Source: a virus. From it: a stretch of DNA of 64,000 bases. The DNA is taken from positions 32,001 to 96,000 of the IMG/VR virus record IMGVR_UViG_3300035698_024657; one strand, given 5' to 3'. This document shows positions 1-64,000 of this stretch, one piece after another; the first letter of the stretch is position 1; every line of letters starts with the position of its first letter. The notes below the pieces were generated by a model, which ran no database searches, had not been told where the DNA came from, and saw only the letters and a program-made list of their open reading frames with translations. The translations under genes and the position numbers were made by a program.

Positions 1-2147
1 TTGGCGCCAACTGGATCTTTCTTGAAATCAGAATCAAATACTTTTCTCGGGTACTTTGGATTACATTCCCATGTGGATAATTGCATCAACAAATAGTTTT
101 CATTTGTCTCAACCATTCCACCAGTTTGCTCACTACCTCCAGCAAGGCAATAGTTCCTATAAAATTCTCCGCCCTTTTCCCTGGGTGAACTGATCATAAT
201 GACCTTACCATCAAAGATCTCTTTATCAGCCATGATAAAGTCTTTGGTGGAAGGTGACAACGCTTTGAGCATGGCGTAATCTGTTTGGGGCATTTCTGCT
301 AAAATGTCTTCTTCAGTGGCCCCACCGCCTACTGTTTTAGTACGCTCAAAGTGGGCAAACTCATCAAGGATTAAACATATAATAGCTTTACCACGTTTCG
401 ATGCGGCAGACGTAGTAAATGCAGCTACCATGATAGAACCTTCTAATAGGTTCTTCTTCGTTACGCCTTTTGCGCGGGCCTCATTATATTTACGAATCCT
501 ATCATTTTCATATAAATCAGCGGGAGTGAATAAACGAAGCTCTTCAGAGTTATCCTTACTCCAATCTACGTATTTTTCAAAGAAAGGTATACGGCGAATG
601 TTATCCTTACACAGTCTGAAAGGATCCTGCGCCTGTGAACCATCCTTCGCACAGTTATGTACAAAAATACCGTCAGCAAAAAAATTATGCGTTTCCATAA
701 CTTCAATATCATAAGTTTTTTGAATACCTAATGCAGAAATTTCTCGAATACGCGTCCACTTAAGACCATCGCAAATTAAATGATTTTTAAATTCTTTATT
801 AGTCCCATTTTTTGATATTGTAAACCGCCAAATTGGGCCTTCTCCGTAATTCGTACGCATATAAAATGTTGTTACGTTCGAAACATTCCAGCCAACGGAA
901 ATGCATAAATCTCTTAAAGACCTAATTAATTCTTCATTTGATAAAGAAATTGTAGTAATTCCATTCGTTCCTTGATGGCCATCACTATGAATTACTCCCT
1001 TTAAAAGTGCAATTTTTAACGTATCCTGTAACCCGAAAACCCATGAAGGTAATTTTTTAGTTTTGGCTCCCCTATCAAAGCCCCATTGTAAAATATTATT
1101 ACACGCAACTGTAGAATGTACACGGTAAAAATAATTATGCGTGCCAACACCTATAAAATTGGGGTCCTGAAATTTTACTGGCGAAAACCACGCGATTTTT
1201 GCCTGATCTATATATTTCTGCTTTTCAATATCCGTATCGGGAAGGGCAATAGTTAACACGCCACTTGTAGGATTTTCAGCCCTACCACAGAAACAGATAC
1301 TCCCATCGCCTAAATACAACCCTAATTGTTCCATAATTTCTAAAGTTGCTTGCGCGCCATTAGGAAGAGAGCTCCCAGATTGTTCGGGAACATCAGTTAA
1401 AATTCCAATATAATCACCTACACGTAGCGCAGATGCGTCAACCCATTCAGGTTTACGGGGATTCGCAGGATTGACTCCTTTAGAAAGTCTATAAAATCTA
1501 TGTTTCCAACTGGACTCAATTGTACGATTGCCTGTTTTAATTTCAAGGATTTCCTTTTCCCCTGATTCCCAAATATGCTTAATTGTAGAAGTTTGAAGAC
1601 CTTTCTCTCCTTTAGAAAGAATAGAGTCGCCTGATTCTAATTCACATATTCTTTTAGTGTCTCCCGCAGGTAAAGTTACTCGAGAATTTGCTGATAAACA
1701 GTTAACAATCCAAATTGGGTGTCGTCTACGAATATTGTAATACGCTTGAGGATCACCCTTGCAGATAAGCTTATATGCTTCGTATGTTTGAATAAACGAG
1801 ATCAGACTACTCTTACCAGAACGTCGTCCCAATACAAGTATAAGAATTTCTACGAACTTTAGAGGATCACGTTTTGCGAGCTCCCAATCAATCTGCCATA
1901 CATTTTTCATAATGTCGAGGACAGTTTGTTCTTCCTCTGAGAGGGGATATTTCTCCCATAGGCCATAAATTACTTTGATGAGCAAAGATTGGAAAGGAAA
2001 TAGCCGTTCACCTAAATACTTAGAGGAGGTACAAAAGATATACGCGTCGACTTCATTGATCGCCGCAGTTGCGGCCACGCGCGATTTATATTGAGTATCA
2101 ACGGTCGATTTAAAAGTAAATGGTTTTTGGGATTGAGATTTCGGCAT
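1..2147 (-). CDS. terL: Terminase large subunit containing an intein (3' end runs off the window)
   Basis: Hand translation from ATG at 2147: MPKSQSQK...LVLGRRSGKS (Walker A)...IWIVN|intein|CAKDG...RGKAIICLILDEFAHF (Walker B)...VIMISSP (coupling motif). No stop before position 1, so it is absent from the ORF track. Confidence 0.88.
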   Translation of the reverse strand, partial: MPKSQSQKPFTFKSTVDTQYKSRVAATAAINEVDAYIFCTSSKYLGERLFPFQSLLIKVIYGLWEKYPLSEEEQTVLDIMKNVWQIDWELAKRDPLKFVEILILVLGRRSGKSSLISFIQTYEAYKLICKGDPQAYYNIRRRHPIWIVNCLSANSRVTLPAGDTKRICELESGDSILSKGEKGLQTSTIKHIWESGEKEILEIKTGNRTIESSWKHRFYRLSKGVNPANPRKPEWVDASALRVGDYIGILTDVPEQSGSSLPNGAQATLEIMEQLGLYLGDGSICFCGRAENPTSGVLTIALPDTDIEKQKYIDQAKIAWFSPVKFQDPNFIGVGTHNYFYRVHSTVACNNILQWGFDRGAKTKKLPSWVFGLQDTLKIALLKGVIHSDGHQGTNGITTISLSNEELIRSLRDLCISVGWNVSNVTTFYMRTNYGEGPIWRFTISKNGTNKEFKNHLICDGLKWTRIREISALGIQKTYDIEVMETHNFFADGIFVHNCAKDGSQAQDPFRLCKDNIRRIPFFEKYVDWSKDNSEELRLFTPADLYENDRIRKYNEARAKGVTKKNLLEGSIMVAAFTTSAASKRGKAIICLILDEFAHFERTKTVGGGATEEDILAEMPQTDYAMLKALSPSTKDFIMADKEIFDGKVIMISSPREKGGEFYRNYCLAGGSEQTGGMVETNENYLLMQLSTWECNPKYPRKVFDSDFKKDPVGA
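654..1700 (-). mobile_element. Intein with LAGLIDADG homing endonuclease in terminase large subunit (349 aa)
   Basis: Starts CLSANSRV, ends HNFFADGIFVHN followed by Cys+1. LAGLIDADG-like blocks LGLYLGDGS and LKGVIHSDG. Confidence 0.9.
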
Positions 2148-2218
2148 TACTTATCCTTTATCCAAAAATCATCTATTTCCGGGCATTTATTAAATTTGGC
2201 GCTATTTTCCCCGGGCAT
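2147..2218 (-). CDS. Possible 23-aa peptide (MPGENSAKFNKCPEIDDFWIKDK) translationally coupled between the 341-aa gene and terL
   Basis: TAATG stop/start overlaps at both ends; fills the gap exactly. Confidence 0.35.
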   Translation of the reverse strand: MPGENSAKFNKCPEIDDFWIKDK

Positions 2219-3228
2219 TATATTTCACCCTCGAAGAAAATCGCGTTCTTGATAGCATTATATAAAGACTGACGTAATTCAGCACTTTCCTGTAATACAG
2301 GATTGTTTGATTGGTTTATATACATAGAAAAACCTTCATCCAAGAATTGATTGACTAACGTCGATGCCTCACTAAAACGAATTTTATCTGCATCTTCTTG
2401 TATGACATTCGCACCATCCGGACCAGTAACTCCCTGTTCAGATAATCCGCTCCATATATAGTTAATGACGAATGACTCCGCCTCTTTATACATTAGAGAT
2501 TGATCTGCTTCGGATCCTTTATAGGTTTCATCAGGAAATTCTATGCCCCCAATTTCATAGGAGGTCTTTTTCATATTTAAAGACGTAGATTTAAAAGTTA
2601 AACTGTGTGGGCCTTCAGTGAGCTCATCTGGATAAATTTCATCGACTGCTCGATGGGTTTCATCTACGCCTAACATCCACGGTTCATAATTGGAATGATT
2701 CTGAACGAAACTATTTACCGCCCAATCTACTGCCTGATGCATTAATTGTGCAGTAGCACCCGTTTGTACAAGTTCTATTTGATTAGTATCTACTGCCCAT
2801 GAAAGGACTTTAAACATTAATCCATCAAAAACATCTTCATCGCCATGTTCATTATATTGCTCTTGTCCTAGAGCTAAATTTGCTTCAAGTGTAGAATATA
2901 GAAATCTACCAAAGTCTTCTACACTTGAAGCGGTTTTCTTCATATTCAACTTACTTGCCATTGACGGAAAAGTTAAATCTATTTCTTCTACGGGCGCCTC
3001 GCCTTCGGTCGTAGTAAGTAAGCCATTCATATGCGCCTCATGGATCAATTCAAGCGCTTGCTCAGGCCCACCATCCATATTCTCTACTAATGACGCCAAG
3101 TCATAAGAAGGCTGTCCTTCAAACATACGAAGTAAAGTATCCATCGATGTATGTAAAGAATCAGTCATTCGCTGTTGTCCTCTCGGCGTCAAAAACGTTG
3201 TCGCTTTTTTACGAAGGTTTAACGACAT
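2218..3228 (-). CDS. Hypothetical acidic modular protein, probable internal head protein with three LN(M/L)(K/R)K(K/T)(A/S) motifs
   Basis: ORF track 2218..3243; a better start is ATG 3228 (GAGGA 8 nt upstream). Motifs SLNLRKKA, KLNMKKTA and SLNMKKTS separate acidic segments. Next to terL. Confidence 0.6.
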   Translation of the reverse strand: MSLNLRKKATTFLTPRGQQRMTDSLHTSMDTLLRMFEGQPSYDLASLVENMDGGPEQALELIHEAHMNGLLTTTEGEAPVEEIDLTFPSMASKLNMKKTASSVEDFGRFLYSTLEANLALGQEQYNEHGDEDVFDGLMFKVLSWAVDTNQIELVQTGATAQLMHQAVDWAVNSFVQNHSNYEPWMLGVDETHRAVDEIYPDELTEGPHSLTFKSTSLNMKKTSYEIGGIEFPDETYKGSEADQSLMYKEAESFVINYIWSGLSEQGVTGPDGANVIQEDADKIRFSEASTLVNQFLDEGFSMYINQSNNPVLQESAELRQSLYNAIKNAIFFEGEI

Positions 3229-4009
3229 TTGAAATATCCTCATACTGCGCGTCTACAGCTTTATTGGGATCAAGTATCGGAGCAATTTCACCATCAAGTA
3301 AATCGCCTAACTGTTCTTTTACCCTTTCTCGAGTAATTGAATCGGGTATCTCTTTAACCAGTACATCCATAAATTTTGCGGTAAACGCGAGGAATGAGCG
3401 CTGAACCGTCGCGATATATTGGATACTCACCTGTTTTACATATAAGTCTGCATCAACTTGGATATGCTTCAATAAGTCCTGTTGAAAGCCCCTATATGCG
3501 ATTTCTAAATCACTTATGAGCTTTCTACGGATGGCTAAATCAGCATCATCTAAAATGCCACCATTTATCTTCTCTTCTTTATTAAAGCGTTCGATTTCCG
3601 ACTGTAGGTAAAAAAGATTTTGAAGTCGCTGCTTATACAACTTATCAGCAGCAGTCATCTTATCAAAGTCTTTATCATATTCTTGGCGATACAACGCTTT
3701 GGTCACGTCACTATATTCTTCATCTGATACTAACGCTAATGCGGTTTCCCTACCTGCCTTAACTGCTGCAATAGGAGAAACGTGTTGCTTATGTGAATGA
3801 ATGTTCGTAGGAGTCAACGGTGACTCAAAGAGATGTCCCCAATTCGCAATAATTTGCGAACTGGGCGTAGATGTAAGTATCGCCTGCGTTATTTCGTCAC
3901 GTGCTGTAGATTTACAAATCTTACACGTAGCGGACACAACCATTGTACCGCCCTCAATAAGGGAAGCATTAGTTGGGCGACCTACTTTTCTACCGGTATC
4001 AGATGACAT
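3209..4009 (-). CDS. Zinc-binding DNA-binding protein, possible terminase small subunit
   Basis: N-terminal CxxC...HxxxH with an HTH-like segment, then a helical region; lies shortly upstream of terL; AAGGAG RBS. Confidence 0.4.
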   Translation of the reverse strand: MSSDTGRKVGRPTNASLIEGGTMVVSATCKICKSTARDEITQAILTSTPSSQIIANWGHLFESPLTPTNIHSHKQHVSPIAAVKAGRETALALVSDEEYSDVTKALYRQEYDKDFDKMTAADKLYKQRLQNLFYLQSEIERFNKEEKINGGILDDADLAIRRKLISDLEIAYRGFQQDLLKHIQVDADLYVKQVSIQYIATVQRSFLAFTAKFMDVLVKEIPDSITRERVKEQLGDLLDGEIAPILDPNKAVDAQYEDISNVVKPS

Positions 4010-4032
4010 TCATTTTCTCCTTATCTTCTCAT

Positions 4033-7000
4033 CTATGCCGCTAACGCAACATTCAATTCTTGTACATCACCAAGTAAGCCTGCTACCGTATTGTACGTAT
4101 TTTGGTATAACGTAGCTAAATATGTATCCGTTTCTGTTGCCGCATTTTTGTTCGGCCACTGCTTATATTGACCAACAGTCAATTCTGTCATTTTATCAAG
4201 ATTTGCTTGCGCCTCTGCAAGAGCTTGCTCAGCCTTTACGCCAAATTTCTCAAGAAGGACCTTAACTTGAGTAGAAGGAGTTAACCTTTTATTCACTACA
4301 GCTTCGGCATAATACCCAATCTGATCTCCAGTTTGAATAAGTTCCTGATCCAATGCGCTCATCAACTCTACAAGCGCTTTCGTCGCACGTAATTGATTAT
4401 TACTTTCATCACCAATTTGTGCCTGAATAGGAGCAATTTGCTGCTGAAGTTCAATTTGCAGTCGATTAACTTCCAACTTTAATTGATCTACTCTGGTCTT
4501 ACTTGTAGCAAGACTTTGCATCAATTCCGCTTGTTCGGGTGACGCCTCAGGAGGTGCTGAATCATCTACACCAGGCGATTTCTGTTTCAACATTTTCGGA
4601 GGATCAATACGCATAGCAGGTTCAATAGATTCACCCGCTGCAGGAGGGACCTCTTCCGGCTCACCCCCATCAGATTTACCAAATGGCCACACTGCAGTTT
4701 TCGTCAGTTTTTCACCAGAGGCTTGTCGATCTTTTGCTGCGCGATATTCCGCCAGTTCTTGGCGTTTCACTTGATAACATTGACCGCACATACCATGAGA
4801 TTGAACCGTCGCATATTCTTCATCCGAAATCTTTCGAATAGGCAATCCTGTAGCATCATCGTAGGTACTCCTACAATATGAACATACATGATCCAGGCCT
4901 TCAGGATTGCCTTCAAAATCCATCCCCATAGCTTTACGATCTTGTCGTGCAGTAACCTTTAACGCTGCGAATAACGAATCGGTATCAGTTACTTCACCTT
5001 GTTCCGCTTTCGCCTCTTCTTCCATCTTATCCAAACGTGTATAATAATCAGGAATTTCCTTCAGATGGTCTTTAGCAATCTCTTCAGCTAATGCCATGTC
5101 AACAGTATGTTCCTTTTCAATTTCAACACCCATGGCAAGTTCTTCAGGATCGAAATCTGAAGATGGGTCACCATCAGCTAATCCGCCCGGCAATTTATCA
5201 TCGGTAGCTTCCTCTTTTTTTGCAAAGGGAAGTGAACCTTCCCCTCTAGCTTTTCCCTCGGCGCCCCTTTCACCTTCTATAGGCGGGGTAATCACTTCTT
5301 TTTGAACGGGCATTTGTTTGAACAGATCCCCCAGTTTCTCTTCAGCACGTTTCCTCAATACTTCTGGATCAATAGCAGCGTGTGCAGTAGGGAAGATCGC
5401 ATCGCGGTCAACTTTGAACGTATCAACTAACGATTGCAATTCTTCAAGAGCATATCCACCATCTTTCAATTTCTGGAGATCTACCTTTGTTGGTGGAATA
5501 TTTCCAGCTCTTATATAATCCTGTACTATGCCCTTTAAACGACTATAATTGATAGGATTCTGTCCGACAGTATCGCCACCAAGATCAACTCCAGTTGCTT
5601 CCGCTTCCTTTTGAATAGTTGCTTCAGTGGTTTTACCTTTAAACATGGTTGAGTATTCACGCTCATTCATAGGAAGGATACCACCATCGGTATCTTCATA
5701 CTTCCCACCGAACTCTGTTTCAAACTCGTCAGTAGTTGCAATTGAATAATCGGGATCCGGATCAGTAATTGGTGTTAAGGTATCTTTATCGCGCAGTGCA
5801 AGCTTAATTTTGCTTGATGCAAGCGCATTAGCAGCAGTCTTATGCGCATTTTGCGAAGCTACCATAAGCCCTTCGCCTTTATCCAGAGAAGTGTTATACG
5901 AATCTATATAGGTGTCAACCCACTGATCCATTTGAGAAGATGTCATACCGTCAAAAGCAAACTCTGCTTTAACTATTTCCGCAGTAGTATGGAGGTGCCT
6001 GACGTTATCCATTTCCGCTTGCTTAATTAACTCAGCTGCCTTATTTGCAAGAATATCAGGAGCAGGAGCAGGAGCAATGTCACCTACAAGTGCTTGCCCC
6101 ATTTGATCAAACTCTGCTTGGGTAATTAAAGCCTGTCCTTGGGTCGCATCACGTACCGTCGCATATGCTTCTGGGAAAGCTAACCCGTCCTCAACTGCAC
6201 GATAAAGCGCTTCAACTCCTACCTGGTTCCATGAATTGTCAATAGGCGCGCTTTCCTGCATCCCGTCAAACTGGGGAAATTCTGCTTTCTTTTTCATATT
6301 CAATTTACGAGCAAAACCTTGCCCGTTACTTTGAGAATACTGCAACCATTTTTGATGTAATCTCGGAGCAATTTCCCCTGATAGATTAGTTATCTCAGGA
6401 GTTATTTTAGCAAGATTATCTCCCTGGTCAATATTCATTACAGTATTCGGTGGAAATAATTCTCTAGGCAATTCATATACAAATTCTTGAATTATTGCCA
6501 TTGGATCCTCAGTACCACTTTGCAACCATTGCAAAGTGGTAGAATCAGATATTAACATACTCCAGTATTCTTCAGTTATTTGATCTAAAATATCTGCTTT
6601 CTTTTTCATATTCAATTTACGAGAAAGTCCCAGGCCATTCATAAATGCTCCACCACCCATATTTTGGCTGGCTGGTGCAGGAGGTGCGCCAATTGGAGTA
6701 GCCCCTGCAGGAGTTCCCTGATACTTCGTAAGTACGTCTTTCATCGCCTGCACATCTTCAGGAGCGGTCACTCCCATACCTTGGATTGTCGCATCCATTG
6801 CAGCGGGATCTAGATTTTCTGCAGTTTTGGTAATCCCACTTTTACTCGCAGAAATTTCTCTGAAACGTGTAATATCCGGATCTCTATAAGTCAATGATGG
6901 TATAACTGCATCAGACATCACCGCATCGTACAATTTACCTGATGTAAGATCCGTAATTGCCTCTTTTGTTAAAGGATATTCTGTACCTGAAAGCGTCTTA

Positions 7001-7605
7001 AAGGTACGCGGATAAATGAGCTTACCTCGCGGATCAAGCCCAGCTTGAATAACTATACGATTTCGGGTATTATTGAAATCCATGAACTCTACGGTAAATT
7101 CAGCACCTTTCGCAGTTTTTGGTTGTCCCGGAAACTTTTGCGAACGTATACCGCGTTGAAACTTCAATTGAGGATTATCAATACCGAATTGTTGAATATA
7201 TTCTCCAGTACTTTGAACAAGCCTACCGTAAATAGCTTTATCTACCCACGTGTTAATTCCTCTACTGGGTGCACGATTATTATCTTGATATCTATCAGCC
7301 CGATTGACAATACTTGTATTATCTCGAACAACGGCAGTCGTACCCTCACGAAGGATCCCTGCGCATTTCGGGCATTCTATATAAGTACTACCTTTCCTTA
7401 CCGCCTGTTTAACTTGTTTCTCAACGTCGCTTGAAGTAAATTGTAACCTGCATTGAGGACAAGTATAGGAAGTAACCACTTTCCGTGAATGTGTAGGCAA
7501 ATTAACATGAAAAGCTTTTTGCTGTTCTGCCTCCTTACCCACAACTTGTTTAAGCTTAGTAACATCCAACCATTTTGGACGCCTTGGTTGATTTGGATTA
7601 TTCAT
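4033..7605 (-). CDS. Large modular protein (1190 aa): Zn ribbon, DUF5661-like domain, C-terminal coiled coil; probable processed head protein
   Basis: CPQC...CPKC; DKLPGGLAD...ELAMGVEIEKEHT...EIAKDHLKEIPDYYTRL resembles phage DUF5661; RKLNMKKKA twice and many K-x-A motifs. Confidence 0.6.
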   Translation of the reverse strand: MNNPNQPRRPKWLDVTKLKQVVGKEAEQQKAFHVNLPTHSRKVVTSYTCPQCRLQFTSSDVEKQVKQAVRKGSTYIECPKCAGILREGTTAVVRDNTSIVNRADRYQDNNRAPSRGINTWVDKAIYGRLVQSTGEYIQQFGIDNPQLKFQRGIRSQKFPGQPKTAKGAEFTVEFMDFNNTRNRIVIQAGLDPRGKLIYPRTFKTLSGTEYPLTKEAITDLTSGKLYDAVMSDAVIPSLTYRDPDITRFREISASKSGITKTAENLDPAAMDATIQGMGVTAPEDVQAMKDVLTKYQGTPAGATPIGAPPAPASQNMGGGAFMNGLGLSRKLNMKKKADILDQITEEYWSMLISDSTTLQWLQSGTEDPMAIIQEFVYELPRELFPPNTVMNIDQGDNLAKITPEITNLSGEIAPRLHQKWLQYSQSNGQGFARKLNMKKKAEFPQFDGMQESAPIDNSWNQVGVEALYRAVEDGLAFPEAYATVRDATQGQALITQAEFDQMGQALVGDIAPAPAPDILANKAAELIKQAEMDNVRHLHTTAEIVKAEFAFDGMTSSQMDQWVDTYIDSYNTSLDKGEGLMVASQNAHKTAANALASSKIKLALRDKDTLTPITDPDPDYSIATTDEFETEFGGKYEDTDGGILPMNEREYSTMFKGKTTEATIQKEAEATGVDLGGDTVGQNPINYSRLKGIVQDYIRAGNIPPTKVDLQKLKDGGYALEELQSLVDTFKVDRDAIFPTAHAAIDPEVLRKRAEEKLGDLFKQMPVQKEVITPPIEGERGAEGKARGEGSLPFAKKEEATDDKLPGGLADGDPSSDFDPEELAMGVEIEKEHTVDMALAEEIAKDHLKEIPDYYTRLDKMEEEAKAEQGEVTDTDSLFAALKVTARQDRKAMGMDFEGNPEGLDHVCSYCRSTYDDATGLPIRKISDEEYATVQSHGMCGQCYQVKRQELAEYRAAKDRQASGEKLTKTAVWPFGKSDGGEPEEVPPAAGESIEPAMRIDPPKMLKQKSPGVDDSAPPEASPEQAELMQSLATSKTRVDQLKLEVNRLQIELQQQIAPIQAQIGDESNNQLRATKALVELMSALDQELIQTGDQIGYYAEAVVNKRLTPSTQVKVLLEKFGVKAEQALAEAQANLDKMTELTVGQYKQWPNKNAATETDTYLATLYQNTYNTVAGLLGDVQELNVALAA
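6281..6623. repeat. Exact 31-nt direct repeat (6281-6311 and 6593-6623) spanning the RKLNMKKKA codons
   Basis: tctgctttctttttcatattcaatttacgag occurs twice, 312 nt (104 codons) apart. Confidence 0.93.
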
Positions 7606-7639
7606 TATACCCTCATTTATCCTTAGTACTTATTAACAT

Positions 7640-9961
7640 TTAAAAGTTTACGGGAACGTTCATGCCACTAAGATCTTCTGCGCCACCATCAGGCTGTCCA
7701 CCGACTTGACCTGGTTGGGGTCCTTGGCCTGGACCCATTTGACCAGGTTCTGGTCCTACAGGCGGCTGCTCGGCGCCCTCTAATGCAATTGGTGGAGCTT
7801 CTTCTTGATCATAGTCAATAGTGATCTTTTTGTTTTCTGGATCAAGTTCAATATTGACCTTTGGTGCAGCTTGTTCAAACGGTACCGCTTGGTCAGCTAA
7901 ATTCTCTTGGAGGGCAGTCTGTAATTGATTTGGATCAGGTTCACCTGGTCCAGGATTCTTAACTTCCCAACCCATAGGATCTACATCCATTCCGCCAGGA
8001 TATCCTCCACCACCACCACGTAACGTTTCCATACCAGGAAGGTCTAACGCAAATCGCTGACCAGAGGCAGTTTTAAAAATCGTGAATGCAAAAGCATCGC
8101 CAGCAGTTGAAAGTAACTGATCAGGATACTTATAACCAAGATTATTTAATCCATTACGTAACAGATCCCAATTGATTGTAGGGAAAGTTGTTGCGTGTTG
8201 GGTAATAAGGTGGGCTGCGGGCGCAGGAACACTATATTGATGATTCATTACATTTACTGCATCACTTACAAACTTTTGACGATCACGTAAAGTACCAAAC
8301 GTAGTAGGCTTCACGACAGCAACATTTATGTGCGAATCGATAGCTTCGCCAAGTTTTGCGGTCGCCATAGAATGCGCATCTGCTTTAGCTTGTGCAAGAT
8401 TACCTTGCATATCCCAGATATCAGTCTCGGGTGCTTTAGGAGGTGCAAATTCTTCTGTAGTAGGCGCTTCTGCCTTCTCATCAGCAGCAGTCGTATACAA
8501 CCACTCACTCAATAAGTTTTTATCTTCTGAAGACAATACCTGTTGAAGCTCAACAGGTAAGTATCGAGACATATACGTAACGATCGCCTGCTTAACTAAA
8601 GTATTTTCAAACTCAGCCGTGACGGTAGTGCCGGGTGCCTCTACTTCATGATTACGCAATGCCTGAGATACCATTCCATCTACAAACTCAAGTGCCGCGG
8701 TTTTAATGTTATCAAACCTATGGTCAAGTACAGCAGTCTTCTTAGTGCCTTCATCATCTGATGATCGCACAGGAGACGCATCCATAGGTAAAGCAGAAAC
8801 GGGCGCGTCAAAACCAGTATTAGGATTAATTTTCATGATATCGGTATCATAAATAAGATCAGGTTCTTGTGAACCAAAATCAATCATGTAAAACTTGCCT
8901 AGTTTTTTATCAAAACTAACATTAACAATTGTACCATGTTCGCCCGTACTCTTTTTCTGAACTTGATCACCAATATTTAACTGCCGCCCACGCTTTACAA
9001 ATCCTTCAAAATGTGCAAACTGACTTGCAGGCATTGAAGTGCCCGCAGACATTTCGGATGAAGAAGGATTGGCTTTAATTGATGGAGGAAAAGACTCGGG
9101 CATTCCACCCATACCTGAAGGAGATTCCATTCCCGGCGTAGGTGCCCCCGCATCTGAGCCATCGGGCATTATGGGCGGTTGTGGATATGCACCCTTCATA
9201 TAATCCCGGAACATCTTAGTATCATTAGGATCACTTGGATCAGTAGTAATATTTTGGATCGTAATACCGGTTTTGGTTATTTTACATAAATCTTGAATCC
9301 GTGCAGATAATTCTTGACCACCTTGAGATTCAAAATGTATATATGTACCATCATGGCTAAATCGGGTAATTTTTCCGCCGATGTTTTTATGTGAAAACAT
9401 CCGTACATCATCACCTACGGCAATTTCTCTATGATCTTTAACTGTAGTGAGATCAGTATTTTCAACCCAAAAAGATGTCCCATCATCAAAAGTCAATTGT
9501 GACTTTACAGGATCAGCAGCAGTTACTTCACCGCGCTTACCTTTATATTTATTATGGACGGACTCTCTGTGCCTCGGAGTAACTTCAACCAAATCACCGG
9601 GGTGCATAATGATTGCGTCTTTTGCAATTGATGCAACTTTAGTTATGCCTTTCGCAGCAGCCTTCAAGCCACGTAAAATGGTATCGTTTTGATCAGTATA
9701 ACAAACTAACCAATCCTCCCCATTAATTGCCTCAACGGACCAAATATTGCCCGCATCTACGTCATTTTTATGTTGAAAAACATCGAAACCGATTTTACGA
9801 AAACCTTGTGCTTTAGCATCTGCAAGTAGTACATGACCGGCTTTACGTAAAGCGTTTTTACGTTGATCTACGTTGCCCTGGTTAATCTTACTTAGGATCT
9901 GGCGACGTTGTTGAACTATCTCTTGCCGCGTGTTCGGCAGTTTCATGAGCAGTCCCTCCAT
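7640..9961 (-). CDS. Hypothetical 773-aa protein with three KOW/SH3-like repeats and Pro/Gly-rich linkers; probable head/virion protein
   Basis: PGDLVEV..GKRGEV, VGDDVR..GGKIT and IGDQVQ..GEHGTIV repeats; multiple K-x-A/G motifs (ITKVA, TKKTA, IKTA, FKTA). Confidence 0.5.
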   Translation of the reverse strand: MEGLLMKLPNTRQEIVQQRRQILSKINQGNVDQRKNALRKAGHVLLADAKAQGFRKIGFDVFQHKNDVDAGNIWSVEAINGEDWLVCYTDQNDTILRGLKAAAKGITKVASIAKDAIIMHPGDLVEVTPRHRESVHNKYKGKRGEVTAADPVKSQLTFDDGTSFWVENTDLTTVKDHREIAVGDDVRMFSHKNIGGKITRFSHDGTYIHFESQGGQELSARIQDLCKITKTGITIQNITTDPSDPNDTKMFRDYMKGAYPQPPIMPDGSDAGAPTPGMESPSGMGGMPESFPPSIKANPSSSEMSAGTSMPASQFAHFEGFVKRGRQLNIGDQVQKKSTGEHGTIVNVSFDKKLGKFYMIDFGSQEPDLIYDTDIMKINPNTGFDAPVSALPMDASPVRSSDDEGTKKTAVLDHRFDNIKTAALEFVDGMVSQALRNHEVEAPGTTVTAEFENTLVKQAIVTYMSRYLPVELQQVLSSEDKNLLSEWLYTTAADEKAEAPTTEEFAPPKAPETDIWDMQGNLAQAKADAHSMATAKLGEAIDSHINVAVVKPTTFGTLRDRQKFVSDAVNVMNHQYSVPAPAAHLITQHATTFPTINWDLLRNGLNNLGYKYPDQLLSTAGDAFAFTIFKTASGQRFALDLPGMETLRGGGGGYPGGMDVDPMGWEVKNPGPGEPDPNQLQTALQENLADQAVPFEQAAPKVNIELDPENKKITIDYDQEEAPPIALEGAEQPPVGPEPGQMGPGQGPQPGQVGGQPDGGAEDLSGMNVPVNF

Positions 9962-10115
9962 TTATATTATCAGTATCATTTTGAACACTATGAACAGTAT
10001 TACCGCATTCACCGCAAACAGTTTCATCCCCTGTTGCAGAAAGGGTTACGCGTGTGCCACATTGACATAACCGAGTTACTGAGGTTACTGTTGAGGCTAC
10101 TTTCTTTGTAAGCAT
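9888..10115 (-). CDS. Small zinc-ribbon protein
   Basis: CQCG...CGECG; RBS GGATGGAG; starts MLTKKVAS. Confidence 0.55.
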   Translation of the reverse strand: MLTKKVASTVTSVTRLCQCGTRVTLSATGDETVCGECGNTVHSVQNDTDNINGGTAHETAEHAARDSSTTSPDPK

Positions 10116-10147
10116 AATACTCCATCCTTTAATTACTCTATGTTAAT

Positions 10148-10162
10148 ATTATAGTTAACTAT
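10148..10162 (-). promoter_or_regulatory. Candidate promoter -10 (TATAAT) overlapped by a perfect 12-bp palindrome ATAGTTAACTAT
   Basis: Minus-strand TATAAT at 10148-10153 and palindrome at 10151-10162, just downstream of a terminator and upstream of the head operon; no good -35. Confidence 0.4.
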
Positions 10163-10173
10163 TTTGGAAAACT

Positions 10174-10198
10174 AAAAAGGGGGTTGTCCCCCCATTTT
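10174..10198 (-). terminator. Rho-independent terminator ending the replication operon
   Basis: Minus strand GGGGGG-ACAA-CCCCC-TTTTT, directly downstream of the HTH gene. Confidence 0.7.
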
Positions 10199-10224
10199 CC
10201 AAAATTATATGAAATTGTACAAAA

Positions 10225-10473
10225 TTACTCGGTATCGTCGGATAAACCGAGAAGAGTGTCGGCAGAAACCTGGACGTAAAGACACAGTTTCTTGAAATTC
10301 AGTAAACTTGGACTACGTTTACCTTCAAGATAATCCCGCATTTGTTGGGGATTGATTTGAAGTTTTTCTCGAATGGTCTTGAATTTACGGGCAGATGGAG
10401 GCAATTTAGCGAAGGCCACCTTCAATAAGGCGTGATGCATCACGAACCATCCATCGAATCCGTCTTTAATCAC
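10225..10473 (-). CDS. XRE-family helix-turn-helix regulator
   Basis: IREKLQINPQQMRDYLEGKRSPSLLNFKKLCLYVQVSADTLLG is a typical Cro/CI HTH. Confidence 0.75.
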   Translation of the reverse strand: MIKDGFDGWFVMHHALLKVAFAKLPPSARKFKTIREKLQINPQQMRDYLEGKRSPSLLNFKKLCLYVQVSADTLLGLSDDTE

Positions 10474-10990
10474 GATTTAAGGACCATTTAATTCCCCCCG
10501 CAACATAAATGGGGGCAGCTTTTAAAAGGTCGGAAATATAAATAGGTAGAACACCTAAATGGCCCACCGGCAAATTCAACATTCGAAGTGCGTCGTATAC
10601 GCCATCGACTTTTTCGGGATCTGGTACATCTAACGTATTAGTTAATAACGATTTAAACGTATCTACACTTAAAAAGATTGCAACAGGTTGCCTGTCTTGA
10701 TTTGCAAGAATTATGCGCTGTTTTGCAATTGCATTGAAGAGTAACGGCTCATCATTAATCAATTGTGCCACAACTGCATCTCTAATTCCCTCAAGTACTT
10801 CTTCAGTATCTTTTAATGTGCCTAATTCATTATTTCCCAACTTTAACCGCTTTATTGCCCATTGACGTACGATCTGCCCAAAATCTCCTCGAGACATCAA
10901 GGAAATTATCAAAGCGGTCATAAATATTGAAGTTCCTGCCACTATACTCAGGAGCCATACAGGAGCCATAGAATTTAGACTGTCTACCAT
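10466..10990 (-). CDS. Hypothetical protein with N-terminal transmembrane helix
   Basis: Hydrophobic stretch VWLLSIVAGTSIFMTALIISLM. Confidence 0.55.
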   Translation of the reverse strand: MVDSLNSMAPVWLLSIVAGTSIFMTALIISLMSRGDFGQIVRQWAIKRLKLGNNELGTLKDTEEVLEGIRDAVVAQLINDEPLLFNAIAKQRIILANQDRQPVAIFLSVDTFKSLLTNTLDVPDPEKVDGVYDALRMLNLPVGHLGVLPIYISDLLKAAPIYVAGGIKWSLNRD

Positions 10991-10993
10991 AAT

Positions 10994-11578
10994 TTAACCT
11001 TTCACTAACAACGTACGACGTTTAACTTCGTTCAACAAGTCATCTATAGGTATTTGACTTAAATCAATAACTTCTCTATCTCTTATACACTTAATAAATC
11101 GAATAAGTTCCAGAAAATGATGTCTTGGAACAACATAATGTATAGAATTGCCGAAATGTCCATCAGCCCAACAATATTTCCGCAACCCCACTTCATTCGG
11201 ACGTATGCCCTTAAATTTGATTGCCACAATCGATAAACGGTTATTATGTTCTGCTTCATGAAGCGCTTGATCGACCCACTCTTTCTTGACCGAGAAGCTT
11301 CGCATCGGTCGACCAGTGTCAGCCTTCTTTTTGCTTGCCGTCTTGTAATGTTTGCACTCTATGAGCACGTCTTTTGGCGATAAGCCTAGTTTTGCGAGCT
11401 CTAAGGAGACGTCGCCTTCCAACATACTCTGCGCACCAGTTTTTGTGGAATTTTTTGATCTGCCCGATCCTTCTACGCGAAAGATTAGATCGTCGCAGCG
11501 ACTTTTTTCGATGTCCGGAAATGCAGCGCGCCAAAAATCCACCTCCTCTATCTCAAAAGAGTATCCTTTATTACCCAT
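10994..11578 (-). CDS. Holliday junction resolvase-like PD-(D/E)xK nuclease
   Basis: GNKGYSFE...SG...GD...IECK pattern of Hjc-type resolvases. Confidence 0.7.
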   Translation of the reverse strand: MGNKGYSFEIEEVDFWRAAFPDIEKSRCDDLIFRVEGSGRSKNSTKTGAQSMLEGDVSLELAKLGLSPKDVLIECKHYKTASKKKADTGRPMRSFSVKKEWVDQALHEAEHNNRLSIVAIKFKGIRPNEVGLRKYCWADGHFGNSIHYVVPRHHFLELIRFIKCIRDREVIDLSQIPIDDLLNEVKRRTLLVKG

Positions 11579-11817
11579 TAGTTACCTTCTAATTTCCACC
11601 ATTTTCGCCAACCGTATAAATTTGACACCACAAGAATTATATTCAGGACTAAAATAGGCCAAAGGGTAAAATAGATACAATAGGTAATTATGCATATGTT
11701 CGATATTAACCATACCCCCCAGCATGACATCTTCTTATGCGCATTGAGTAATAGTCCGCCAATACGACATGCTGCGCCTATCCAGCCAATAATCTCAACA
11801 ATACTACTGGTGCCCAT
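11578..11817 (-). CDS. Small PnuC-like membrane protein
   Basis: Three hydrophobic segments; CWGVWLISN and NLYGWRKW motifs. Confidence 0.6.
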   Translation of the reverse strand: MGTSSIVEIIGWIGAACRIGGLLLNAHKKMSCWGVWLISNICIITYCIYFTLWPILVLNIILVVSNLYGWRKWWKLEGN

Positions 11818-12290
11818 TATATTTCTTGATCGAACAACTTTTTCATATATGCAAGTGCTTGCGACTCTTCTACAAAGATCACACTAGCCGCTTCCTGTAC
11901 AAAGGCATGATCATGAAGATTTTTATCTTCCATTACAACTACTACGTATTTTCCAAGTAGTGCTGCCCATGCTAACTCCATCATACATCCGATTGAAACG
12001 GCTTTTGCCCCAGTAAGATCCACGTAAGCAATATCACTATGCTGGACCATCCACTTATCTCGTGCAAAGATTGAATGGGGTGAAGCCACACCGCCATAGT
12101 CGCAGCGTTTTGTAAACGTCTCAGCACCTTCAACAGACTTGTGCAATTCACTCTTACCTGTCATAGGCTGAAGCACCTCGAAGCCAATAGCTTCTAGGGT
12201 AGTTTTGATATTCGTATAATACCCTGCAACCTCATCCCATGTAAGCCCACTAATCGGATGGGAACAATATACTCTAAACTTTTTCTGCAC
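11817..12290 (-). CDS. Nucleoside 2-deoxyribosyltransferase / NMP N-glycosidase family protein
   Basis: VYCSHPISG...RDKWMVQHSD...SIGCMMELAWA..LGK motifs. Confidence 0.8.
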   Translation of the reverse strand: MQKKFRVYCSHPISGLTWDEVAGYYTNIKTTLEAIGFEVLQPMTGKSELHKSVEGAETFTKRCDYGGVASPHSIFARDKWMVQHSDIAYVDLTGAKAVSIGCMMELAWAALLGKYVVVVMEDKNLHDHAFVQEAASVIFVEESQALAYMKKLFDQEI

Positions 12291-12293
12291 GCT

Positions 12294-12527
12294 TTACTCC
12301 TCGTATTGGTAAATAGCATCTTTAACATATTGTTGAATTTCCTCAAGAGAATCCATCACATCAATCGCATCTAATATAATTTGCTTATCGTTGGCATTAA
12401 TGTTTGAAGTGCACGCGCATTTATGTACATGTGCATACGCAACGTGTGCCGTTTTCGCTTTTTGTACTTGCCTCTGTACTTTACGTAGAATCGACACTTT
12501 TTGCTTACTCATCCCAATTTTCCCCAC
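12294..12527 (-). CDS. Hypothetical protein
   Basis: Fills the operon gap on the coding strand. Confidence 0.5.
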   Translation of the reverse strand: MGKIGMSKQKVSILRKVQRQVQKAKTAHVAYAHVHKCACTSNINANDKQIILDAIDVMDSLEEIQQYVKDAIYQYEE

Positions 12528-12532
12528 GTAAC

Positions 12533-13099
12533 TTACGCCAATTTTAATATTTCAGTAAAGATTAAGTCGACGATCTCATCAATAGAACATTCAGGTGAAG
12601 TTTCTAAATCAAAAAAGCCCGTACCCTCTATATCGTCAAATCCTGTTTCAGAAGGATGGTCTAAATTAACAGTACCTTTATTGCCCTCGGTATCTCGAGA
12701 TAATTGTAACTCTCGGGTAGTCACAAGACGCACTGTTTTGAAACCGTGCTCACGTAAACGTTCAACCTCTCCTGAAAATCTGCAATCATCACAAATATAA
12801 AAATCATACTCACCTTCATCTTGCAAATCTTTCAAATCAGCCAGCATAAGGTTAACCCAAAAATCTTCCGTACCGAAATACTTACCTGCAAATTTTCGCA
12901 TTATTTCAGTGCCCATATATTGCATCGCAGGACGATCATGGCGATCATAGCCCCGAGCAAGAAGAACTTTTAGCCAATGTGCAAGACTGAGGCGTTTTGC
13001 ATAGTGTTTACGTGCCGCCATTCTTGCGATTATTTCACGAGTAACATATGTTTTACCCGAGCGCATTTTCCCGGAAATTAAAAGGTTAGGTATGGCCAT
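12533..13099 (-). CDS. Deoxynucleoside monophosphate kinase-like P-loop protein
   Basis: ISGKMRSGKT, MQYMGT, FWV, DDCRF..E and HPSE motifs of phage dNMP kinases. Confidence 0.75.
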   Translation of the reverse strand: MAIPNLLISGKMRSGKTYVTREIIARMAARKHYAKRLSLAHWLKVLLARGYDRHDRPAMQYMGTEIMRKFAGKYFGTEDFWVNLMLADLKDLQDEGEYDFYICDDCRFSGEVERLREHGFKTVRLVTTRELQLSRDTEGNKGTVNLDHPSETGFDDIEGTGFFDLETSPECSIDEIVDLIFTEILKLA

Positions 13100-13211
13100 T
13101 TTGTTCCTCCTTCCTATCTTTTTTAACTTTATGTGCAGTCCAATAAACCGTTACCGCTGAACGGATAACATCCCATACGATCATCCCTATTAATACAAAT
13201 AACCAGTCCAT
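13086..13211 (-). CDS. Small membrane peptide (41 aa), not in ORF track
   Basis: MDWLFVLIGMIVWDVIRSAVTVYWTAHKVKKDRKEEQNGHT fills the gap; AGGTG upstream. Confidence 0.55.
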   Translation of the reverse strand: MDWLFVLIGMIVWDVIRSAVTVYWTAHKVKKDRKEEQNGHT

Positions 13212-13214
13212 ATA

Positions 13215-13850
13215 TCACCTAATATACGATACACCTTTTTTCTGGTGCACTTCAATTGTATTAGTTGCAAATTCCATCAATTTTTCATTATGCGTAATAA
13301 GAATTATTTGACGATCAAATTGTTTCGATACTTCAGTCAAAAATTTTCCAAATGCCCCAACATGTTGTGCAGATACATTTTTTCCGGGTTCATCTAAAAT
13401 TAACGGACCTTTGAGGTTCATCAATTGCATAATGATTATACGTAACGAAATACTAATCACGTCTGCAATACCACCACCATACGTAATTAAAATCTCACCT
13501 CGAATTGGGTTTGTATCTACTCGAGATAAATCAAATTCAGCTTCAACCTGGTTTCTTTTGGTGATGAAATTAATATTGAATTGAATAGTAGGATCATCAA
13601 AAATATCGCGTAAACCTTGAGTCACCAAAAGTTCAACTTTCGCTTTAATGCGGTCACGGGAAACTATATTACATTGTTCCAATAACCGTAGAGATGCTTC
13701 AAGGGAAGTGTTCTCCTTTTTCGCAGCATCACATTTGGCGAGAGCCGTAACAAGTGAGTGCTGCGCGGCAGATTTTTCACCATCAAATTTAGCTAATGCC
13801 ACCTTCGTGGTAGTAAGTTTATCTAATAACGTATCTAATTGGTGTGACAT
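13215..13850 (-). CDS. SbcC/Rad50-like ABC ATPase, C-terminal half
   Basis: Coiled coil, signature YGGG, Walker B ILDEP, H-loop ITHN; no Walker A. Confidence 0.8.
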   Translation of the reverse strand: MSHQLDTLLDKLTTTKVALAKFDGEKSAAQHSLVTALAKCDAAKKENTSLEASLRLLEQCNIVSRDRIKAKVELLVTQGLRDIFDDPTIQFNINFITKRNQVEAEFDLSRVDTNPIRGEILITYGGGIADVISISLRIIIMQLMNLKGPLILDEPGKNVSAQHVGAFGKFLTEVSKQFDRQIILITHNEKLMEFATNTIEVHQKKGVSYIR

Positions 13851-13851
13851 A

Positions 13852-14091
13852 CTATAGGTCTACTGTAGAAAGTTGTACTTCAACCTCTTCAAACTTTTTT
13901 GCAATATCTTGCTGCAACGTTACAATACTATCTTTAATAGTTTGAACAGATTCACCCTGTTCTTCCATTTCTGCAATAATTTCAGCTCGACGTTGCTGTA
14001 AACTTTCTAATTGCGTAGTGGCCCGAATTTTCTCATTCCTATGTTTAATTACCTGTGCCTCTAACGCAGCCAATTCTGCTTCACTGTGCAT
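13852..14091 (-). CDS. Small coiled-coil protein
   Basis: Heptad pattern throughout; lies between the primase and SbcC-C genes. Confidence 0.6.
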   Translation of the reverse strand: MHSEAELAALEAQVIKHRNEKIRATTQLESLQQRRAEIIAEMEEQGESVQTIKDSIVTLQQDIAKKFEEVEVQLSTVDL

Positions 14092-14800
14092 TACTACTCC
14101 TTAACAATTCGAGAAACGCATTTTTACCGTATTTAAGCATAAAACTAGCAGGATCTTCACCATCAGGAAGATTGACTGCAACTACATGTATTTTATTATC
14201 TAAATATACCTCATCAAGATACTTTTGCGCCTTTAACTGTGCTTTCTTTCCCGCATCATCTGCATCAAACACAATATATACCTTTTGTGCATAGCGCGCT
14301 AACGTTCTTGCCGCCGCAGGTTTAAACGCAACACCAGAAGAAGCGACTGTGCTAAGTAACCCATATTGATGCAAAATAAGTGCATCCATTTGACCTTCAA
14401 CCAATATTGCAGTACCTGTTTTAATGATCGCAGGCTTTGCTAAATGGTACAAATAAAGAAGTCTGCCTTTTTGAAATTTTGCAGATTCCTTTACATTAAT
14501 GTATTTCGCAGGCGCATTTATTAATGTACGCCCAGTCCAGCCTACAGGATGCCCAAAAGATGAATGAATTGGAAATATTAATCGATCATGGAAGCGTTTA
14601 CCTATTTTAGGTTGAGAAGGTGCATACCCTAATTGGTGTTTAATCACAGATTCTTTAGATACACCACGTGACTTTAAATACGCCTTCACCTCAGGTGCAG
14701 CCTTTAATTCTGCGTGATAATATTCAATTGCCATCTGAATTTTATCTATACCTAAAGCAAGTTGAATTTCTTTCTCTCTTCGTGTAAGATCATTCAACAT
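14081..14800 (-). CDS. dnaG: DNA primase catalytic core (Toprim) lacking the zinc-binding domain, with N-terminal QxALG tag
   Basis: YLKSRG, RLIFPI, GRTL..KYIN, LVEGQMD, FDADDAG and GEDP motifs; begins MLNDLTRREKEIQLALG. Confidence 0.88.
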   Translation of the reverse strand: MLNDLTRREKEIQLALGIDKIQMAIEYYHAELKAAPEVKAYLKSRGVSKESVIKHQLGYAPSQPKIGKRFHDRLIFPIHSSFGHPVGWTGRTLINAPAKYINVKESAKFQKGRLLYLYHLAKPAIIKTGTAILVEGQMDALILHQYGLLSTVASSGVAFKPAAARTLARYAQKVYIVFDADDAGKKAQLKAQKYLDEVYLDNKIHVVAVNLPDGEDPASFMLKYGKNAFLELLRSSNAQ

Positions 14801-15707
14801 ATGCTAACGCTTTAGTGATAACGGATTTCGGATACTTCCCTTCTTGTCCTACTAACATAATCAAATCTTTAAGATTATCATACTGCAGGGTACTTGCCTT
14901 TTCTTCTAATAACTGCATAAACGTATCAAAACTTCCGAACACTTCCGCAGCTTCGATTTCTTTAGTTTCAAACACATCTACTGGAACATTAAGTGGAATA
15001 AATTCCCAAGATTCTTCACCAACCTTATCAGTATCTACGATAATTATACCTGGCGAATACTGTCTTTGCACATTCTCAGTACGTCCTAAAGAACCTACAT
15101 TAATGACCGTAGTCTTACCTACCTGTACCGGTTTAAATCCTGGATGATAGTGCCCACATACAAGAAGATCTGCCCAGGTTACAATGTTTCGGACATCTGT
15201 ATACTTGCCAAATCCCCATGGTTCACTCATTGTCATTCCATGACAAATTTCTATTAAATATGCATCAGGGTCTACTTTACTCCTATAGTAATCTGTCATA
15301 GGGTGCTCATCAAGCCCATATGAATGTGATACCCCTGCAATTTGAGTATTCCTCCCAATTACTTGAGTATCTTTCAATAGTTTAACGGTGCCCGAAGCTA
15401 GTAAGGTTCCCAATCCTGTACGATATAGTGTATCATCATTGTACCCAAATTTATCATGAGACCCTACAATACTGTATATAGGTATCTGCCAATATGAAAA
15501 TACTTGCAAATAGTTATTTACTACGCTGGTCGACGGATCGGGCGAATCAAATAAATCTCCACCAATAAGAACTGCGTGAATTCCTTGGCTGGTAATAATT
15601 TGACCAATTTGGCGAAATTTTTCCCATAATGCCGCGGGATAATCATCTATTCTACTGCGAGGTGTGGACGCGCGAATATGTGCATCTGTAAAAATCAATA
15701 GTTTCAT
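14790..15707 (-). CDS. SbcD/Mre11-like metallophosphoesterase nuclease
   Basis: DAH, GGDLFD, GSHD, GHYH and NVGSL motifs. Confidence 0.85.
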   Translation of the reverse strand: MKLLIFTDAHIRASTPRSRIDDYPAALWEKFRQIGQIITSQGIHAVLIGGDLFDSPDPSTSVVNNYLQVFSYWQIPIYSIVGSHDKFGYNDDTLYRTGLGTLLASGTVKLLKDTQVIGRNTQIAGVSHSYGLDEHPMTDYYRSKVDPDAYLIEICHGMTMSEPWGFGKYTDVRNIVTWADLLVCGHYHPGFKPVQVGKTTVINVGSLGRTENVQRQYSPGIIIVDTDKVGEESWEFIPLNVPVDVFETKEIEAAEVFGSFDTFMQLLEEKASTLQYDNLKDLIMLVGQEGKYPKSVITKALAYVE

Positions 15708-16003
15708 TGTTTCTTACGCCGAGAAGGCCTCTTCGGTAATTGTTTCTGTGCTGCGTGCGCCGTAAATTCGGCCATCAATGTTGGAAATTGATGTTGGTCA
15801 AATTTATGTCGCATAATAGCGTTCTGTTCTTCAAGAATATTTACACGACTTTGCACTTCTTCTAATTCCCCTAACATGCCTATTTTAGTGGATACAAGCT
15901 TAATAACATCTTCATCAAGTTCAGTAATCTTTACAACAAGTCTATGGATAATTTCATTCGTAATACGTTCAGTGTCAGATGCAGTCTGTTTAGGCTTACT
16001 CAC
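15704..16003 (-). CDS. Hypothetical coiled-coil protein
   Basis: Overlapping start/stop with both neighbours. Confidence 0.55.
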   Translation of the reverse strand: MSKPKQTASDTERITNEIIHRLVVKITELDEDVIKLVSTKIGMLGELEEVQSRVNILEEQNAIMRHKFDQHQFPTLMAEFTAHAAQKQLPKRPSRRKKQ

Positions 16004-17105
16004 AGTAGTCCCCTATATGGTGCGTTTGTTGTTTACAGGTTGGGCAAATTTTCATTTTACGTAACAATGTAGTCCATGCAACTTCTGCTGCATCAATGTT
16101 ATGATCAAAATCTATCCTTGATAATTGTGAAATATCCGCATCAATTTGCGTAAGTGTATTTGTACGATTTTGGAGAAATGCAATTTTTTGAATATCACTA
16201 CGTAGATCATCAAAATTAACTGCAATATCTTCACGTGACTCAGGAAAACCATCAATATCTTGAGTATTCTTATCTAAAGTATTCGTAAGAGTTTGAAGTT
16301 TCGCCAAACGCAGTACATTTTCCCTTATTTCTGGAAAATCTACAACAATATCGGGTAACGTGGTCAATTTTTTTACAAGTACTCTACCCGCGTCACAGAT
16401 CAATTCATATCGAGCACGAAGATGAGTTAATGCAGTTAACTTATTCTCCATTTCTGTAAGTTTTTGTAGCGCCATTTGCACAGTTTTACATATTGCGTGA
16501 CCTGGCGTAGTATCTTTGGAAGAGGCTACTTTTTCTTGTGCCTCAACACTTTGTGCGGTAGCTACTCTTAACTCTTGATTTCCTGCGCGTATGTCGCGGT
16601 TCACTGCAACAATACCGCGATCTAACAGATGTAAACCGACAAGTCTACCAATTAATTTAGATCGGGTACCTGCAGACCCTCGAGAAATCATAAAAGGTGG
16701 ATCATGTTGATCTGAAAAATAGAGATCAATTTTATCACCGTTCTCAAGTTCAATGATGGACATTTCTAATACGCGTTGAATTTCTTCTGGAATTTCTCTG
16801 CCAAATCCACCATATTCTGCATCATCAAGAAAATATAAATTTTTTGACTGCGTAATTTGTCGGGTCAATGTATGCGACGTACCATCTTCTGCAATAAATT
16901 CTAAAGATAACGTCATAGTAGAGGCATCTCGATTAATAAAATCTTTGCCTGCCGGTAAATCCCTCACCAGCTTACGGAGTGCCCGCAAAATCGAAGATTT
17001 CCCTACATCAGTCTCCCCTATAATGGTGTTAAGACCATCGGTAAACTTTACCGTAGTGTCCTTATGCGCCTGATAATTTACTAAATGTAATGATATGAAT
17101 TTCAT
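15996..17105 (-). CDS. SbcC/Rad50-like ABC ATPase, N-terminal half ending at the zinc hook
   Basis: NYQAH, Walker A GETDVGKSS, Q-loop DQHD, coiled coil, terminal CPTC. Confidence 0.82.
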   Translation of the reverse strand: MKFISLHLVNYQAHKDTTVKFTDGLNTIIGETDVGKSSILRALRKLVRDLPAGKDFINRDASTMTLSLEFIAEDGTSHTLTRQITQSKNLYFLDDAEYGGFGREIPEEIQRVLEMSIIELENGDKIDLYFSDQHDPPFMISRGSAGTRSKLIGRLVGLHLLDRGIVAVNRDIRAGNQELRVATAQSVEAQEKVASSKDTTPGHAICKTVQMALQKLTEMENKLTALTHLRARYELICDAGRVLVKKLTTLPDIVVDFPEIRENVLRLAKLQTLTNTLDKNTQDIDGFPESREDIAVNFDDLRSDIQKIAFLQNRTNTLTQIDADISQLSRIDFDHNIDAAEVAWTTLLRKMKICPTCKQQTHHIGDYCE

Positions 17106-17112
17106 AGATTGG

Positions 17113-17141
17113 AATGGGGGAAGTATTACACTTCCCCCATT
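17113..17141. promoter_or_regulatory. Perfect 12-bp stem-loop between the SSB-like gene and SbcC-N
   Basis: aatgggggaagt-attac-acttcccccatt; ends 7 nt before the SbcC-N ATG; no U-tract on the minus strand. Confidence 0.65.
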
Positions 17142-17164
17142 TGAACAGTTACTACTAAAGGACT

Positions 17165-17752
17165 CTAAAAGCCAAAGTCCTCATCAGCATTCAATGCCTG
17201 CGGGTCAACGACGGCAGCCGTGCCCTGGACGGCGGTTGCCGTAGCCGGAGCAGGGGAAGGGGAAGCCACTTGTGCTGCTGCAGGAGCAGCCACCGCAGGC
17301 GCAGCGGTCGCGGGAGCGGCGGCAGGTGCTGTTGCTACAGGGGGAGGAACTGCCTGAGTTTGATCAGGTATGTATGCAGCGAGTGCAGTAACGTTCGAAT
17401 ACGTGGTCGTACGTTCTTGCCCATCAACCATAGACGGTTTGACGTTATTCGTAATTTGAACTTTGACCATTCTACCGATCAAATCGTCCAATTCAAATTC
17501 GTCATTTCCACCTAAAATGACCCCAAAAGCTTGTAACCATGAGAACATCTTACTCTTTGGTGACACTTTCATGCTACTCATTCCAGTAACGGTCGTGCCG
17601 ACGGCAGAAGGATCGTTCGGAGACTCTTTAATCACAAAAGACCATTTGATGTTTGCGCCAAATGTAGCGTGATTAGTCTCTTCAAGACTATCAAGTTGTG
17701 CAAGGTAAAAGCCTTCAGGAATCGGCTTGTTTTCTTGGTGGCGTACTTTCAT
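17165..17752 (-). CDS. Putative single-stranded DNA-binding protein
   Basis: PIPEGFY OB-like N-terminus, Ala/Pro-rich linker, acidic aromatic tail DEDFGF; near recA. Confidence 0.6.
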   Translation of the reverse strand: MKVRHQENKPIPEGFYLAQLDSLEETNHATFGANIKWSFVIKESPNDPSAVGTTVTGMSSMKVSPKSKMFSWLQAFGVILGGNDEFELDDLIGRMVKVQITNNVKPSMVDGQERTTTYSNVTALAAYIPDQTQAVPPPVATAPAAAPATAAPAVAAPAAAQVASPSPAPATATAVQGTAAVVDPQALNADEDFGF

Positions 17753-17844
17753 TTTGAATTCCTCAACATTTTGGGTAAATTATTTTGCATATCCATATGG
17801 CATATGCATGCTTCATTCTGCGGTTTTCTTTTTCTCCTCATTTT

Positions 17845-18486
17845 TCATACTGTATTCTTATGTGGTAATGGTGAATGGGCTGCCGAGAGAGTCACTGAAG
17901 GCCCAGAGGTTCTACCAGTTCCACCGCTATCTAACGCGCGTTGAATTTCTCCGATTTCAATCTGTGTTTGTATCACAGTAATCTGTCGAGAAATATTTTT
18001 ATTGGTACTATCAAGTTTATCGAATTCGTTTTTGACAACCTTAGTAAATGTACGCGCCTGTGAAAGTGAACCATCAATGACAGTCACCGCAGCCTTCAAT
18101 TGGGCTAACAGTGAATTGCATGCACCTTCACGTAATTCTTTATTAGAAAAATCCTTTATCGGAGATGTAGGTAAGCGCCTATCGAATTCTGTCTTATATA
18201 ATGATGTAATCTTCTTAGATAACACATTAAGACCGTCTTCATTAATAATTGCTCTACTGAACACAGTAGCTGTACGTGTCTTAAGCGCATCAACCTGTGC
18301 AATTTGCATATTTAACACACCGATTACATCTGCACTGGGATCTGCAGATAATGTAACAGATTGCGCATTGAGCTCTTTTAAAAAGACATCGTACTGCAAA
18401 ATAGCGTAATTTGTATATTCATCAATAATTTCCTGTGCCCCGTCAATCGAAAGAAGTGCAATTGGAGTTAGATTTACTTCAATCAC
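17845..18486 (-). CDS. Hypothetical helical/coiled-coil protein (possible recombination mediator)
   Basis: Helical sequence between recA and ssb. Confidence 0.45.
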   Translation of the reverse strand: MIEVNLTPIALLSIDGAQEIIDEYTNYAILQYDVFLKELNAQSVTLSADPSADVIGVLNMQIAQVDALKTRTATVFSRAIINEDGLNVLSKKITSLYKTEFDRRLPTSPIKDFSNKELREGACNSLLAQLKAAVTVIDGSLSQARTFTKVVKNEFDKLDSTNKNISRQITVIQTQIEIGEIQRALDSGGTGRTSGPSVTLSAAHSPLPHKNTV

Positions 18487-18790
18487 CGTTATTCTCCAAT
18501 CCCCTATTCACAGTCAATTCTCTGTGCATAATTGATTTACTTAATTCGATATCATTTTGACACGCTAAAGCAACGTCTTCGGCTAATGCACGTAACGTCA
18601 TTTTACCTAAAGAGGCCTTCATTTTTTGATAAGCTGCTTGACCTTCCGCAGTAGTTATATCAAGTGGAGGATCCAGTTCAATTTCAATTGAAGTGCCTCC
18701 GATTGACCAACTCCCGAAACCAAATGCAGAACCAACAGTTTTACCTGTGCCATGCTTGACCATTTTTGTAATCAATACCTTGCCGTTCAT
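18479..18790 (-). CDS. Hypothetical protein
   Basis: AAGGA RBS; ORF track. Confidence 0.55.
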   Translation of the reverse strand: MNGKVLITKMVKHGTGKTVGSAFGFGSWSIGGTSIEIELDPPLDITTAEGQAAYQKMKASLGKMTLRALAEDVALACQNDIELSKSIMHRELTVNRGLENNGD

Positions 18791-18804
18791 TAGTATCCTT
18801 TCTG

Positions 18805-18842
18805 TTACTTATTATACATTATAAATAAGAGATTTGTGCAAA
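18805..18842 (-). promoter_or_regulatory. Candidate sigma-70-type promoter
   Basis: Minus strand TTGCAC...TATAATGTATAAT in an AT-rich gap; spacing non-optimal (19 nt to the second TATAAT). Confidence 0.35.
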
Positions 18843-19955
18843 TTATTCTGCAGCTTCTCCCTTAAATTTAGGGAACTCTATATCTTCGGTATCCGCGGCA
18901 TCCTCCGAAGAATCTTCTGTACGGGTACCTATATGCTGTTCAAGGAGCAGGGCATATACCCGTGCTTGAAATTCTTCATCAGCCAAAGCTTCTTTAATCG
19001 CAGTAACGGTCGGATATTCAAGAACCTCATCACCTAAAGTGAGAAGATATCCTTTGGGTGACTTCTCATACATTTTCCTATTCTTAAGAATAGACATGAC
19101 GGATTTTACGGTATCCAATCCCTGGGTATAATTAATGAAAAACTCGCCCTCACGCAAAGGGGGTCCAAGTTTGTTCTTTTTGTTCTTCACTTCAATGGAG
19201 TGCCCAATAACATCACCGTGCTCGGTTACTTGCGACTGTGATTTCTTATTTACTCTATATCGTTGAGCCGCATAAAATTTTAGCGCTCTTCCCCCAGGAG
19301 TACTTTCAGGACTACCAAACATTACTCCGGGTTTCTCTCTAATCTGATTGATAAAAATACAACAAGGACCATCTGGGCCCTCTGGATCCAATGCACCTAA
19401 AGTGGCGACAATTTTTTGAATTCCTTTACTTGCTGCTCTGGCGGCTTCGGCCATATAGGCTTTGTCTATCGTGCCCTCAAGTTGTGCCCGAGGAATCATT
19501 GCTGCAAGCGAATCAATAACGATATATGTATACACACCCGAACGAATTGCTTCAATTATTACATCATAATTTTGTTCTGCGGTTAATCCCGCACTCACGA
19601 TATCGAAATAATTAAGATCAATTCCAAGAGTTTCTAACCACTCTACGGGAGTACCTCCCTCGATATCAAAATATAGTGCGGTTGACTTAAACATTTTCTG
19701 TGCATAGGCAACTGCACATAAAGACAATAAAGATTTACCGCTAGACTCGGGGCCATATATTTCAATTACCCTACCACTTGGAAATCCCCCACAACCTGTA
19801 GCGACGTCAAATGTAAAGATGCCTGTAGGAATAGAACGTACTGCGGGTAAGTCCGCTGCAGTATTTACAGTCACTCCTTCTTTCTTATACTTTACTTGAA
19901 ATGCGTCCTTAAATCCTTGACGCCCTTCACTCGGTTTACTCGCTTTTACCATCAT
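18843..19955 (-). CDS. recA: RecA recombinase
   Basis: GRVIEIYGPESSGKS, IVIDSLAA, IFINQIR and TPGGRALKFYA motifs. Confidence 0.95.
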   Translation of the reverse strand: MMVKASKPSEGRQGFKDAFQVKYKKEGVTVNTAADLPAVRSIPTGIFTFDVATGCGGFPSGRVIEIYGPESSGKSLLSLCAVAYAQKMFKSTALYFDIEGGTPVEWLETLGIDLNYFDIVSAGLTAEQNYDVIIEAIRSGVYTYIVIDSLAAMIPRAQLEGTIDKAYMAEAARAASKGIQKIVATLGALDPEGPDGPCCIFINQIREKPGVMFGSPESTPGGRALKFYAAQRYRVNKKSQSQVTEHGDVIGHSIEVKNKKNKLGPPLREGEFFINYTQGLDTVKSVMSILKNRKMYEKSPKGYLLTLGDEVLEYPTVTAIKEALADEEFQARVYALLLEQHIGTRTEDSSEDAADTEDIEFPKFKGEAAE

Positions 19956-20479
19956 TTTACCTCAATAATCTGCACAGTTTTATTTGCAGCGTTTTCTTTA
20001 TGTATTACATTATATTTTGACATAACATCAATCTTATCAATAGTATACTTTATTTGTTGATACCTTTTATCAAATTCTTGAGCTGCCTCAGATATTGTCC
20101 GAGGTTCCCTAAAATAGTCAATTAATGCAGGGATCAATTCAGTCGGAGTGAGCGTAGCATGTACGATAAGTTCTTTACATATTTTTCGAGATAGTGCCTC
20201 GTCAAAAGGAATAGTTTCTTTTGAAGTATACGTAGTAAGAAGTTTGAATTCGATACTAGGTGAAGTTTCACGGGTACTATACAGCGGATAATCCTTATCA
20301 AGAATACACGTCGTTCCCCATGGAGTAGCTACGATAATTTTTACCGTATTCTTCATAGTCACCAATACTCGATCATACCCCCATCCCGCGAAATTTCCGA
20401 TGTCGTCAATTATTGCAACCCCGCCCTGAGTAACGTATACTGTACCTACTTGAATATCATCAAAAGCAACTTGAGGCAT
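19952..20479 (-). CDS. Hypothetical protein with possible C-terminal HTH
   Basis: PRTISEAAQEFDKRYQQIKYTI. Confidence 0.5.
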   Translation of the reverse strand: MPQVAFDDIQVGTVYVTQGGVAIIDDIGNFAGWGYDRVLVTMKNTVKIIVATPWGTTCILDKDYPLYSTRETSPSIEFKLLTTYTSKETIPFDEALSRKICKELIVHATLTPTELIPALIDYFREPRTISEAAQEFDKRYQQIKYTIDKIDVMSKYNVIHKENAANKTVQIIEVK

Positions 20480-20484
20480 ATTAA

Positions 20485-21042
20485 TTATACCTTAATTTCA
20501 TCAGATAATGGCGGAAGATCTATGTAGTTATGAATATAAGATACGGGCACCCATACAAATATATCAGATTTACCGTTAATCTCAAGATACTCTTCTTCAA
20601 ATATTGGTAAAGGTTTAAGGATGTCTGTAAATTTAAGGAGTGCCGCACGAGTACACGGAACATTCATCACAACAAGGTACGCCCTATCTGTTTTACTTAT
20701 ATTTGCTGCAGGATGATTATACACTTGATGGAAAAACGTTTCCCATTTTCGCCGGGGAATATGAATACGTGGTTCGGGATACCTTTCTTGCGTAGTCCAA
20801 CAAGAATTGTTAGTCAATTCTAAACCTACAATCTCCCCTGTTTGTAGATTTCTTGCACATACATCAATCTTATCATACGTGCCATTGACCACACATTCTA
20901 ATCCACGTTTTTGACAATATTTGACCATGGCTGCACGGGCAGTACTATCATCAAAAATTGAGTGTGGGTCAGCTGCGCGAATTATCATCTGTATCTTCCT
21001 TTGAGTCATCTTCAATTTCATCGAGCATACTATACATATCAC
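20485..21042 (-). CDS. Hypothetical protein, possible PD-(D/E)xK fold (true start probably downstream at MIIRAAD)
   Basis: DKIDV...GLELTN...IHIPRRK; AAGGA before the internal ATG. Confidence 0.4.
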   Translation of the reverse strand: MICIVCSMKLKMTQRKIQMIIRAADPHSIFDDSTARAAMVKYCQKRGLECVVNGTYDKIDVCARNLQTGEIVGLELTNNSCWTTQERYPEPRIHIPRRKWETFFHQVYNHPAANISKTDRAYLVVMNVPCTRAALLKFTDILKPLPIFEEEYLEINGKSDIFVWVPVSYIHNYIDLPPLSDEIKV

Positions 21043-21346
21043 TAAACTTCGCTAAACGTGTACCCATTTCTACTATACTCGTTTCAAGATTTATTACTGA
21101 CGCATCGATATCCGACGTCTTCATCAAAATTGTTTGAATCAATCGAGTAAGTGACATAAAATTGAAATTAATTATACGTAAAAACTGTAGAACATCATCA
21201 AGGTCTGCAGGAACGGGGTTGTCCCCTACCATCTTGCTATGAATCTCTTGAACCTTTTTCTGCATTTCCCGTGCTTCTTTCATTCCTTCACCATCCATGG
21301 AGTCATCATCCCCGAACGGGAAATTGTTGTCAGGATCCCGTGCCAT
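20969..21346 (-). CDS. Hypothetical acidic coiled-coil protein
   Basis: AAGGAG RBS; ORF track. Confidence 0.55.
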   Translation of the reverse strand: MARDPDNNFPFGDDDSMDGEGMKEAREMQKKVQEIHSKMVGDNPVPADLDDVLQFLRIINFNFMSLTRLIQTILMKTSDIDASVINLETSIVEMGTRLAKFSDMYSMLDEIEDDSKEDTDDNSRS

Positions 21347-21506
21347 TTTTTAACTCCTTCAGTTCTGCCTTGAGTAACCCATTATTTTGTTGCATACGTG
21401 CAGCATAAATTTTCCAACAAATTAAACAATCCTGCTTAGGTGGCGAACTTGCTTTATATCTTTTATGATCTTTGCATATCACAGTTATAATAGTCCGATT
21501 CTTCAT
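21330..21506 (-). CDS. Small zinc-finger protein (58 aa), not in ORF track
   Basis: MKNRTIITVICKDHKRYKASSPPKQDCLICW... (CxxH...CxxC) fills the gap after the polymerase gene. Confidence 0.6.
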   Translation of the reverse strand: MKNRTIITVICKDHKRYKASSPPKQDCLICWKIYAARMQQNNGLLKAELKELKNGTGS

Positions 21507-21511
21507 ATAAT

Positions 21512-24316
21512 TTACGCGGCCTCATCTGCATAGAACTGCGCAAGTCCCGCGGCAATATCATCAGCGGAGATTTCGGTAAGGTCGCCCCAATTACGCCCAA
21601 TTTCAATCTCGGAGGCCATAGGTACTTTCATGTTTTCAACATTTTCAGTCATCTTCTGGTGACACATAGTCAATACTGCTTCCGCACATGCGGGCGCGAG
21701 TTCAAGAATAATAGAATCATGTACGGTCAAAATAAGGTGAGCTTCCCACTCGGGATGTTTACGCAATTCATCATATATCTTAATCAGCGCCACTCCGGTA
21801 AGGTCCGCAGCCCCTCCCTGAATAGGTGCATTCACTGATTGACGTAATGCCTCGGCCCATTTTTGTTTATCTGCAAATTTCATTTGCGCGTACGGGAGTC
21901 GTCGAACTCTACCAAAATATCCCGGAGAATGTCCAACAGATTCCGCATACTTTTTAGTAGTGGCTAACCATCTACGGGCAACAGGATACTTAGCAAAAAA
22001 CTGTTTAATAATCGATTCAGCCTCTTCTGTAGTGATTTTTACTTGTTTCGCTACAGATGCCGCACCCCTACCATACATCAATCCGAATACTACGAATTTT
22101 GCAGCAGACCTCTGGTCCTTTGTAACCTCTTTTTCCGGAATACCCCAAAATTGTGCAGCCGTTGCCCTATGGATATCTAAACCACTTTTAATGTCATTAA
22201 TCATATCCAGATCATTAGACAATTCTGCCCACATGCGGAATTCCGCCTGGGCATAATCCATTTGAGCAATAATCCAACCAGGATAAGTAGGAATAAAGGC
22301 CTTTTTAATGTCTTTGTTCGCTCTGGGAATATTCTGTAAATTTGGATCAGAACTACTAAGACGTCCAGTCACCGTAACATGTTGATTAAAATTCGTATGG
22401 ACCCGATCACCTTGCTTTGCCCTTTTTATCTGGCCTTTTACATATGTCTTATGTAACTTACTTAATGTGCGGTTCTCTGAAAGTGCCGCGACACATATAT
22501 GGCTATCCGTTAATGCCTCAAGTACTTCTTTATCGGTAGATAACCCAGCTTTGCCAGTTTTTTCAGGGAAGGGATGAACGAGACCAATCACATCAAACAA
22601 TAAAAGTCGAAGGTGATCATGAGAATTTACATTAAAGGGTATAGGCTTACCATAATGGACACCATAAGCCTTCTTAGTGAATTTCGGTTTCTTCTGAGTA
22701 AGCCCAGCTTTAAAATCTATAGTAGTCTTGAGAGTTTCCCAACGCTCTTCTGCCTTCTTTTGACTTTTCTTGAGTAACTTTTCACACGTTGTTGTAATCT
22801 CAGGCATACAAAGTAATGACTGCACAAGTGCTTCTAATTTTAGGGAATACCCTACATCTAATTTACGCAAATATGGAATGTTTACCTTTGCTCCACGGTG
22901 CTCCATGGCATCAAGTACTCTACGCTGCCTCATAACTAATTTATGATAATACCTAACCATATCAGTTTCAGGACGATTATTGTGCGAATACGCATATGTT
23001 GCAGCTTCTTTATGTAGGCGTCTCGTAAGTACATGAAATACGCGAAGGGTGGCATCTGCATCCATTGCGGCATACGGCCAAAGAATCTCCGTAGGAATAT
23101 CTGCGTAAGTAATATCCTTCTCGCGCAGTGCAAGATCTTCTAATTCTCCCTCAAGTTCTACAATATCTTGATTGATTTCAATTGATTCAGTATCGTCGGC
23201 CTTCTTGAGTATCTTCTTAAGGCCTTTTATCTTATCTTTACACGTTTTTTGATCTGCCTGCAATAATTTACGGCGATCAATCTTTAACTGCGTCTTACAT
23301 GCATCAAGGCCTTCATCATAATTACCCATATCCGTATATACGTTTGCCATTGCTTTTAAGCCCTTCAAATCGTTCGCATTTTCATCACATAACGATTGAA
23401 GTAACATAGTATCTTCCATTGGCCCAGCAATTTCAATACCTGCAGTTTTTAGGAATTTCGCGTCAAATGAAATATTTTGCGCGATCCAAGTAACGCTGGG
23501 ATCCCCATAAATATTGCAAAGAGCGGTATGTATCTCTGCAAGTTCCTCTTCCGTCCAAATTGTTGCTTCTTTATATCCCAATAATGGTAGAACTACCGCA
23601 GTATTTTCTTTCCATGAAAAAGAGTAACATAACAGACGATCTTTCACAAAATCAAACCCAGTCGTTTCGGTATCAAATACAATAGTCTTCTGTTCCCGCA
23701 TCTTTACCATTAATTTACGGAATTGATCAATAGTTTGAACGTATGCATACCGTACGGCAGATCTTGTAGGTGTTTCGCCCCGAGTAAGTTGACCAAATGT
23801 CTTAAAATGTTTCAGCGCTCTATCTTTATACGTGATATTCCGCTGTACGTACGACGGATGTACACTTACAAAAACTCGGTAAGAGGCAGAATCAGTTTTA
23901 TAGTTAATTACTTGTCCCGCAAGTTTCATTACTTGCGTTTGTCCGGTAATCGCCTCTAATGCATCACCACCTAAAGTAATGATGAATCTTGGTTTAACCG
24001 CATTAATCTCTTGATCTAAATAAGTACGACAAGCTGCACGCTCCTCTGTAGTACTTGGACGATTACCGGGAGGACGACATTTAGCCAAAGTGGTAATATA
24101 CACATTGGCTCGGGTTAACCCCATTGCATGGATAAATTCATCCAATAACTGGCCTGGTACGGATTTTGGGGCAAATTGTTTCCCTGTGCTATCTTCATGG
24201 TCGCCGGGTTCTCTTCCAATAATCATTACATCGCAAGGCGATGGGCCTTCCCCCCAAAGGCAGCGGGTATTTGCTCCCGGGCCAAGAGTACAAAGAGTAC
24301 AATTTGGATTCCTCAT
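21512..24316 (-). CDS. polA: Family A DNA polymerase with N-terminal family-4 uracil-DNA-glycosylase-like domain and 3'-5' exonuclease
   Basis: CTLC...KCRPPGNR...HPS (UDG4); FDTETTG (Exo I); GRLSSSDPNLQNIP, DYAQAEFR, RSAAKFVVFGLMYG, TVHDS. Confidence 0.93.
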   Translation of the reverse strand: MRNPNCTLCTLGPGANTRCLWGEGPSPCDVMIIGREPGDHEDSTGKQFAPKSVPGQLLDEFIHAMGLTRANVYITTLAKCRPPGNRPSTTEERAACRTYLDQEINAVKPRFIITLGGDALEAITGQTQVMKLAGQVINYKTDSASYRVFVSVHPSYVQRNITYKDRALKHFKTFGQLTRGETPTRSAVRYAYVQTIDQFRKLMVKMREQKTIVFDTETTGFDFVKDRLLCYSFSWKENTAVVLPLLGYKEATIWTEEELAEIHTALCNIYGDPSVTWIAQNISFDAKFLKTAGIEIAGPMEDTMLLQSLCDENANDLKGLKAMANVYTDMGNYDEGLDACKTQLKIDRRKLLQADQKTCKDKIKGLKKILKKADDTESIEINQDIVELEGELEDLALREKDITYADIPTEILWPYAAMDADATLRVFHVLTRRLHKEAATYAYSHNNRPETDMVRYYHKLVMRQRRVLDAMEHRGAKVNIPYLRKLDVGYSLKLEALVQSLLCMPEITTTCEKLLKKSQKKAEERWETLKTTIDFKAGLTQKKPKFTKKAYGVHYGKPIPFNVNSHDHLRLLLFDVIGLVHPFPEKTGKAGLSTDKEVLEALTDSHICVAALSENRTLSKLHKTYVKGQIKRAKQGDRVHTNFNQHVTVTGRLSSSDPNLQNIPRANKDIKKAFIPTYPGWIIAQMDYAQAEFRMWAELSNDLDMINDIKSGLDIHRATAAQFWGIPEKEVTKDQRSAAKFVVFGLMYGRGAASVAKQVKITTEEAESIIKQFFAKYPVARRWLATTKKYAESVGHSPGYFGRVRRLPYAQMKFADKQKWAEALRQSVNAPIQGGAADLTGVALIKIYDELRKHPEWEAHLILTVHDSIILELAPACAEAVLTMCHQKMTENVENMKVPMASEIEIGRNWGDLTEISADDIAAGLAQFYADEAA

Positions 24317-24320
24317 TTAT

Positions 24321-24614
24321 TTAGTCTACCCCATTTTTAAGGTCTTCTCGTTGCTTCGCATCATGAATTTTTTCCATTTGCGCCGCGTCATCGTCTGCGC
24401 TTTGGTTTACTTTTGCAGTATAGTCAGGAAAACCACGTAATCGTTTATTCATATGTCGTCCTGTAAACTGGAAACCTGTACCACCGAAAGCGGTGTTTTT
24501 ACATGTTTCCTTACATGTAGGACACTGTGCGGTATGTTCTGCACTATCTGTGGACAGAGATTGTCTCTCTGTCCACATAAGGCCACATTTACATTGAAAT
24601 TTATATGTCGGCAC
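24321..24614 (-). CDS. FmdB-family zinc-ribbon protein
   Basis: Start GTG 24614 gives MPTYKFQCKCG...CPTC...GFQF. Confidence 0.7.
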   Translation of the reverse strand: MPTYKFQCKCGLMWTERQSLSTDSAEHTAQCPTCKETCKNTAFGGTGFQFTGRHMNKRLRGFPDYTAKVNQSADDDAAQMEKIHDAKQREDLKNGVD

Positions 24615-24876
24615 GCAAAACACCCTGAGTTTTATAGATTTTGTACATATCCTTAATCATCTTACAAAAACTGGCTGCCTGGTCCATAGGAACATACTGA
24701 GTATCTGATGTAACATCATCCTCAATACATCCTCGAAAAACCAAGAAAGATAAGAAACCATCACTAAGGCCGAACAAATCTATCTTAATGTTATTTGAAA
24801 ATTTACTCGGAATCAACGACATTTCAAGTTCCGGTAAAAGTCCATCCTTTTCTACATCAGCGGCCCGTACTGCCAT
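24601..24876 (-). CDS. Hypothetical protein
   Basis: ORF track; overlaps neighbours in operon fashion. Confidence 0.5.
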   Translation of the reverse strand: MAVRAADVEKDGLLPELEMSLIPSKFSNNIKIDLFGLSDGFLSFLVFRGCIEDDVTSDTQYVPMDQAASFCKMIKDMYKIYKTQGVLRADI

Positions 24877-25399
24877 GTCCCTTATCTCCTCGTTCTTTTA
24901 CAGGAAGCTTATCAATTCTCTTAAGTTCCGCGTGTTCCACTTTATGGAACAAAAGTTGTCCTATTTTATCACCCCTTTTAACGGAGATAGTTGCAGATGA
25001 TTGTACGCGTGACTCTCGCTCGATATGTCTTGCAAGATTCATCATCCATACACTAATTTCTCCAGTGTAGCCACTATCAATCACGCCGTGGTGTAACATT
25101 ATACCACGTTTACCATAACTGCTTCGGGTATTTATTTGGGCAAAAATGCCGTCAGGCAAATCGAGGTGCACACCTGTACGCACAAGATCCATACATCCGT
25201 GAGGAATATCTACATCTTCGAGCGCATACAAATCGTGTCCCGCATCATCGGCGTACCCTTGATCCGGGAGACTTGCTCCCGGATCAAGATAAACACCTAT
25301 TACATGTCCTGCTATTTGTACGTAATGCGTCTCTTCAGACGTTGAACAACTAAAAGCACATTCTTTGGCTATTCCGCCATTATTCTGTGACTCTGACAT
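24857..25399 (-). CDS. dut: Trimeric dUTPase
   Basis: DAGHDL, RSS, GVIDSGYTGEI, GQL and RGDKGHGSTG (five motifs); start at ATG 25399 just after the groEL stop. Confidence 0.92.
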   Translation of the reverse strand: MSESQNNGGIAKECAFSCSTSEETHYVQIAGHVIGVYLDPGASLPDQGYADDAGHDLYALEDVDIPHGCMDLVRTGVHLDLPDGIFAQINTRSSYGKRGIMLHHGVIDSGYTGEISVWMMNLARHIERESRVQSSATISVKRGDKIGQLLFHKVEHAELKRIDKLPVKERGDKGHGSTGR

Positions 25400-25400
25400 A

Positions 25401-27289
<1,889 letters not shown>

Positions 27290-27451
27290 CTACGTGGCAG
27301 GATCATGATGAAATCTTTCCTTTGTAGCATAATGATGAAATCTCTCATAAAACATGTATAAAATTTCATCTAATTTAACTACATCGTATATCCCCTGCAA
27401 TTCATTTTCATACGCCTTGTATACAGGTGCCCATTCAATTAATCCACTCAT
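27290..27451 (-). CDS. Hypothetical 53-aa ORF, not in ORF track
   Basis: MSGLIEWAPVYKAY...ERFHHYATKERFHHDPAT-TAG. Confidence 0.5.
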   Translation of the reverse strand: MSGLIEWAPVYKAYENELQGIYDVVKLDEILYMFYERFHHYATKERFHHDPAT

Positions 27452-27472
27452 CAGTTACTGTAACCTTTCGAA

Positions 27473-28168
27473 TTACGGCGTATTTATATATTTTTCCCAT
27501 ACGGCATCAGACACTATAGGATCTTTCATATTATTTGCTTTAAATGCTGCCAATCGTTCATGGCAAGCATCACATATCATACACGGTTCCTCTCCCCCAA
27601 CGTAACACGTCCAAGTATGTTCATACGGTACTTTAAGATATTGGCCCACTCTAATTATTTCCTCCTTGGTAGAAGTAATAAACGGAGTATCAATTGCAAG
27701 ATCGTGAATAGTTCCAGCTAAAAGCATTAACTGCTGAAGGGCATCAAAATATACTGGCCGACAATCTTCATAATTAGCATGATCTTCAGCAGTTGGTCCC
27801 ATATAGATCATATTCAAATTATGCGCCTTACAATATGCAGCAGCCAAGAATGCAATAAATGTATTCCTATAAGGTACTACAGTATTGGCCTGTTTTTGTG
27901 TATCCTGTGCAGGTATCTCGAGAGTAGGATCAGTTAATGGTGAACCTCCGAACGCTGTGAGATCAAATGGTAAAATTCTATGTGGAACTTTTGTAATTTT
28001 ACAAAGATTTTGTGCACATAGCAATTCTTTAATATGCCGCTGCCCGTAATTAACGGAAACCGCGTGGACTTCTTCACATTGTTGGAGTGCTAAATATAAT
28101 ATCGTAGCACTATCCGCACCTCCGCTGAGTGTCACGACTGCTTTATTTTTCCGGGGCAACACACTCAT
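27473..28168 (-). CDS. queC: 7-cyano-7-deazaguanine synthase
   Basis: LSGGADS, YGQRH, VVPYRN, YEDC, TWTCY..CxxCxxC. Confidence 0.93.
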   Translation of the reverse strand: MSVLPRKNKAVVTLSGGADSATILYLALQQCEEVHAVSVNYGQRHIKELLCAQNLCKITKVPHRILPFDLTAFGGSPLTDPTLEIPAQDTQKQANTVVPYRNTFIAFLAAAYCKAHNLNMIYMGPTAEDHANYEDCRPVYFDALQQLMLLAGTIHDLAIDTPFITSTKEEIIRVGQYLKVPYEHTWTCYVGGEEPCMICDACHERLAAFKANNMKDPIVSDAVWEKYINTP

Positions 28169-28169
28169 A

Positions 28170-28610
28170 CTAAACTATCTCCTCATAAGGAAAGACTACC
28201 CATTGTTTCTCATTATCATGAACAAAGAAGGTAGGATCAAACTTCGTCACTTCTTTGTTACTATATACCGCAGCAGTTTGTATACGGAACCCTCTTTCTT
28301 TGAAAAATATCGAACATTTCGTAAAAGTTACTCCAGTATCTGCAATATCGTCAACAATCAAAAGACGCCGACTTACTACAGAAGATATCGGTAACCCAAT
28401 ACTACTTCGTTCACCTCCATCAGGTCGAAGAGAATGTGGATCAAATGCGAACATCGGAGTATCCAATTGGTGCGATAAACATACTCCTGGAACTAATCCG
28501 CCCCGAGTCAATCCGACTATCGCATCAAATCGCTCGTCTTTAAAATAGTAAGCAATTTTATGCACCGCGATAATATACTGATTCCACGACATGTGTATTT
28601 TATCAGCCAC
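28170..28610 (-). CDS. Type I phosphoribosyltransferase (xanthine/guanine PRT-like)
   Basis: LTRGGLVP, LIVDDIADTGVT (PRPP-binding), WVVFPYE. Confidence 0.85.
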   Translation of the reverse strand: MADKIHMSWNQYIIAVHKIAYYFKDERFDAIVGLTRGGLVPGVCLSHQLDTPMFAFDPHSLRPDGGERSSIGLPISSVVSRRLLIVDDIADTGVTFTKCSIFFKERGFRIQTAAVYSNKEVTKFDPTFFVHDNEKQWVVFPYEEIV

Positions 28611-28967
28611 TTATTTTCCCAATAACTTACGTACAGAATCGGTACGCAGGTAAATAGTATATATACGCTCTCGCCAATCACACTTTACAGAATACTTCTG
28701 CGGACCAACAGAAAACGCGTTTCGCTCCCCTACCTTTTGTACTAAATGCGCTAGTAACTTCGCACGAGTCCGTGCAGGGTCGAACTGGGGGGGTGCACAT
28801 ATACAGATTTCTACACAATCATTCTCCAAATCTTCAGGTTTTGGCGCCTCCAACCATATATAATTTCTCTTTGGCAAATTGGATGCCCGTTCACATAACC
28901 AATCTTTTATGTTACCTACGTCACCATCGTTGATAAATGCTCTATCCTGTCTCATTCTAATACCCAC
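28611..28967 (-). CDS. Hypothetical protein within the 7-deazaguanine cluster
   Basis: ORF track; fills the gap between folE2 and the PRTase gene. Confidence 0.5.
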   Translation of the reverse strand: MGIRMRQDRAFINDGDVGNIKDWLCERASNLPKRNYIWLEAPKPEDLENDCVEICICAPPQFDPARTRAKLLAHLVQKVGERNAFSVGPQKYSVKCDWRERIYTIYLRTDSVRKLLGK

Positions 28968-30823
28968 TCCTTACTAATTGTTGCTGTTGCTTCATGTAAA
29001 TGTATAGACTCTTCAGCCGTACTCCTAATGTGATAATGCGCTACACCCTTCTCATCAAGCATAACCGCGACGTCACGTGCAAGGTCCTCCACAAACTTCG
29101 GATTTTCATAAGCGGTCTCAGTCACAAACTTTTCATCCTCCCGCTTTAACAGAGGATAAATAGGCGAACTCATCTGTCCTTCAAGAGCATCAATAATATC
29201 TTCGATCCAATAGAAATCTTCTGTAGGAACAAGACGTAACCTAACGGTATTACGTTGATTGTGTGCACCATACTGAGAAATCTCTTTCGAGCATGGGCAA
29301 AGATTCGTACCCATTACGCTAACTTCCATTACAAAAACATATTGCCCATTTACTTTCTTACCTATAAATGTGACGTCATATCCCTGCGTTCCTCTACTAT
29401 TAGATACTGGCGCAAATCGAGACACAAAGTATTTAAAGGCGATACTAATATAACCGTCTTGCGACTCCAAGCGTTTAAGCATATCTTCAATAACTTGTTC
29501 GAGATCTTTAGACGTAATCGTGCACGCTTCATATGCCATCAAAGTTTCCAGGAACCTCGAATTCCCACTCCAAATAGGTATTCCTTTCCTCCGAACCATT
29601 AGCGTATGATTTGGAACCGTACAGCAGTAAATTTTACCATTATAATCAACCCATTTATTTCGATTGGTACTCGTACCTTTTCGACTTGAATTGACAGTCG
29701 GCATAAGATTATTTGTCAGATAACCTACATAGTACACTGCACCAGGTTTAAATGCGTTCATAGGACGAGTATTGGGTTTAATATGTACGCCAATACCACA
29801 TTTAATTCCGATTTCTTGTAAATCATCAGCAAGACGCTGAGATGCAGTATAAAAAGATTTAGAAGTTTTCGTATGACTCCCATCACCTAACATATAGTAT
29901 TCGAAAAGAGTTTGTAAATAATCTATAGCAAGTTCTTTAATATCTTGCGGAATAAATCTTTCGGGAGACTTCTTCAATTTTTTAAAATATTCATACAACG
30001 TTTTATTTGATACAACTAAATTAAATGCACTACCATTTTTTGATATTGAAGAATTTATATCCTGATTTTTTAGGATATGTGCAAGTTCTTTTAGAATATT
30101 CTTATCAGAATTTGACCAAATTACCTGATATCCCCCAGAACGCGATTTATCTTTATGTGCACAACCTTCTGCTAAATAAAATCCGAGCAATTTCATAAAA
30201 CCTTGTACAGGAAATTGGTAAGTACTTCGCTTCTTAAATGTCTTCCGAGAAGTGGTAGTAATTTCAATATATTTAGGCGCCATGCCGCACCAATTACACC
30301 TTTTAGACATCCTATAAGTAGTTTTATCGAAAAATTCGTCAGCGCGCATTAATTCAGGAAAAATCTTAAACTTAGAATCAAACACCAAAAGATTATGATT
30401 AGGCGTTACACACAAATTAATGCCTCTACATTCGACGCTAAACATCTTCCCTTTATAAGTATCTTCAAAATACTTTGTAGGCTTTTTCCATACAAATTTC
30501 TCACCCGTGATAGAATTTCCGGGACGATCTAATGTAGCTACATAATCAGATTTACGAAGATCTTTAAAAAGAACCCATCCATGGCTTTTCGTAAGTATCT
30601 CAGTTTGATCGTCATAACACATATTGGCACCTTTCGTAGTCTCGTCAACTGAAACGTACATAGAAACATTTGCCTGTACAGGTTGCGCAATTACTTGGTC
30701 CTTCTGCCCAATTTTTAACGGAATACTAACATTCGTCACCCCTGCGCGACTAATGAACTTGCCTCGTGTATCTTTGATATTTTGAATATCTGGAAGATCC
30801 TTTCTATCAACTCTATCTGCCAT
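28952..30823 (-). CDS. folE2: GTP cyclohydrolase IB containing an intein (270-aa extein)
   Basis: LPDIQ, KGANM|intein|SRF, LCPCSKEIS, GAHNQR, LLKREDE, NPKFVED, EESIH. Confidence 0.92.
   Translation of the reverse strand: MADRVDRKDLPDIQNIKDTRGKFISRAGVTNVSIPLKIGQKDQVIAQPVQANVSMYVSVDETTKGANMCYDDQTEILTKSHGWVLFKDLRKSDYVATLDRPGNSITGEKFVWKKPTKYFEDTYKGKMFSVECRGINLCVTPNHNLLVFDSKFKIFPELMRADEFFDKTTYRMSKRCNWCGMAPKYIEITTTSRKTFKKRSTYQFPVQGFMKLLGFYLAEGCAHKDKSRSGGYQVIWSNSDKNILKELAHILKNQDINSSISKNGSAFNLVVSNKTLYEYFKKLKKSPERFIPQDIKELAIDYLQTLFEYYMLGDGSHTKTSKSFYTASQRLADDLQEIGIKCGIGVHIKPNTRPMNAFKPGAVYYVGYLTNNLMPTVNSSRKGTSTNRNKWVDYNGKIYCCTVPNHTLMVRRKGIPIWSGNSRFLETLMAYEACTITSKDLEQVIEDMLKRLESQDGYISIAFKYFVSRFAPVSNSRGTQGYDVTFIGKKVNGQYVFVMEVSVMGTNLCPCSKEISQYGAHNQRNTVRLRLVPTEDFYWIEDIIDALEGQMSSPIYPLLKREDEKFVTETAYENPKFVEDLARDVAVMLDEKGVAHYHIRSTAEESIHLHEATATISKEWVLE
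29561..30619 (-). mobile_element. Intein with LAGLIDADG endonuclease in FolE2 (353 aa)
   Basis: CYDDQTEILT...VTPNH...LLGFYLAEG...YMLGDG...IYCCTVPNHTLMVRRKGIPIWSGN followed by Ser+1. Confidence 0.92.
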
Positions 30824-30838
30824 TAATCTATCCCCATA

Positions 30839-31372
30839 TTAACCATTACTGGTATCAAACTGTGTCCCGTAGTCGCCCATCGTCTGCAATTGTTCTGTAG
30901 TAAATACCATCATTTCTTTAGTAAGTGTACCAAAGGAATGCGGAGTTTCCCATACCTTAACTTGCTGCAACCAGGCTAATCCTGGACGAAGCTCATTAAT
31001 CTGTATACAGATTGCACCCCAAATATAATGTAAAATATTCTCAACGGTAGGTGACTTCTTTGTCATTTTAAAATACTCAATATCATTGAGCAGTCTATGG
31101 TCCATCCGTTTGATTACGCCCTCTTCAAGAATACGTTTCAACTCCTTGAAATCAATAACAAAGCCGGTGCCTTCATCGATTTCGCCGCGTACAGTGACTT
31201 CAAGATGATACGTATGCCCATGTGGCTCTCGAATCTTTCCCGCATCGTCTTTATAAAGACTACATGCATGAAATGCTGCACGATTTTTTGCAATATCCCA
31301 CTCGTGATTAGCGAGATAATGAGATGCACCAAAATTTAAATGTTTAGTTACTTCTACAGTTGGCTGAGTCAT
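30839..31372 (-). CDS. queD: 6-carboxy-5,6,7,8-tetrahydropterin synthase
   Basis: HGHTYHLEV, FVIDF, DHRLLN, PTVEN, VWET. Confidence 0.9.
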   Translation of the reverse strand: MTQPTVEVTKHLNFGASHYLANHEWDIAKNRAAFHACSLYKDDAGKIREPHGHTYHLEVTVRGEIDEGTGFVIDFKELKRILEEGVIKRMDHRLLNDIEYFKMTKKSPTVENILHYIWGAICIQINELRPGLAWLQQVKVWETPHSFGTLTKEMMVFTTEQLQTMGDYGTQFDTSNG

Positions 31373-31380
31373 AATAGCTC

Positions 31381-32037
31381 CTATATTAAGTCTTCCACAA
31401 TTTGTCTACACTTTTTAATGCGATTATTCATTGCATTTTGTGCAAGTTTAACCTCACGACTAATTTCACTTTTAGAGCAGCCTTGTAACATTAACTGCAA
31501 AATTGTATAGGTTGTCATATCTATAGTTTTTACGCGTTGCAGGAGTCGAGATACAATCTGCTTATTTTCAATATCCCTTAAGTAATCTGGCTGATGTGTA
31601 CTAAGGGGTAAACCGAGGCTCAAGGCAAGATCAAGGGAAAACGACAAATTAGGTAATTTTAAAGATGAACCACAAGTAGTACATTCTGCGGACGCCTTAG
31701 AAACTTGCTTAGTATTACACACATTACATATTTGATGGGGGTGACCACGTTGGTGCTGGATAAAATTAATTGTCTTATTTTTAAGCTGCCGTAACATTAA
31801 CCAATGAAATTTTTTGCCCGGCACAGGCTCCCAACGATTAAAAAGTCGCCACATGTCCGCAAGAAGAATTGCAAAAAGGTCATCAACGTTCCATGTGGAA
31901 TCCCGACACGCCTTGTACGCGACCTGTCGAATAATTGGCGTAGCAAGTTTAACGAAGTCCGTAAAATGCTGAGGATCCTTCGTACGGTGAAACTTTTGTG
32001 CCGTCACATCAATAGCGTCCATCACTGGCTGAGACAT
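31381..32037 (-). CDS. Sigma-70/ECF-like RNA polymerase sigma factor with inserted zinc ribbon
   Basis: Region-2-like DDL...W...KFHWLMLRQLKN; CNVC...CTTC insert; region-4 HTH SKSEISREVKLAQNAMNNRIKK. Confidence 0.7.
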   Translation of the reverse strand: MSQPVMDAIDVTAQKFHRTKDPQHFTDFVKLATPIIRQVAYKACRDSTWNVDDLFAILLADMWRLFNRWEPVPGKKFHWLMLRQLKNKTINFIQHQRGHPHQICNVCNTKQVSKASAECTTCGSSLKLPNLSFSLDLALSLGLPLSTHQPDYLRDIENKQIVSRLLQRVKTIDMTTYTILQLMLQGCSKSEISREVKLAQNAMNNRIKKCRQIVEDLI

Positions 32038-32714
32038 ACGTTCTCCGTTTCAGATAATTTGCTTAAAAATACTTGATGTAATGTATATAATTTTTGCTGC
32101 AAAAGCAACGAAGAAAATCCGTCAAATAGCTTTTTATCAAAAATATATTGAGTATGATCATACCATTGCCACAAAGCGTCAAAATATTGTCCCAATATTA
32201 TAGGAGGAATCCCAATATTTTTCAAATATATGTACACTTGATAGGCTTTACGATGCAATTCGGTTTCAATTTTTTCCCTAACAACAGTAAAACTGTCTTC
32301 TGATGAAATAATATTAAGATCACGTAAAGTATGTGCATTACTATACCCAGCACGTTCCGCTAATCGATGCAGTGCGTCAGGAAAAGTCATATTTTCCATA
32401 CGCATTACAAACTCAAATACACTCGCACCTGCGTGACAACCAAAACAATGAAAAGTGTTCGTTTCAACATAGAAACGCATACTGGGTGTTTCACTATCTG
32501 CATGAAACGGACAAAGACAAACATAATCTCCATTATTTTGAGGGAATAAATCTAATCCATATTCCCATGCAAGCGTAACGAGATCTGTTTTTTCTGCAAC
32601 AGCTGCGACGTTAATAGTCGCTGAGGTCTGCTGCTGAGGTACTTTGCCCTGAATCGGGTACGTCCGCTGAGTTTGTTGCGGCGGATCCGCTGACATTCGG
32701 ACTCGCATCATCAC
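32022..32714 (-). CDS. DnaG-type CHC2 zinc-finger protein (primase N-terminal half) with a novel C-terminal domain
   Basis: CPFHADSETPS...FHCFGC...FVMRMENMTFPDALHRLA; no Toprim; start uncertain (overlaps dnaB by 104 nt). Confidence 0.82.
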   Translation of the reverse strand: MMMRVRMSADPPQQTQRTYPIQGKVPQQQTSATINVAAVAEKTDLVTLAWEYGLDLFPQNNGDYVCLCPFHADSETPSMRFYVETNTFHCFGCHAGASVFEFVMRMENMTFPDALHRLAERAGYSNAHTLRDLNIISSEDSFTVVREKIETELHRKAYQVYIYLKNIGIPPIILGQYFDALWQWYDHTQYIFDKKLFDGFSSLLLQQKLYTLHQVFLSKLSETENVCLSQ

Positions 32715-35358
32715 TACTTCCGCTTAAATGTTTTACGGTATTATCCCAACTACCAATCCAGTTAATATCCCTCTTCCAGAACAAATCGATACATGAACCT
32801 TGATGGTATCTGCCTTTAATCACTTCAAAATGTGCTTCATGGTTGACTTCATCTTTTTCATCGGCAAAAATACGAAAAATCGAATCACAATGATAAGAAC
32901 TTGCATCAGAAAATGCAATATGTTCAGTACCTTGCTTTGTTGCCTTTAAAGATTCCCTGTTCATCTGTGCCGCCGTATAATATACGGTTTTATGTGCACG
33001 GGAACCTTCTTTTAATTCTCTAAACACGTGATCATACATTTCGGCTCGATCTTTATACTTGGACATCGGTCGAATCAAGTTTGCATAATCAATTAATACT
33101 ATATCTGGAACTTGTCCGTGTATCTTTTCAAATGCCAAAACTTCAGATTCAATGATCCCTGTAGTACATCCTTGTGGAATGTCTACAAGATAAAGAGGAT
33201 GTTGCACCTTTTTCTGATGTTCCAAGAATGCCATATATTTACGACGATTGTAACCTACTAATTGTGTACGCATAATATCGGTTAGCGGAATTTTGGCTTC
33301 TCGCGATTCCCACATATTTTGAAGAATTTGGGCGTCCATTTCAATCGTACAGTACATCACCATCTTACCGGCTTTAGCTACATTGCACCCAATATTAAAA
33401 AGTGCACGACTATTGTGTACAATTATATCATTAGTAACAAAATTGTGCGTCGAAGAGATTTCTAAATCATATGTGTCAGCTAATCCTGTGCATTCAATAC
33501 TTTTAACTGTATCCCAAAAAATGTCGGATGTTGCAAGCTTTTTAAGGGGTGGACTATTTAATGCATCTGCCAACTCTTCAACTTTATTACGACATATACC
33601 ATATTTATTCCAATCACGAGAATAATTAAATTCAAATTTGCATCCGGCGTTAGCTATCTTTTTACGATCAATTTTATCTATTCGCGTAATAGGTAAATGA
33701 GGTTTAATTAAATTCATTGGAATCGTATCCACATTGGTATTTTGTTGTGCCTCATACAAAAATTTCAATGCCTTTGATACTCTTTCACATTTTTCCCCGA
33801 CAAAATATGGACCAATTTCATTAAGAAATTTTGCACGGCAACTACCCATAACTTCGAGACTTCCCACTATAAATTTTTTATCGTTACACGTTGTGTAATG
33901 CTCCCAATATCGAGTAAGAATACCTAACCTTAATAATAAATGACTAACCTGCCGAGTTAATTTAGGGGAACCCGTTTCAAATGTAATATGCGATAATGTT
34001 TTACCATAAATACTTCCATCACAACTCCAGAGGATAGCTAAAAATAGTGCCAACTTTTCCTTCGGGAGTTTAAAGATTTCATCCGGAATTGTTTTTTGTA
34101 CCGATTTTTTACTGAGTAACCCAAACCCTTTTAGCCACCCTTTAATAGGATTGACAGTCAGGCGCCGGTATTTGGTTTTACCGTAACGTACTCTTTCTGG
34201 GGTCAATTCTTTCCCCACAATTGCTAAAGTGCGTTTATATTCAGGCAACGTTGTACCATGAACGGTTACCTTTAGGTCCGCAATATCACTATCTTCGACT
34301 ACTCTGCGAAAATCTGCACGAATGTCTAAATCATAATTAGTGAACCCAATAGATTGCGTAGATAAATTACCTTCAGCAATTAAATATGCTAATAAACGTA
34401 CTTGATTTGAAGGTAATTTGCTTTTACCAAATATAGGAATTTCACGAGGAACTGCAATACGGTCACCAATAGTTACAGATTGTAAAGGTTGCCAACCCCC
34501 TACGGTAAGTAGTGGATGGGTATGAGTAACTTCAATAATGCGTCCAGATGTAGTCGTGACTTTAAATACTTCCTGTTTTCCCGAATGCATATAATTAGCG
34601 GGTTGTACAGTACGTAATTTGTTCCAATTATTAGATAAAGTCAAAACTTTACCTTCTTGAGAATTAACGACATCTTGAATTGTGCGCAATGTACCGTCAG
34701 CCATTACTAATTGACTGTCAAATTTTACGCATTTACCTGCACCAGTTCGACCGATGATTAAGTATAATTGGCCTGCAAACATTCCACCCGTCAATTCGTC
34801 TATCTCTTTGATCCCATATTGTATTCCCTGATACTTTTCAGGATGTTGTTCTTTGTCAATATAATGGCGTATCCGCTCATCAGGCTTATCAAAAACAGAA
34901 GTACGTTCAACAATAGAGGTAGTACTGGCAGTTAAAATTTGTTGCGCAATATTTGATGCAATCTCAACAGGATCTATGTCTGCCTCAAGACCTGCGCCAA
35001 TTTCTTTATACACTGAATACAATTTACGTTTTGCTGTATACTCCTTAAGTTCATCTATATAGTATTTGGAGTACTTATCTATTCCAAACGCGTGCAACTC
35101 TCCAAACAATAAAAGAATATCAGTTTTATTGTTTGGATCATGTTTAGACAGCCAACGATCTAAAATATTGCGATCAATAAGTTTGTAATATTTTCGATAG
35201 AACCTTTCAATAATCTCAAACATGTACTGATGCCGCGTATCATAAAAATCGGCAACATTCATATTATTGATTTGCTGATTCAGTACATTTTCATCGAGTA
35301 AAAGAGCAGTAAGTACTTTTTTCTCTGTTACAGAATTATTGAATGTAGTTTCAGGCAT
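32611..35358 (-). CDS. dnaB: Replicative DnaB-like helicase containing an intein
   Basis: GRTGAGK|intein|SR, TIEM, LIDYANL, AAQMNR, KGR. Confidence 0.92.
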   Translation of the reverse strand: MPETTFNNSVTEKKVLTALLLDENVLNQQINNMNVADFYDTRHQYMFEIIERFYRKYYKLIDRNILDRWLSKHDPNNKTDILLLFGELHAFGIDKYSKYYIDELKEYTAKRKLYSVYKEIGAGLEADIDPVEIASNIAQQILTASTTSIVERTSVFDKPDERIRHYIDKEQHPEKYQGIQYGIKEIDELTGGMFAGQLYLIIGRTGAGKCVKFDSQLVMADGTLRTIQDVVNSQEGKVLTLSNNWNKLRTVQPANYMHSGKQEVFKVTTTSGRIIEVTHTHPLLTVGGWQPLQSVTIGDRIAVPREIPIFGKSKLPSNQVRLLAYLIAEGNLSTQSIGFTNYDLDIRADFRRVVEDSDIADLKVTVHGTTLPEYKRTLAIVGKELTPERVRYGKTKYRRLTVNPIKGWLKGFGLLSKKSVQKTIPDEIFKLPKEKLALFLAILWSCDGSIYGKTLSHITFETGSPKLTRQVSHLLLRLGILTRYWEHYTTCNDKKFIVGSLEVMGSCRAKFLNEIGPYFVGEKCERVSKALKFLYEAQQNTNVDTIPMNLIKPHLPITRIDKIDRKKIANAGCKFEFNYSRDWNKYGICRNKVEELADALNSPPLKKLATSDIFWDTVKSIECTGLADTYDLEISSTHNFVTNDIIVHNSRALFNIGCNVAKAGKMVMYCTIEMDAQILQNMWESREAKIPLTDIMRTQLVGYNRRKYMAFLEHQKKVQHPLYLVDIPQGCTTGIIESEVLAFEKIHGQVPDIVLIDYANLIRPMSKYKDRAEMYDHVFRELKEGSRAHKTVYYTAAQMNRESLKATKQGTEHIAFSDASSYHCDSIFRIFADEKDEVNHEAHFEVIKGRYHQGSCIDLFWKRDINWIGSWDNTVKHLSGSSDDASPNVSGSAATNSADVPDSGQSTSAADLSDY
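33412..34731 (-). mobile_element. Intein with LAGLIDADG endonuclease in the DnaB P-loop (440 aa)
   Basis: CVKFDSQL...THTHP...LLAYLIAEG...LWSCDGS...HNFVTNDIIVHN followed by Ser+1. Confidence 0.93.
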
Positions 35359-35653
35359 TTGGTCCGTTTTCCCACCGTTTCAGTGCGGCCCATACATCAA
35401 CTTCATCCGGACTATCATTGCACCCACTGGGACAAGTGGTAGCATGTGCCCACATACGAATTACGGCCCAATATACAAGCTTCTTAGGCAACTTAAATGC
35501 TGCCCATAACCAAATAGTTTCATTGAAAAAGTTCTTGACATTTATACGCCCCAACCATACATGATACGTTACTTGCCACCACATAGTAGGAGGTAAACAG
35601 TCCTCAAGGCCCAATGCTTTTTGAATTTTACGTTCTTTTCTACTAATCATCAT
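35351..35653 (-). CDS. Trp-rich small protein with N-terminal QxALG tag
   Basis: MMISRKERKIQKALGLED... Confidence 0.7.
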   Translation of the reverse strand: MMISRKERKIQKALGLEDCLPPTMWWQVTYHVWLGRINVKNFFNETIWLWAAFKLPKKLVYWAVIRMWAHATTCPSGCNDSPDEVDVWAALKRWENGPNA

Positions 35654-35987
35654 AGTGATCCGTGCCGTGCTTTAATGCAGTTATTTCAAGTGTCCCGTTA
35701 AATTGGGGGTATTTTTCATTTACTGCAGTATTTAGTTTTGGTAATAGTTGACCATAATACATCGCGTGCACTGTAAAATTCTCCTTAATAATGGTATGAG
35801 TAACATTAGTATTACCTCCACCCGGCATATGCGTGACTTTAGAGACCTCCCCACCTTTCGATAATGCAACTGTGTTAATTATTCCGGTACCTGGTTCAGC
35901 CTCCGTCAGAGTAGCAGTCACGTAAACCACGTACTTTCTTGGATAAACCCCTAACGCCTTTTGGACTGCAATTTCTTTCTCAGTCAT
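35643..35987 (-). CDS. Small protein with N-terminal QxALG tag
   Basis: Start ATG 35987 overlaps the upstream stop (ATGACTGA): MTEKEIAVQKALGVYP... Confidence 0.7.
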   Translation of the reverse strand: MTEKEIAVQKALGVYPRKYVVYVTATLTEAEPGTGIINTVALSKGGEVSKVTHMPGGGNTNVTHTIIKENFTVHAMYYGQLLPKLNTAVNEKYPQFNGTLEITALKHGTDHYDD

Positions 35988-36768
35988 CGAAAAAGTCACT
36001 TTCTAGCTTCTCTAAAATTTGTGGGCGATAATTTCCTACGAAGATAATTTCGGTGAGGCGTTCCATGAACATTGCCGCAATCGTTTGCCCTACAGTGTGC
36101 TCGATATCTGCCTTAATTTCATTTGACGTAACGATTAAAGGCTTCTTGAAATAATCACACCGTTTCTTAAATAAAGGTAATAACAATCTTTGCACATTGT
36201 CATTCTGATCCTGAAAGCCTTTGTCGATTTCATCAATTACTAAAAAGTCCATCTCTACGACTAACTTTGTCAAATCTTTACGGACATCGGGATCACGTAA
36301 CGCCATAAATGCTTTATCAACTAAATCAGACATCAAAATGAAATACCCAGAGTATCCACTTTTGAGTGCCTTCTTTAATACCAACGTGGCAAGAAAACTC
36401 TTCCCTGAACCATTTCCCCCTTGCATAAATAATCCGAATCCCGTTTCAAGCGCTTTTGCCTGTTGACGGTTATATAGCACGATACGTCTGAAATGTTCCG
36501 CGTTATCCTGCTTGAAACGCTCATCTATGTCTTGATATGACAATTCCCTAAAGGCAACAGGAATATTCGCATGTGCCAGCGTATAAGCATCATTGAACGC
36601 AGTTACACATGCGCACTTAGCAAACTTTTCAGCTTCTTCCTCACCTACAACCCGCGTACCTTTACAAATGGGACATGTATCACAGTATTTGCTCTTCATC
36701 GCAAGAACTTCATCTGCAGACACCTTAAATGCATCAGAATCAAATCGAAGGGGAATCTTTTTAATCAT
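35980..36768 (-). CDS. DnaC/IstB-like helicase loader ATPase
   Basis: CPIC..CAC zinc motif, GGNGSGKS, LVIDEID, IVTSN. Confidence 0.85.
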   Translation of the reverse strand: MIKKIPLRFDSDAFKVSADEVLAMKSKYCDTCPICKGTRVVGEEEAEKFAKCACVTAFNDAYTLAHANIPVAFRELSYQDIDERFKQDNAEHFRRIVLYNRQQAKALETGFGLFMQGGNGSGKSFLATLVLKKALKSGYSGYFILMSDLVDKAFMALRDPDVRKDLTKLVVEMDFLVIDEIDKGFQDQNDNVQRLLLPLFKKRCDYFKKPLIVTSNEIKADIEHTVGQTIAAMFMERLTEIIFVGNYRPQILEKLESDFFDD

Positions 36769-36783
36769 TCAAATCGCTTTACG

Positions 36784-37377
36784 TTAAAAGGCGTCCGCAA
36801 TATCTTTATCGAGAGCTTTTGTACTCTTGGGCGTCTGTGCGGCAAGCTGCTTAAATTTATCGGGATCAACAGGTTTTCTCGTCTTTGTCGTAGCTAACCA
36901 TTGATACAACATAGTATCACTCGATATTAGCGGAATTGACGCAACAAATTTCTTATTGAATTTCTTCGCGAACAACCATTCAATCATCTCTTTATACACT
37001 GCATTATCTTGAATCACTTCATGCATATTACGGAATTGACTAATACGGATTGCAAATACTTGCCACTGCTTCCCGTGAATATCAAATTCATGCGGATACT
37101 TTGCACTATACAAATTTTGGAAAAGCCTAAGAAAATGCTGTACGTTCCACGCCGTAATATCGGCATCCATATTAATCTTACTGCCTTTAGTATGTTTTAC
37201 CACCAAACTTCTCTTTGGTGGATCATATACAGTGTCTGGTCTATTCTTAAGTTGCTTATTCTCTTGCTCCAACTCTTTATTATGTGCAGTAAGAGCAATT
37301 TTCTGGTGATTCAAAAAGTATATGGCTTTATCTACCTGAACTTCATCATCTCTAACGAAAAAACGGACACATATCAT
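36784..37377 (-). CDS. Hypothetical protein (possible replication initiator)
   Basis: Directly upstream of the DnaC-like loader. Confidence 0.45.
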   Translation of the reverse strand: MICVRFFVRDDEVQVDKAIYFLNHQKIALTAHNKELEQENKQLKNRPDTVYDPPKRSLVVKHTKGSKINMDADITAWNVQHFLRLFQNLYSAKYPHEFDIHGKQWQVFAIRISQFRNMHEVIQDNAVYKEMIEWLFAKKFNKKFVASIPLISSDTMLYQWLATTKTRKPVDPDKFKQLAAQTPKSTKALDKDIADAF

Positions 37378-38846
37378 ACGGTAACTTCCTTATATGTTAC
37401 TCGAAAACGTGATTCACTTTTATAAAGGCGTTCACGCTTTTTAGAATGTCTATGCAAATATTTATAAGGATCAATAAAATCCACTACAATTGCGTGGTCT
37501 TTTCCTTCAGAGGGTGTCATACATCGAAGACGTTGAAATACTTTGATCGCAGATTCACCACCAGAAGCAATAATTGTTGCATCAAGTGAAGGAACGTCAA
37601 TACCTTCGTCCCCAAGAGTTGTAATTAATGTAAGGAGTTGTCTACTTTTCAACTTACGCCAAAGTACCGCACGATCTTTTGACTTACTGTTGCTAAATCT
37701 TGCATTAGGAATAAGAGCTTCAAGAGCATTACCGTGATTAATCTTCGTAACTAAAATCATACAAGTCTTACCCTGCGCTTGTAAGCTGCGAGCAACTTTA
37801 ACAATTGCAGCGTTCCTCAACTTATCGTCAACAATCGCTTGCTTATAAATAGTAGCATAAGCGGTCTTACCCTCAAACTGAATGACTTTAGGTAACTTGA
37901 TCAGATGCACAGTTGGTCTCACAAGATAACCAGCATCAATCAGTTTACTATAATCAATCTCATATATAATAGGTCCAAGTAACCCTTCCAGTAATCTTTC
38001 CGTATTATCTTCTCTAAAAGGTGTTCCCGAACAACCTAAAATATATTCGGCGGAATACACCTTATTCTGCAAAATGTATTTATGAGTTGCACTAACTGCA
38101 TGATGACATTCATCTACCCAAACAAATTTTGAGGTTTCCACTAATTGCTGTATCGCTAACTTTTTAGCGATCGCAGGAATTCGCTCCATCTGCTTTTTGG
38201 GAATTTTCTCTTTAATATCATATGCAGCCATTAACGATTGAATCGTCGAAACAGTTATAGGTTGAATATCACATTCACCGTCACCAATAAGGCCTACTTG
38301 TGCCTCGGGAAGAAATTGTTTAAACTTATCAACAGTTTGCCGTGCGACGTCGATACTTTGACATATACTCAATACTGGAAAAATTCCCAGTCGCTGAACC
38401 AACATAATTTCCATTAACGTTTTGCCGGAACGTGGGCGAGCCCAAATAATTCCGCGTTTCTTTTCATACGCAATATCTACTGCATCATCTTGGTACGGTC
38501 GGGGCTGTAAAATTAATCCAGGAATAGGTTGCTGCGGATACGCCATTCGATTATCTTCAATACTATATGGAACTCCATACTGATTAAGCGCTTCCTCAAC
38601 ATATGGCAATAAGCCTGTGAGAAATTTACCCGTCTTTACACTAAATAAGTGATTCTTCCCGTCCCATTGTTCTTGAATGAACTTTTTATTGCTCATTGCC
38701 TTAATAAAATGACTATTATGTATCTCATAAGACAGAAGCGCATCAAGATAGCTCCATATTTCACGGAGACCTGGATGATCGACATCTTCAGGAACAAGTT
38801 GACTAAGAATAGTCTTAATTTCTAATCTTGCGATCCCGCCAACCAT
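37374..38846 (-). CDS. Superfamily 2 DNA helicase (UvsW-like)
   Basis: PRPYQ, RSGKT, DECH, SGT, EGIDVP, QRLR. Confidence 0.88.
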   Translation of the reverse strand: MVGGIARLEIKTILSQLVPEDVDHPGLREIWSYLDALLSYEIHNSHFIKAMSNKKFIQEQWDGKNHLFSVKTGKFLTGLLPYVEEALNQYGVPYSIEDNRMAYPQQPIPGLILQPRPYQDDAVDIAYEKKRGIIWARPRSGKTLMEIMLVQRLGIFPVLSICQSIDVARQTVDKFKQFLPEAQVGLIGDGECDIQPITVSTIQSLMAAYDIKEKIPKKQMERIPAIAKKLAIQQLVETSKFVWVDECHHAVSATHKYILQNKVYSAEYILGCSGTPFREDNTERLLEGLLGPIIYEIDYSKLIDAGYLVRPTVHLIKLPKVIQFEGKTAYATIYKQAIVDDKLRNAAIVKVARSLQAQGKTCMILVTKINHGNALEALIPNARFSNSKSKDRAVLWRKLKSRQLLTLITTLGDEGIDVPSLDATIIASGGESAIKVFQRLRCMTPSEGKDHAIVVDFIDPYKYLHRHSKKRERLYKSESRFRVTYKEVTV

Positions 38847-39073
38847 GTGACCTTTCCTGTATCTTTATCTATAATCATATGTAAACTCGCATGGACATCT
38901 GCACGTTTATTCAAACGATGGACAATCCCATTAAATTGGTCATGTGCCTGACGTATCGTAGTAGCATTCCTTTCATATATAGCATGATGAGTATATCCAT
39001 TCATCCTAATATACCCTTCATATTTTCGAAATAAGCCTAATGCTCGTTGTATTTTTTCTTCTTTCTTATCCAT
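38822..39073 (-). CDS. Small protein with N-terminal QxALG tag
   Basis: MDKKEEKIQRALGLFRK... Confidence 0.7.
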   Translation of the reverse strand: MDKKEEKIQRALGLFRKYEGYIRMNGYTHHAIYERNATTIRQAHDQFNGIVHRLNKRADVHASLHMIIDKDTGKVTWLAGSQD

Positions 39074-39076
39074 TAG

Positions 39077-39265
39077 CTAATGATGGAAACACTGAATTGG
39101 ATAATCTGGCAAACGGTGACAATCATGACAATAAAAAAGGACATCACAATTACTATTTATTCGCGCATACATCTCATCTGCAGGATATGTTCTACCACAA
39201 CAAGCGCACATATGTGTAGGATATGCTCCTAAAGCCTTTTGGACTTTTCTCTCTTTCTCATCCAT
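39077..39265 (-). CDS. Small zinc-finger protein with N-terminal QxALG tag
   Basis: MDEKERKVQKALGAYP..CACCG...CHDC. Confidence 0.7.
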   Translation of the reverse strand: MDEKERKVQKALGAYPTHMCACCGRTYPADEMYARINSNCDVLFYCHDCHRLPDYPIQCFHH

Positions 39266-39486
39266 TATCTAAGCGGGCCTATGAAGGCCCCATCAGGCAC
39301 ACCATGTAATCTATCTGCGCATAGTTGCGCGGTGGCGCATAGTGTACAGAAGTACATGCGCTTACAATGTACAGCGCTTTGGTATAACCACTTTTCATCA
39401 ACAGTAAATATCTTTTTACAATTATCACAAAGGAATTCGGGCAACGTGCCCAATGCTTTTTGGACGTCTTGCTCTTTCTTATTCAT
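39265..39486 (-). CDS. Small zinc-finger protein with N-terminal QxALG tag
   Basis: MNKKEQDVQKALGTLP..CDNC...CTLC. Confidence 0.7.
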   Translation of the reverse strand: MNKKEQDVQKALGTLPEFLCDNCKKIFTVDEKWLYQSAVHCKRMYFCTLCATAQLCADRLHGVPDGAFIGPLR

Positions 39487-40054
39487 TTATACAATGTGGA
39501 TAAGAAGAAATTATATGTGCAGGAGAACCTCCATATACATAACCCGGCAAAGTGTCTTGATTTACTACAGACTGGCTAAGTATCACACAATCCTCTCCAA
39601 TAGTTACACCCGGATTGATTGTAATTAGTCCACCTTGTAACCACACCCGGTCTTTAAGGATCGTCTTTGCGTACTTATTAGGAAAGTGTGTATTCTTTAC
39701 TTGAGGAACTCTACAAACATGTGACCAAATTTGGCAATTAAAGCCAATGCAGCAATCCTCACCTATTTCAAGATCTCCAGTAGCGTCAAGTGAAGTATAT
39801 TGCGCCACCCAGGAGTTTTCCCCAATCGTACAATCACCATGCCCGTGAATTGTTACATGATTGTGAAGAGTAACATTATCTCCAATACGTACAGTACCTC
39901 CTACTGCAATACATACCCCATCTTCAATGCGCGCGTTATCACCAATAATCAGACTCAACGGCTTACCAGAGTGTCCAGAAAATTTAACATCGGGACTTAT
40001 ACTGGAATGGAATCCGGCAGTATATGTGATAATAACATCGAAATTCTTACTCAT
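39479..40054 (-). CDS. Hexapeptide-repeat (left-handed beta-helix) acyltransferase
   Basis: IGDNARI, IGDNVTL, IGENSWV, IGEDCCI repeats; YGGSPA. Confidence 0.85.
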   Translation of the reverse strand: MSKNFDVIITYTAGFHSSISPDVKFSGHSGKPLSLIIGDNARIEDGVCIAVGGTVRIGDNVTLHNHVTIHGHGDCTIGENSWVAQYTSLDATGDLEIGEDCCIGFNCQIWSHVCRVPQVKNTHFPNKYAKTILKDRVWLQGGLITINPGVTIGEDCVILSQSVVNQDTLPGYVYGGSPAHIISSYPHCINE

Positions 40055-41159
40055 AAAATTCTTTCACGCTATCTGCAATATATTGAATATCAGCATCAGA
40101 TACCCACCAGCCGCAAGGCAAGCAGATATGTCTTTCCATAAACGCCGTAACGCCGGGAAGGTCTACGGGATCTGCATGAAAACCGCTATACAAATCATTA
40201 TTCACGTGCATCGCTGATGCATGAATACCTTTATCTCGTAAAAAAATTGTCAACCCATCTCCTTTGTTGCCCACAAATGTAGATACCCATGCAGCCGATG
40301 GTCCCGTCCAAGATCTTTGAAGAATTCCATCGAGTGCCTTACTAAGACGTAAATCATTCATGACATAAGTAGATAAACGCGCACTTAGATTGGGCGCAGT
40401 CATCTGAGCAATACCAATACATCCTGCGATGTTATTCATATGTGCTTTAAATCCAATCTCGGGTACATCACATGTCCAATCAATCTCGCCACTAGGAGTA
40501 CGGAATCCATCTCTATCTGGCCCAAACCACTTCAACTTATTGGCCCGTGCCATATCATCGGCATCTCTGAAAGCAATAGCGCCCCCGTCTCCCGTAGTTA
40601 TATGCTTGATTGCTTGAAAAGAGAAACAGACGTAGTCACCATATCCACCGTCACCTAAAATACCGCGGTGTGCATACATACTGAATGCCTGCGCCGCGTC
40701 AACAATAAGTTTGATCCCGTGCTCTTTACAAATTGCATCAATTTCCCGCAATGGCCCAAGATCTCCACCCCAACATACGTACATAAGAACTTTAATATCG
40801 GGATATTGTTCAATACGTTTAAGTAAAGTATCCGGAGAAATCATACCATGAATTGGATCGACATCAACCCACACGGGAGTTGCGCTAAGTGTTGCAATTG
40901 GCGTGTTAGTAGCGATACACGTCATGGGAGTAGAAAATACTTTACTGCCTGCCTCAACGCCTGCTAGCCGGAGTGAAATTTGTAAGCTACTGGTACACGA
41001 ATTAGTAGTCAGCACTTTATCATTATGTAAATGGGCACGAAGACATTTTTCGAACGCCTTAACGCTTTCTCCTTCAGCAACGTAACCGCTTTGTAGTACT
41101 TCACCCATTTTATCTACAGCGTTCTCCGGAACATAAACCTTAAACAAAGGAATCATCAT
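40047..41159 (-). CDS. DegT/DnrJ/EryC1/StrS sugar aminotransferase
   Basis: NSCTS, VDAAQA, SFQAIKHITTGDGG (PLP lysine). Confidence 0.92.
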   Translation of the reverse strand: MMIPLFKVYVPENAVDKMGEVLQSGYVAEGESVKAFEKCLRAHLHNDKVLTTNSCTSSLQISLRLAGVEAGSKVFSTPMTCIATNTPIATLSATPVWVDVDPIHGMISPDTLLKRIEQYPDIKVLMYVCWGGDLGPLREIDAICKEHGIKLIVDAAQAFSMYAHRGILGDGGYGDYVCFSFQAIKHITTGDGGAIAFRDADDMARANKLKWFGPDRDGFRTPSGEIDWTCDVPEIGFKAHMNNIAGCIGIAQMTAPNLSARLSTYVMNDLRLSKALDGILQRSWTGPSAAWVSTFVGNKGDGLTIFLRDKGIHASAMHVNNDLYSGFHADPVDLPGVTAFMERHICLPCGWWVSDADIQYIADSVKEFYE

Positions 41160-41168
41160 ATTCTCCTA

Positions 41169-42095
41169 TTAATACATTTCTTCAATACCCATTTGAATAT
41201 TACATACCTGCAGTTTTAAATCTTTTTCCGCATTGACGTTATATGCAATCATTTGTATAGCGTCTGATGTTTTTATGAACCCTGACGCAATGATAATAGC
41301 TTTATGCGGAGAATTATCGGCACACCACATATTTAGTTTACTCCATCCATGATGGGATCCCAAAGACATTGCAGATAATAACAATTTAAGTATTTCGGGT
41401 TCCTCCAAAGCAACTATATGTGCCCAATCCCCGTATTGTTTTAATACTGCATAACCTTCCGCAGCCCCCGCTAGTACAATCGGGATATAATGATGCTGTG
41501 GATGATACGTCCACCGAGTATGTTGCCATTTATAAAATGTACCAGGTACCTTTTTATGTTTATACATAAGGTATGCTGAATTTTCTGCTGGACCCATAAA
41601 TGTACGAAATGCAGGACTATTTTCGGTAAGAAATCTGGCATTAGAACATTCATATACATCGATCTCCTGCACAGGATACCATCCTGCACTAAAGTGCCCC
41701 TTAAGTACGGTGCGTCCCCGTTGAGGGAAACCTACAATATATTCATATTCCCCTAATTCCCTCTCAGACTGTAGAGCAAATTTACTAAGTGCCTTAAATA
41801 ATCCAAGCTGTCTATGATCTTTTTGTATACCTACGGCAAAACATCTACCAACGTTGATAGGTTCATCGGAAATGCACAATTTACGAGGTTCTACCCCCCA
41901 AATACCTACTAGAATATCATCACAAAATGCTCCGTATATACGAACCTTGCCGCAATGCACAGTGGTGAACCACCAGTCAATCCATCTGAAGGATATATCG
42001 CTCGTGACAAATAGTTTATTGTGTAGATTTCTATACTCTATCAAATCCTTTGACATGTCAAGTAAACGGAACTTAGGCAAGATGTAAACCTCCAT
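41169..42095 (-). CDS. GNAT-family N-acyltransferase
   Basis: VGIQKDHRQLGLF acyl-CoA motif A; GFP motif. Confidence 0.7.
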   Translation of the reverse strand: MEVYILPKFRLLDMSKDLIEYRNLHNKLFVTSDISFRWIDWWFTTVHCGKVRIYGAFCDDILVGIWGVEPRKLCISDEPINVGRCFAVGIQKDHRQLGLFKALSKFALQSERELGEYEYIVGFPQRGRTVLKGHFSAGWYPVQEIDVYECSNARFLTENSPAFRTFMGPAENSAYLMYKHKKVPGTFYKWQHTRWTYHPQHHYIPIVLAGAAEGYAVLKQYGDWAHIVALEEPEILKLLLSAMSLGSHHGWSKLNMWCADNSPHKAIIIASGFIKTSDAIQMIAYNVNAEKDLKLQVCNIQMGIEEMY

Positions 42096-42768
42096 TCAAA
42101 TGAAGGGTTTGACCTGCCATATAAGGAGTGTCTATCAAGAAATCGATAGAATTCATAACTTCCTTAAAATTCCCGAACCTACCCAATGGAATAGTCTTCT
42201 TCAACGCAGTCTGATGTTCTTCAGGAACTTTTTCAATCATACCATATTCAGTATAACCTAAACCAATCCCAAATGGTAAAATATTATGTCTGACTCCTTC
42301 AGGGAGTAATCCTCTTACCATGCCTTCCATTGCCGACTTAGTTACACTATACCCTAAAGCGCCAAAAACTGGGCGATGCGCAACGACAGAGCTTACGAAA
42401 ATAAGTCTGCCATACCGTTGTTCTTTCATCCTGGGCCACAACCTACTAACGATCTCTAATACGCCGGTACAATTTACCTTGAACTGTTGGTGCAAGTCAG
42501 CAAAAGATAGTGTACTCATAGAAGCATTTACAGTAAGACCTGCTAAATGGATAAGATTAATGGGGGCATTCTTCATAAGCGCAGTATTTAGAAGAGGATC
42601 AGCAAATATTGCAGGACCATTAGATAAATCGTATTTAATAAGGTGTGCCCCTTCTAAACTACCAGGATAGTTTGAACCATATAATCCTATAACTACTTCG
42701 TCACGTTTTAACAATTCTGCAACGACTCTTTTACCAATTCCCCCTGATGCGCCAGTGACTAAATACAT
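42073..42768 (-). CDS. FabG/PhaB-like short-chain dehydrogenase
   Basis: TGASGGIG, YSVTK, IPLGRFG, GQTLHLNGG. Confidence 0.85.
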   Translation of the reverse strand: MYLVTGASGGIGKRVVAELLKRDEVVIGLYGSNYPGSLEGAHLIKYDLSNGPAIFADPLLNTALMKNAPINLIHLAGLTVNASMSTLSFADLHQQFKVNCTGVLEIVSRLWPRMKEQRYGRLIFVSSVVAHRPVFGALGYSVTKSAMEGMVRGLLPEGVRHNILPFGIGLGYTEYGMIEKVPEEHQTALKKTIPLGRFGNFKEVMNSIDFLIDTPYMAGQTLHLNGGLHLA

Positions 42769-42777
42769 AATTTTCCT

Positions 42778-42993
42778 TTACCAGATCTCGAGATCGTGTG
42801 AACCGCAATTACTACAATATATTAGACTACCATCAATAGTTGCGGCCGGCTCACCTTCAGTAGTATTCAATATCGTATGCGTAGTGGCACAAACCGAAGG
42901 CACACAGGTAGTTAATATTCTCCCGCAATTACTACACCATACAGCTTCCATCGAACCAAGTGCACACTGTATCTTCATTTCTTTGATATTCAG
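42778..42993 (-). CDS. Small zinc-ribbon protein with N-terminal QxALG tag (probable CTG start)
   Basis: CTG at 42991-42993 overlaps the upstream TGA (CTGA): LNIKEMKIQCALGSME..CSNCG...CSNCG. Confidence 0.6.
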   Translation of the reverse strand: MNIKEMKIQCALGSMEAVWCSNCGRILTTCVPSVCATTHTILNTTEGEPAATIDGSLIYCSNCGSHDLEIW

Positions 42994-43454
42994 CGTGATT
43001 CTACTTCCCAATACTCTGGGTGATCTTTCATCGGACCCCATCTCTTATCATCCTCTATACTTGCTTCAACTGTCACATTCGATACTCCAATCATAAGGGT
43101 ATCATCAGTAAGCGTTTGCCATGCATTGGCATAGTTTGCAGGAACATACAATGCTTTAGGAATATTTCCAGACAACGTAAACTTCTCAGGCTTCCAGGTA
43201 CTGCCTGGCTGAGTTAGCATCATACCCTCAGGAAGTAAAACAAACTTAATTCCCCCCTTCAAACAGATAAATATTTTTGCTTCATACTTATGGTGATGGA
43301 ATCCTCGCACAGTACCTGTTTGAAAGTTATCACATACATAAACTCGCTTACCCCAAAAATCGAAATCAGGTAATTGGAGAGGAATATTCGTAAAATGTCC
43401 TCTATCATCTACGAACAGTTCTCGGTCAAACAATTGTGCTTTCATCTTATCCAT
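42990..43454 (-). CDS. Cupin nucleotide-sugar isomerase/epimerase (FdtA/RmlC-like)
   Basis: DDRG, VRGFHHH, LYVP..YAN; start ATG 43454 overlaps the upstream stop. Confidence 0.8.
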   Translation of the reverse strand: MDKMKAQLFDRELFVDDRGHFTNIPLQLPDFDFWGKRVYVCDNFQTGTVRGFHHHKYEAKIFICLKGGIKFVLLPEGMMLTQPGSTWKPEKFTLSGNIPKALYVPANYANAWQTLTDDTLMIGVSNVTVEASIEDDKRWGPMKDHPEYWEVESR

Positions 43455-44388
43455 GATTTTCCTTAAACTGGAGAGTTGATATATTAGAATACTTGATGTG
43501 TGAAAAGTCTTTAATGCGTCCTTCACGATAAATGCGAGCAATATCTTTTACAGTGTCACATATAGAGAATTTTGGCTTAAACTTTAACTGTTGCTTTGCC
43601 TTTTCTCCCGATGCTTTATAATTTCGCCGATCTTCAAACTCTATTTCAGTAACGTCAATTTTAACCGTAGGAATCACTTCTTGAACAATATTAGCGAGAT
43701 CAATAATCTTGTAGTTACGTTCAAGCAGATTAAAAGTACCTGGACACATCGCAAAACTTTGCTGCACCAAAACTTCTGCCAAATCTCTTACATGAAGCAT
43801 AGGCCGATACTGTTCGCCGCCAAATACTGATATCCTACCTTCAATAAGGGCACGGATCGCCAAAATATTAACCACTAAATCGTTACGTAGTCTCCCCGTT
43901 ACTCCATGAACGGTACCTAACCTGGAAATGAAGACTTGTGGTTTACCTTTCAAAATCTCTTCGGCACGTATTTTAGTCTCGGCGTAGAGGGACAATGGGT
44001 TAAGAGGAGATTCTTCAGTTACGAGATCATTATTTGCACCGTATACTGAACACGATGACGGAAAAATGAGTCTACCTTCAAAATGGTCACGTAAGATCTT
44101 AACTGATGTAATATTCGCCACCTCGGTCTCATGCGGACGGGCAGCGCAAGCAGCATCGCCAACAATTCCTGCTAAATGTATCACTACATCTGGTTGAAAC
44201 TTCTTCAAAAGGGGTACCATAAACTTTGAATCGCCTACGTTACCTGCCTGAAAGGGGATATTTCGGAGATAATTATCCTCGTACAGAAGATTGTCCACTA
44301 CTAAGACGTCGTGCGTCCCTAAAGTGTTTAATATATCGACGACAGCGTGCCCTACAAGGCCAGCCCCCCCTGAAATGAGGATGCGCAT
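43447..44388 (-). CDS. NAD-dependent sugar epimerase/dehydratase
   Basis: GGAGLVG, HLAGIVGD, SSCSVYG, YAETK. Confidence 0.88.
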   Translation of the reverse strand: MRILISGGAGLVGHAVVDILNTLGTHDVLVVDNLLYEDNYLRNIPFQAGNVGDSKFMVPLLKKFQPDVVIHLAGIVGDAACAARPHETEVANITSVKILRDHFEGRLIFPSSCSVYGANNDLVTEESPLNPLSLYAETKIRAEEILKGKPQVFISRLGTVHGVTGRLRNDLVVNILAIRALIEGRISVFGGEQYRPMLHVRDLAEVLVQQSFAMCPGTFNLLERNYKIIDLANIVQEVIPTVKIDVTEIEFEDRRNYKASGEKAKQQLKFKPKFSICDTVKDIARIYREGRIKDFSHIKYSNISTLQFKENHG

Positions 44389-44966
44389 TATTTGCCCCCT
44401 TTACGATGTTTTGCAGATTCAGACATTTTTCGTCGGGTTTTGGCAGACATTTTCTTACCTTTCCAATAAGCTAATTTAGGATTACCTTTCATTGTCCTTT
44501 TAATCTTCTCTACCGTCGCTGAAGAAGGTTTTCGCCCTTTCAACGTGGCACTAATCTGGGCACGTTGAACCAAGGACATAAGTTTACCATAATTAGGATT
44601 TTTCTTCCCTTTAAATTTCCCCTTTAAACTATTACTAATTTTTCGACGAGTCTCTTCAGAAGGTAATGGACTTGCACCTCCCGAAGATAAATTACAAAGG
44701 GGACCTTTTCCCTGATCTCGTCTACCTACAACGCCTATGAATAATTCCTCGTAAACAAGTGCATCAATTTCACTAACATTTTTAAGAGGAAAGTCAATTT
44801 TTACATTTTCGATACCAATTTTTCTAATTTTATTCTGCAAAAATGGATTACTTCTACCCCTGCCTAAATGGTCCCAGATTTTATACCTATGCCCGTGACC
44901 TTTGCCCACATAGAAAGGTACCCCAGTACAATCCGTGTATACGTATACATAAAAATCGGTTGTCAT
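44388..44966 (-). mobile_element. Free-standing GIY-YIG-like homing endonuclease with NUMOD3 repeats
   Basis: FYVYVY...PFYVGKG..R...E...LCN; SEETRRKIS, KGRKPS and KTRRKMS repeats. Confidence 0.8.
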
Positions 44967-44976
44967 ATATTTATTC

Positions 44977-45921
44977 CTATTTAGGTAAAAGCCCTTCCGC
45001 TATTAATAGATTTTTTACTTCTTCACGCGATGCAAATGGTCCATCAGCAGAATCATAGCCATCTACCATTTCTTCGCCCAACTTCTCACTTTCGAACGCC
45101 CCAATTATTTCGACAGTTCCTCCAGTATGTTCCGCAAAAATGTTCGCGATGTCTATAATCCGGATAGATGGTAATTCGGGAATACTAAATATTCCCCTAT
45201 CTACTGAGTGGACTGGGGGTGATGCTATTACAAAATTACCGAATATTGGAACTACGCTACGATACTCCAAACTATCAGTAACGGTACGCATAATCAAACC
45301 AATAGCCTGAGGGAATGTGGTAAAGAATCTCGTCATCCTTTCGTCGGTCACCGGAAAAACGGGATTTTTTTCGTTCAATTTATCTCGATACAATGGAATC
45401 AGCGACCCCGCAGAATTGAGAATATTACCGTAGCGTACACCAACAAATTTCGTCTTACTTGCTTTATGTGCCGCATTCGCCCATATCTGTTCGGCGATAT
45501 TTTTCGTCATTCCATAAAGAGTTCGTGGAGCAACGGCCTTATCAGTCGACACAAAACATGCAGAAGCAACGTCGTTTGCTAAACATGCACGAGTTATGTT
45601 CTTAGTTCCGATAATATTCGTCTGTACTGTCTGCATAGGATTATGTTCACAGATCTTAACATGTTTTTGCGCAGCGGTGTGTACGACTACATGCGGCTTA
45701 TAATGTGCAATCGCATCCATCACACTTTGTAAATCACGTACATCGCCCAATACAAACTTTACGTTATCCTCTCCAGCATACTTCAATGCCATTTTATACT
45801 GTTTCTGTTCGTCACGAGAAAACACTATAAACTGATGAAGAGATCCGGTCGTCTTATGTAAGAAGTCAATCAAATACGAACCAAGACTACCTGTTCCACC
45901 TGTTACGAAAATGCGTGCCAT
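44977..45921 (-). CDS. UDP-GlcNAc 4,6-dehydratase (PseB/FlaA1/CapD family)
   Basis: TGGTGSLG, SRDEQKQ, GDVRD, HTAAQKHV, STDKAV, YGMTK, RYGNI..S.GS, MTRF. Confidence 0.9.
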   Translation of the reverse strand: MARIFVTGGTGSLGSYLIDFLHKTTGSLHQFIVFSRDEQKQYKMALKYAGEDNVKFVLGDVRDLQSVMDAIAHYKPHVVVHTAAQKHVKICEHNPMQTVQTNIIGTKNITRACLANDVASACFVSTDKAVAPRTLYGMTKNIAEQIWANAAHKASKTKFVGVRYGNILNSAGSLIPLYRDKLNEKNPVFPVTDERMTRFFTTFPQAIGLIMRTVTDSLEYRSVVPIFGNFVIASPPVHSVDRGIFSIPELPSIRIIDIANIFAEHTGGTVEIIGAFESEKLGEEMVDGYDSADGPFASREEVKNLLIAEGLLPK

Positions 45922-46785
45922 CTATTTATTTCCTCCGCATGGACGACCCTTACCTATTTTTCCTGCTTTTATCATAGCGTCCTGAAGCCGCACATGATTT
46001 GCGCTACCTGTAACATTATCTCCATTAACACTGAAACTATTCTTTGAACAAAACCAACCATACCAATTCAATAGCCTTCCGCCTCTATACCCTGCAAAGA
46101 GTATCCTATCTCCAAACAATCCTTCAGGATTCTCAGGAGATTTAATACTTCCATGCTTAATATCTTTACCTGTAGGAAAACCTACATTTTTAGCTACGTC
46201 AGTCTTAGATATCATACCCCCCATAGACACAAGTATGCCGTAAGCGTAACAATGTTCCCCATCGTTCACGACACCTCCGCCATATTTAGGATGTACCCAA
46301 CCTGGCCAGGATTCACTAAATTCGGGCCGTTGTAAATTACCTGTCAACCCGTATAGATTGCCTTTCTTTCGTAAAAGTTTGATTGACTCAACAAACCATT
46401 CATGTGGATCACAAAGTGTTTCCCAGTCATCTTCCAAATTGATAAAGTAAGCTGTATCAGTTGCATCTAAAAGTGCTTGTGCAGTATCCCCCCAATATGT
46501 CCAGGGTTCAATCATTAACTTATGTACATTGGGAACAGTTTTCAAGTACTCAATACACTCAGCCGACTTCAACAAGGGTGTGTTGTAATATTGTAAGGAC
46601 TCCTCTGTAGGCACTGACTCAAAAATAATAAACTGCCAATTCGGATAAGTATTGTGTTCTACAAATGATTCAATATCCCGTTTAACTAAATCATGGCGAC
46701 CTGTACTTGTAAGCCATATAGATATCTTAGGATAATCAAAGTCTTCAATCAGATCCATCTGGTTCTCCTTTATCACGTAAACCAA
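45922..46785 (-). CDS. GT-A fold glycosyltransferase (paralog 3 of tandem triplet)
   Basis: PKISIWLTSTGR...NLEDDW. Confidence 0.7.
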   Translation of the reverse strand: MVYVIKENQMDLIEDFDYPKISIWLTSTGRHDLVKRDIESFVEHNTYPNWQFIIFESVPTEESLQYYNTPLLKSAECIEYLKTVPNVHKLMIEPWTYWGDTAQALLDATDTAYFINLEDDWETLCDPHEWFVESIKLLRKKGNLYGLTGNLQRPEFSESWPGWVHPKYGGGVVNDGEHCYAYGILVSMGGMISKTDVAKNVGFPTGKDIKHGSIKSPENPEGLFGDRILFAGYRGGRLLNWYGWFCSKNSFSVNGDNVTGSANHVRLQDAMIKAGKIGKGRPCGGNK

Positions 46786-47545
46786 AATATCCTGCGTCTA
46801 ACGCATCCATGTAAATCTTCTTACTCCATGCCCGATCACGCCCAGTAACTTCAGTGTGCCCTATATGGGCAAAGGATCCAAAATATTTCAACATCACCCC
46901 CATATACATATCATGGTTTACCATCGCCTCATTTTGATGGCACTCAATCCGCCAGAAATCTTTCAACGGATGGTCCCTGGGATATCCGCCAATCCGTTGC
47001 ATCTTATCTACATCTACAAATGTAGCACCCCCTGCAGTAGGCCAGTAGAGGTAATCAGATATTGGGTGCCGCTTGACACCCACAAATCTTTTGTCGGTTT
47101 CATCGACTGTAGGATTAGATAAATCATTTCGAAAACCTAAAAGGTTAGGGTCGTCTTTGAGTAATTCAATACCATCAAGCCACTGGTCTTTCGGATCACA
47201 TACACATAAGCAGTCATCTTCAAGACATATGGCATATTCCGCATTAGTCACTGTCAAGAATTTAGATAGAACCGTTCCAAATGGTGGCCACGGTTCTGCC
47301 CATATGCGCATATCAGTGCTCTCAGGGACTACCTCTCTAACTTCTTTAAGATATTCTAAGCACCTATCTGTCTGCATAAGAGGAGTATTGAAATACTGAA
47401 GGCTCTCTTCTGTCGGAATAGATTCAAAGATAAGCCATTCGATATTAGGATAGGTATTATGCTCAAGAAAACTATTTATAGTAGTTCTCAAGAATTCAAA
47501 CCTACCTGTACTTGTAATCCATACCGAGACTTTAGGGTAATCCAT
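46745..47545 (-). CDS. GT-A fold glycosyltransferase (paralog 2)
   Basis: PKVSVWITSTGR...CLEDDC...HIGH. Confidence 0.72.
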   Translation of the reverse strand: MDYPKVSVWITSTGRFEFLRTTINSFLEHNTYPNIEWLIFESIPTEESLQYFNTPLMQTDRCLEYLKEVREVVPESTDMRIWAEPWPPFGTVLSKFLTVTNAEYAICLEDDCLCVCDPKDQWLDGIELLKDDPNLLGFRNDLSNPTVDETDKRFVGVKRHPISDYLYWPTAGGATFVDVDKMQRIGGYPRDHPLKDFWRIECHQNEAMVNHDMYMGVMLKYFGSFAHIGHTEVTGRDRAWSKKIYMDALDAGYFGLRDKGEPDGSD

Positions 47546-48437
47546 TTTCTTCCCTCTTACTTAGAAAATACTCACGTGATTTTTTCGGCTGTTTATTCAA
47601 TCCATCACCGCACCAACCCTTTTCTGCCGCTTCTGCATACTGCTCCACAGTCCATCCGCGATCCCCTCCCTGTACACCATGATGTCCGATATGCGCAAGG
47701 CAACCATAGTAAGAGAGATTGATTCCCGTATACATTCCAGCTTCACGCATCTTACGCGACTGATCATGTTCAGTTTGTATATACTGATCAGGTGAATGAT
47801 CTTTAATAAATCCGCCGATATCACTTACTTTATACGCGTCCATCAATTGCGCACCACCAGAGCACCATTGTCGCCATATAACGTATCTCGTGTCTTCAAT
47901 ACTAAATGCCTCAGGAAATCTTGGGCACCCTTCGAATACCGTCTCATCGCGCAAATCCATACGTACCCCAAGTAATCTCGGATCAGCATGAAGTAATTTA
48001 ATGTTATCGACTAATTGTGCACCTGGATCGGTAACAGTGCGTAAATCATCTTCAATATTGATATAGTATCCTTCAGTATTTTCTAAGAGTTTCGTATACG
48101 TCAAACCCAGGCGTTCAAAAGGTTGTATGTATATCGTAAAAGTAACATCAGGAAATTTCTCTTCTAAAGAATTCAAATACTCTTCAGTGGCAGCCTCATC
48201 AATGTATTCTAATGCAAAGAATTTCTTTGAAACATCAGTCATTTGTGAATGTACAATAACAAATTCGTAATTCAAATATGTGCAATGCTCGATCCACGAT
48301 TCAATTGTAGTTATCAATACATCAAGTCTACCTGTAGAAGTTACCCATACACTTATTTTAGGGAACTCCGCAGCGTTAGCATAATGTGACTCATAGTCAA
48401 AAGATGGATCACTAATTTTTGGCGTAGATCCTGGCAT
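47532..48437 (-). CDS. GT-A fold glycosyltransferase (paralog 1)
   Basis: PKISVWVTSTGR...NIEDDL...HIGH. Confidence 0.72.
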   Translation of the reverse strand: MPGSTPKISDPSFDYESHYANAAEFPKISVWVTSTGRLDVLITTIESWIEHCTYLNYEFVIVHSQMTDVSKKFFALEYIDEAATEEYLNSLEEKFPDVTFTIYIQPFERLGLTYTKLLENTEGYYINIEDDLRTVTDPGAQLVDNIKLLHADPRLLGVRMDLRDETVFEGCPRFPEAFSIEDTRYVIWRQWCSGGAQLMDAYKVSDIGGFIKDHSPDQYIQTEHDQSRKMREAGMYTGINLSYYGCLAHIGHHGVQGGDRGWTVEQYAEAAEKGWCGDGLNKQPKKSREYFLSKREENGLP

Positions 48438-49344
48438 AGTCTACCAACTCCTTGTATGCTTTAGGCATATGTAACTTAAGATACGTATGAAAAAACGGAC
48501 TAATCTTAGCCTTAGTAGGATAAACAAATTCCTTCCCTACAGTCATATTTTCAAACATCACATCTGGGACATGCCAACATAGTGGCGCATCCATATCCAC
48601 GTCATTAAAGTCTGCAATTTTATACCCCAATTGTTGTATTCTATGGGCAAACATAAGTTCCCCTACATAAACTGCCCAGTCACGATAACATTTTCCCTGA
48701 TTAAACCAATCTTTGCCCCAATACTGATCGAACAACTGATAGACATGTCCTCGAATAAAAGAGAAAAATCCCGCATTATAATACACGGAGGGCGAAGCCA
48801 ATACATTACCTATGATGTCAGTATATTTAATATGACCGGGACATTGAAACGGTTTTACGGTCATCCATGCACCAACTAAACCAATCTCATCGTCCTCACA
48901 CATCTTATCAATACCATCTTTATACCAACCATCCTTTATAGGAGTACAATCTGCGTCACATGTGAAATAATACCGAAAGTTAGGGTACGCGTGATATAGG
49001 GCCTGCCTATCTGCAAACGGTCCAGGATACTTAACTTCTGGCGCATCCAAAACTTTAATAGTCGTGCCAAATTTTGTTGTCGTCCCATCAATTTCTTGAT
49101 AATATTCTTTAGTCAGCGCACAATCCGTATCGGCGTTAATGATCACAAAATACTCAAGGAATGTACCCGGATCAAATTCCACAAAACCTTCAATCGATGT
49201 CTTAATGAAGTATAATTTTTCAAGGGGATCTAAAATTTGTCCCCCAGCGGAATCTTTATTGAACGGGGTATCCGCCATATTATATATAATTATCGAAGCA
49301 ATCGCATAATTTTTCGGCAAATGGTTATACTGGGAATGTATCAT
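48412..49344 (-). CDS. Putative divergent GT-A glycosyltransferase
   Basis: YYFTCDADC DxD-like motif; IGLVG; within the GT array. Confidence 0.45.
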   Translation of the reverse strand: MIHSQYNHLPKNYAIASIIIYNMADTPFNKDSAGGQILDPLEKLYFIKTSIEGFVEFDPGTFLEYFVIINADTDCALTKEYYQEIDGTTTKFGTTIKVLDAPEVKYPGPFADRQALYHAYPNFRYYFTCDADCTPIKDGWYKDGIDKMCEDDEIGLVGAWMTVKPFQCPGHIKYTDIIGNVLASPSVYYNAGFFSFIRGHVYQLFDQYWGKDWFNQGKCYRDWAVYVGELMFAHRIQQLGYKIADFNDVDMDAPLCWHVPDVMFENMTVGKEFVYPTKAKISPFFHTYLKLHMPKAYKELVDYARIYAKN

Positions 49345-49934
49345 CGACTATATACCCACCCAATTTGATACCCTTTAAAAAGTGGTACTACACCAACGTT
49401 TTCAAAAAATTGCTGAATATACGTGCCCTTACCTATTTCATCATTCACATGATCATCTACTACAATGAGTGCACCCTTTTGCATGTGGCGTTCTATAGCA
49501 AGAAATTCTTTCACATGATGAAAGGCAGACGCATGAGGATTATCAGCATCAAGATCAAATGAATCTAAATACAATAAATCAATTGGATGAGACGGCACAA
49601 ATTTCCATAAATATTCAACGGAATCTGAGACAATTACTTCCACTTGATCATTTTTACATAGCTGTCGCGAAATATCACAATTTTCCTTTGATATATCAAT
49701 AGATAGTACATTACCTCCATGCATTTTGACAAACTCACTGAATAATACTGTACTATAACCATCTCGCATACGTTTACGCATTTCCGTATCAGTATTCCGT
49801 ACAGTACCTGTTTCAACGATATAATAACTACTCTGTTCTTTATCTACTAAATATTGGAACATTATTCGAAACGTTTCTTCTCTAATAGTCAAATTATTTG
49901 CGTATATACCGTTAAATTTAGACATAAAATTCAT
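49341..49934 (-). CDS. Class I SAM-dependent methyltransferase (sugar O-methyltransferase-like)
   Basis: IVETGT, SIDI, SDSV, IDLLYLDS, IVVDD, GKG. Confidence 0.8.
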   Translation of the reverse strand: MNFMSKFNGIYANNLTIREETFRIMFQYLVDKEQSSYYIVETGTVRNTDTEMRKRMRDGYSTVLFSEFVKMHGGNVLSIDISKENCDISRQLCKNDQVEVIVSDSVEYLWKFVPSHPIDLLYLDSFDLDADNPHASAFHHVKEFLAIERHMQKGALIVVDDHVNDEIGKGTYIQQFFENVGVVPLFKGYQIGWVYSR

Positions 49935-49940
49935 ATTTAT

Positions 49941-50744
49941 CTAATCCTTTAACTCCATCTTGCAAATGGCTTCCCAAGATTCCTTTAAATTTCGTCTTAC
50001 CCAATCTCCATCATGCCGCTTTCTGGCCTTTGCAGCAGGTTTCTCCGCCCCTACATGCCCGAAATGGTATATACAACTATCCGCAACTACTCTGAATTCT
50101 ATAGGAAGATTTTCTTTTTTTGCGGTTTTATATAAATCACATAAAAAGACCCCGTCTTCCCCAAATTCAATGGTTTCATCCAGGCCGCCCATTTTCTCAA
50201 ATAATTCTCGTTTAATAAAATATCCCCCAGTAGGATAATACGCCGAATCTTCTATTACGTCCCGATGCTCTCGCCAGGTGGCATTAAAGTCGTCTTCTCT
50301 GAATGTTTCAGGAGAATCTCCATAATCCCACTCATTATGTGCGCCTCCCTTAGTTTCAACATGTGCCGTAGGATAACTATATACTGTTGAACATAAATGT
50401 TGAAATAGCATATCAGCCTTAACCTTAGCGATAAGTGCCTCATCCCAACCAGGCGCAGGATAAATATCATCATCCATAAAATGGAAAAATTTTCCTTTTG
50501 CTTGTGCAAATAATATATTTGAACGAGAAGAAATAGATAAATTTTGCGCAGAGTGTGTATATACAGATACAATTGCGTCATGCTTTGCTGCAACATTATC
50601 TAATTCAGGAGTTGCCATATTTCCGTGTACTAAGACTTCAAAAGGATTCACAGTATTTTTAGTTAATCCTTTTAGCATTAGATCTAAATACGTAGGATTA
50701 TCTAAAGATACGCATACAATTGAAATTACTGGATCATTATTCAT
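49941..50744 (-). CDS. GT2-family glycosyltransferase
   Basis: ISIVCVS, FMDDDIY, GGLDE, GED, YHFG. Confidence 0.82.
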   Translation of the reverse strand: MNNDPVISIVCVSLDNPTYLDLMLKGLTKNTVNPFEVLVHGNMATPELDNVAAKHDAIVSVYTHSAQNLSISSRSNILFAQAKGKFFHFMDDDIYPAPGWDEALIAKVKADMLFQHLCSTVYSYPTAHVETKGGAHNEWDYGDSPETFREDDFNATWREHRDVIEDSAYYPTGGYFIKRELFEKMGGLDETIEFGEDGVFLCDLYKTAKKENLPIEFRVVADSCIYHFGHVGAEKPAAKARKRHDGDWVRRNLKESWEAICKMELKD

Positions 50745-50756
50745 AATACTGTTCCC

Positions 50757-51497
50757 TTATTTTGAAGGTAATTGGTCCCCTACATGAAGTATTCCGTTAT
50801 ACAATGTACCCCAAGGCATCTTCCACTTACGCATAAATGTGCCTTTTGCGTTTTCTCTATGCTGTGCCTCATTAGGAATCTTATCAGTGGTGATACATTG
50901 AAAATGGTATACACAACAATCGGCTACTGCGCGAAATTCGTAAGGCTTGCCCGCTTGTTGTGCCGCAAAATAAATCTTCGCAGCAAAATCAGGATCAGTA
51001 CCAAAACATGGGAAGTATGCTTCATCATACCCACCTACCTCATCCCACAATGCTTTCGTTACAAAAATAGGACAATACGGCGATATGACATCTTCAGTGT
51101 TACGCTCCGCCAACCACCTCTTCATGAGGGCATCCTCATCAAAGTCTTTAGGAGTTTTACCAAAATCCCAAGGTGAGTTCATACAAGCATTGTTATACTG
51201 TGGCTCAATCATCAAAGAAGTCAAATACTGATAAGGAATATCGGGATTAATTTTTGCAACAAGTGCAGTATCCCAGCCAGGACCTACCCACATGTCATCA
51301 TTCAAATAGCAAATATAATCCCCAGTTGCTTGTCTGCCCAATAAATTGAGCGCTTTAGGTAACCCAAGATTATTCTCTGCCGTATTTTGATGAATGAGTA
51401 CCTCATGGTCAATAACAGTATTCTTCTTAATAGAATCTACAAGAAATTTCGTATATTCTAAATTGTCTAATGTGGGGATTAAAATTGATATTTTCAT
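50757..51497 (-). CDS. GT2-family glycosyltransferase
   Basis: ISILIPT, YLNDDM, VGGYDE, DPDF, VYHF. Confidence 0.85.
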   Translation of the reverse strand: MKISILIPTLDNLEYTKFLVDSIKKNTVIDHEVLIHQNTAENNLGLPKALNLLGRQATGDYICYLNDDMWVGPGWDTALVAKINPDIPYQYLTSLMIEPQYNNACMNSPWDFGKTPKDFDEDALMKRWLAERNTEDVISPYCPIFVTKALWDEVGGYDEAYFPCFGTDPDFAAKIYFAAQQAGKPYEFRAVADCCVYHFQCITTDKIPNEAQHRENAKGTFMRKWKMPWGTLYNGILHVGDQLPSK

Positions 51498-52369
51498 AAT
51501 TCACGCAACTGTGTATCAAAATCTGCAATTTGTAACTTTGCTAATTGGTCCGGCCAATTAGTAACTAACGTTTTATCTGCCCGAACACTATCATCACGGC
51601 GTATTTCGATATCCAAACCTTTCTCCGTCATATAGTCTACCAAGATATCATATTTACTTAACTGCGGCGTAGCAATATGCAATAAATTTGGAGTAATTTC
51701 AATTTGCTTATCTAAAATACGCCAACACATCTTGCCGAATTCTACACCAGTTATCGGAGATATATACCACTCAGTATACCCTCCAACGCATTCCTGTTGC
51801 TTGAACCACGTAAACATTTGAAATGCAGCAGGACTGAGCTCCTCGCCAAGTAAGCAGCATCTAAATACTTGTGAACGTTGTTTAACTACTTCGTCAGCAA
51901 ACACTTTAGCATACCCATATAATCCGTAAGATGGTGAAGGCTGGGCACTTTCATGATAAGGGCCGTCTTTACCATCAAATACACAATCGGTACTGGGATG
52001 AATTAACTTCGGCCCATATATCATGGACAAGGCAATAGGTAATTCAGTATTAATCATGAAATATTCACGAGTTGTAGGAGTCGCCCCCGGCTCAAATTTA
52101 TTCAATACCCCAATACAATTAATGACCATATCAACATCGCCAATTTGCTCTGTTAAATCTTGCACGCGATGTATCTGAGGTATAGTAGGATGTACTGCAT
52201 CAAAAAGAATTCGAGTATGATCTAACACTCCCCCATATACGGCATCGAGCTGATTGAATTTCTCCTCAGATCGCGCAGTCAAGACTAAATCACACTTATC
52301 TTTCAATACTTTATAGACGGAACTGCCTAACATACCAGTAGCGCCTATAATTGCAACGCGTTTCCTCAT
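51494..52369 (-). CDS. RmlD-like NDP-4-keto-6-deoxyhexose reductase
   Basis: GATGMLG, VINCIG, STDCVFDG, YGYAK. Confidence 0.85.
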   Translation of the reverse strand: MRKRVAIIGATGMLGSSVYKVLKDKCDLVLTARSEEKFNQLDAVYGGVLDHTRILFDAVHPTIPQIHRVQDLTEQIGDVDMVINCIGVLNKFEPGATPTTREYFMINTELPIALSMIYGPKLIHPSTDCVFDGKDGPYHESAQPSPSYGLYGYAKVFADEVVKQRSQVFRCCLLGEELSPAAFQMFTWFKQQECVGGYTEWYISPITGVEFGKMCWRILDKQIEITPNLLHIATPQLSKYDILVDYMTEKGLDIEIRRDDSVRADKTLVTNWPDQLAKLQIADFDTQLREL

Positions 52370-53284
52370 TTAAAATTCCTCTACTTTCAAAACAAGTTCA
52401 CGTAACCTGTCAGAAAACTTATGTTTTTCTAAAACAATCTTCTGGCCATATTCTGCCATAAGTTTGCGGCGTCCTTCATTTGCCAAATAATATTTTACTT
52501 TTTCAACGCATTCTCCAGGCGTCTTATATGTATCGCACATCTTACCAATTTCAAACCAATCTTCAATCCCCGCAACATGATTAGTCAATAGAAAACCACC
52601 CGCACCCATAATTCGGTAATCTCGAGCACTCATGGACAGCGCTACTCGCGGCCAACCCGAATGCCCAATATTTACTTTAGTACATTGGCACATCTTATTA
52701 TGGTCACGGTTAAAAATGTTTGTCCAGTGTTCAAATTCCGCCGACTCCTTCGTAGCAAAATCTTTGAGAGCAGTAAGTGCATCGTGTCTGCCGTCATGCA
52801 CGGTAAGGTCGGATCCCGCGAAAGCCACATCAGCATCATACGCAAAATGATCTTTAGACGCTAAAGATTCTATACAATGCCAAATAGGTGAAATCCCTTC
52901 AGACAACCAATGAATATTGTCTATTCCTGCTTTCCGATATTTCTCAACGTTACCCTTACCTATCGTAAATTTTAGGTGGCAATGTTGAAACATTGGGCCA
53001 TTGGAATTCAAGAAGATATTGATATCATAGCGAACATCGAAATTCCACATCACTGTTAAAACTTTTTTCGAAAGTTCCGCAATAATATCATTATACCTGA
53101 TATCTTTAGCTAAAAGTACGAAATCTGGTTTATGCGTATCTACCATTTCTAAAATGCCTACCGCACCCGGAGCAACTCGGGGATCATTCACCGCAACAAC
53201 AGTATGTCCTAATTCTTCAAGCCCTCCCTTCACATAATGCCCCGATTGCATATCCAACATCGGAAAACCTATCACAATCTTCAT
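52370..53284 (-). CDS. CgeB-family GT-B glycosyltransferase
   Basis: DVAFAGS, SARDYRIMGAGGFLLT, GQKIVLEKHKF..R. Confidence 0.8.
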   Translation of the reverse strand: MKIVIGFPMLDMQSGHYVKGGLEELGHTVVAVNDPRVAPGAVGILEMVDTHKPDFVLLAKDIRYNDIIAELSKKVLTVMWNFDVRYDINIFLNSNGPMFQHCHLKFTIGKGNVEKYRKAGIDNIHWLSEGISPIWHCIESLASKDHFAYDADVAFAGSDLTVHDGRHDALTALKDFATKESAEFEHWTNIFNRDHNKMCQCTKVNIGHSGWPRVALSMSARDYRIMGAGGFLLTNHVAGIEDWFEIGKMCDTYKTPGECVEKVKYYLANEGRRKLMAEYGQKIVLEKHKFSDRLRELVLKVEEF

Positions 53285-53288
53285 TTAA

Positions 53289-54449
53289 TTAGCCCAATTC
53301 ATTTAACTTTTCCAAATATTTAGATGCTAAGACATCCCACGAATAGTTTTCTTGAATAATAATACGATTAGCATCACCTAACTGTTCCAATGTAGGAAAA
53401 TTATCACATGCGAATTGCATTTTTTGCATTAAATTATATGCACTGGGGGTAAACATAGGTACATCACCATAAGGCAAAATAGTTTGATCCATGACATCTA
53501 CTAATAGAGGATAATCTAAAGGAAACCATTCATTCATTGGTGGCGCATTCGTAGTAATTACCGGCAAGCCACAAGACATCGCTTCTAATATGGGGAGACC
53601 TAATCCCTCACGCCTACTCGGTGCCAAATAAATTTTACCGTTGCGATAAAGATCAATTGCATCGGGTACTTCAGCTAAACTGACATATTCTTCGCCCTGC
53701 GGATGACGTAAAGGGTTATGTGCCTTCTCACCTATCTGGCTATGAATATTTATACTAACCTTACCTTTATATCCTTGAAATTCTAACTGACGGAACGCAG
53801 TTTGAACAATATCAGACCCTTTACGCACACCTGAGCCCCCAAAACCTACGCTATGGAGAAAAGTGTACTGCTTTTGACTTATTTTATCGATTACATCAGA
53901 AACTTCAAGAGATCCTTTAATGTCTGAGGAAGACTGCACAACGCCATCTACTAAAATATGGCTGGGAGAACTTTTTCTCCCCAATTTACAGTTTTCTGGA
54001 CAAAAATAATCGGTATCTATAGGAAAAGGGAGATGTACACATTCCCCTGGCCAAGATTCTGCGTAAATAGCTGCCCCTATTTTAGTAACATTGATTACAA
54101 GATCAATATACTCGGCATAAGGAAGAAATTTGGCGAGTTCAATACTATCAATCATCGGAATGAGAACAATTTTAACTCTGCTCGCTGATAATATTTCAAA
54201 AAGATCAAAATTGAATGGGGTTTCAAGAAGAATGACAACGTCGGGCTCACACGTATCCAAATATTCGTGAATTTGTGAGGGAGTAAGTGAAATATCCCCA
54301 AAAGTGTGGGGAATATCTACATCAAGTGTGCCCTTAATGGGATGGTTGATAACTAACTGACTATCAATGGGAAGATATTTTCGAAAATTTGAAGCAATCA
54401 CACCCAGGCCACTATGATTCGAGTACGCAACGAGACCTATCTTGCACAT
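53289..54449 (-). CDS. GT4-family glycosyltransferase
   Basis: RKG, PSRREGLGLPILEAMSCGLPVI (Ex7E). Confidence 0.88.
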   Translation of the reverse strand: MCKIGLVAYSNHSGLGVIASNFRKYLPIDSQLVINHPIKGTLDVDIPHTFGDISLTPSQIHEYLDTCEPDVVILLETPFNFDLFEILSASRVKIVLIPMIDSIELAKFLPYAEYIDLVINVTKIGAAIYAESWPGECVHLPFPIDTDYFCPENCKLGRKSSPSHILVDGVVQSSSDIKGSLEVSDVIDKISQKQYTFLHSVGFGGSGVRKGSDIVQTAFRQLEFQGYKGKVSINIHSQIGEKAHNPLRHPQGEEYVSLAEVPDAIDLYRNGKIYLAPSRREGLGLPILEAMSCGLPVITTNAPPMNEWFPLDYPLLVDVMDQTILPYGDVPMFTPSAYNLMQKMQFACDNFPTLEQLGDANRIIIQENYSWDVLASKYLEKLNELG

Positions 54450-54450
54450 T

Positions 54451-55434
54451 TTACAACCTTTTCTTAATTTCGTCTATAAATCCCGCAGTAATCTTATCTA
54501 TGTTGTAATTCTCAAGTACGTACTGTCTTCCCTTGGTCGCAATTTCCTCTCTTTGACGAGGGTTACTGAGGAAGAACGCGATCTTCTCTACTAAGTCGGG
54601 ATAATCCATAGGGGAATAGGTAACACAGTGTTCCCCAGCGGTTAAGACCTCATCAAAATAGGGAATATCTGGTGTAATCAGGCAACAACCCGAACCGGCA
54701 GTTTTGAGGACTCTGTTTGAGAAACCTAACTCGTATTGAGGTAATAAATCATTGACAAAATTCAACCCAACTCTCGCACGAGAGTAAAATTTTGCCATCT
54801 CACCGCCTATTAAAATCCCATTGCTAAAGAAATGTGTATTTGGAATCTTCTCTTGATAGTCACCCCAGTGAAAAGATCCCCCACCAACCTGAACATTATG
54901 TCCATCGGTGATCAACTGAGATAGAAACTTTAATCTAACAGTCGATTGAGCGGGATTAGGTCCACCAAGAAAACCAACATCAAATGAGTACTGCCCGCGA
55001 CGTTCGATACACGTATGATATCGATGATCGAAGAATTGAGGAACCCAGATAACATCTTTAGCATACTCCTTAAGTATTGGTACAAGGCCACGAGTTTCTA
55101 ACATCAGTAAATCATAGATACCTTTGATCCCTTTGAACCATGCCCCCGACTGCCCATCATCGGGACCGTATTCATCGGGAATCCACTGTGCTAAAAATAT
55201 TCCCGCGTCTTTCAAAGGTTGCAAAAGGGTATGATCAAAGTTCCTACCCATAGTAACAAGACAAAACTCTGGACGGTGCTTCAAAATTTGAGCAATTGAG
55301 TCACTGGTATGCGCAGTCAACTTATTAAAAGATACCATCTGAACGGAATGATGTTGAATTGTCCATGATTGTGCAATTCTTATACTATTCTGCGACGCAT
55401 CCTCATCACAATAACCAATTACAGTTATTCGCAT
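54451..55434 (-). CDS. CgeB-family GT-B glycosyltransferase
   Basis: [33 protein letters not shown]. Confidence 0.8.
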
Positions 55435-56417
55435 ACTTTTTCAAATACCCTCTGCCACTCTTTTATAAACCTTATAGGGCCAAAGAACTCGCGCACTACC
55501 TGTCGAGCACTGTCGGCCATCAACCGTGACTTCAATGAGGATTGTGACGACAATGCAGCAGTAATTCCATCCCGAAGTTCTATCGGGTCATTACTAAATA
55601 CGCCGTGCATACCAGATTTAAAAATATTACCTGGTTCACAATAAGCAGTAGATACTATTGGAGTACCTACAGCAGCGGCTTCCAACAAAGACATCGGAAT
55701 AGGTGACATTATTGATGGATTAAAATACACTCCCGCATTCACTAATAGATCAAGGATTTCTTCACGTGGTCGGGCACCTTTAGAAAACTTGCCAATATTA
55801 TCATTCCCATAACCATATAGTGAAATATTATCAAAATGGGGTTCAGCAGAAACACCAAGTACATTCGCCCAAAGCGTAAAGCCACAAGCCCAGTCTCTGG
55901 TGATCATCTCATTTGTAGTCGTCATAATCTCGGTACCGGAATAATCTGTCTTTTGGGGAAATGCGTCGACATCAAATGAATGATAGATATACGAAGAATT
56001 TTCATCCCTTTCCATATCCCACGCTTTTTGCGACGTAGGGGTAATAAATACATTATGCGTAAGATACTGATGCCTTATATTTTTCCACTTATTCACTTCA
56101 CCCGGATAATTTTTAAATGGCCAAGTATGCTCAAGCATAACTGCAGGAAGATACTTACCCCAAGAAGAACAAAAAGTCTCAATAAATGGGTGCCAATGAA
56201 TTAACATTAAATCAAAATCATCGGGATTTACTCCGGCAGCCTCAATACCGTGAATATTATCAGGTATTTTAGCACTTCCGGGCCATACGCTTTTTGGTCT
56301 TTTATCTTCTGGCCAAAAGCCATGTGAATCTATGACATGAAAAAATTCTACCATTGGAATCTTTGCTAATTCCAATTGATAGCTTTCATGCGCGAAATGG
56401 GTTAAAACGCGTAGCAT
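55425..56417 (-). CDS. GT4-like glycosyltransferase
   Basis: [27 protein letters not shown]. Confidence 0.82.
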
Positions 56418-56450
56418 ATGCCCTCACTGATTGTCGAATTTAACTCCATA

Positions 56451-57620
56451 TCATTGATTCAAATCAGTGATAGCTTCCGCAAGCTGCGTTGCAGCACTCG
56501 TCCACGAAAAATCACGTTCAATGAGTTCCTCACGTTGCTTTGTAGCATTTTCTTTTGAAATCTCTTGATGCTTATATAAACGGTGCACCATTCGCGCATA
56601 CTCTTCAAGATCAGGAATAGCAAGTTGTTGATAATGTTCATATACTCCAGGCCAATGAACTACGTGACCTAAAGGTTTCCACTCATAATCCAACATAATA
56701 GAATACTTAGGATTCAAAAATGCTTCTGAACCTGTACCACCAGTAGTAATGATAGGCAATCCCATCGCGGCGGCTTCCAGCAAAGGCATACCCCACGCCT
56801 CGCCAGCAGACGGCAGGATAAACGAATCTGCATTACGATAAAGTTGCATCATATGCTCTTCAGACAACGCACCATGAACAAGATAAATTCTCGGCCCCTG
56901 ATCTGGCGCAATACCCATCTGCTGTCTAATTCCTTGTATCTGTGCATCAACCCCGATCTTATCTATCGTACCTGCACCAACTAAATACGTCTTTAAAATA
57001 AGTCCGACATCAGAATTACCTTTAAACGTGTTTAAAAATGTACGGATAGTTGCGAGCATATTTTTACGGTCACCTTGTTGAATCCATTGACCAACACTGA
57101 GGAAGTTATACTTCGTCGTGATGACCGTATCATCAAGTAGCGGGGGACCTTCAGGAGTGTACATATCAAAATCAATTCCAAACGGCACTATTCTGATAGG
57201 TTTAATAATGTTTGATTGCATAAATGCAGACATGCAAAAGGCAGACGGGACAAAAATTGCATCCATTTGATTACATTTAGCTGCCCACTGCTGTGCAGTT
57301 TTATCCGTTTCCATCATCGTAAACCCGATAGATTTCTTGAATGGACTTTGATCCCCAAAGAACTCGGTGGCAATTGAAAAATGCACCAACGTAGTATTGG
57401 CGTGATCAAGTTCTTTCCCTTTTTCGACGAGTCCATTTAAAACTGCCTGATCCGCGGGATCAAGTGCAAGATTGCCAGAATTGATCCAAACAATGGGTTC
57501 TAAATACAAATCAAATATATCCAACTTATGCAATTCCAGAATAAACTTCCGAGCCACCGTTGCATATCCAGAAAAATCTTGAAAGGGTGCTTTAAATAGA
57601 ACTTTTAACTTCTCTGACAT
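56451..57620 (-). CDS. GT4-family glycosyltransferase
   Basis: SGY, RKN, PSAGEAWGMPLLEAAAMGLPII. Confidence 0.88.
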   Translation of the reverse strand: MSEKLKVLFKAPFQDFSGYATVARKFILELHKLDIFDLYLEPIVWINSGNLALDPADQAVLNGLVEKGKELDHANTTLVHFSIATEFFGDQSPFKKSIGFTMMETDKTAQQWAAKCNQMDAIFVPSAFCMSAFMQSNIIKPIRIVPFGIDFDMYTPEGPPLLDDTVITTKYNFLSVGQWIQQGDRKNMLATIRTFLNTFKGNSDVGLILKTYLVGAGTIDKIGVDAQIQGIRQQMGIAPDQGPRIYLVHGALSEEHMMQLYRNADSFILPSAGEAWGMPLLEAAAMGLPIITTGGTGSEAFLNPKYSIMLDYEWKPLGHVVHWPGVYEHYQQLAIPDLEEYARMVHRLYKHQEISKENATKQREELIERDFSWTSAATQLAEAITDLNQ

Positions 57621-58894
57621 TATCGAGTCTCCTCATCGGGTACCATAATTTTAGGTGAATCAGCAGGAATTGGATACGCTGACACAGTAAATTCTGGATA
57701 AGGTGTCCAATTGGCAACAGCTTTCTTTACGGCATCTTCAAACCGCTGTTGTACGGGTTTCAAAGAATACTGTGCTAAAATATGATCACGACACTTTGCA
57801 CCCTTTTCCTGTAACATTTTCTTATTATAGTATGCTTCATCTAACGCAGCGACAAATTTCTCATCCGTAACGTATCGCGTATGAATATACGGAGTTACCT
57901 GGTTACCATACAAAGGCATAACATCCGCAGAAAGTAACCAACCTGTATCATCTGTAATTAATCCTGCAGGTCCTGGACAATTAATTGAAATTGCGGGCGT
58001 CCCTGCAAGCATAGATTCGGCAATAGGCATGCCAAAACCTTCGGCAGTTGATCTATTTACTAATACATCCATAAGATTATAGAATTTATTAATCAACTCA
58101 TCGGTTTGTTGTGCAGGATTTGCATTACTGAATACAATAGAAGAATTACGATATCTCATCCGCATCGCGTATTCAAGACTATGTCCAGCATCTGTACCCG
58201 GAGAATGTACAAACAATAATGCATCGTCCTTATCTTTTTGCCATGCATCGAAGGTTTCCATAATAGACAAAAGCTGTTTACGCTCTGCATGTCTACCAAC
58301 AGTACCTACAATGAAAGTCGCATTCACATGTTTATTGCCGGTATAAGTATTGAACTCCGTACGAAAATCTGTTTTCTCTTGAGTAGTTAATGGATGATAA
58401 ATATTAGGATCAAATCCAATAGGTACGTAATCAACGGCGTCATCATTAATATCAGGATGACCCGTCATTAAATCGTAAGTAAATTGTGACCCGCATATAA
58501 TATGATCACAACTATTATAAAAGGGCATATTATAATCAGGAAAAGGAAGATCATCCCAAAGATGATAAAAAATTAATGGGCATTGTCGCCTAATTTCATT
58601 ATCCATCTTAAAGAGATAATCAAAAAATCGCGGATCCGCATTCGCAAGAATTGCATCAGGTTTTTCTGTAGTGAGAAAATGTCTAACATGTTCCTGATTT
58701 CCATATCCAGGAACGGGCCAAACCTTACAACCTTCCCAGTCTGTAGGTTGAAAAGGAAAACGTGCCTGGGGCTGAGAAGAGGCCATGAAAATTATTTCAT
58801 GTCCCTTTGTCTTCATATGTCGTGCAAAAGCAGCAGCAATCTTACCGTAACCACTGTTTATGGCAGGATTATCACTAATAACCAATACTTTCAT
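57620..58894 (-). CDS. GT4-family glycosyltransferase
   Basis: SGYG, GRHAERKQ, EGFGMPIAESMLAGTP. Confidence 0.88.
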   Translation of the reverse strand: MKVLVISDNPAINSGYGKIAAAFARHMKTKGHEIIFMASSQPQARFPFQPTDWEGCKVWPVPGYGNQEHVRHFLTTEKPDAILANADPRFFDYLFKMDNEIRRQCPLIFYHLWDDLPFPDYNMPFYNSCDHIICGSQFTYDLMTGHPDINDDAVDYVPIGFDPNIYHPLTTQEKTDFRTEFNTYTGNKHVNATFIVGTVGRHAERKQLLSIMETFDAWQKDKDDALLFVHSPGTDAGHSLEYAMRMRYRNSSIVFSNANPAQQTDELINKFYNLMDVLVNRSTAEGFGMPIAESMLAGTPAISINCPGPAGLITDDTGWLLSADVMPLYGNQVTPYIHTRYVTDEKFVAALDEAYYNKKMLQEKGAKCRDHILAQYSLKPVQQRFEDAVKKAVANWTPYPEFTVSAYPIPADSPKIMVPDEETR

Positions 58895-58969
58895 TCTCTA
58901 ATCTCCACGATATAATTTACATCTATCTACTATTCTATATATACACGCATACTCGTAAGAGTGTACCAA

Positions 58970-59311
58970 TCAGTCAATCGTTTCAGCCGCGCGAGCCTCC
59001 CGCTCAAATCGAATATTACTGTACCTGAATCCTGCCGCGATCCACTGACAAAAGTACAAGAATAACCATGGAGGAATTGATATCCACCACCAACCAAATA
59101 ACCTGAGCCGCGAATACTGTTCAACGTGTTTTAGCTCATGTTTCATGAACCTTTCAGTTATTTGATCTCTACGATAGACAAAGTATAGATTCCGACCAAA
59201 AGTCATACAACCTTGACCGGAAATCGTACGAACCCACTTTCGATTATAATGAAAACGTACATCAAAATCTATATAGTCGTCACGCGCTGCTAAATGTTCC
59301 ATATTAGGCAT
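58970..59311 (-). CDS. Small HExxH zinc-peptidase-like protein (DUF4157-like)
   Basis: MTFG...HELKHVEQY...Y..IRFEREA. Confidence 0.7.
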   Translation of the reverse strand: MPNMEHLAARDDYIDFDVRFHYNRKWVRTISGQGCMTFGRNLYFVYRRDQITERFMKHELKHVEQYSRLRLFGWWWISIPPWLFLYFCQWIAAGFRYSNIRFEREARAAETID

Positions 59312-59320
59312 AATAATAAG

Positions 59321-59740
59321 CTAAAGAACTAACTCTATATGTGGCATATCAATAAAACTATGATCCCTGATAAATTCATCACTATCCCAATCTCCGCCCC
59401 ATCTAATAGGTACATTTGCCATATGAGCAATACCTTTAACAATACCTGCAAGCAAAATAAATCTGTCCGTGTTCTGCCAATCAATGCCACCTTTACCATT
59501 ACGTAGGTTAGGATCCCATGGCGCGATATCTACGGCGATCGACGGTTCTTGATTATGTTTACTATCGGGCCACTGCTTTGTACTGGCACCCTCTTCAAAT
59601 GCGATATTTTGAGCTTCTTCATCTCTATAACCACAAGTAATAGAAAAGTCCATTACTTTGATTGACTCAATCATAAGCATCTGTAAAGTAGGATGTAGGG
59701 TAGCAAGACGTGCCCGCGAAGCCCTTCCAAAACTTGCCAA
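59321..59740 (-). CDS. Endolysin, peptidase M15 family (L-Ala-D-Glu peptidase-like)
   Basis: GYR..EAQ, SKHN, AVD, RWGGDW, DMPHIEL; start TTG 59740 with GAGGAG 9 nt upstream. Confidence 0.88.
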   Translation of the reverse strand: MASFGRASRARLATLHPTLQMLMIESIKVMDFSITCGYRDEEAQNIAFEEGASTKQWPDSKHNQEPSIAVDIAPWDPNLRNGKGGIDWQNTDRFILLAGIVKGIAHMANVPIRWGGDWDSDEFIRDHSFIDMPHIELVL

Positions 59741-59760
59741 TATACATTTCTCCTCTTTTG

Positions 59761-62322
59761 TTACCAAGACATTACAATACGTGACGCAGCGGAACCTCCG
59801 TAAGGATCTTGTGCGCCTATGCCCCAAACATAAATATCGCCAGAGCTGATACAGTAAAGTCGCACGGCGTCTGAATTTATTTCATAACTTTCAACTAATC
59901 TATTAGGGTACCCGTCCGCTGCAATAATGCCCCCATCATCACTAACTTCAGTAATAGCCCTTTCCCAAAATTCCCCATCATATCTATAAATAGTGTTAAC
60001 CGGTAACTCTCGAATTTTACCTAATATATTCCAGTCACTTACATATACGGTGGCGCCCTCGGAATAGTCTAACTCTTTTTCATACATATCAATTCGGAAA
60101 CGTAAACCAGTCAACTCTTCATCAGTAAAGCCGTCAGTACGAAATTCCCACGTAATCGTCGATTGTGACTCGGTTGAAGTGATTACACCATCATAAGCGG
60201 GCTTTATCAACGCTCTCGAAGGACTGATACGAATATATAGAGGATGTTCCGCATCTGGATTCTTGATTCTATTGACAATCACGTGGAACTTATAAAGCTC
60301 ATCAGGTACTAAATTCATACGATTAGTAACGAGTAACCTACTAAGTTTCACCGCATACCCTTCCGTAACATTATCAGGGATAACAATAGCACCATCATCC
60401 TCATCATTATCATCCGGATTTGGTGGATTAGGAGGAGGAGGAATAGGTACCGGAGGAGGAACATCGGGTTGCGCCGGTGGTGGTGGTGGCGGAGGATCCG
60501 GATCATCTTGATCCTCACCATCTGGTGGAGGAGGCGGAGGTGGAGGAGGAGGATCCTCTGGTGGAGGTAATGTTGGTGGAAGGGGAGGTAATGGAGGTTG
60601 CGTAGGTGGCCAATCTAAACCATCTCCTCCACCAGGAGGTGCACCAACCGTAGGGGGTCTATTATCTCCGCCACCTGGAATAAGAATTTCGGTAGCAATA
60701 GGAAATTTTACAAACCACTGATCGGGCGGAGAAGGCTCATCTATAGAATGGTTGCCCTTCTCTAATGGTGAAATTGTAGAATGCTCTTTTATAATATATG
60801 ACGCATCTACAAATATAGAATTTGCGAGTTCAGCATTGCCCCGATACACTTTGAAATTACGTAACATTGCATTTGCAATCATCCTCCAAGTTTCAAAACG
60901 TAACGCACCTTTAATTGTGGCTTTAACTACTCCCTCTATTCGGAATTCTCCGTTAGTTGTCTCTGCCAGATTATCAGCATTAAAGGTAAAGGTATGCCGA
61001 CGAACATTCGCGTCATTCGTACCTACTCCGAATAAATCACCATTATTATTAATATACTGCGCTTTAGGAGAATTTGCATCGATGCCCGTACCTACGTTGC
61101 TGGCAAAACCAACTTTTAGGGGGCCCGAGCCATCTGCACTAAGTCTTCCAAGACGAGGAGACATTGAAACAGCGCTACATTGATATCCATATTCCCATAC
61201 AATAGTATATACTTCACTCGTAAGGAAAGAAAGGCCATTTGTTTGGAGACCAAATTCAATTGCTAACTCTGGATTGATGTAAGTACCACGAAACAAATCA
61301 CCGCCAAAACGTGTCGAGTGCGTAGTATAATCACTTAAAGCTTCGCCTTCAACATCTGTGATAAATGTTTCACCCGCTTCAGCAGAATATGGCACTAATT
61401 GACGTACATCAGTTATCAAATTATCAGTATGTGCATCAGAGAGCGAAGTGAAATGTGCATTCCAACACGTTACATACAAATAATTATCAGAACTATGGGT
61501 TAACATACTAGAAGGGACACCGGCTAAATGTTTACTACGAGTAAATCTGGGTTGACCCGTTAAAGTTTCATCAATCCCCGTACTATTGAATATATTTTGT
61601 CCTTCATCATTATTCGTACAAAATAATGTAGTATCTCGAATACTTAAATATTGCGGTGCAGTCGCCCCCGTTGCAAGTTCCGCATATTTTTCCCACTGCA
61701 AACTGGCAGTATCTGCATTATATTTAAATACTGCTCCAAGATCACCAAAAGAAACTGATACATATAACTCGTTAGAGAATATGGTAAAATTGCTGCACTG
61801 GCCCACACCATCAAATCCAGTAGAAAAATCTCCTACTAATCTCCAGGTACGCGTTATGGGATCCATAACGGATACCCCACCCTTATGCGCCAAATATACT
61901 TGTTTATTATAATAGATCAGATCACGAATATTCCCCGCAGCACCCTGAAATTCTCCGTACGTCTTATTAAGTATTCTATCCCAATCATCTTGAGGATTAC
62001 CGGTGATATTATAAAAAATTTCACCCGTAGCATTATTTGCAATATATAGACGATTATATTCAGTATCCGCAGCATATCCAGTGATATGGTAATAATCAGC
62101 AATAGGCAAACCGATATACGAGGCTGTCCAACCTTGCGATGATCCATCAGCAGGCGACTTTCTACGTAACCGCGCAGAAGCGCCACCTCCCGAAACAGTA
62201 GAGCCAGAGGGTGCGGCAGAACCGGATACAGTAATTGCCCAAAGATCATCGTTGGCGGCAAACCACCCAATAGTCTCTTCGCCATAATCCTCAATGTTCC
62301 GTGTAATATTTAACCAGCTCAT
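59761..62322 (-). CDS. Large putative virion/tail protein with beta-propeller-like N-terminal region and poly-proline linker
   Basis: Repeating LY/IF-beta-strand blades; PPP-rich tract at ~60415-60675; located among tail-like genes. Confidence 0.55.
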   Translation of the reverse strand: MSWLNITRNIEDYGEETIGWFAANDDLWAITVSGSAAPSGSTVSGGGASARLRRKSPADGSSQGWTASYIGLPIADYYHITGYAADTEYNRLYIANNATGEIFYNITGNPQDDWDRILNKTYGEFQGAAGNIRDLIYYNKQVYLAHKGGVSVMDPITRTWRLVGDFSTGFDGVGQCSNFTIFSNELYVSVSFGDLGAVFKYNADTASLQWEKYAELATGATAPQYLSIRDTTLFCTNNDEGQNIFNSTGIDETLTGQPRFTRSKHLAGVPSSMLTHSSDNYLYVTCWNAHFTSLSDAHTDNLITDVRQLVPYSAEAGETFITDVEGEALSDYTTHSTRFGGDLFRGTYINPELAIEFGLQTNGLSFLTSEVYTIVWEYGYQCSAVSMSPRLGRLSADGSGPLKVGFASNVGTGIDANSPKAQYINNNGDLFGVGTNDANVRRHTFTFNADNLAETTNGEFRIEGVVKATIKGALRFETWRMIANAMLRNFKVYRGNAELANSIFVDASYIIKEHSTISPLEKGNHSIDEPSPPDQWFVKFPIATEILIPGGGDNRPPTVGAPPGGGDGLDWPPTQPPLPPLPPTLPPPEDPPPPPPPPPPDGEDQDDPDPPPPPPPAQPDVPPPVPIPPPPNPPNPDDNDEDDGAIVIPDNVTEGYAVKLSRLLVTNRMNLVPDELYKFHVIVNRIKNPDAEHPLYIRISPSRALIKPAYDGVITSTESQSTITWEFRTDGFTDEELTGLRFRIDMYEKELDYSEGATVYVSDWNILGKIRELPVNTIYRYDGEFWERAITEVSDDGGIIAADGYPNRLVESYEINSDAVRLYCISSGDIYVWGIGAQDPYGGSAASRIVMSW

Positions 62323-62335
62323 CTAACTTACCTCT

Positions 62336-63358
62336 TTAACGTCTACGACGATAAACAATACGTGCAGTGCACTCCGTAATAGATGCACCCGCTTCAGCAA
62401 TTATAAAACGTAAAGTATGGCCCGAGTAATACGCCAAATTTAAAGTTTGAGTAGTCCAACCATCAAAAGTGGCAGTGGGCGGCGCAGTGGAAATATTTCC
62501 AATTAATGTTTGATTTGGAATATATGCGGTTGATCCAGAATACAAATGTAACGTAACTGCTCCGGTAGAACCTTGGCACATTATCTGCAAGGAATCAAGT
62601 GTAAAATTACGTGAAAGCCTACCACTAAAAGTATGTCCGACTTGTGGATATAGGAAACCTATACTCTTTTCCATCTGTGTAACTAAATCTATTTCGTGAA
62701 CATTTACAAGATCTTCAATGGTACCTACACGCCCATCTTTTATACGAAATGATGGACGATCATCGAAAATCGCATACCAAGTGCTATTACTTGTACTATA
62801 ATACCCGTCCCCTGTATAGTCTTTTACAATGCTTCCACTCACATCAAGTACCATTGAAGCAAGAGTAATGCCTGCGGAAGTTGGAGTAGCATCAACAGAA
62901 ATAGTATAACTGTCATAAACTCTCGCAGAATATTCATTGCCCGCATCATCATATTGAGTATTATCATACAGAGGAGTATGCGCAATATTAACATAGTATC
63001 TACCCGCAACCGTGACCCCAGTAGATAAATTCGTACGATTAGGTAATGCGGGACGATATAAGGGATCTGCACCAAGACTTCCACTAACAGTAGTTGCAGA
63101 AGGCACAGTAATTAACTGACCTTCCGAATCCACTGCGGTGCCGGGAAATATTTCAAAAGTAGTACCATCCGCGGTGGCGACTTGCAATGAAGGCTCAGCA
63201 GTAATCTTAGACGATACCACACCAGAACGCACCATAAATGCTTTTAAATAATCCCGGAACACTTTTGTACGCGAGTAACTTACCATATTAAGGTCTTTAG
63301 CAGTCACATGCTGATCATCAAAAAACTGACTACCATAACCATTAAGTACGTTTGCCAT
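62336..63358 (-). CDS. Putative baseplate/tail-fiber protein
   Basis: N-terminal FFDDQHVTAKDLN...GVV...IFPGTAVDSEGQLI resembles contractile-tail baseplate/fiber N-termini. Confidence 0.55.
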   Translation of the reverse strand: MANVLNGYGSQFFDDQHVTAKDLNMVSYSRTKVFRDYLKAFMVRSGVVSSKITAEPSLQVATADGTTFEIFPGTAVDSEGQLITVPSATTVSGSLGADPLYRPALPNRTNLSTGVTVAGRYYVNIAHTPLYDNTQYDDAGNEYSARVYDSYTISVDATPTSAGITLASMVLDVSGSIVKDYTGDGYYSTSNSTWYAIFDDRPSFRIKDGRVGTIEDLVNVHEIDLVTQMEKSIGFLYPQVGHTFSGRLSRNFTLDSLQIMCQGSTGAVTLHLYSGSTAYIPNQTLIGNISTAPPTATFDGWTTQTLNLAYYSGHTLRFIIAEAGASITECTARIVYRRRR

Positions 63359-63391
63359 AATTTGCCTCTATATTATTGATATCTCTTTTAC

Positions 63392-64000
63392 TTACTCAAG
63401 TCCGGTAGCACCATTTCTAAATGGGGGTGGTCCGTTACTTACATGGTAATTTACAAAATATGCTAAATCAGCAATATCCACAGCACCCGTATCATTCATA
63501 TCTAATCTACGTACGGGCGCAGGAAGGGGACCACCATTAAACATATAGTTCACCATCGAGGTAAGATCGTTATATTCAACTAATCCATCGTTATTTGCGT
63601 CACCTGGAATATACGAACCTCCCCAAATATCTGACATATCCATAGGTTCATAAGGATATTCAAGTCCCGTGCTTACTCGAGAAACTGTAGTAAATGTTCC
63701 AGGATTGAGCGCAGAATACAATATATTTGCAGGATAGTCGACATACCCTTTGATCGAGAATTGGTGTAACTCAAAATCTCCTGAGCCACTCGCCCAAACA
63801 TGACAACGCCACTGATAATATCTCTTTACATCACCAACAGCAATAATTTGGCCTAATGCAACGCGGGAAAATGTTTCGGCAGATAAATCAAGAATGGTAT
63901 CCGCTGCGCGAATTTCAAACTTATACTGTGCCGCATTATATGTGCGCACCACCCAATCATATTTCCACTCATAATTAGTATAACCAAGAGGGGGAGTAAG
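63392..64000 (-). CDS. Putative virion protein with C-terminal dockerin-like domain (5' end outside window)
   Basis: Frame stays open to 64000; GDANNDGLVEYNDL..VNYMFNGGPLP...DMNDTGAVDIADL..VNY..NGPPP duplicated Ca-binding loops. Confidence 0.75.
   Translation of the reverse strand, partial: LTPPLGYTNYEWKYDWVVRTYNAAQYKFEIRAADTILDLSAETFSRVALGQIIAVGDVKRYYQWRCHVWASGSGDFELHQFSIKGYVDYPANILYSALNPGTFTTVSRVSTGLEYPYEPMDMSDIWGGSYIPGDANNDGLVEYNDLTSMVNYMFNGGPLPAPVRRLDMNDTGAVDIADLAYFVNYHVSNGPPPFRNGATGLE

Follow-up and report, generated by a model that had tools for sequence, protein, structure and literature searches.

A short, predicted helical peptide recurs on unrelated proteins of a phage genome and its relatives

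Hub-docking motifs, among them the clamp-binding motifs and the acidic C-terminal tails of T7 and T4 replication proteins, bind in an extended or disordered state to an identified hub. Protease recognition signals include handles that work at either terminus, while the leaders of double-glycine bacteriocins are N-terminal, end at a cleavage site and have a dedicated peptidase or maturase gene nearby. In phage T4, the internal proteins are highly diverse, fast-changing small proteins from variable regions of the genome that have a short conserved terminal peptide, the capsid-targeting sequence (CTS), in common (PMC3012670).

The peptide tag described here is like the T4 CTS in that one short peptide is common to unrelated small phage proteins. 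It is like the hub-docking motifs in being short, fairly independent of position and present on unrelated proteins that include a replication enzyme. In contrast to those motifs, however, the tag would form a capped helix, and its hub is only putative. The tag signature is absent from Pfam and PHROGs.

Copies of the tag in the window and the genome

Within the window, i.e., the whole 64,000-nt stretch of DNA analyzed here, the seven tag peptides of a first-pass annotation translate from the minus strand as it wrote them and at the coordinates that it gave. All seven lie at or near the start of an open reading frame (ORF), and a profile scan of the window returned no copy beyond these. The tags and their carriers, together with the untagged half of the split primase, are as follows.

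14750-14788, minus strand: tag LTRREKEIQLALG on the Toprim half of a split primase (translation; 21.5 bits with the first profile, 15.8 with the second)
14081-14800, minus strand: ORF of the primase catalytic half, DNAG_N plus Toprim, 239 aa (Pfam DNAG_N 4.3e-22, Toprim_2 3.9e-16)
32022-32714, minus strand: CHC2 zinc-finger half of the split primase, 230 aa, untagged (Pfam Zn_ribbon_DnaG 8.8e-20, residues 36-125)
35609-35647, minus strand: tag ISRKERKIQKALG (translation, profile) on a Trp-rich 100-aa protein, ORF 35351-35653
35949-35987, minus strand: tag MTEKEIAVQKALG (translation, profile) on a 114-aa protein, 35643-35987 from its ATG within ORF 35643-35999
39035-39073, minus strand: tag MDKKEEKIQRALG (translation, profile) on an 83-aa protein, ORF 38822-39073
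39227-39265, minus strand: tag MDEKERKVQKALG (translation, profile) on a 62-aa CxxC zinc-ribbon-like protein, ORF 39077-39265
39448-39486, minus strand: tag MNKKEQDVQKALG (translation, profile) on a 73-aa CxxC zinc-ribbon-like protein, ORF 39265-39486
42955-42993, minus strand: tag LNIKEMKIQCALG (translation, profile) on an 87-aa CxxC protein, ORF 42778-43041

Tag LNIKEMKIQCALG begins 17 residues past the first ATG of its ORF, and the zinc-ribbon Pfam matches of the 87-aa CxxC protein that carries it are weak and below cut-off. The 114-aa protein belongs to no known family and the 83-aa protein to no Pfam or PHROG family; orthologues of the Trp-rich protein in two metagenome contigs retain the tag.

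When the 130,254-bp genome was translated in six frames, the strict pattern [KR]E..[IV]Q.ALG gave 15 matches, and the loose pattern Q.ALG matched the identical 15 places; a profile scan added three looser copies, bringing the number of tags in the genome to 18. The 15 strict copies compare with none in 100 dinucleotide-preserving shuffles of the genome. Per shuffle, Q.ALG occurred on average 1.5 times (maximum 4) in these 100 and 0.7 times (maximum 5) when the residues of 176 crude genes were shuffled 200 times. A chance origin of the tag copies is excluded. In the crude gene set, 10 of 12 copies fall within the first 30 residues. With the tags masked, 3 of the 153 pairs that can be formed from the 18 tagged proteins of the genome were related at E < 1e-3, and none of these three pairs lies among the window's seven, in agreement with the earlier claim that the tagged bodies are unrelated. 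The tagged genes are accessory genes of early-like and replication regions, and they form tandem arrays and occupy variable slots between conserved core genes.

The tag consensus, h-[TSDN]-x-[KR]-E-x-x-[IV]-Q-x-A-L-G-[TS]-h, can be read as a short alpha-helix that is capped at its two ends. Five of its positions are close to invariant among the tag copies (E5 in 61/61, Q9 in 60/61, A11 in 58/61, L12 in 57/61 and G13 in 60/61), and position 1 is a conserved hydrophobic residue even in copies where it is not the start codon. Third codon positions vary among the copies, with TTA, TTG, CTT, CTC and CTG all used for leucine and all four codons for glycine, and codon use at E5, Q9, A11, L12 and G13 is close to the background of long ORFs (p 0.06-0.30). 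AAA at K4 was the sole tag codon among those compared to be over-used against this background (p 0.003), an excess that is partly an artifact of a search pattern that demanded AAA. The proposal that the tag is conserved at the peptide level is thereby borne out: conservation acts on the peptide, and the DNA is not kept beyond what the peptide demands. That the tag is a nucleic-acid element, such as a promoter, RNA structure or recombination site, translated by accident, is disfavored, and we regard it as scarcely credible. Nothing speaks for it except the fixed register that about half of the copies keep with a start codon, whereas the third positions are free, codon use is that of the background, and the bases from 30 to 10 before the conserved K codon hold <0.45 bit/position.

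Spread and placement in related phage contigs

Profile scanning found 72 tags in five related contigs, and at a cut-off of at least 12 bits the census came to 139 unique copies in 43 phage-like contigs. A 59-kb contig holds 23 tags, and its end overlaps the 130-kb contig by 127 identical bases. The tag bodies make up at least 25 families plus 59 singletons and include small leucine-rich-repeat-variant (LRV) solenoids, which are the commonest, as well as zinc ribbons, two predicted membrane proteins and the split primase's Toprim half. As for placement, 102 of the 139 copies lie at the N terminus and 22 at the C terminus, with no more than 15 being internal. Among the C-terminal copies, 20 are genuinely so, with a stop codon following within a few residues of the tag (two residues past the glycine in the shortest), and the other 2 are cut by a contig end. 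The tag stands in front of the zinc ribbon in some families and behind it in another; in one family it lies mid-protein in two members and at the C terminus in a third, and two copies occupy the tails of membrane proteins predicted to have two spans. The N-terminal placement claimed in the first-pass annotation thus describes most copies but not these C-terminal and internal ones. Judged from its sequence contexts, the tag is a module that is portable and kept by selection, and not a strictly N-terminal label.

This placement bears on the possibility that the tag is a capsid-targeting sequence as in the T4 internal proteins, which would load its carriers into the prohead for injection. The T4 peptide is found at the N terminus and sends its carriers into the scaffolding core, whereas the tag has C-terminal and internal copies, and its carriers include the membrane proteins and a primase half; moreover, no cleavage motif follows the tag. 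Although the structural module is the best-conserved part among the tag-bearing contigs, which would suit capsid targeting, we consider this function highly improbable. The C-terminal and internal copies also rule against a leader peptide of ribosomal peptides or double-glycine bacteriocins, and no peptidase or maturase gene was present among the families that co-occur with the tag or among its neighbors in the window.

The families that co-occur most with tags are homing endonucleases, a winged-helix-like protein, an acidic 80-aa protein and a 110-aa beta-rich protein, and no protease or modifying enzyme that travels with the tags was found among the co-occurring families. This absence weighs against a degron or processing signal, through which a phage or host enzyme would bring about timed proteolysis, cleavage or covalent modification of the tagged proteins. 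The accessory nature of the tagged genes and their location in early-like and replication regions would suit such a signal, and the recognition handles that proteases use at either terminus provide a precedent. However, the internal copies, as well as the role of the tag as first helix in the LRV model described below, do not fit a cleaved leader, and we find a degron quite unlikely.

Another history that would leave one peptide on many bodies is the hitch-hiking of 5' ends, in which deletion or recombination in tag-LRV arrays fuses a gene start to the next body and the tag persists for the sake of its start codon and initiation region. The tandem arrays and the variable slots between core genes accord with such a history, as does the fact that tag-LRV genes are the most numerous class; in addition, no Shine-Dalgarno-like signal was found upstream of the tagged genes, and their first codons are A-rich. 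Yet across 39 cross-contig pairs of non-LRV orthologues, whose bodies have diverged to a median identity of 42%, identity is still 89% at the six core tag positions, compared to 37% at the four variable ones, figures that use tags found by a core-demanding profile and hence under-count orthologues that have lost the tag. Furthermore, C-terminal and internal copies cannot supply a start, and the DNA is not conserved past the peptide's demand. Hitch-hiking of this kind seems to us very unlikely.

The predicted helix in LRV solenoids and the split primase

The largest tagged class is an LRV cluster, in which 30 of 40 members carry the tag. Pfam LRV (PF01816) matched four tagged proteins with E values from 2.8e-26 to 2e-06, and the ESM Atlas neighbors of tagged LRV bodies are LRV clusters, many of them viral, with the database matches being dominated by tag-LRV proteins. 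In the AlphaFold2 model of a tag-LRV protein, which is helical (pLDDT 93), the tag is the first helix (residues 3-12, pLDDT 94) and runs on into the next helices. Since the tag is modeled in LRV solenoids as a continuous first helix, it is predicted not to be a free label in every case, and its conserved face may in this class be buried in cis, where it would serve folding rather than docking.

This prediction lends weight to an explanation that needs no reader. A very stable, self-capped starter helix, which originated as the foremost helix in small LRV/HEAT-like solenoids of phages, would elsewhere pack on its own protein or steady a terminus, and capping and packing rules would fix its sequence. 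The predominance of LRV bodies among the tagged classes and the internal copies of some families point the same way. In a 331-aa solenoid protein, moreover, E5/Q9 is swapped to Q5/E9 in four of five orthologues, an exchange that is expected of an i/i+4 pair and that is explained by a within-helix interaction no less well than by contact with a reader. Nevertheless, a generic amphipathic helix should drift, whereas five positions of the tag are >93% invariant on at least 25 unrelated bodies, and the shortest C-terminal copies have little to pack against. The commonest tagged bodies are LRV mini-solenoids, but Pfam LRV stretches start after the tag and do not cover it, the tag is also present on non-LRV bodies, and our own profile of 56 LRV units is blind to it: none of 99 non-LRV tags reached 5 bits, compared with 2 of 645 shuffles. 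We see a helix that is structural only as possible, if on the unlikely side.

The split primase bears on the same question. Its CHC2 zinc finger is encoded by a separate gene, 17 kb upstream of the catalytic half, and not in the same polypeptide. The CHC2 half is also found in PHROG DNA primase families, has an orthologue of 49% identity in contig G002 and ends in a C-terminal region of ~100 aa whose family is not known. The catalytic half is without a zinc finger and without a helicase-binding domain; its ATG comes 6 nt before the TGA that ends the metallophosphatase gene ahead of it, and 25,195 library proteins matched this DNAG_N/Toprim carrier at E up to 0.001. Toprim halves of 210-229 aa are also encoded as stand-alone proteins elsewhere. 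All seven of the homologous ones that were examined are without the tag, which is an add-on to the primase half. AlphaFold2 predicts the tag of this protein as a helix at residues 2-15 with a pLDDT of 67-72, against 97-98 for the core and a mean of 93.9. Both the tagless homologues and a helix that is not confidently packed argue against a purely structural role.

A putative common reader

The explanation that we favor, tentatively and with rather less than even confidence, is that the tag is a portable capped helix acting as a common recognition handle for one reader. The 13-15 residues of the tag would form a short amphipathic alpha-helix with its own caps: T/S/D/N at position 2 and E at position 5 would make up an S/T-x-x-E capping box at the N-terminal end, and glycine 13, followed by T/S and then a hydrophobic residue, would act as the C-terminal stop. 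On such a helix, h1, I/V8, A11, L12 and h15 would align into a single hydrophobic stripe, and E5 and Q9 would be adjacent, one helix turn apart. A clade of uncultivated myovirus-like phages puts this predicted helix on many unrelated accessory proteins, mostly at the N terminus and at times at the C terminus or between domains, and likewise on the catalytic half of the split primase and the tails of two predicted membrane proteins. One putative reader, from phage or host, would bind the hydrophobic stripe, so that the tagged proteins would be handled as one group, by being tethered, recruited or regulated. What stands of the docking system suggested in the first-pass annotation is a modular peptide, under selection, on unrelated bodies; what does not stand is an address label that is N-terminal only or always free. 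A free terminal label is hard to reconcile with the internal copies.

The search pattern also matched 27 permeases with ERTKEIGIQRALGA, mostly in contigs titled Bacteroidota, matches that follow from the pattern used in the search. Two representative permeases have a MacB_PCD and an FtsX domain, and in both the motif falls just within the latter; from this position we infer that the permease motif is the coupling helix. Because a cytoplasmic helix between TM2 and TM3 of MacB engages the ATPase domain (PMC5985334), a 10-residue helix nearly the same as the tag may serve in other settings for docking on a partner domain. The reader idea may be sharpened: the tag may imitate the coupling helix of host MacB/FtsX-type permeases and dock on their ATPase partner. 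The tags differ from the coupling helix in having no flanking membrane spans and an N-cap offset by one residue, and FtsX was not among the families found when the seven tagged window proteins were searched against Pfam at E up to 1.

In its most far-reaching form, one conserved reader would grip the capped helix and thereby define one addressed set, comprising LRV solenoids, zinc ribbons, the catalytic half of the primase and a pair of membrane-anchored tails by which the hub would be tethered to the membrane. Such a set would amount to an undescribed phage-wide docking system, a proposition that we hold to be doubtful.

Even if it is only structural, the tag would be a clear natural case of a capped mini-helix that is near-invariant on unrelated folds, and it defines a family signature missing from both domain collections searched, Pfam and PHROGs. 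It may also be of use in protein engineering as a compact, self-folding tag. If one reader exists, a 13-residue helix would organize a sizeable share of the accessory proteins across an entire clade of uncultivated phages and, if this is true, would give a direct experimental handle on dozens of their function-unknown proteins.

Occurrence of the tag and its carriers

The seven N-terminal peptides singled out in the first-pass annotation were reproduced letter for letter by minus-strand translation, each at or near the start of an open reading frame. When the whole 130,254-bp virus genome was translated in six frames, the strict pattern [KR]E..[IV]Q.ALG (the tag) was matched 15 times, and its five-residue core, Q.ALG, was matched 15 times as well, at identical places. 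The strict motif stood apart from shuffled controls, with those 15 matches set against none in 100 dinucleotide-preserving genome shuffles; for Q.ALG, such shuffles (n = 100) averaged 1.5 matches and never exceeded 4, and in 200 residue shuffles of a crude 176-gene set the average was 0.7, with at most 5. When a profile was made from the 15 copies, it scored them at 21.5–32.7 bits and brought in three weaker, convincing copies at 10.7, 10.1 and 4.3 bits (22.4, 23.8 and 16.4 with an improved profile), the remaining matches in this genome reaching at most 5.4 bits. The genome thus holds 18 copies, seven of them inside the window, which spans genome bases 32001-96000 and where the profile scan found no eighth.

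We then took a census of tag position in five contigs and 41 metagenome loci holding a tag of at least 18 bits, counting tags of at least 12 bits. Among the 139 unique tags so obtained, on 43 contigs, 102 were N-terminal, with no more than 35 open codons ahead, and 22 were C-terminal, no more than 27 residues from the end of the frame (20 closed by a stop codon, 2 cut by the contig end). At most 15 were internal, an upper bound because several of these have Met at position 1. The proposal of an N-terminal address label leading to one receptor was supported in part: the C-terminal and internal copies do not fit it.

With the tag masked, the carriers fell into 25 BLAST families and 59 singletons. 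Only 3 of 153 pairs of tagged proteins from this genome were matched at E<1e-3, none of them among the seven in the window, which upholds the earlier view that the protein bodies are unrelated. Small helical repeat proteins make up the largest family, which has 40 members spread over 23 contigs, 30 of the members being tagged. Four longer members were matched by the Pfam leucine-rich repeat variant (LRV) family at E 2.8e-26 to 2e-06, the ESM Atlas neighbors of the small helical repeat carriers were LRV clusters, and LRV-type proteins of this kind dominated the protein-database matches to the tag profile. In some zinc-ribbon families the tag precedes the body, and in one such family of five members it stands at the extreme C terminus. 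Two tandem paralogues each combine two hydrophobic spans with a C-terminal tag, within another family the tag lies mid-protein in two proteins and C-terminally in a third, and a 331-aa solenoid protein bears a variant tag. At one locus (L071 5099-5914, minus strand), a NADAR domain (Pfam 2.6e-24), the tag and a helical body follow one another in one open frame, which is either a fusion or two genes without an intervening stop.

T4 capsid targeting is the nearest published principle to the tag (PMC3012670). The C-terminal and internal copies, the membrane carriers and the absence of a cleavage pattern count against a leader for capsid targeting of the T4 type. A thin literature search, covering capsid-targeting sequences, N-terminal phage motifs, LRV and the MacB coupling helix, found no description of the motif, and neither Pfam nor PHROGs held a family for the tag or for most of its carriers.

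Conservation and form of the peptide

In a DNA alignment of the tags, third codon positions varied freely. In a set of 61 tags drawn from five contigs, the codons used at E5, Q9, A11, L12 and G13 resembled the long-ORF background (p 0.06–0.30); AAA was overrepresented at K4 (p 0.003), a surplus due in part to the search pattern, which required AAA. The bases from -30 to -10 before the K codon carried almost no information, and no Shine-Dalgarno-like signal was seen upstream of the tags. Together, the free third positions, the background codon use and the information-poor upstream region indicate that the peptide is the conserved object, and the alignment and codon-use test bear out the synonymous variation on which this had first been proposed.

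Residue counts by tag position (n = 61 tags; numbering from the hydrophobic residue 1)
Position 1: hydrophobic; M 29, L 13, I 7, V 5
Position 2: T 35, S 8, N 6, D 6
Position 4: K 42
Position 5: E 61
Position 8: V 30, I 27
Position 9: Q 60
Position 11: A 58
Position 12: L 57, I 4
Position 13: G 60
Position 14: T 34, L 10, S 8
Position 15: mostly hydrophobic; L 21, I 11, V 6, F 6, M 4

Position 1 was hydrophobic even when it was not the start codon, the true start then lying 2-20 codons upstream. Following helix-capping rules, we take T/S/D/N at position 2 with E three residues on to be a capping box, and G13 with the hydrophobic residue after it to be a C-terminal helix stop; on a helical wheel, positions 1, 8, 11, 12 and 15 presumably form one stripe, with the variable positions 6, 7 and 10 pointing away. 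AlphaFold2 placed the helix at residues 3-12 in a tag-LRV protein (a small tagged LRV solenoid) and at residues 2-15 in the tagged half of the primase.

The main rival to a recognition function, which we consider less likely, is that the tag is purely structural, a starter helix for the proteins that bear it. In the tag-LRV model the tag is the first of five helices (pLDDT 94), so its hydrophobic stripe may be hidden inside that protein. Among orthologues of the 331-aa solenoid, four carry Q5/E9 and one the usual E5/Q9, a swap that, read from the sequences, suggests that the two side chains pair with each other. We also considered the tag as a degenerate LRV repeat, with KE..IQ.ALG corresponding to the D..VR..VA helix. 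Against a profile made of 56 LRV units, tags scored no higher than shuffles, and the Pfam LRV matches begin past the tag; the homology claim was dropped. When the tag-LRV model was searched against the PDB with Foldseek, no match was found at E<=0.001.

Outside the LRV class, we compared 39 cross-contig pairs, a sample that is biased because all carriers had been located via the tag. The best local body alignments had a median identity of 42% (n = 39), while the six core tag positions were 89% identical, with differences mostly I/V at position 8, and the four variable tag positions were 37% identical. This pattern argues against neutral hitch-hiking. Position 4 was also examined for co-evolution with a reader, i.e., a hypothetical binding partner: K/R occupied it in 18/18 tags of this genome and 6/16 of the related contig G002 (Fisher p 6e-05), and in 13/19 of G001, a 59-kb contig that is probably of one phage with this genome; this interpretation was dropped.

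The ten-residue core of the tag is also fitted by ERTKEIGIQRALGA, found in MacB_PCD/FtsX permeases on contigs mostly titled Bacteroidota. Both domains were recognized by Pfam in two such permeases (L150 3230-4513 and L104 3904-5178), and ERTKEIGIQRALGA sits just inside the FtsX domain, right after its first span. In MacB, the ATPase domain is engaged by a helix lying between TM2 and TM3 (PMC5985334); from its position, ERTKEIGIQRALGA may be that helix. Mimicry of this permease helix by the tag seems improbable, since the match was partly forced by the search pattern.

The primase half and candidate readers

The tagged primase is divided between two genes of the window:
14081-14800, minus strand: primase half with DNAG_N and Toprim, tagged
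32022-32714, minus strand: CHC2 zinc finger, a separate gene

A search of 1.84 billion representatives returned, among the best matches, seven stand-alone Toprim halves (210-229 aa, 32-52% identity), none of which (0/7) is tagged; when they are aligned, the tag stands out as an additional stretch before their conserved start. AlphaFold2 modeled the core of the primase half at pLDDT 97-98 and its first twenty residues at 67-72. The ATG lies 6 nt upstream of the preceding gene's stop, and the frame is open through the tag. Translation may instead begin at Met23 (MAIEYY), past the tag; since 100 shuffles contained no match, the probability that chance alone put an in-frame tag ahead of Met23 is very low. 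No Toprim gene was found in the four related IMG/VR contigs, which are 22-41% complete. IMG/VR relatives retrieved with the primase-half protein were ordinary full-length DnaG, and a further locus search for a tagged primase half in relatives gave no locus.

Several other genes of the window were also inspected. The DnaB helicase gene (32611-35358) contains a LAGLIDADG intein (Intein_splicing 5.8e-21), and the G002 orthologue, by protein length, lacks the insert; a LAGLIDADG domain is present in a FolE2-type GTP cyclohydrolase (28952-30823) too, where it probably belongs to a second intein. The family A DNA polymerase (21512-24316) begins with a uracil-DNA-glycosylase-superfamily domain (UDG 2.5e-29), followed by exonuclease and polymerase. 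The 218-aa protein at 31381-32037, previously called a sigma factor, had no Pfam match at E<=0.001; by eye, it seems to have a region-4-like C terminus and a CxxC...CxxC insert.

Untagged families recurring on tag-bearing contigs comprised GIY-YIG/NUMOD3 homing endonucleases, a strongly conserved winged-helix-like protein, an acidic 80-aa two-helix protein and a 110-aa beta-rich protein. Their places in this genome (L056 and L057 are pieces of it) are as follows:
Genome 756-2894 (L056): conserved early cluster, on four to seven tag-bearing contigs, of tag-zinc ribbon, tag-solenoid (331 aa, Q5/E9), acidic protein and winged-helix-like protein
Genome 23151-23480 (L057): 110-aa beta-rich protein without known family, on six tag-bearing contigs
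Window 44391-44966; genome 20600-21283 and 121567-122289: GIY-YIG/NUMOD3 homing endonuclease genes, multi-copy, also in three related contigs

In two of its six contigs, the 110-aa beta-rich gene lies directly downstream of a ITLDEIRVQIALG-type tag-LRV gene. A single, uncontrolled complex prediction combining a 45-residue tagged N terminus, the 331-aa solenoid, the CHC2 protein and the 110-aa beta-rich protein scored 0.00, which counts neither for nor against a reader among them. Beside the early cluster, the stretch 2885-3022 (genome, L056) is kept on four contigs, possibly because an RNA gene lies there; no tRNA or tmRNA was detected by ARAGORN in L056 1-20000.

Distribution among phages and the proposed role of the tag

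A degenerate DNA pattern for the tag matched 55 loci in IMG/VR, and four contigs with several matches were examined whole. With a cut-off of 7 bits, these hold 23, 18, 12 and 1 tag copies. In G002, synteny with this genome runs through the replication and structural modules, and G003 and G004 have the structural module in common with this genome. G001 shares almost nothing with this genome beyond the terminal 127 bases: once reverse-complemented, bases 1-127 of this genome are identical to the first 127 of G001 (59 kb, L063 1-127; 23 tags). A tag-LRV gene spans the junction, and the two are probably, on this sequence overlap, adjacent pieces of one ~190-kb phage. The gene of a 948-aa protein (genome 105400-107900, L058) contains nested internal direct repeats of 100-370 bp, with copies 76-94% identical, which are matched by the far end of the 59-kb contig.

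In metagenome contigs, the pattern matched 120 stretches; many were short contigs of low GC that each bore between two and seven tags. In a set of one genome per prokaryotic species, real tags occurred, among the matches listed, at 1 of at least 120 loci, a 2-kb contig binned with a Bacteroidales MAG; at least 27 further matches were FtsX-like permeases by sequence context, and the remainder look like chance. A Bacteroidales-type host is only hinted at, by this one binned contig and the lack of Shine-Dalgarno signals. A megablast search for cultured relatives gave no match, tblastn with a tag-LRV protein gave none in 50,697 phage records, and the tail sheath is ~30% identical to those of cultured myoviruses.

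Together, these results indicate that a clade of uncultivated phages carries, in the tag, a real and undescribed capped helix that is portable and on which selection acts at the level of the peptide. As to what it does there, the likeliest reading, which we put forward tentatively, is that it would act as a common recognition handle for one reader.
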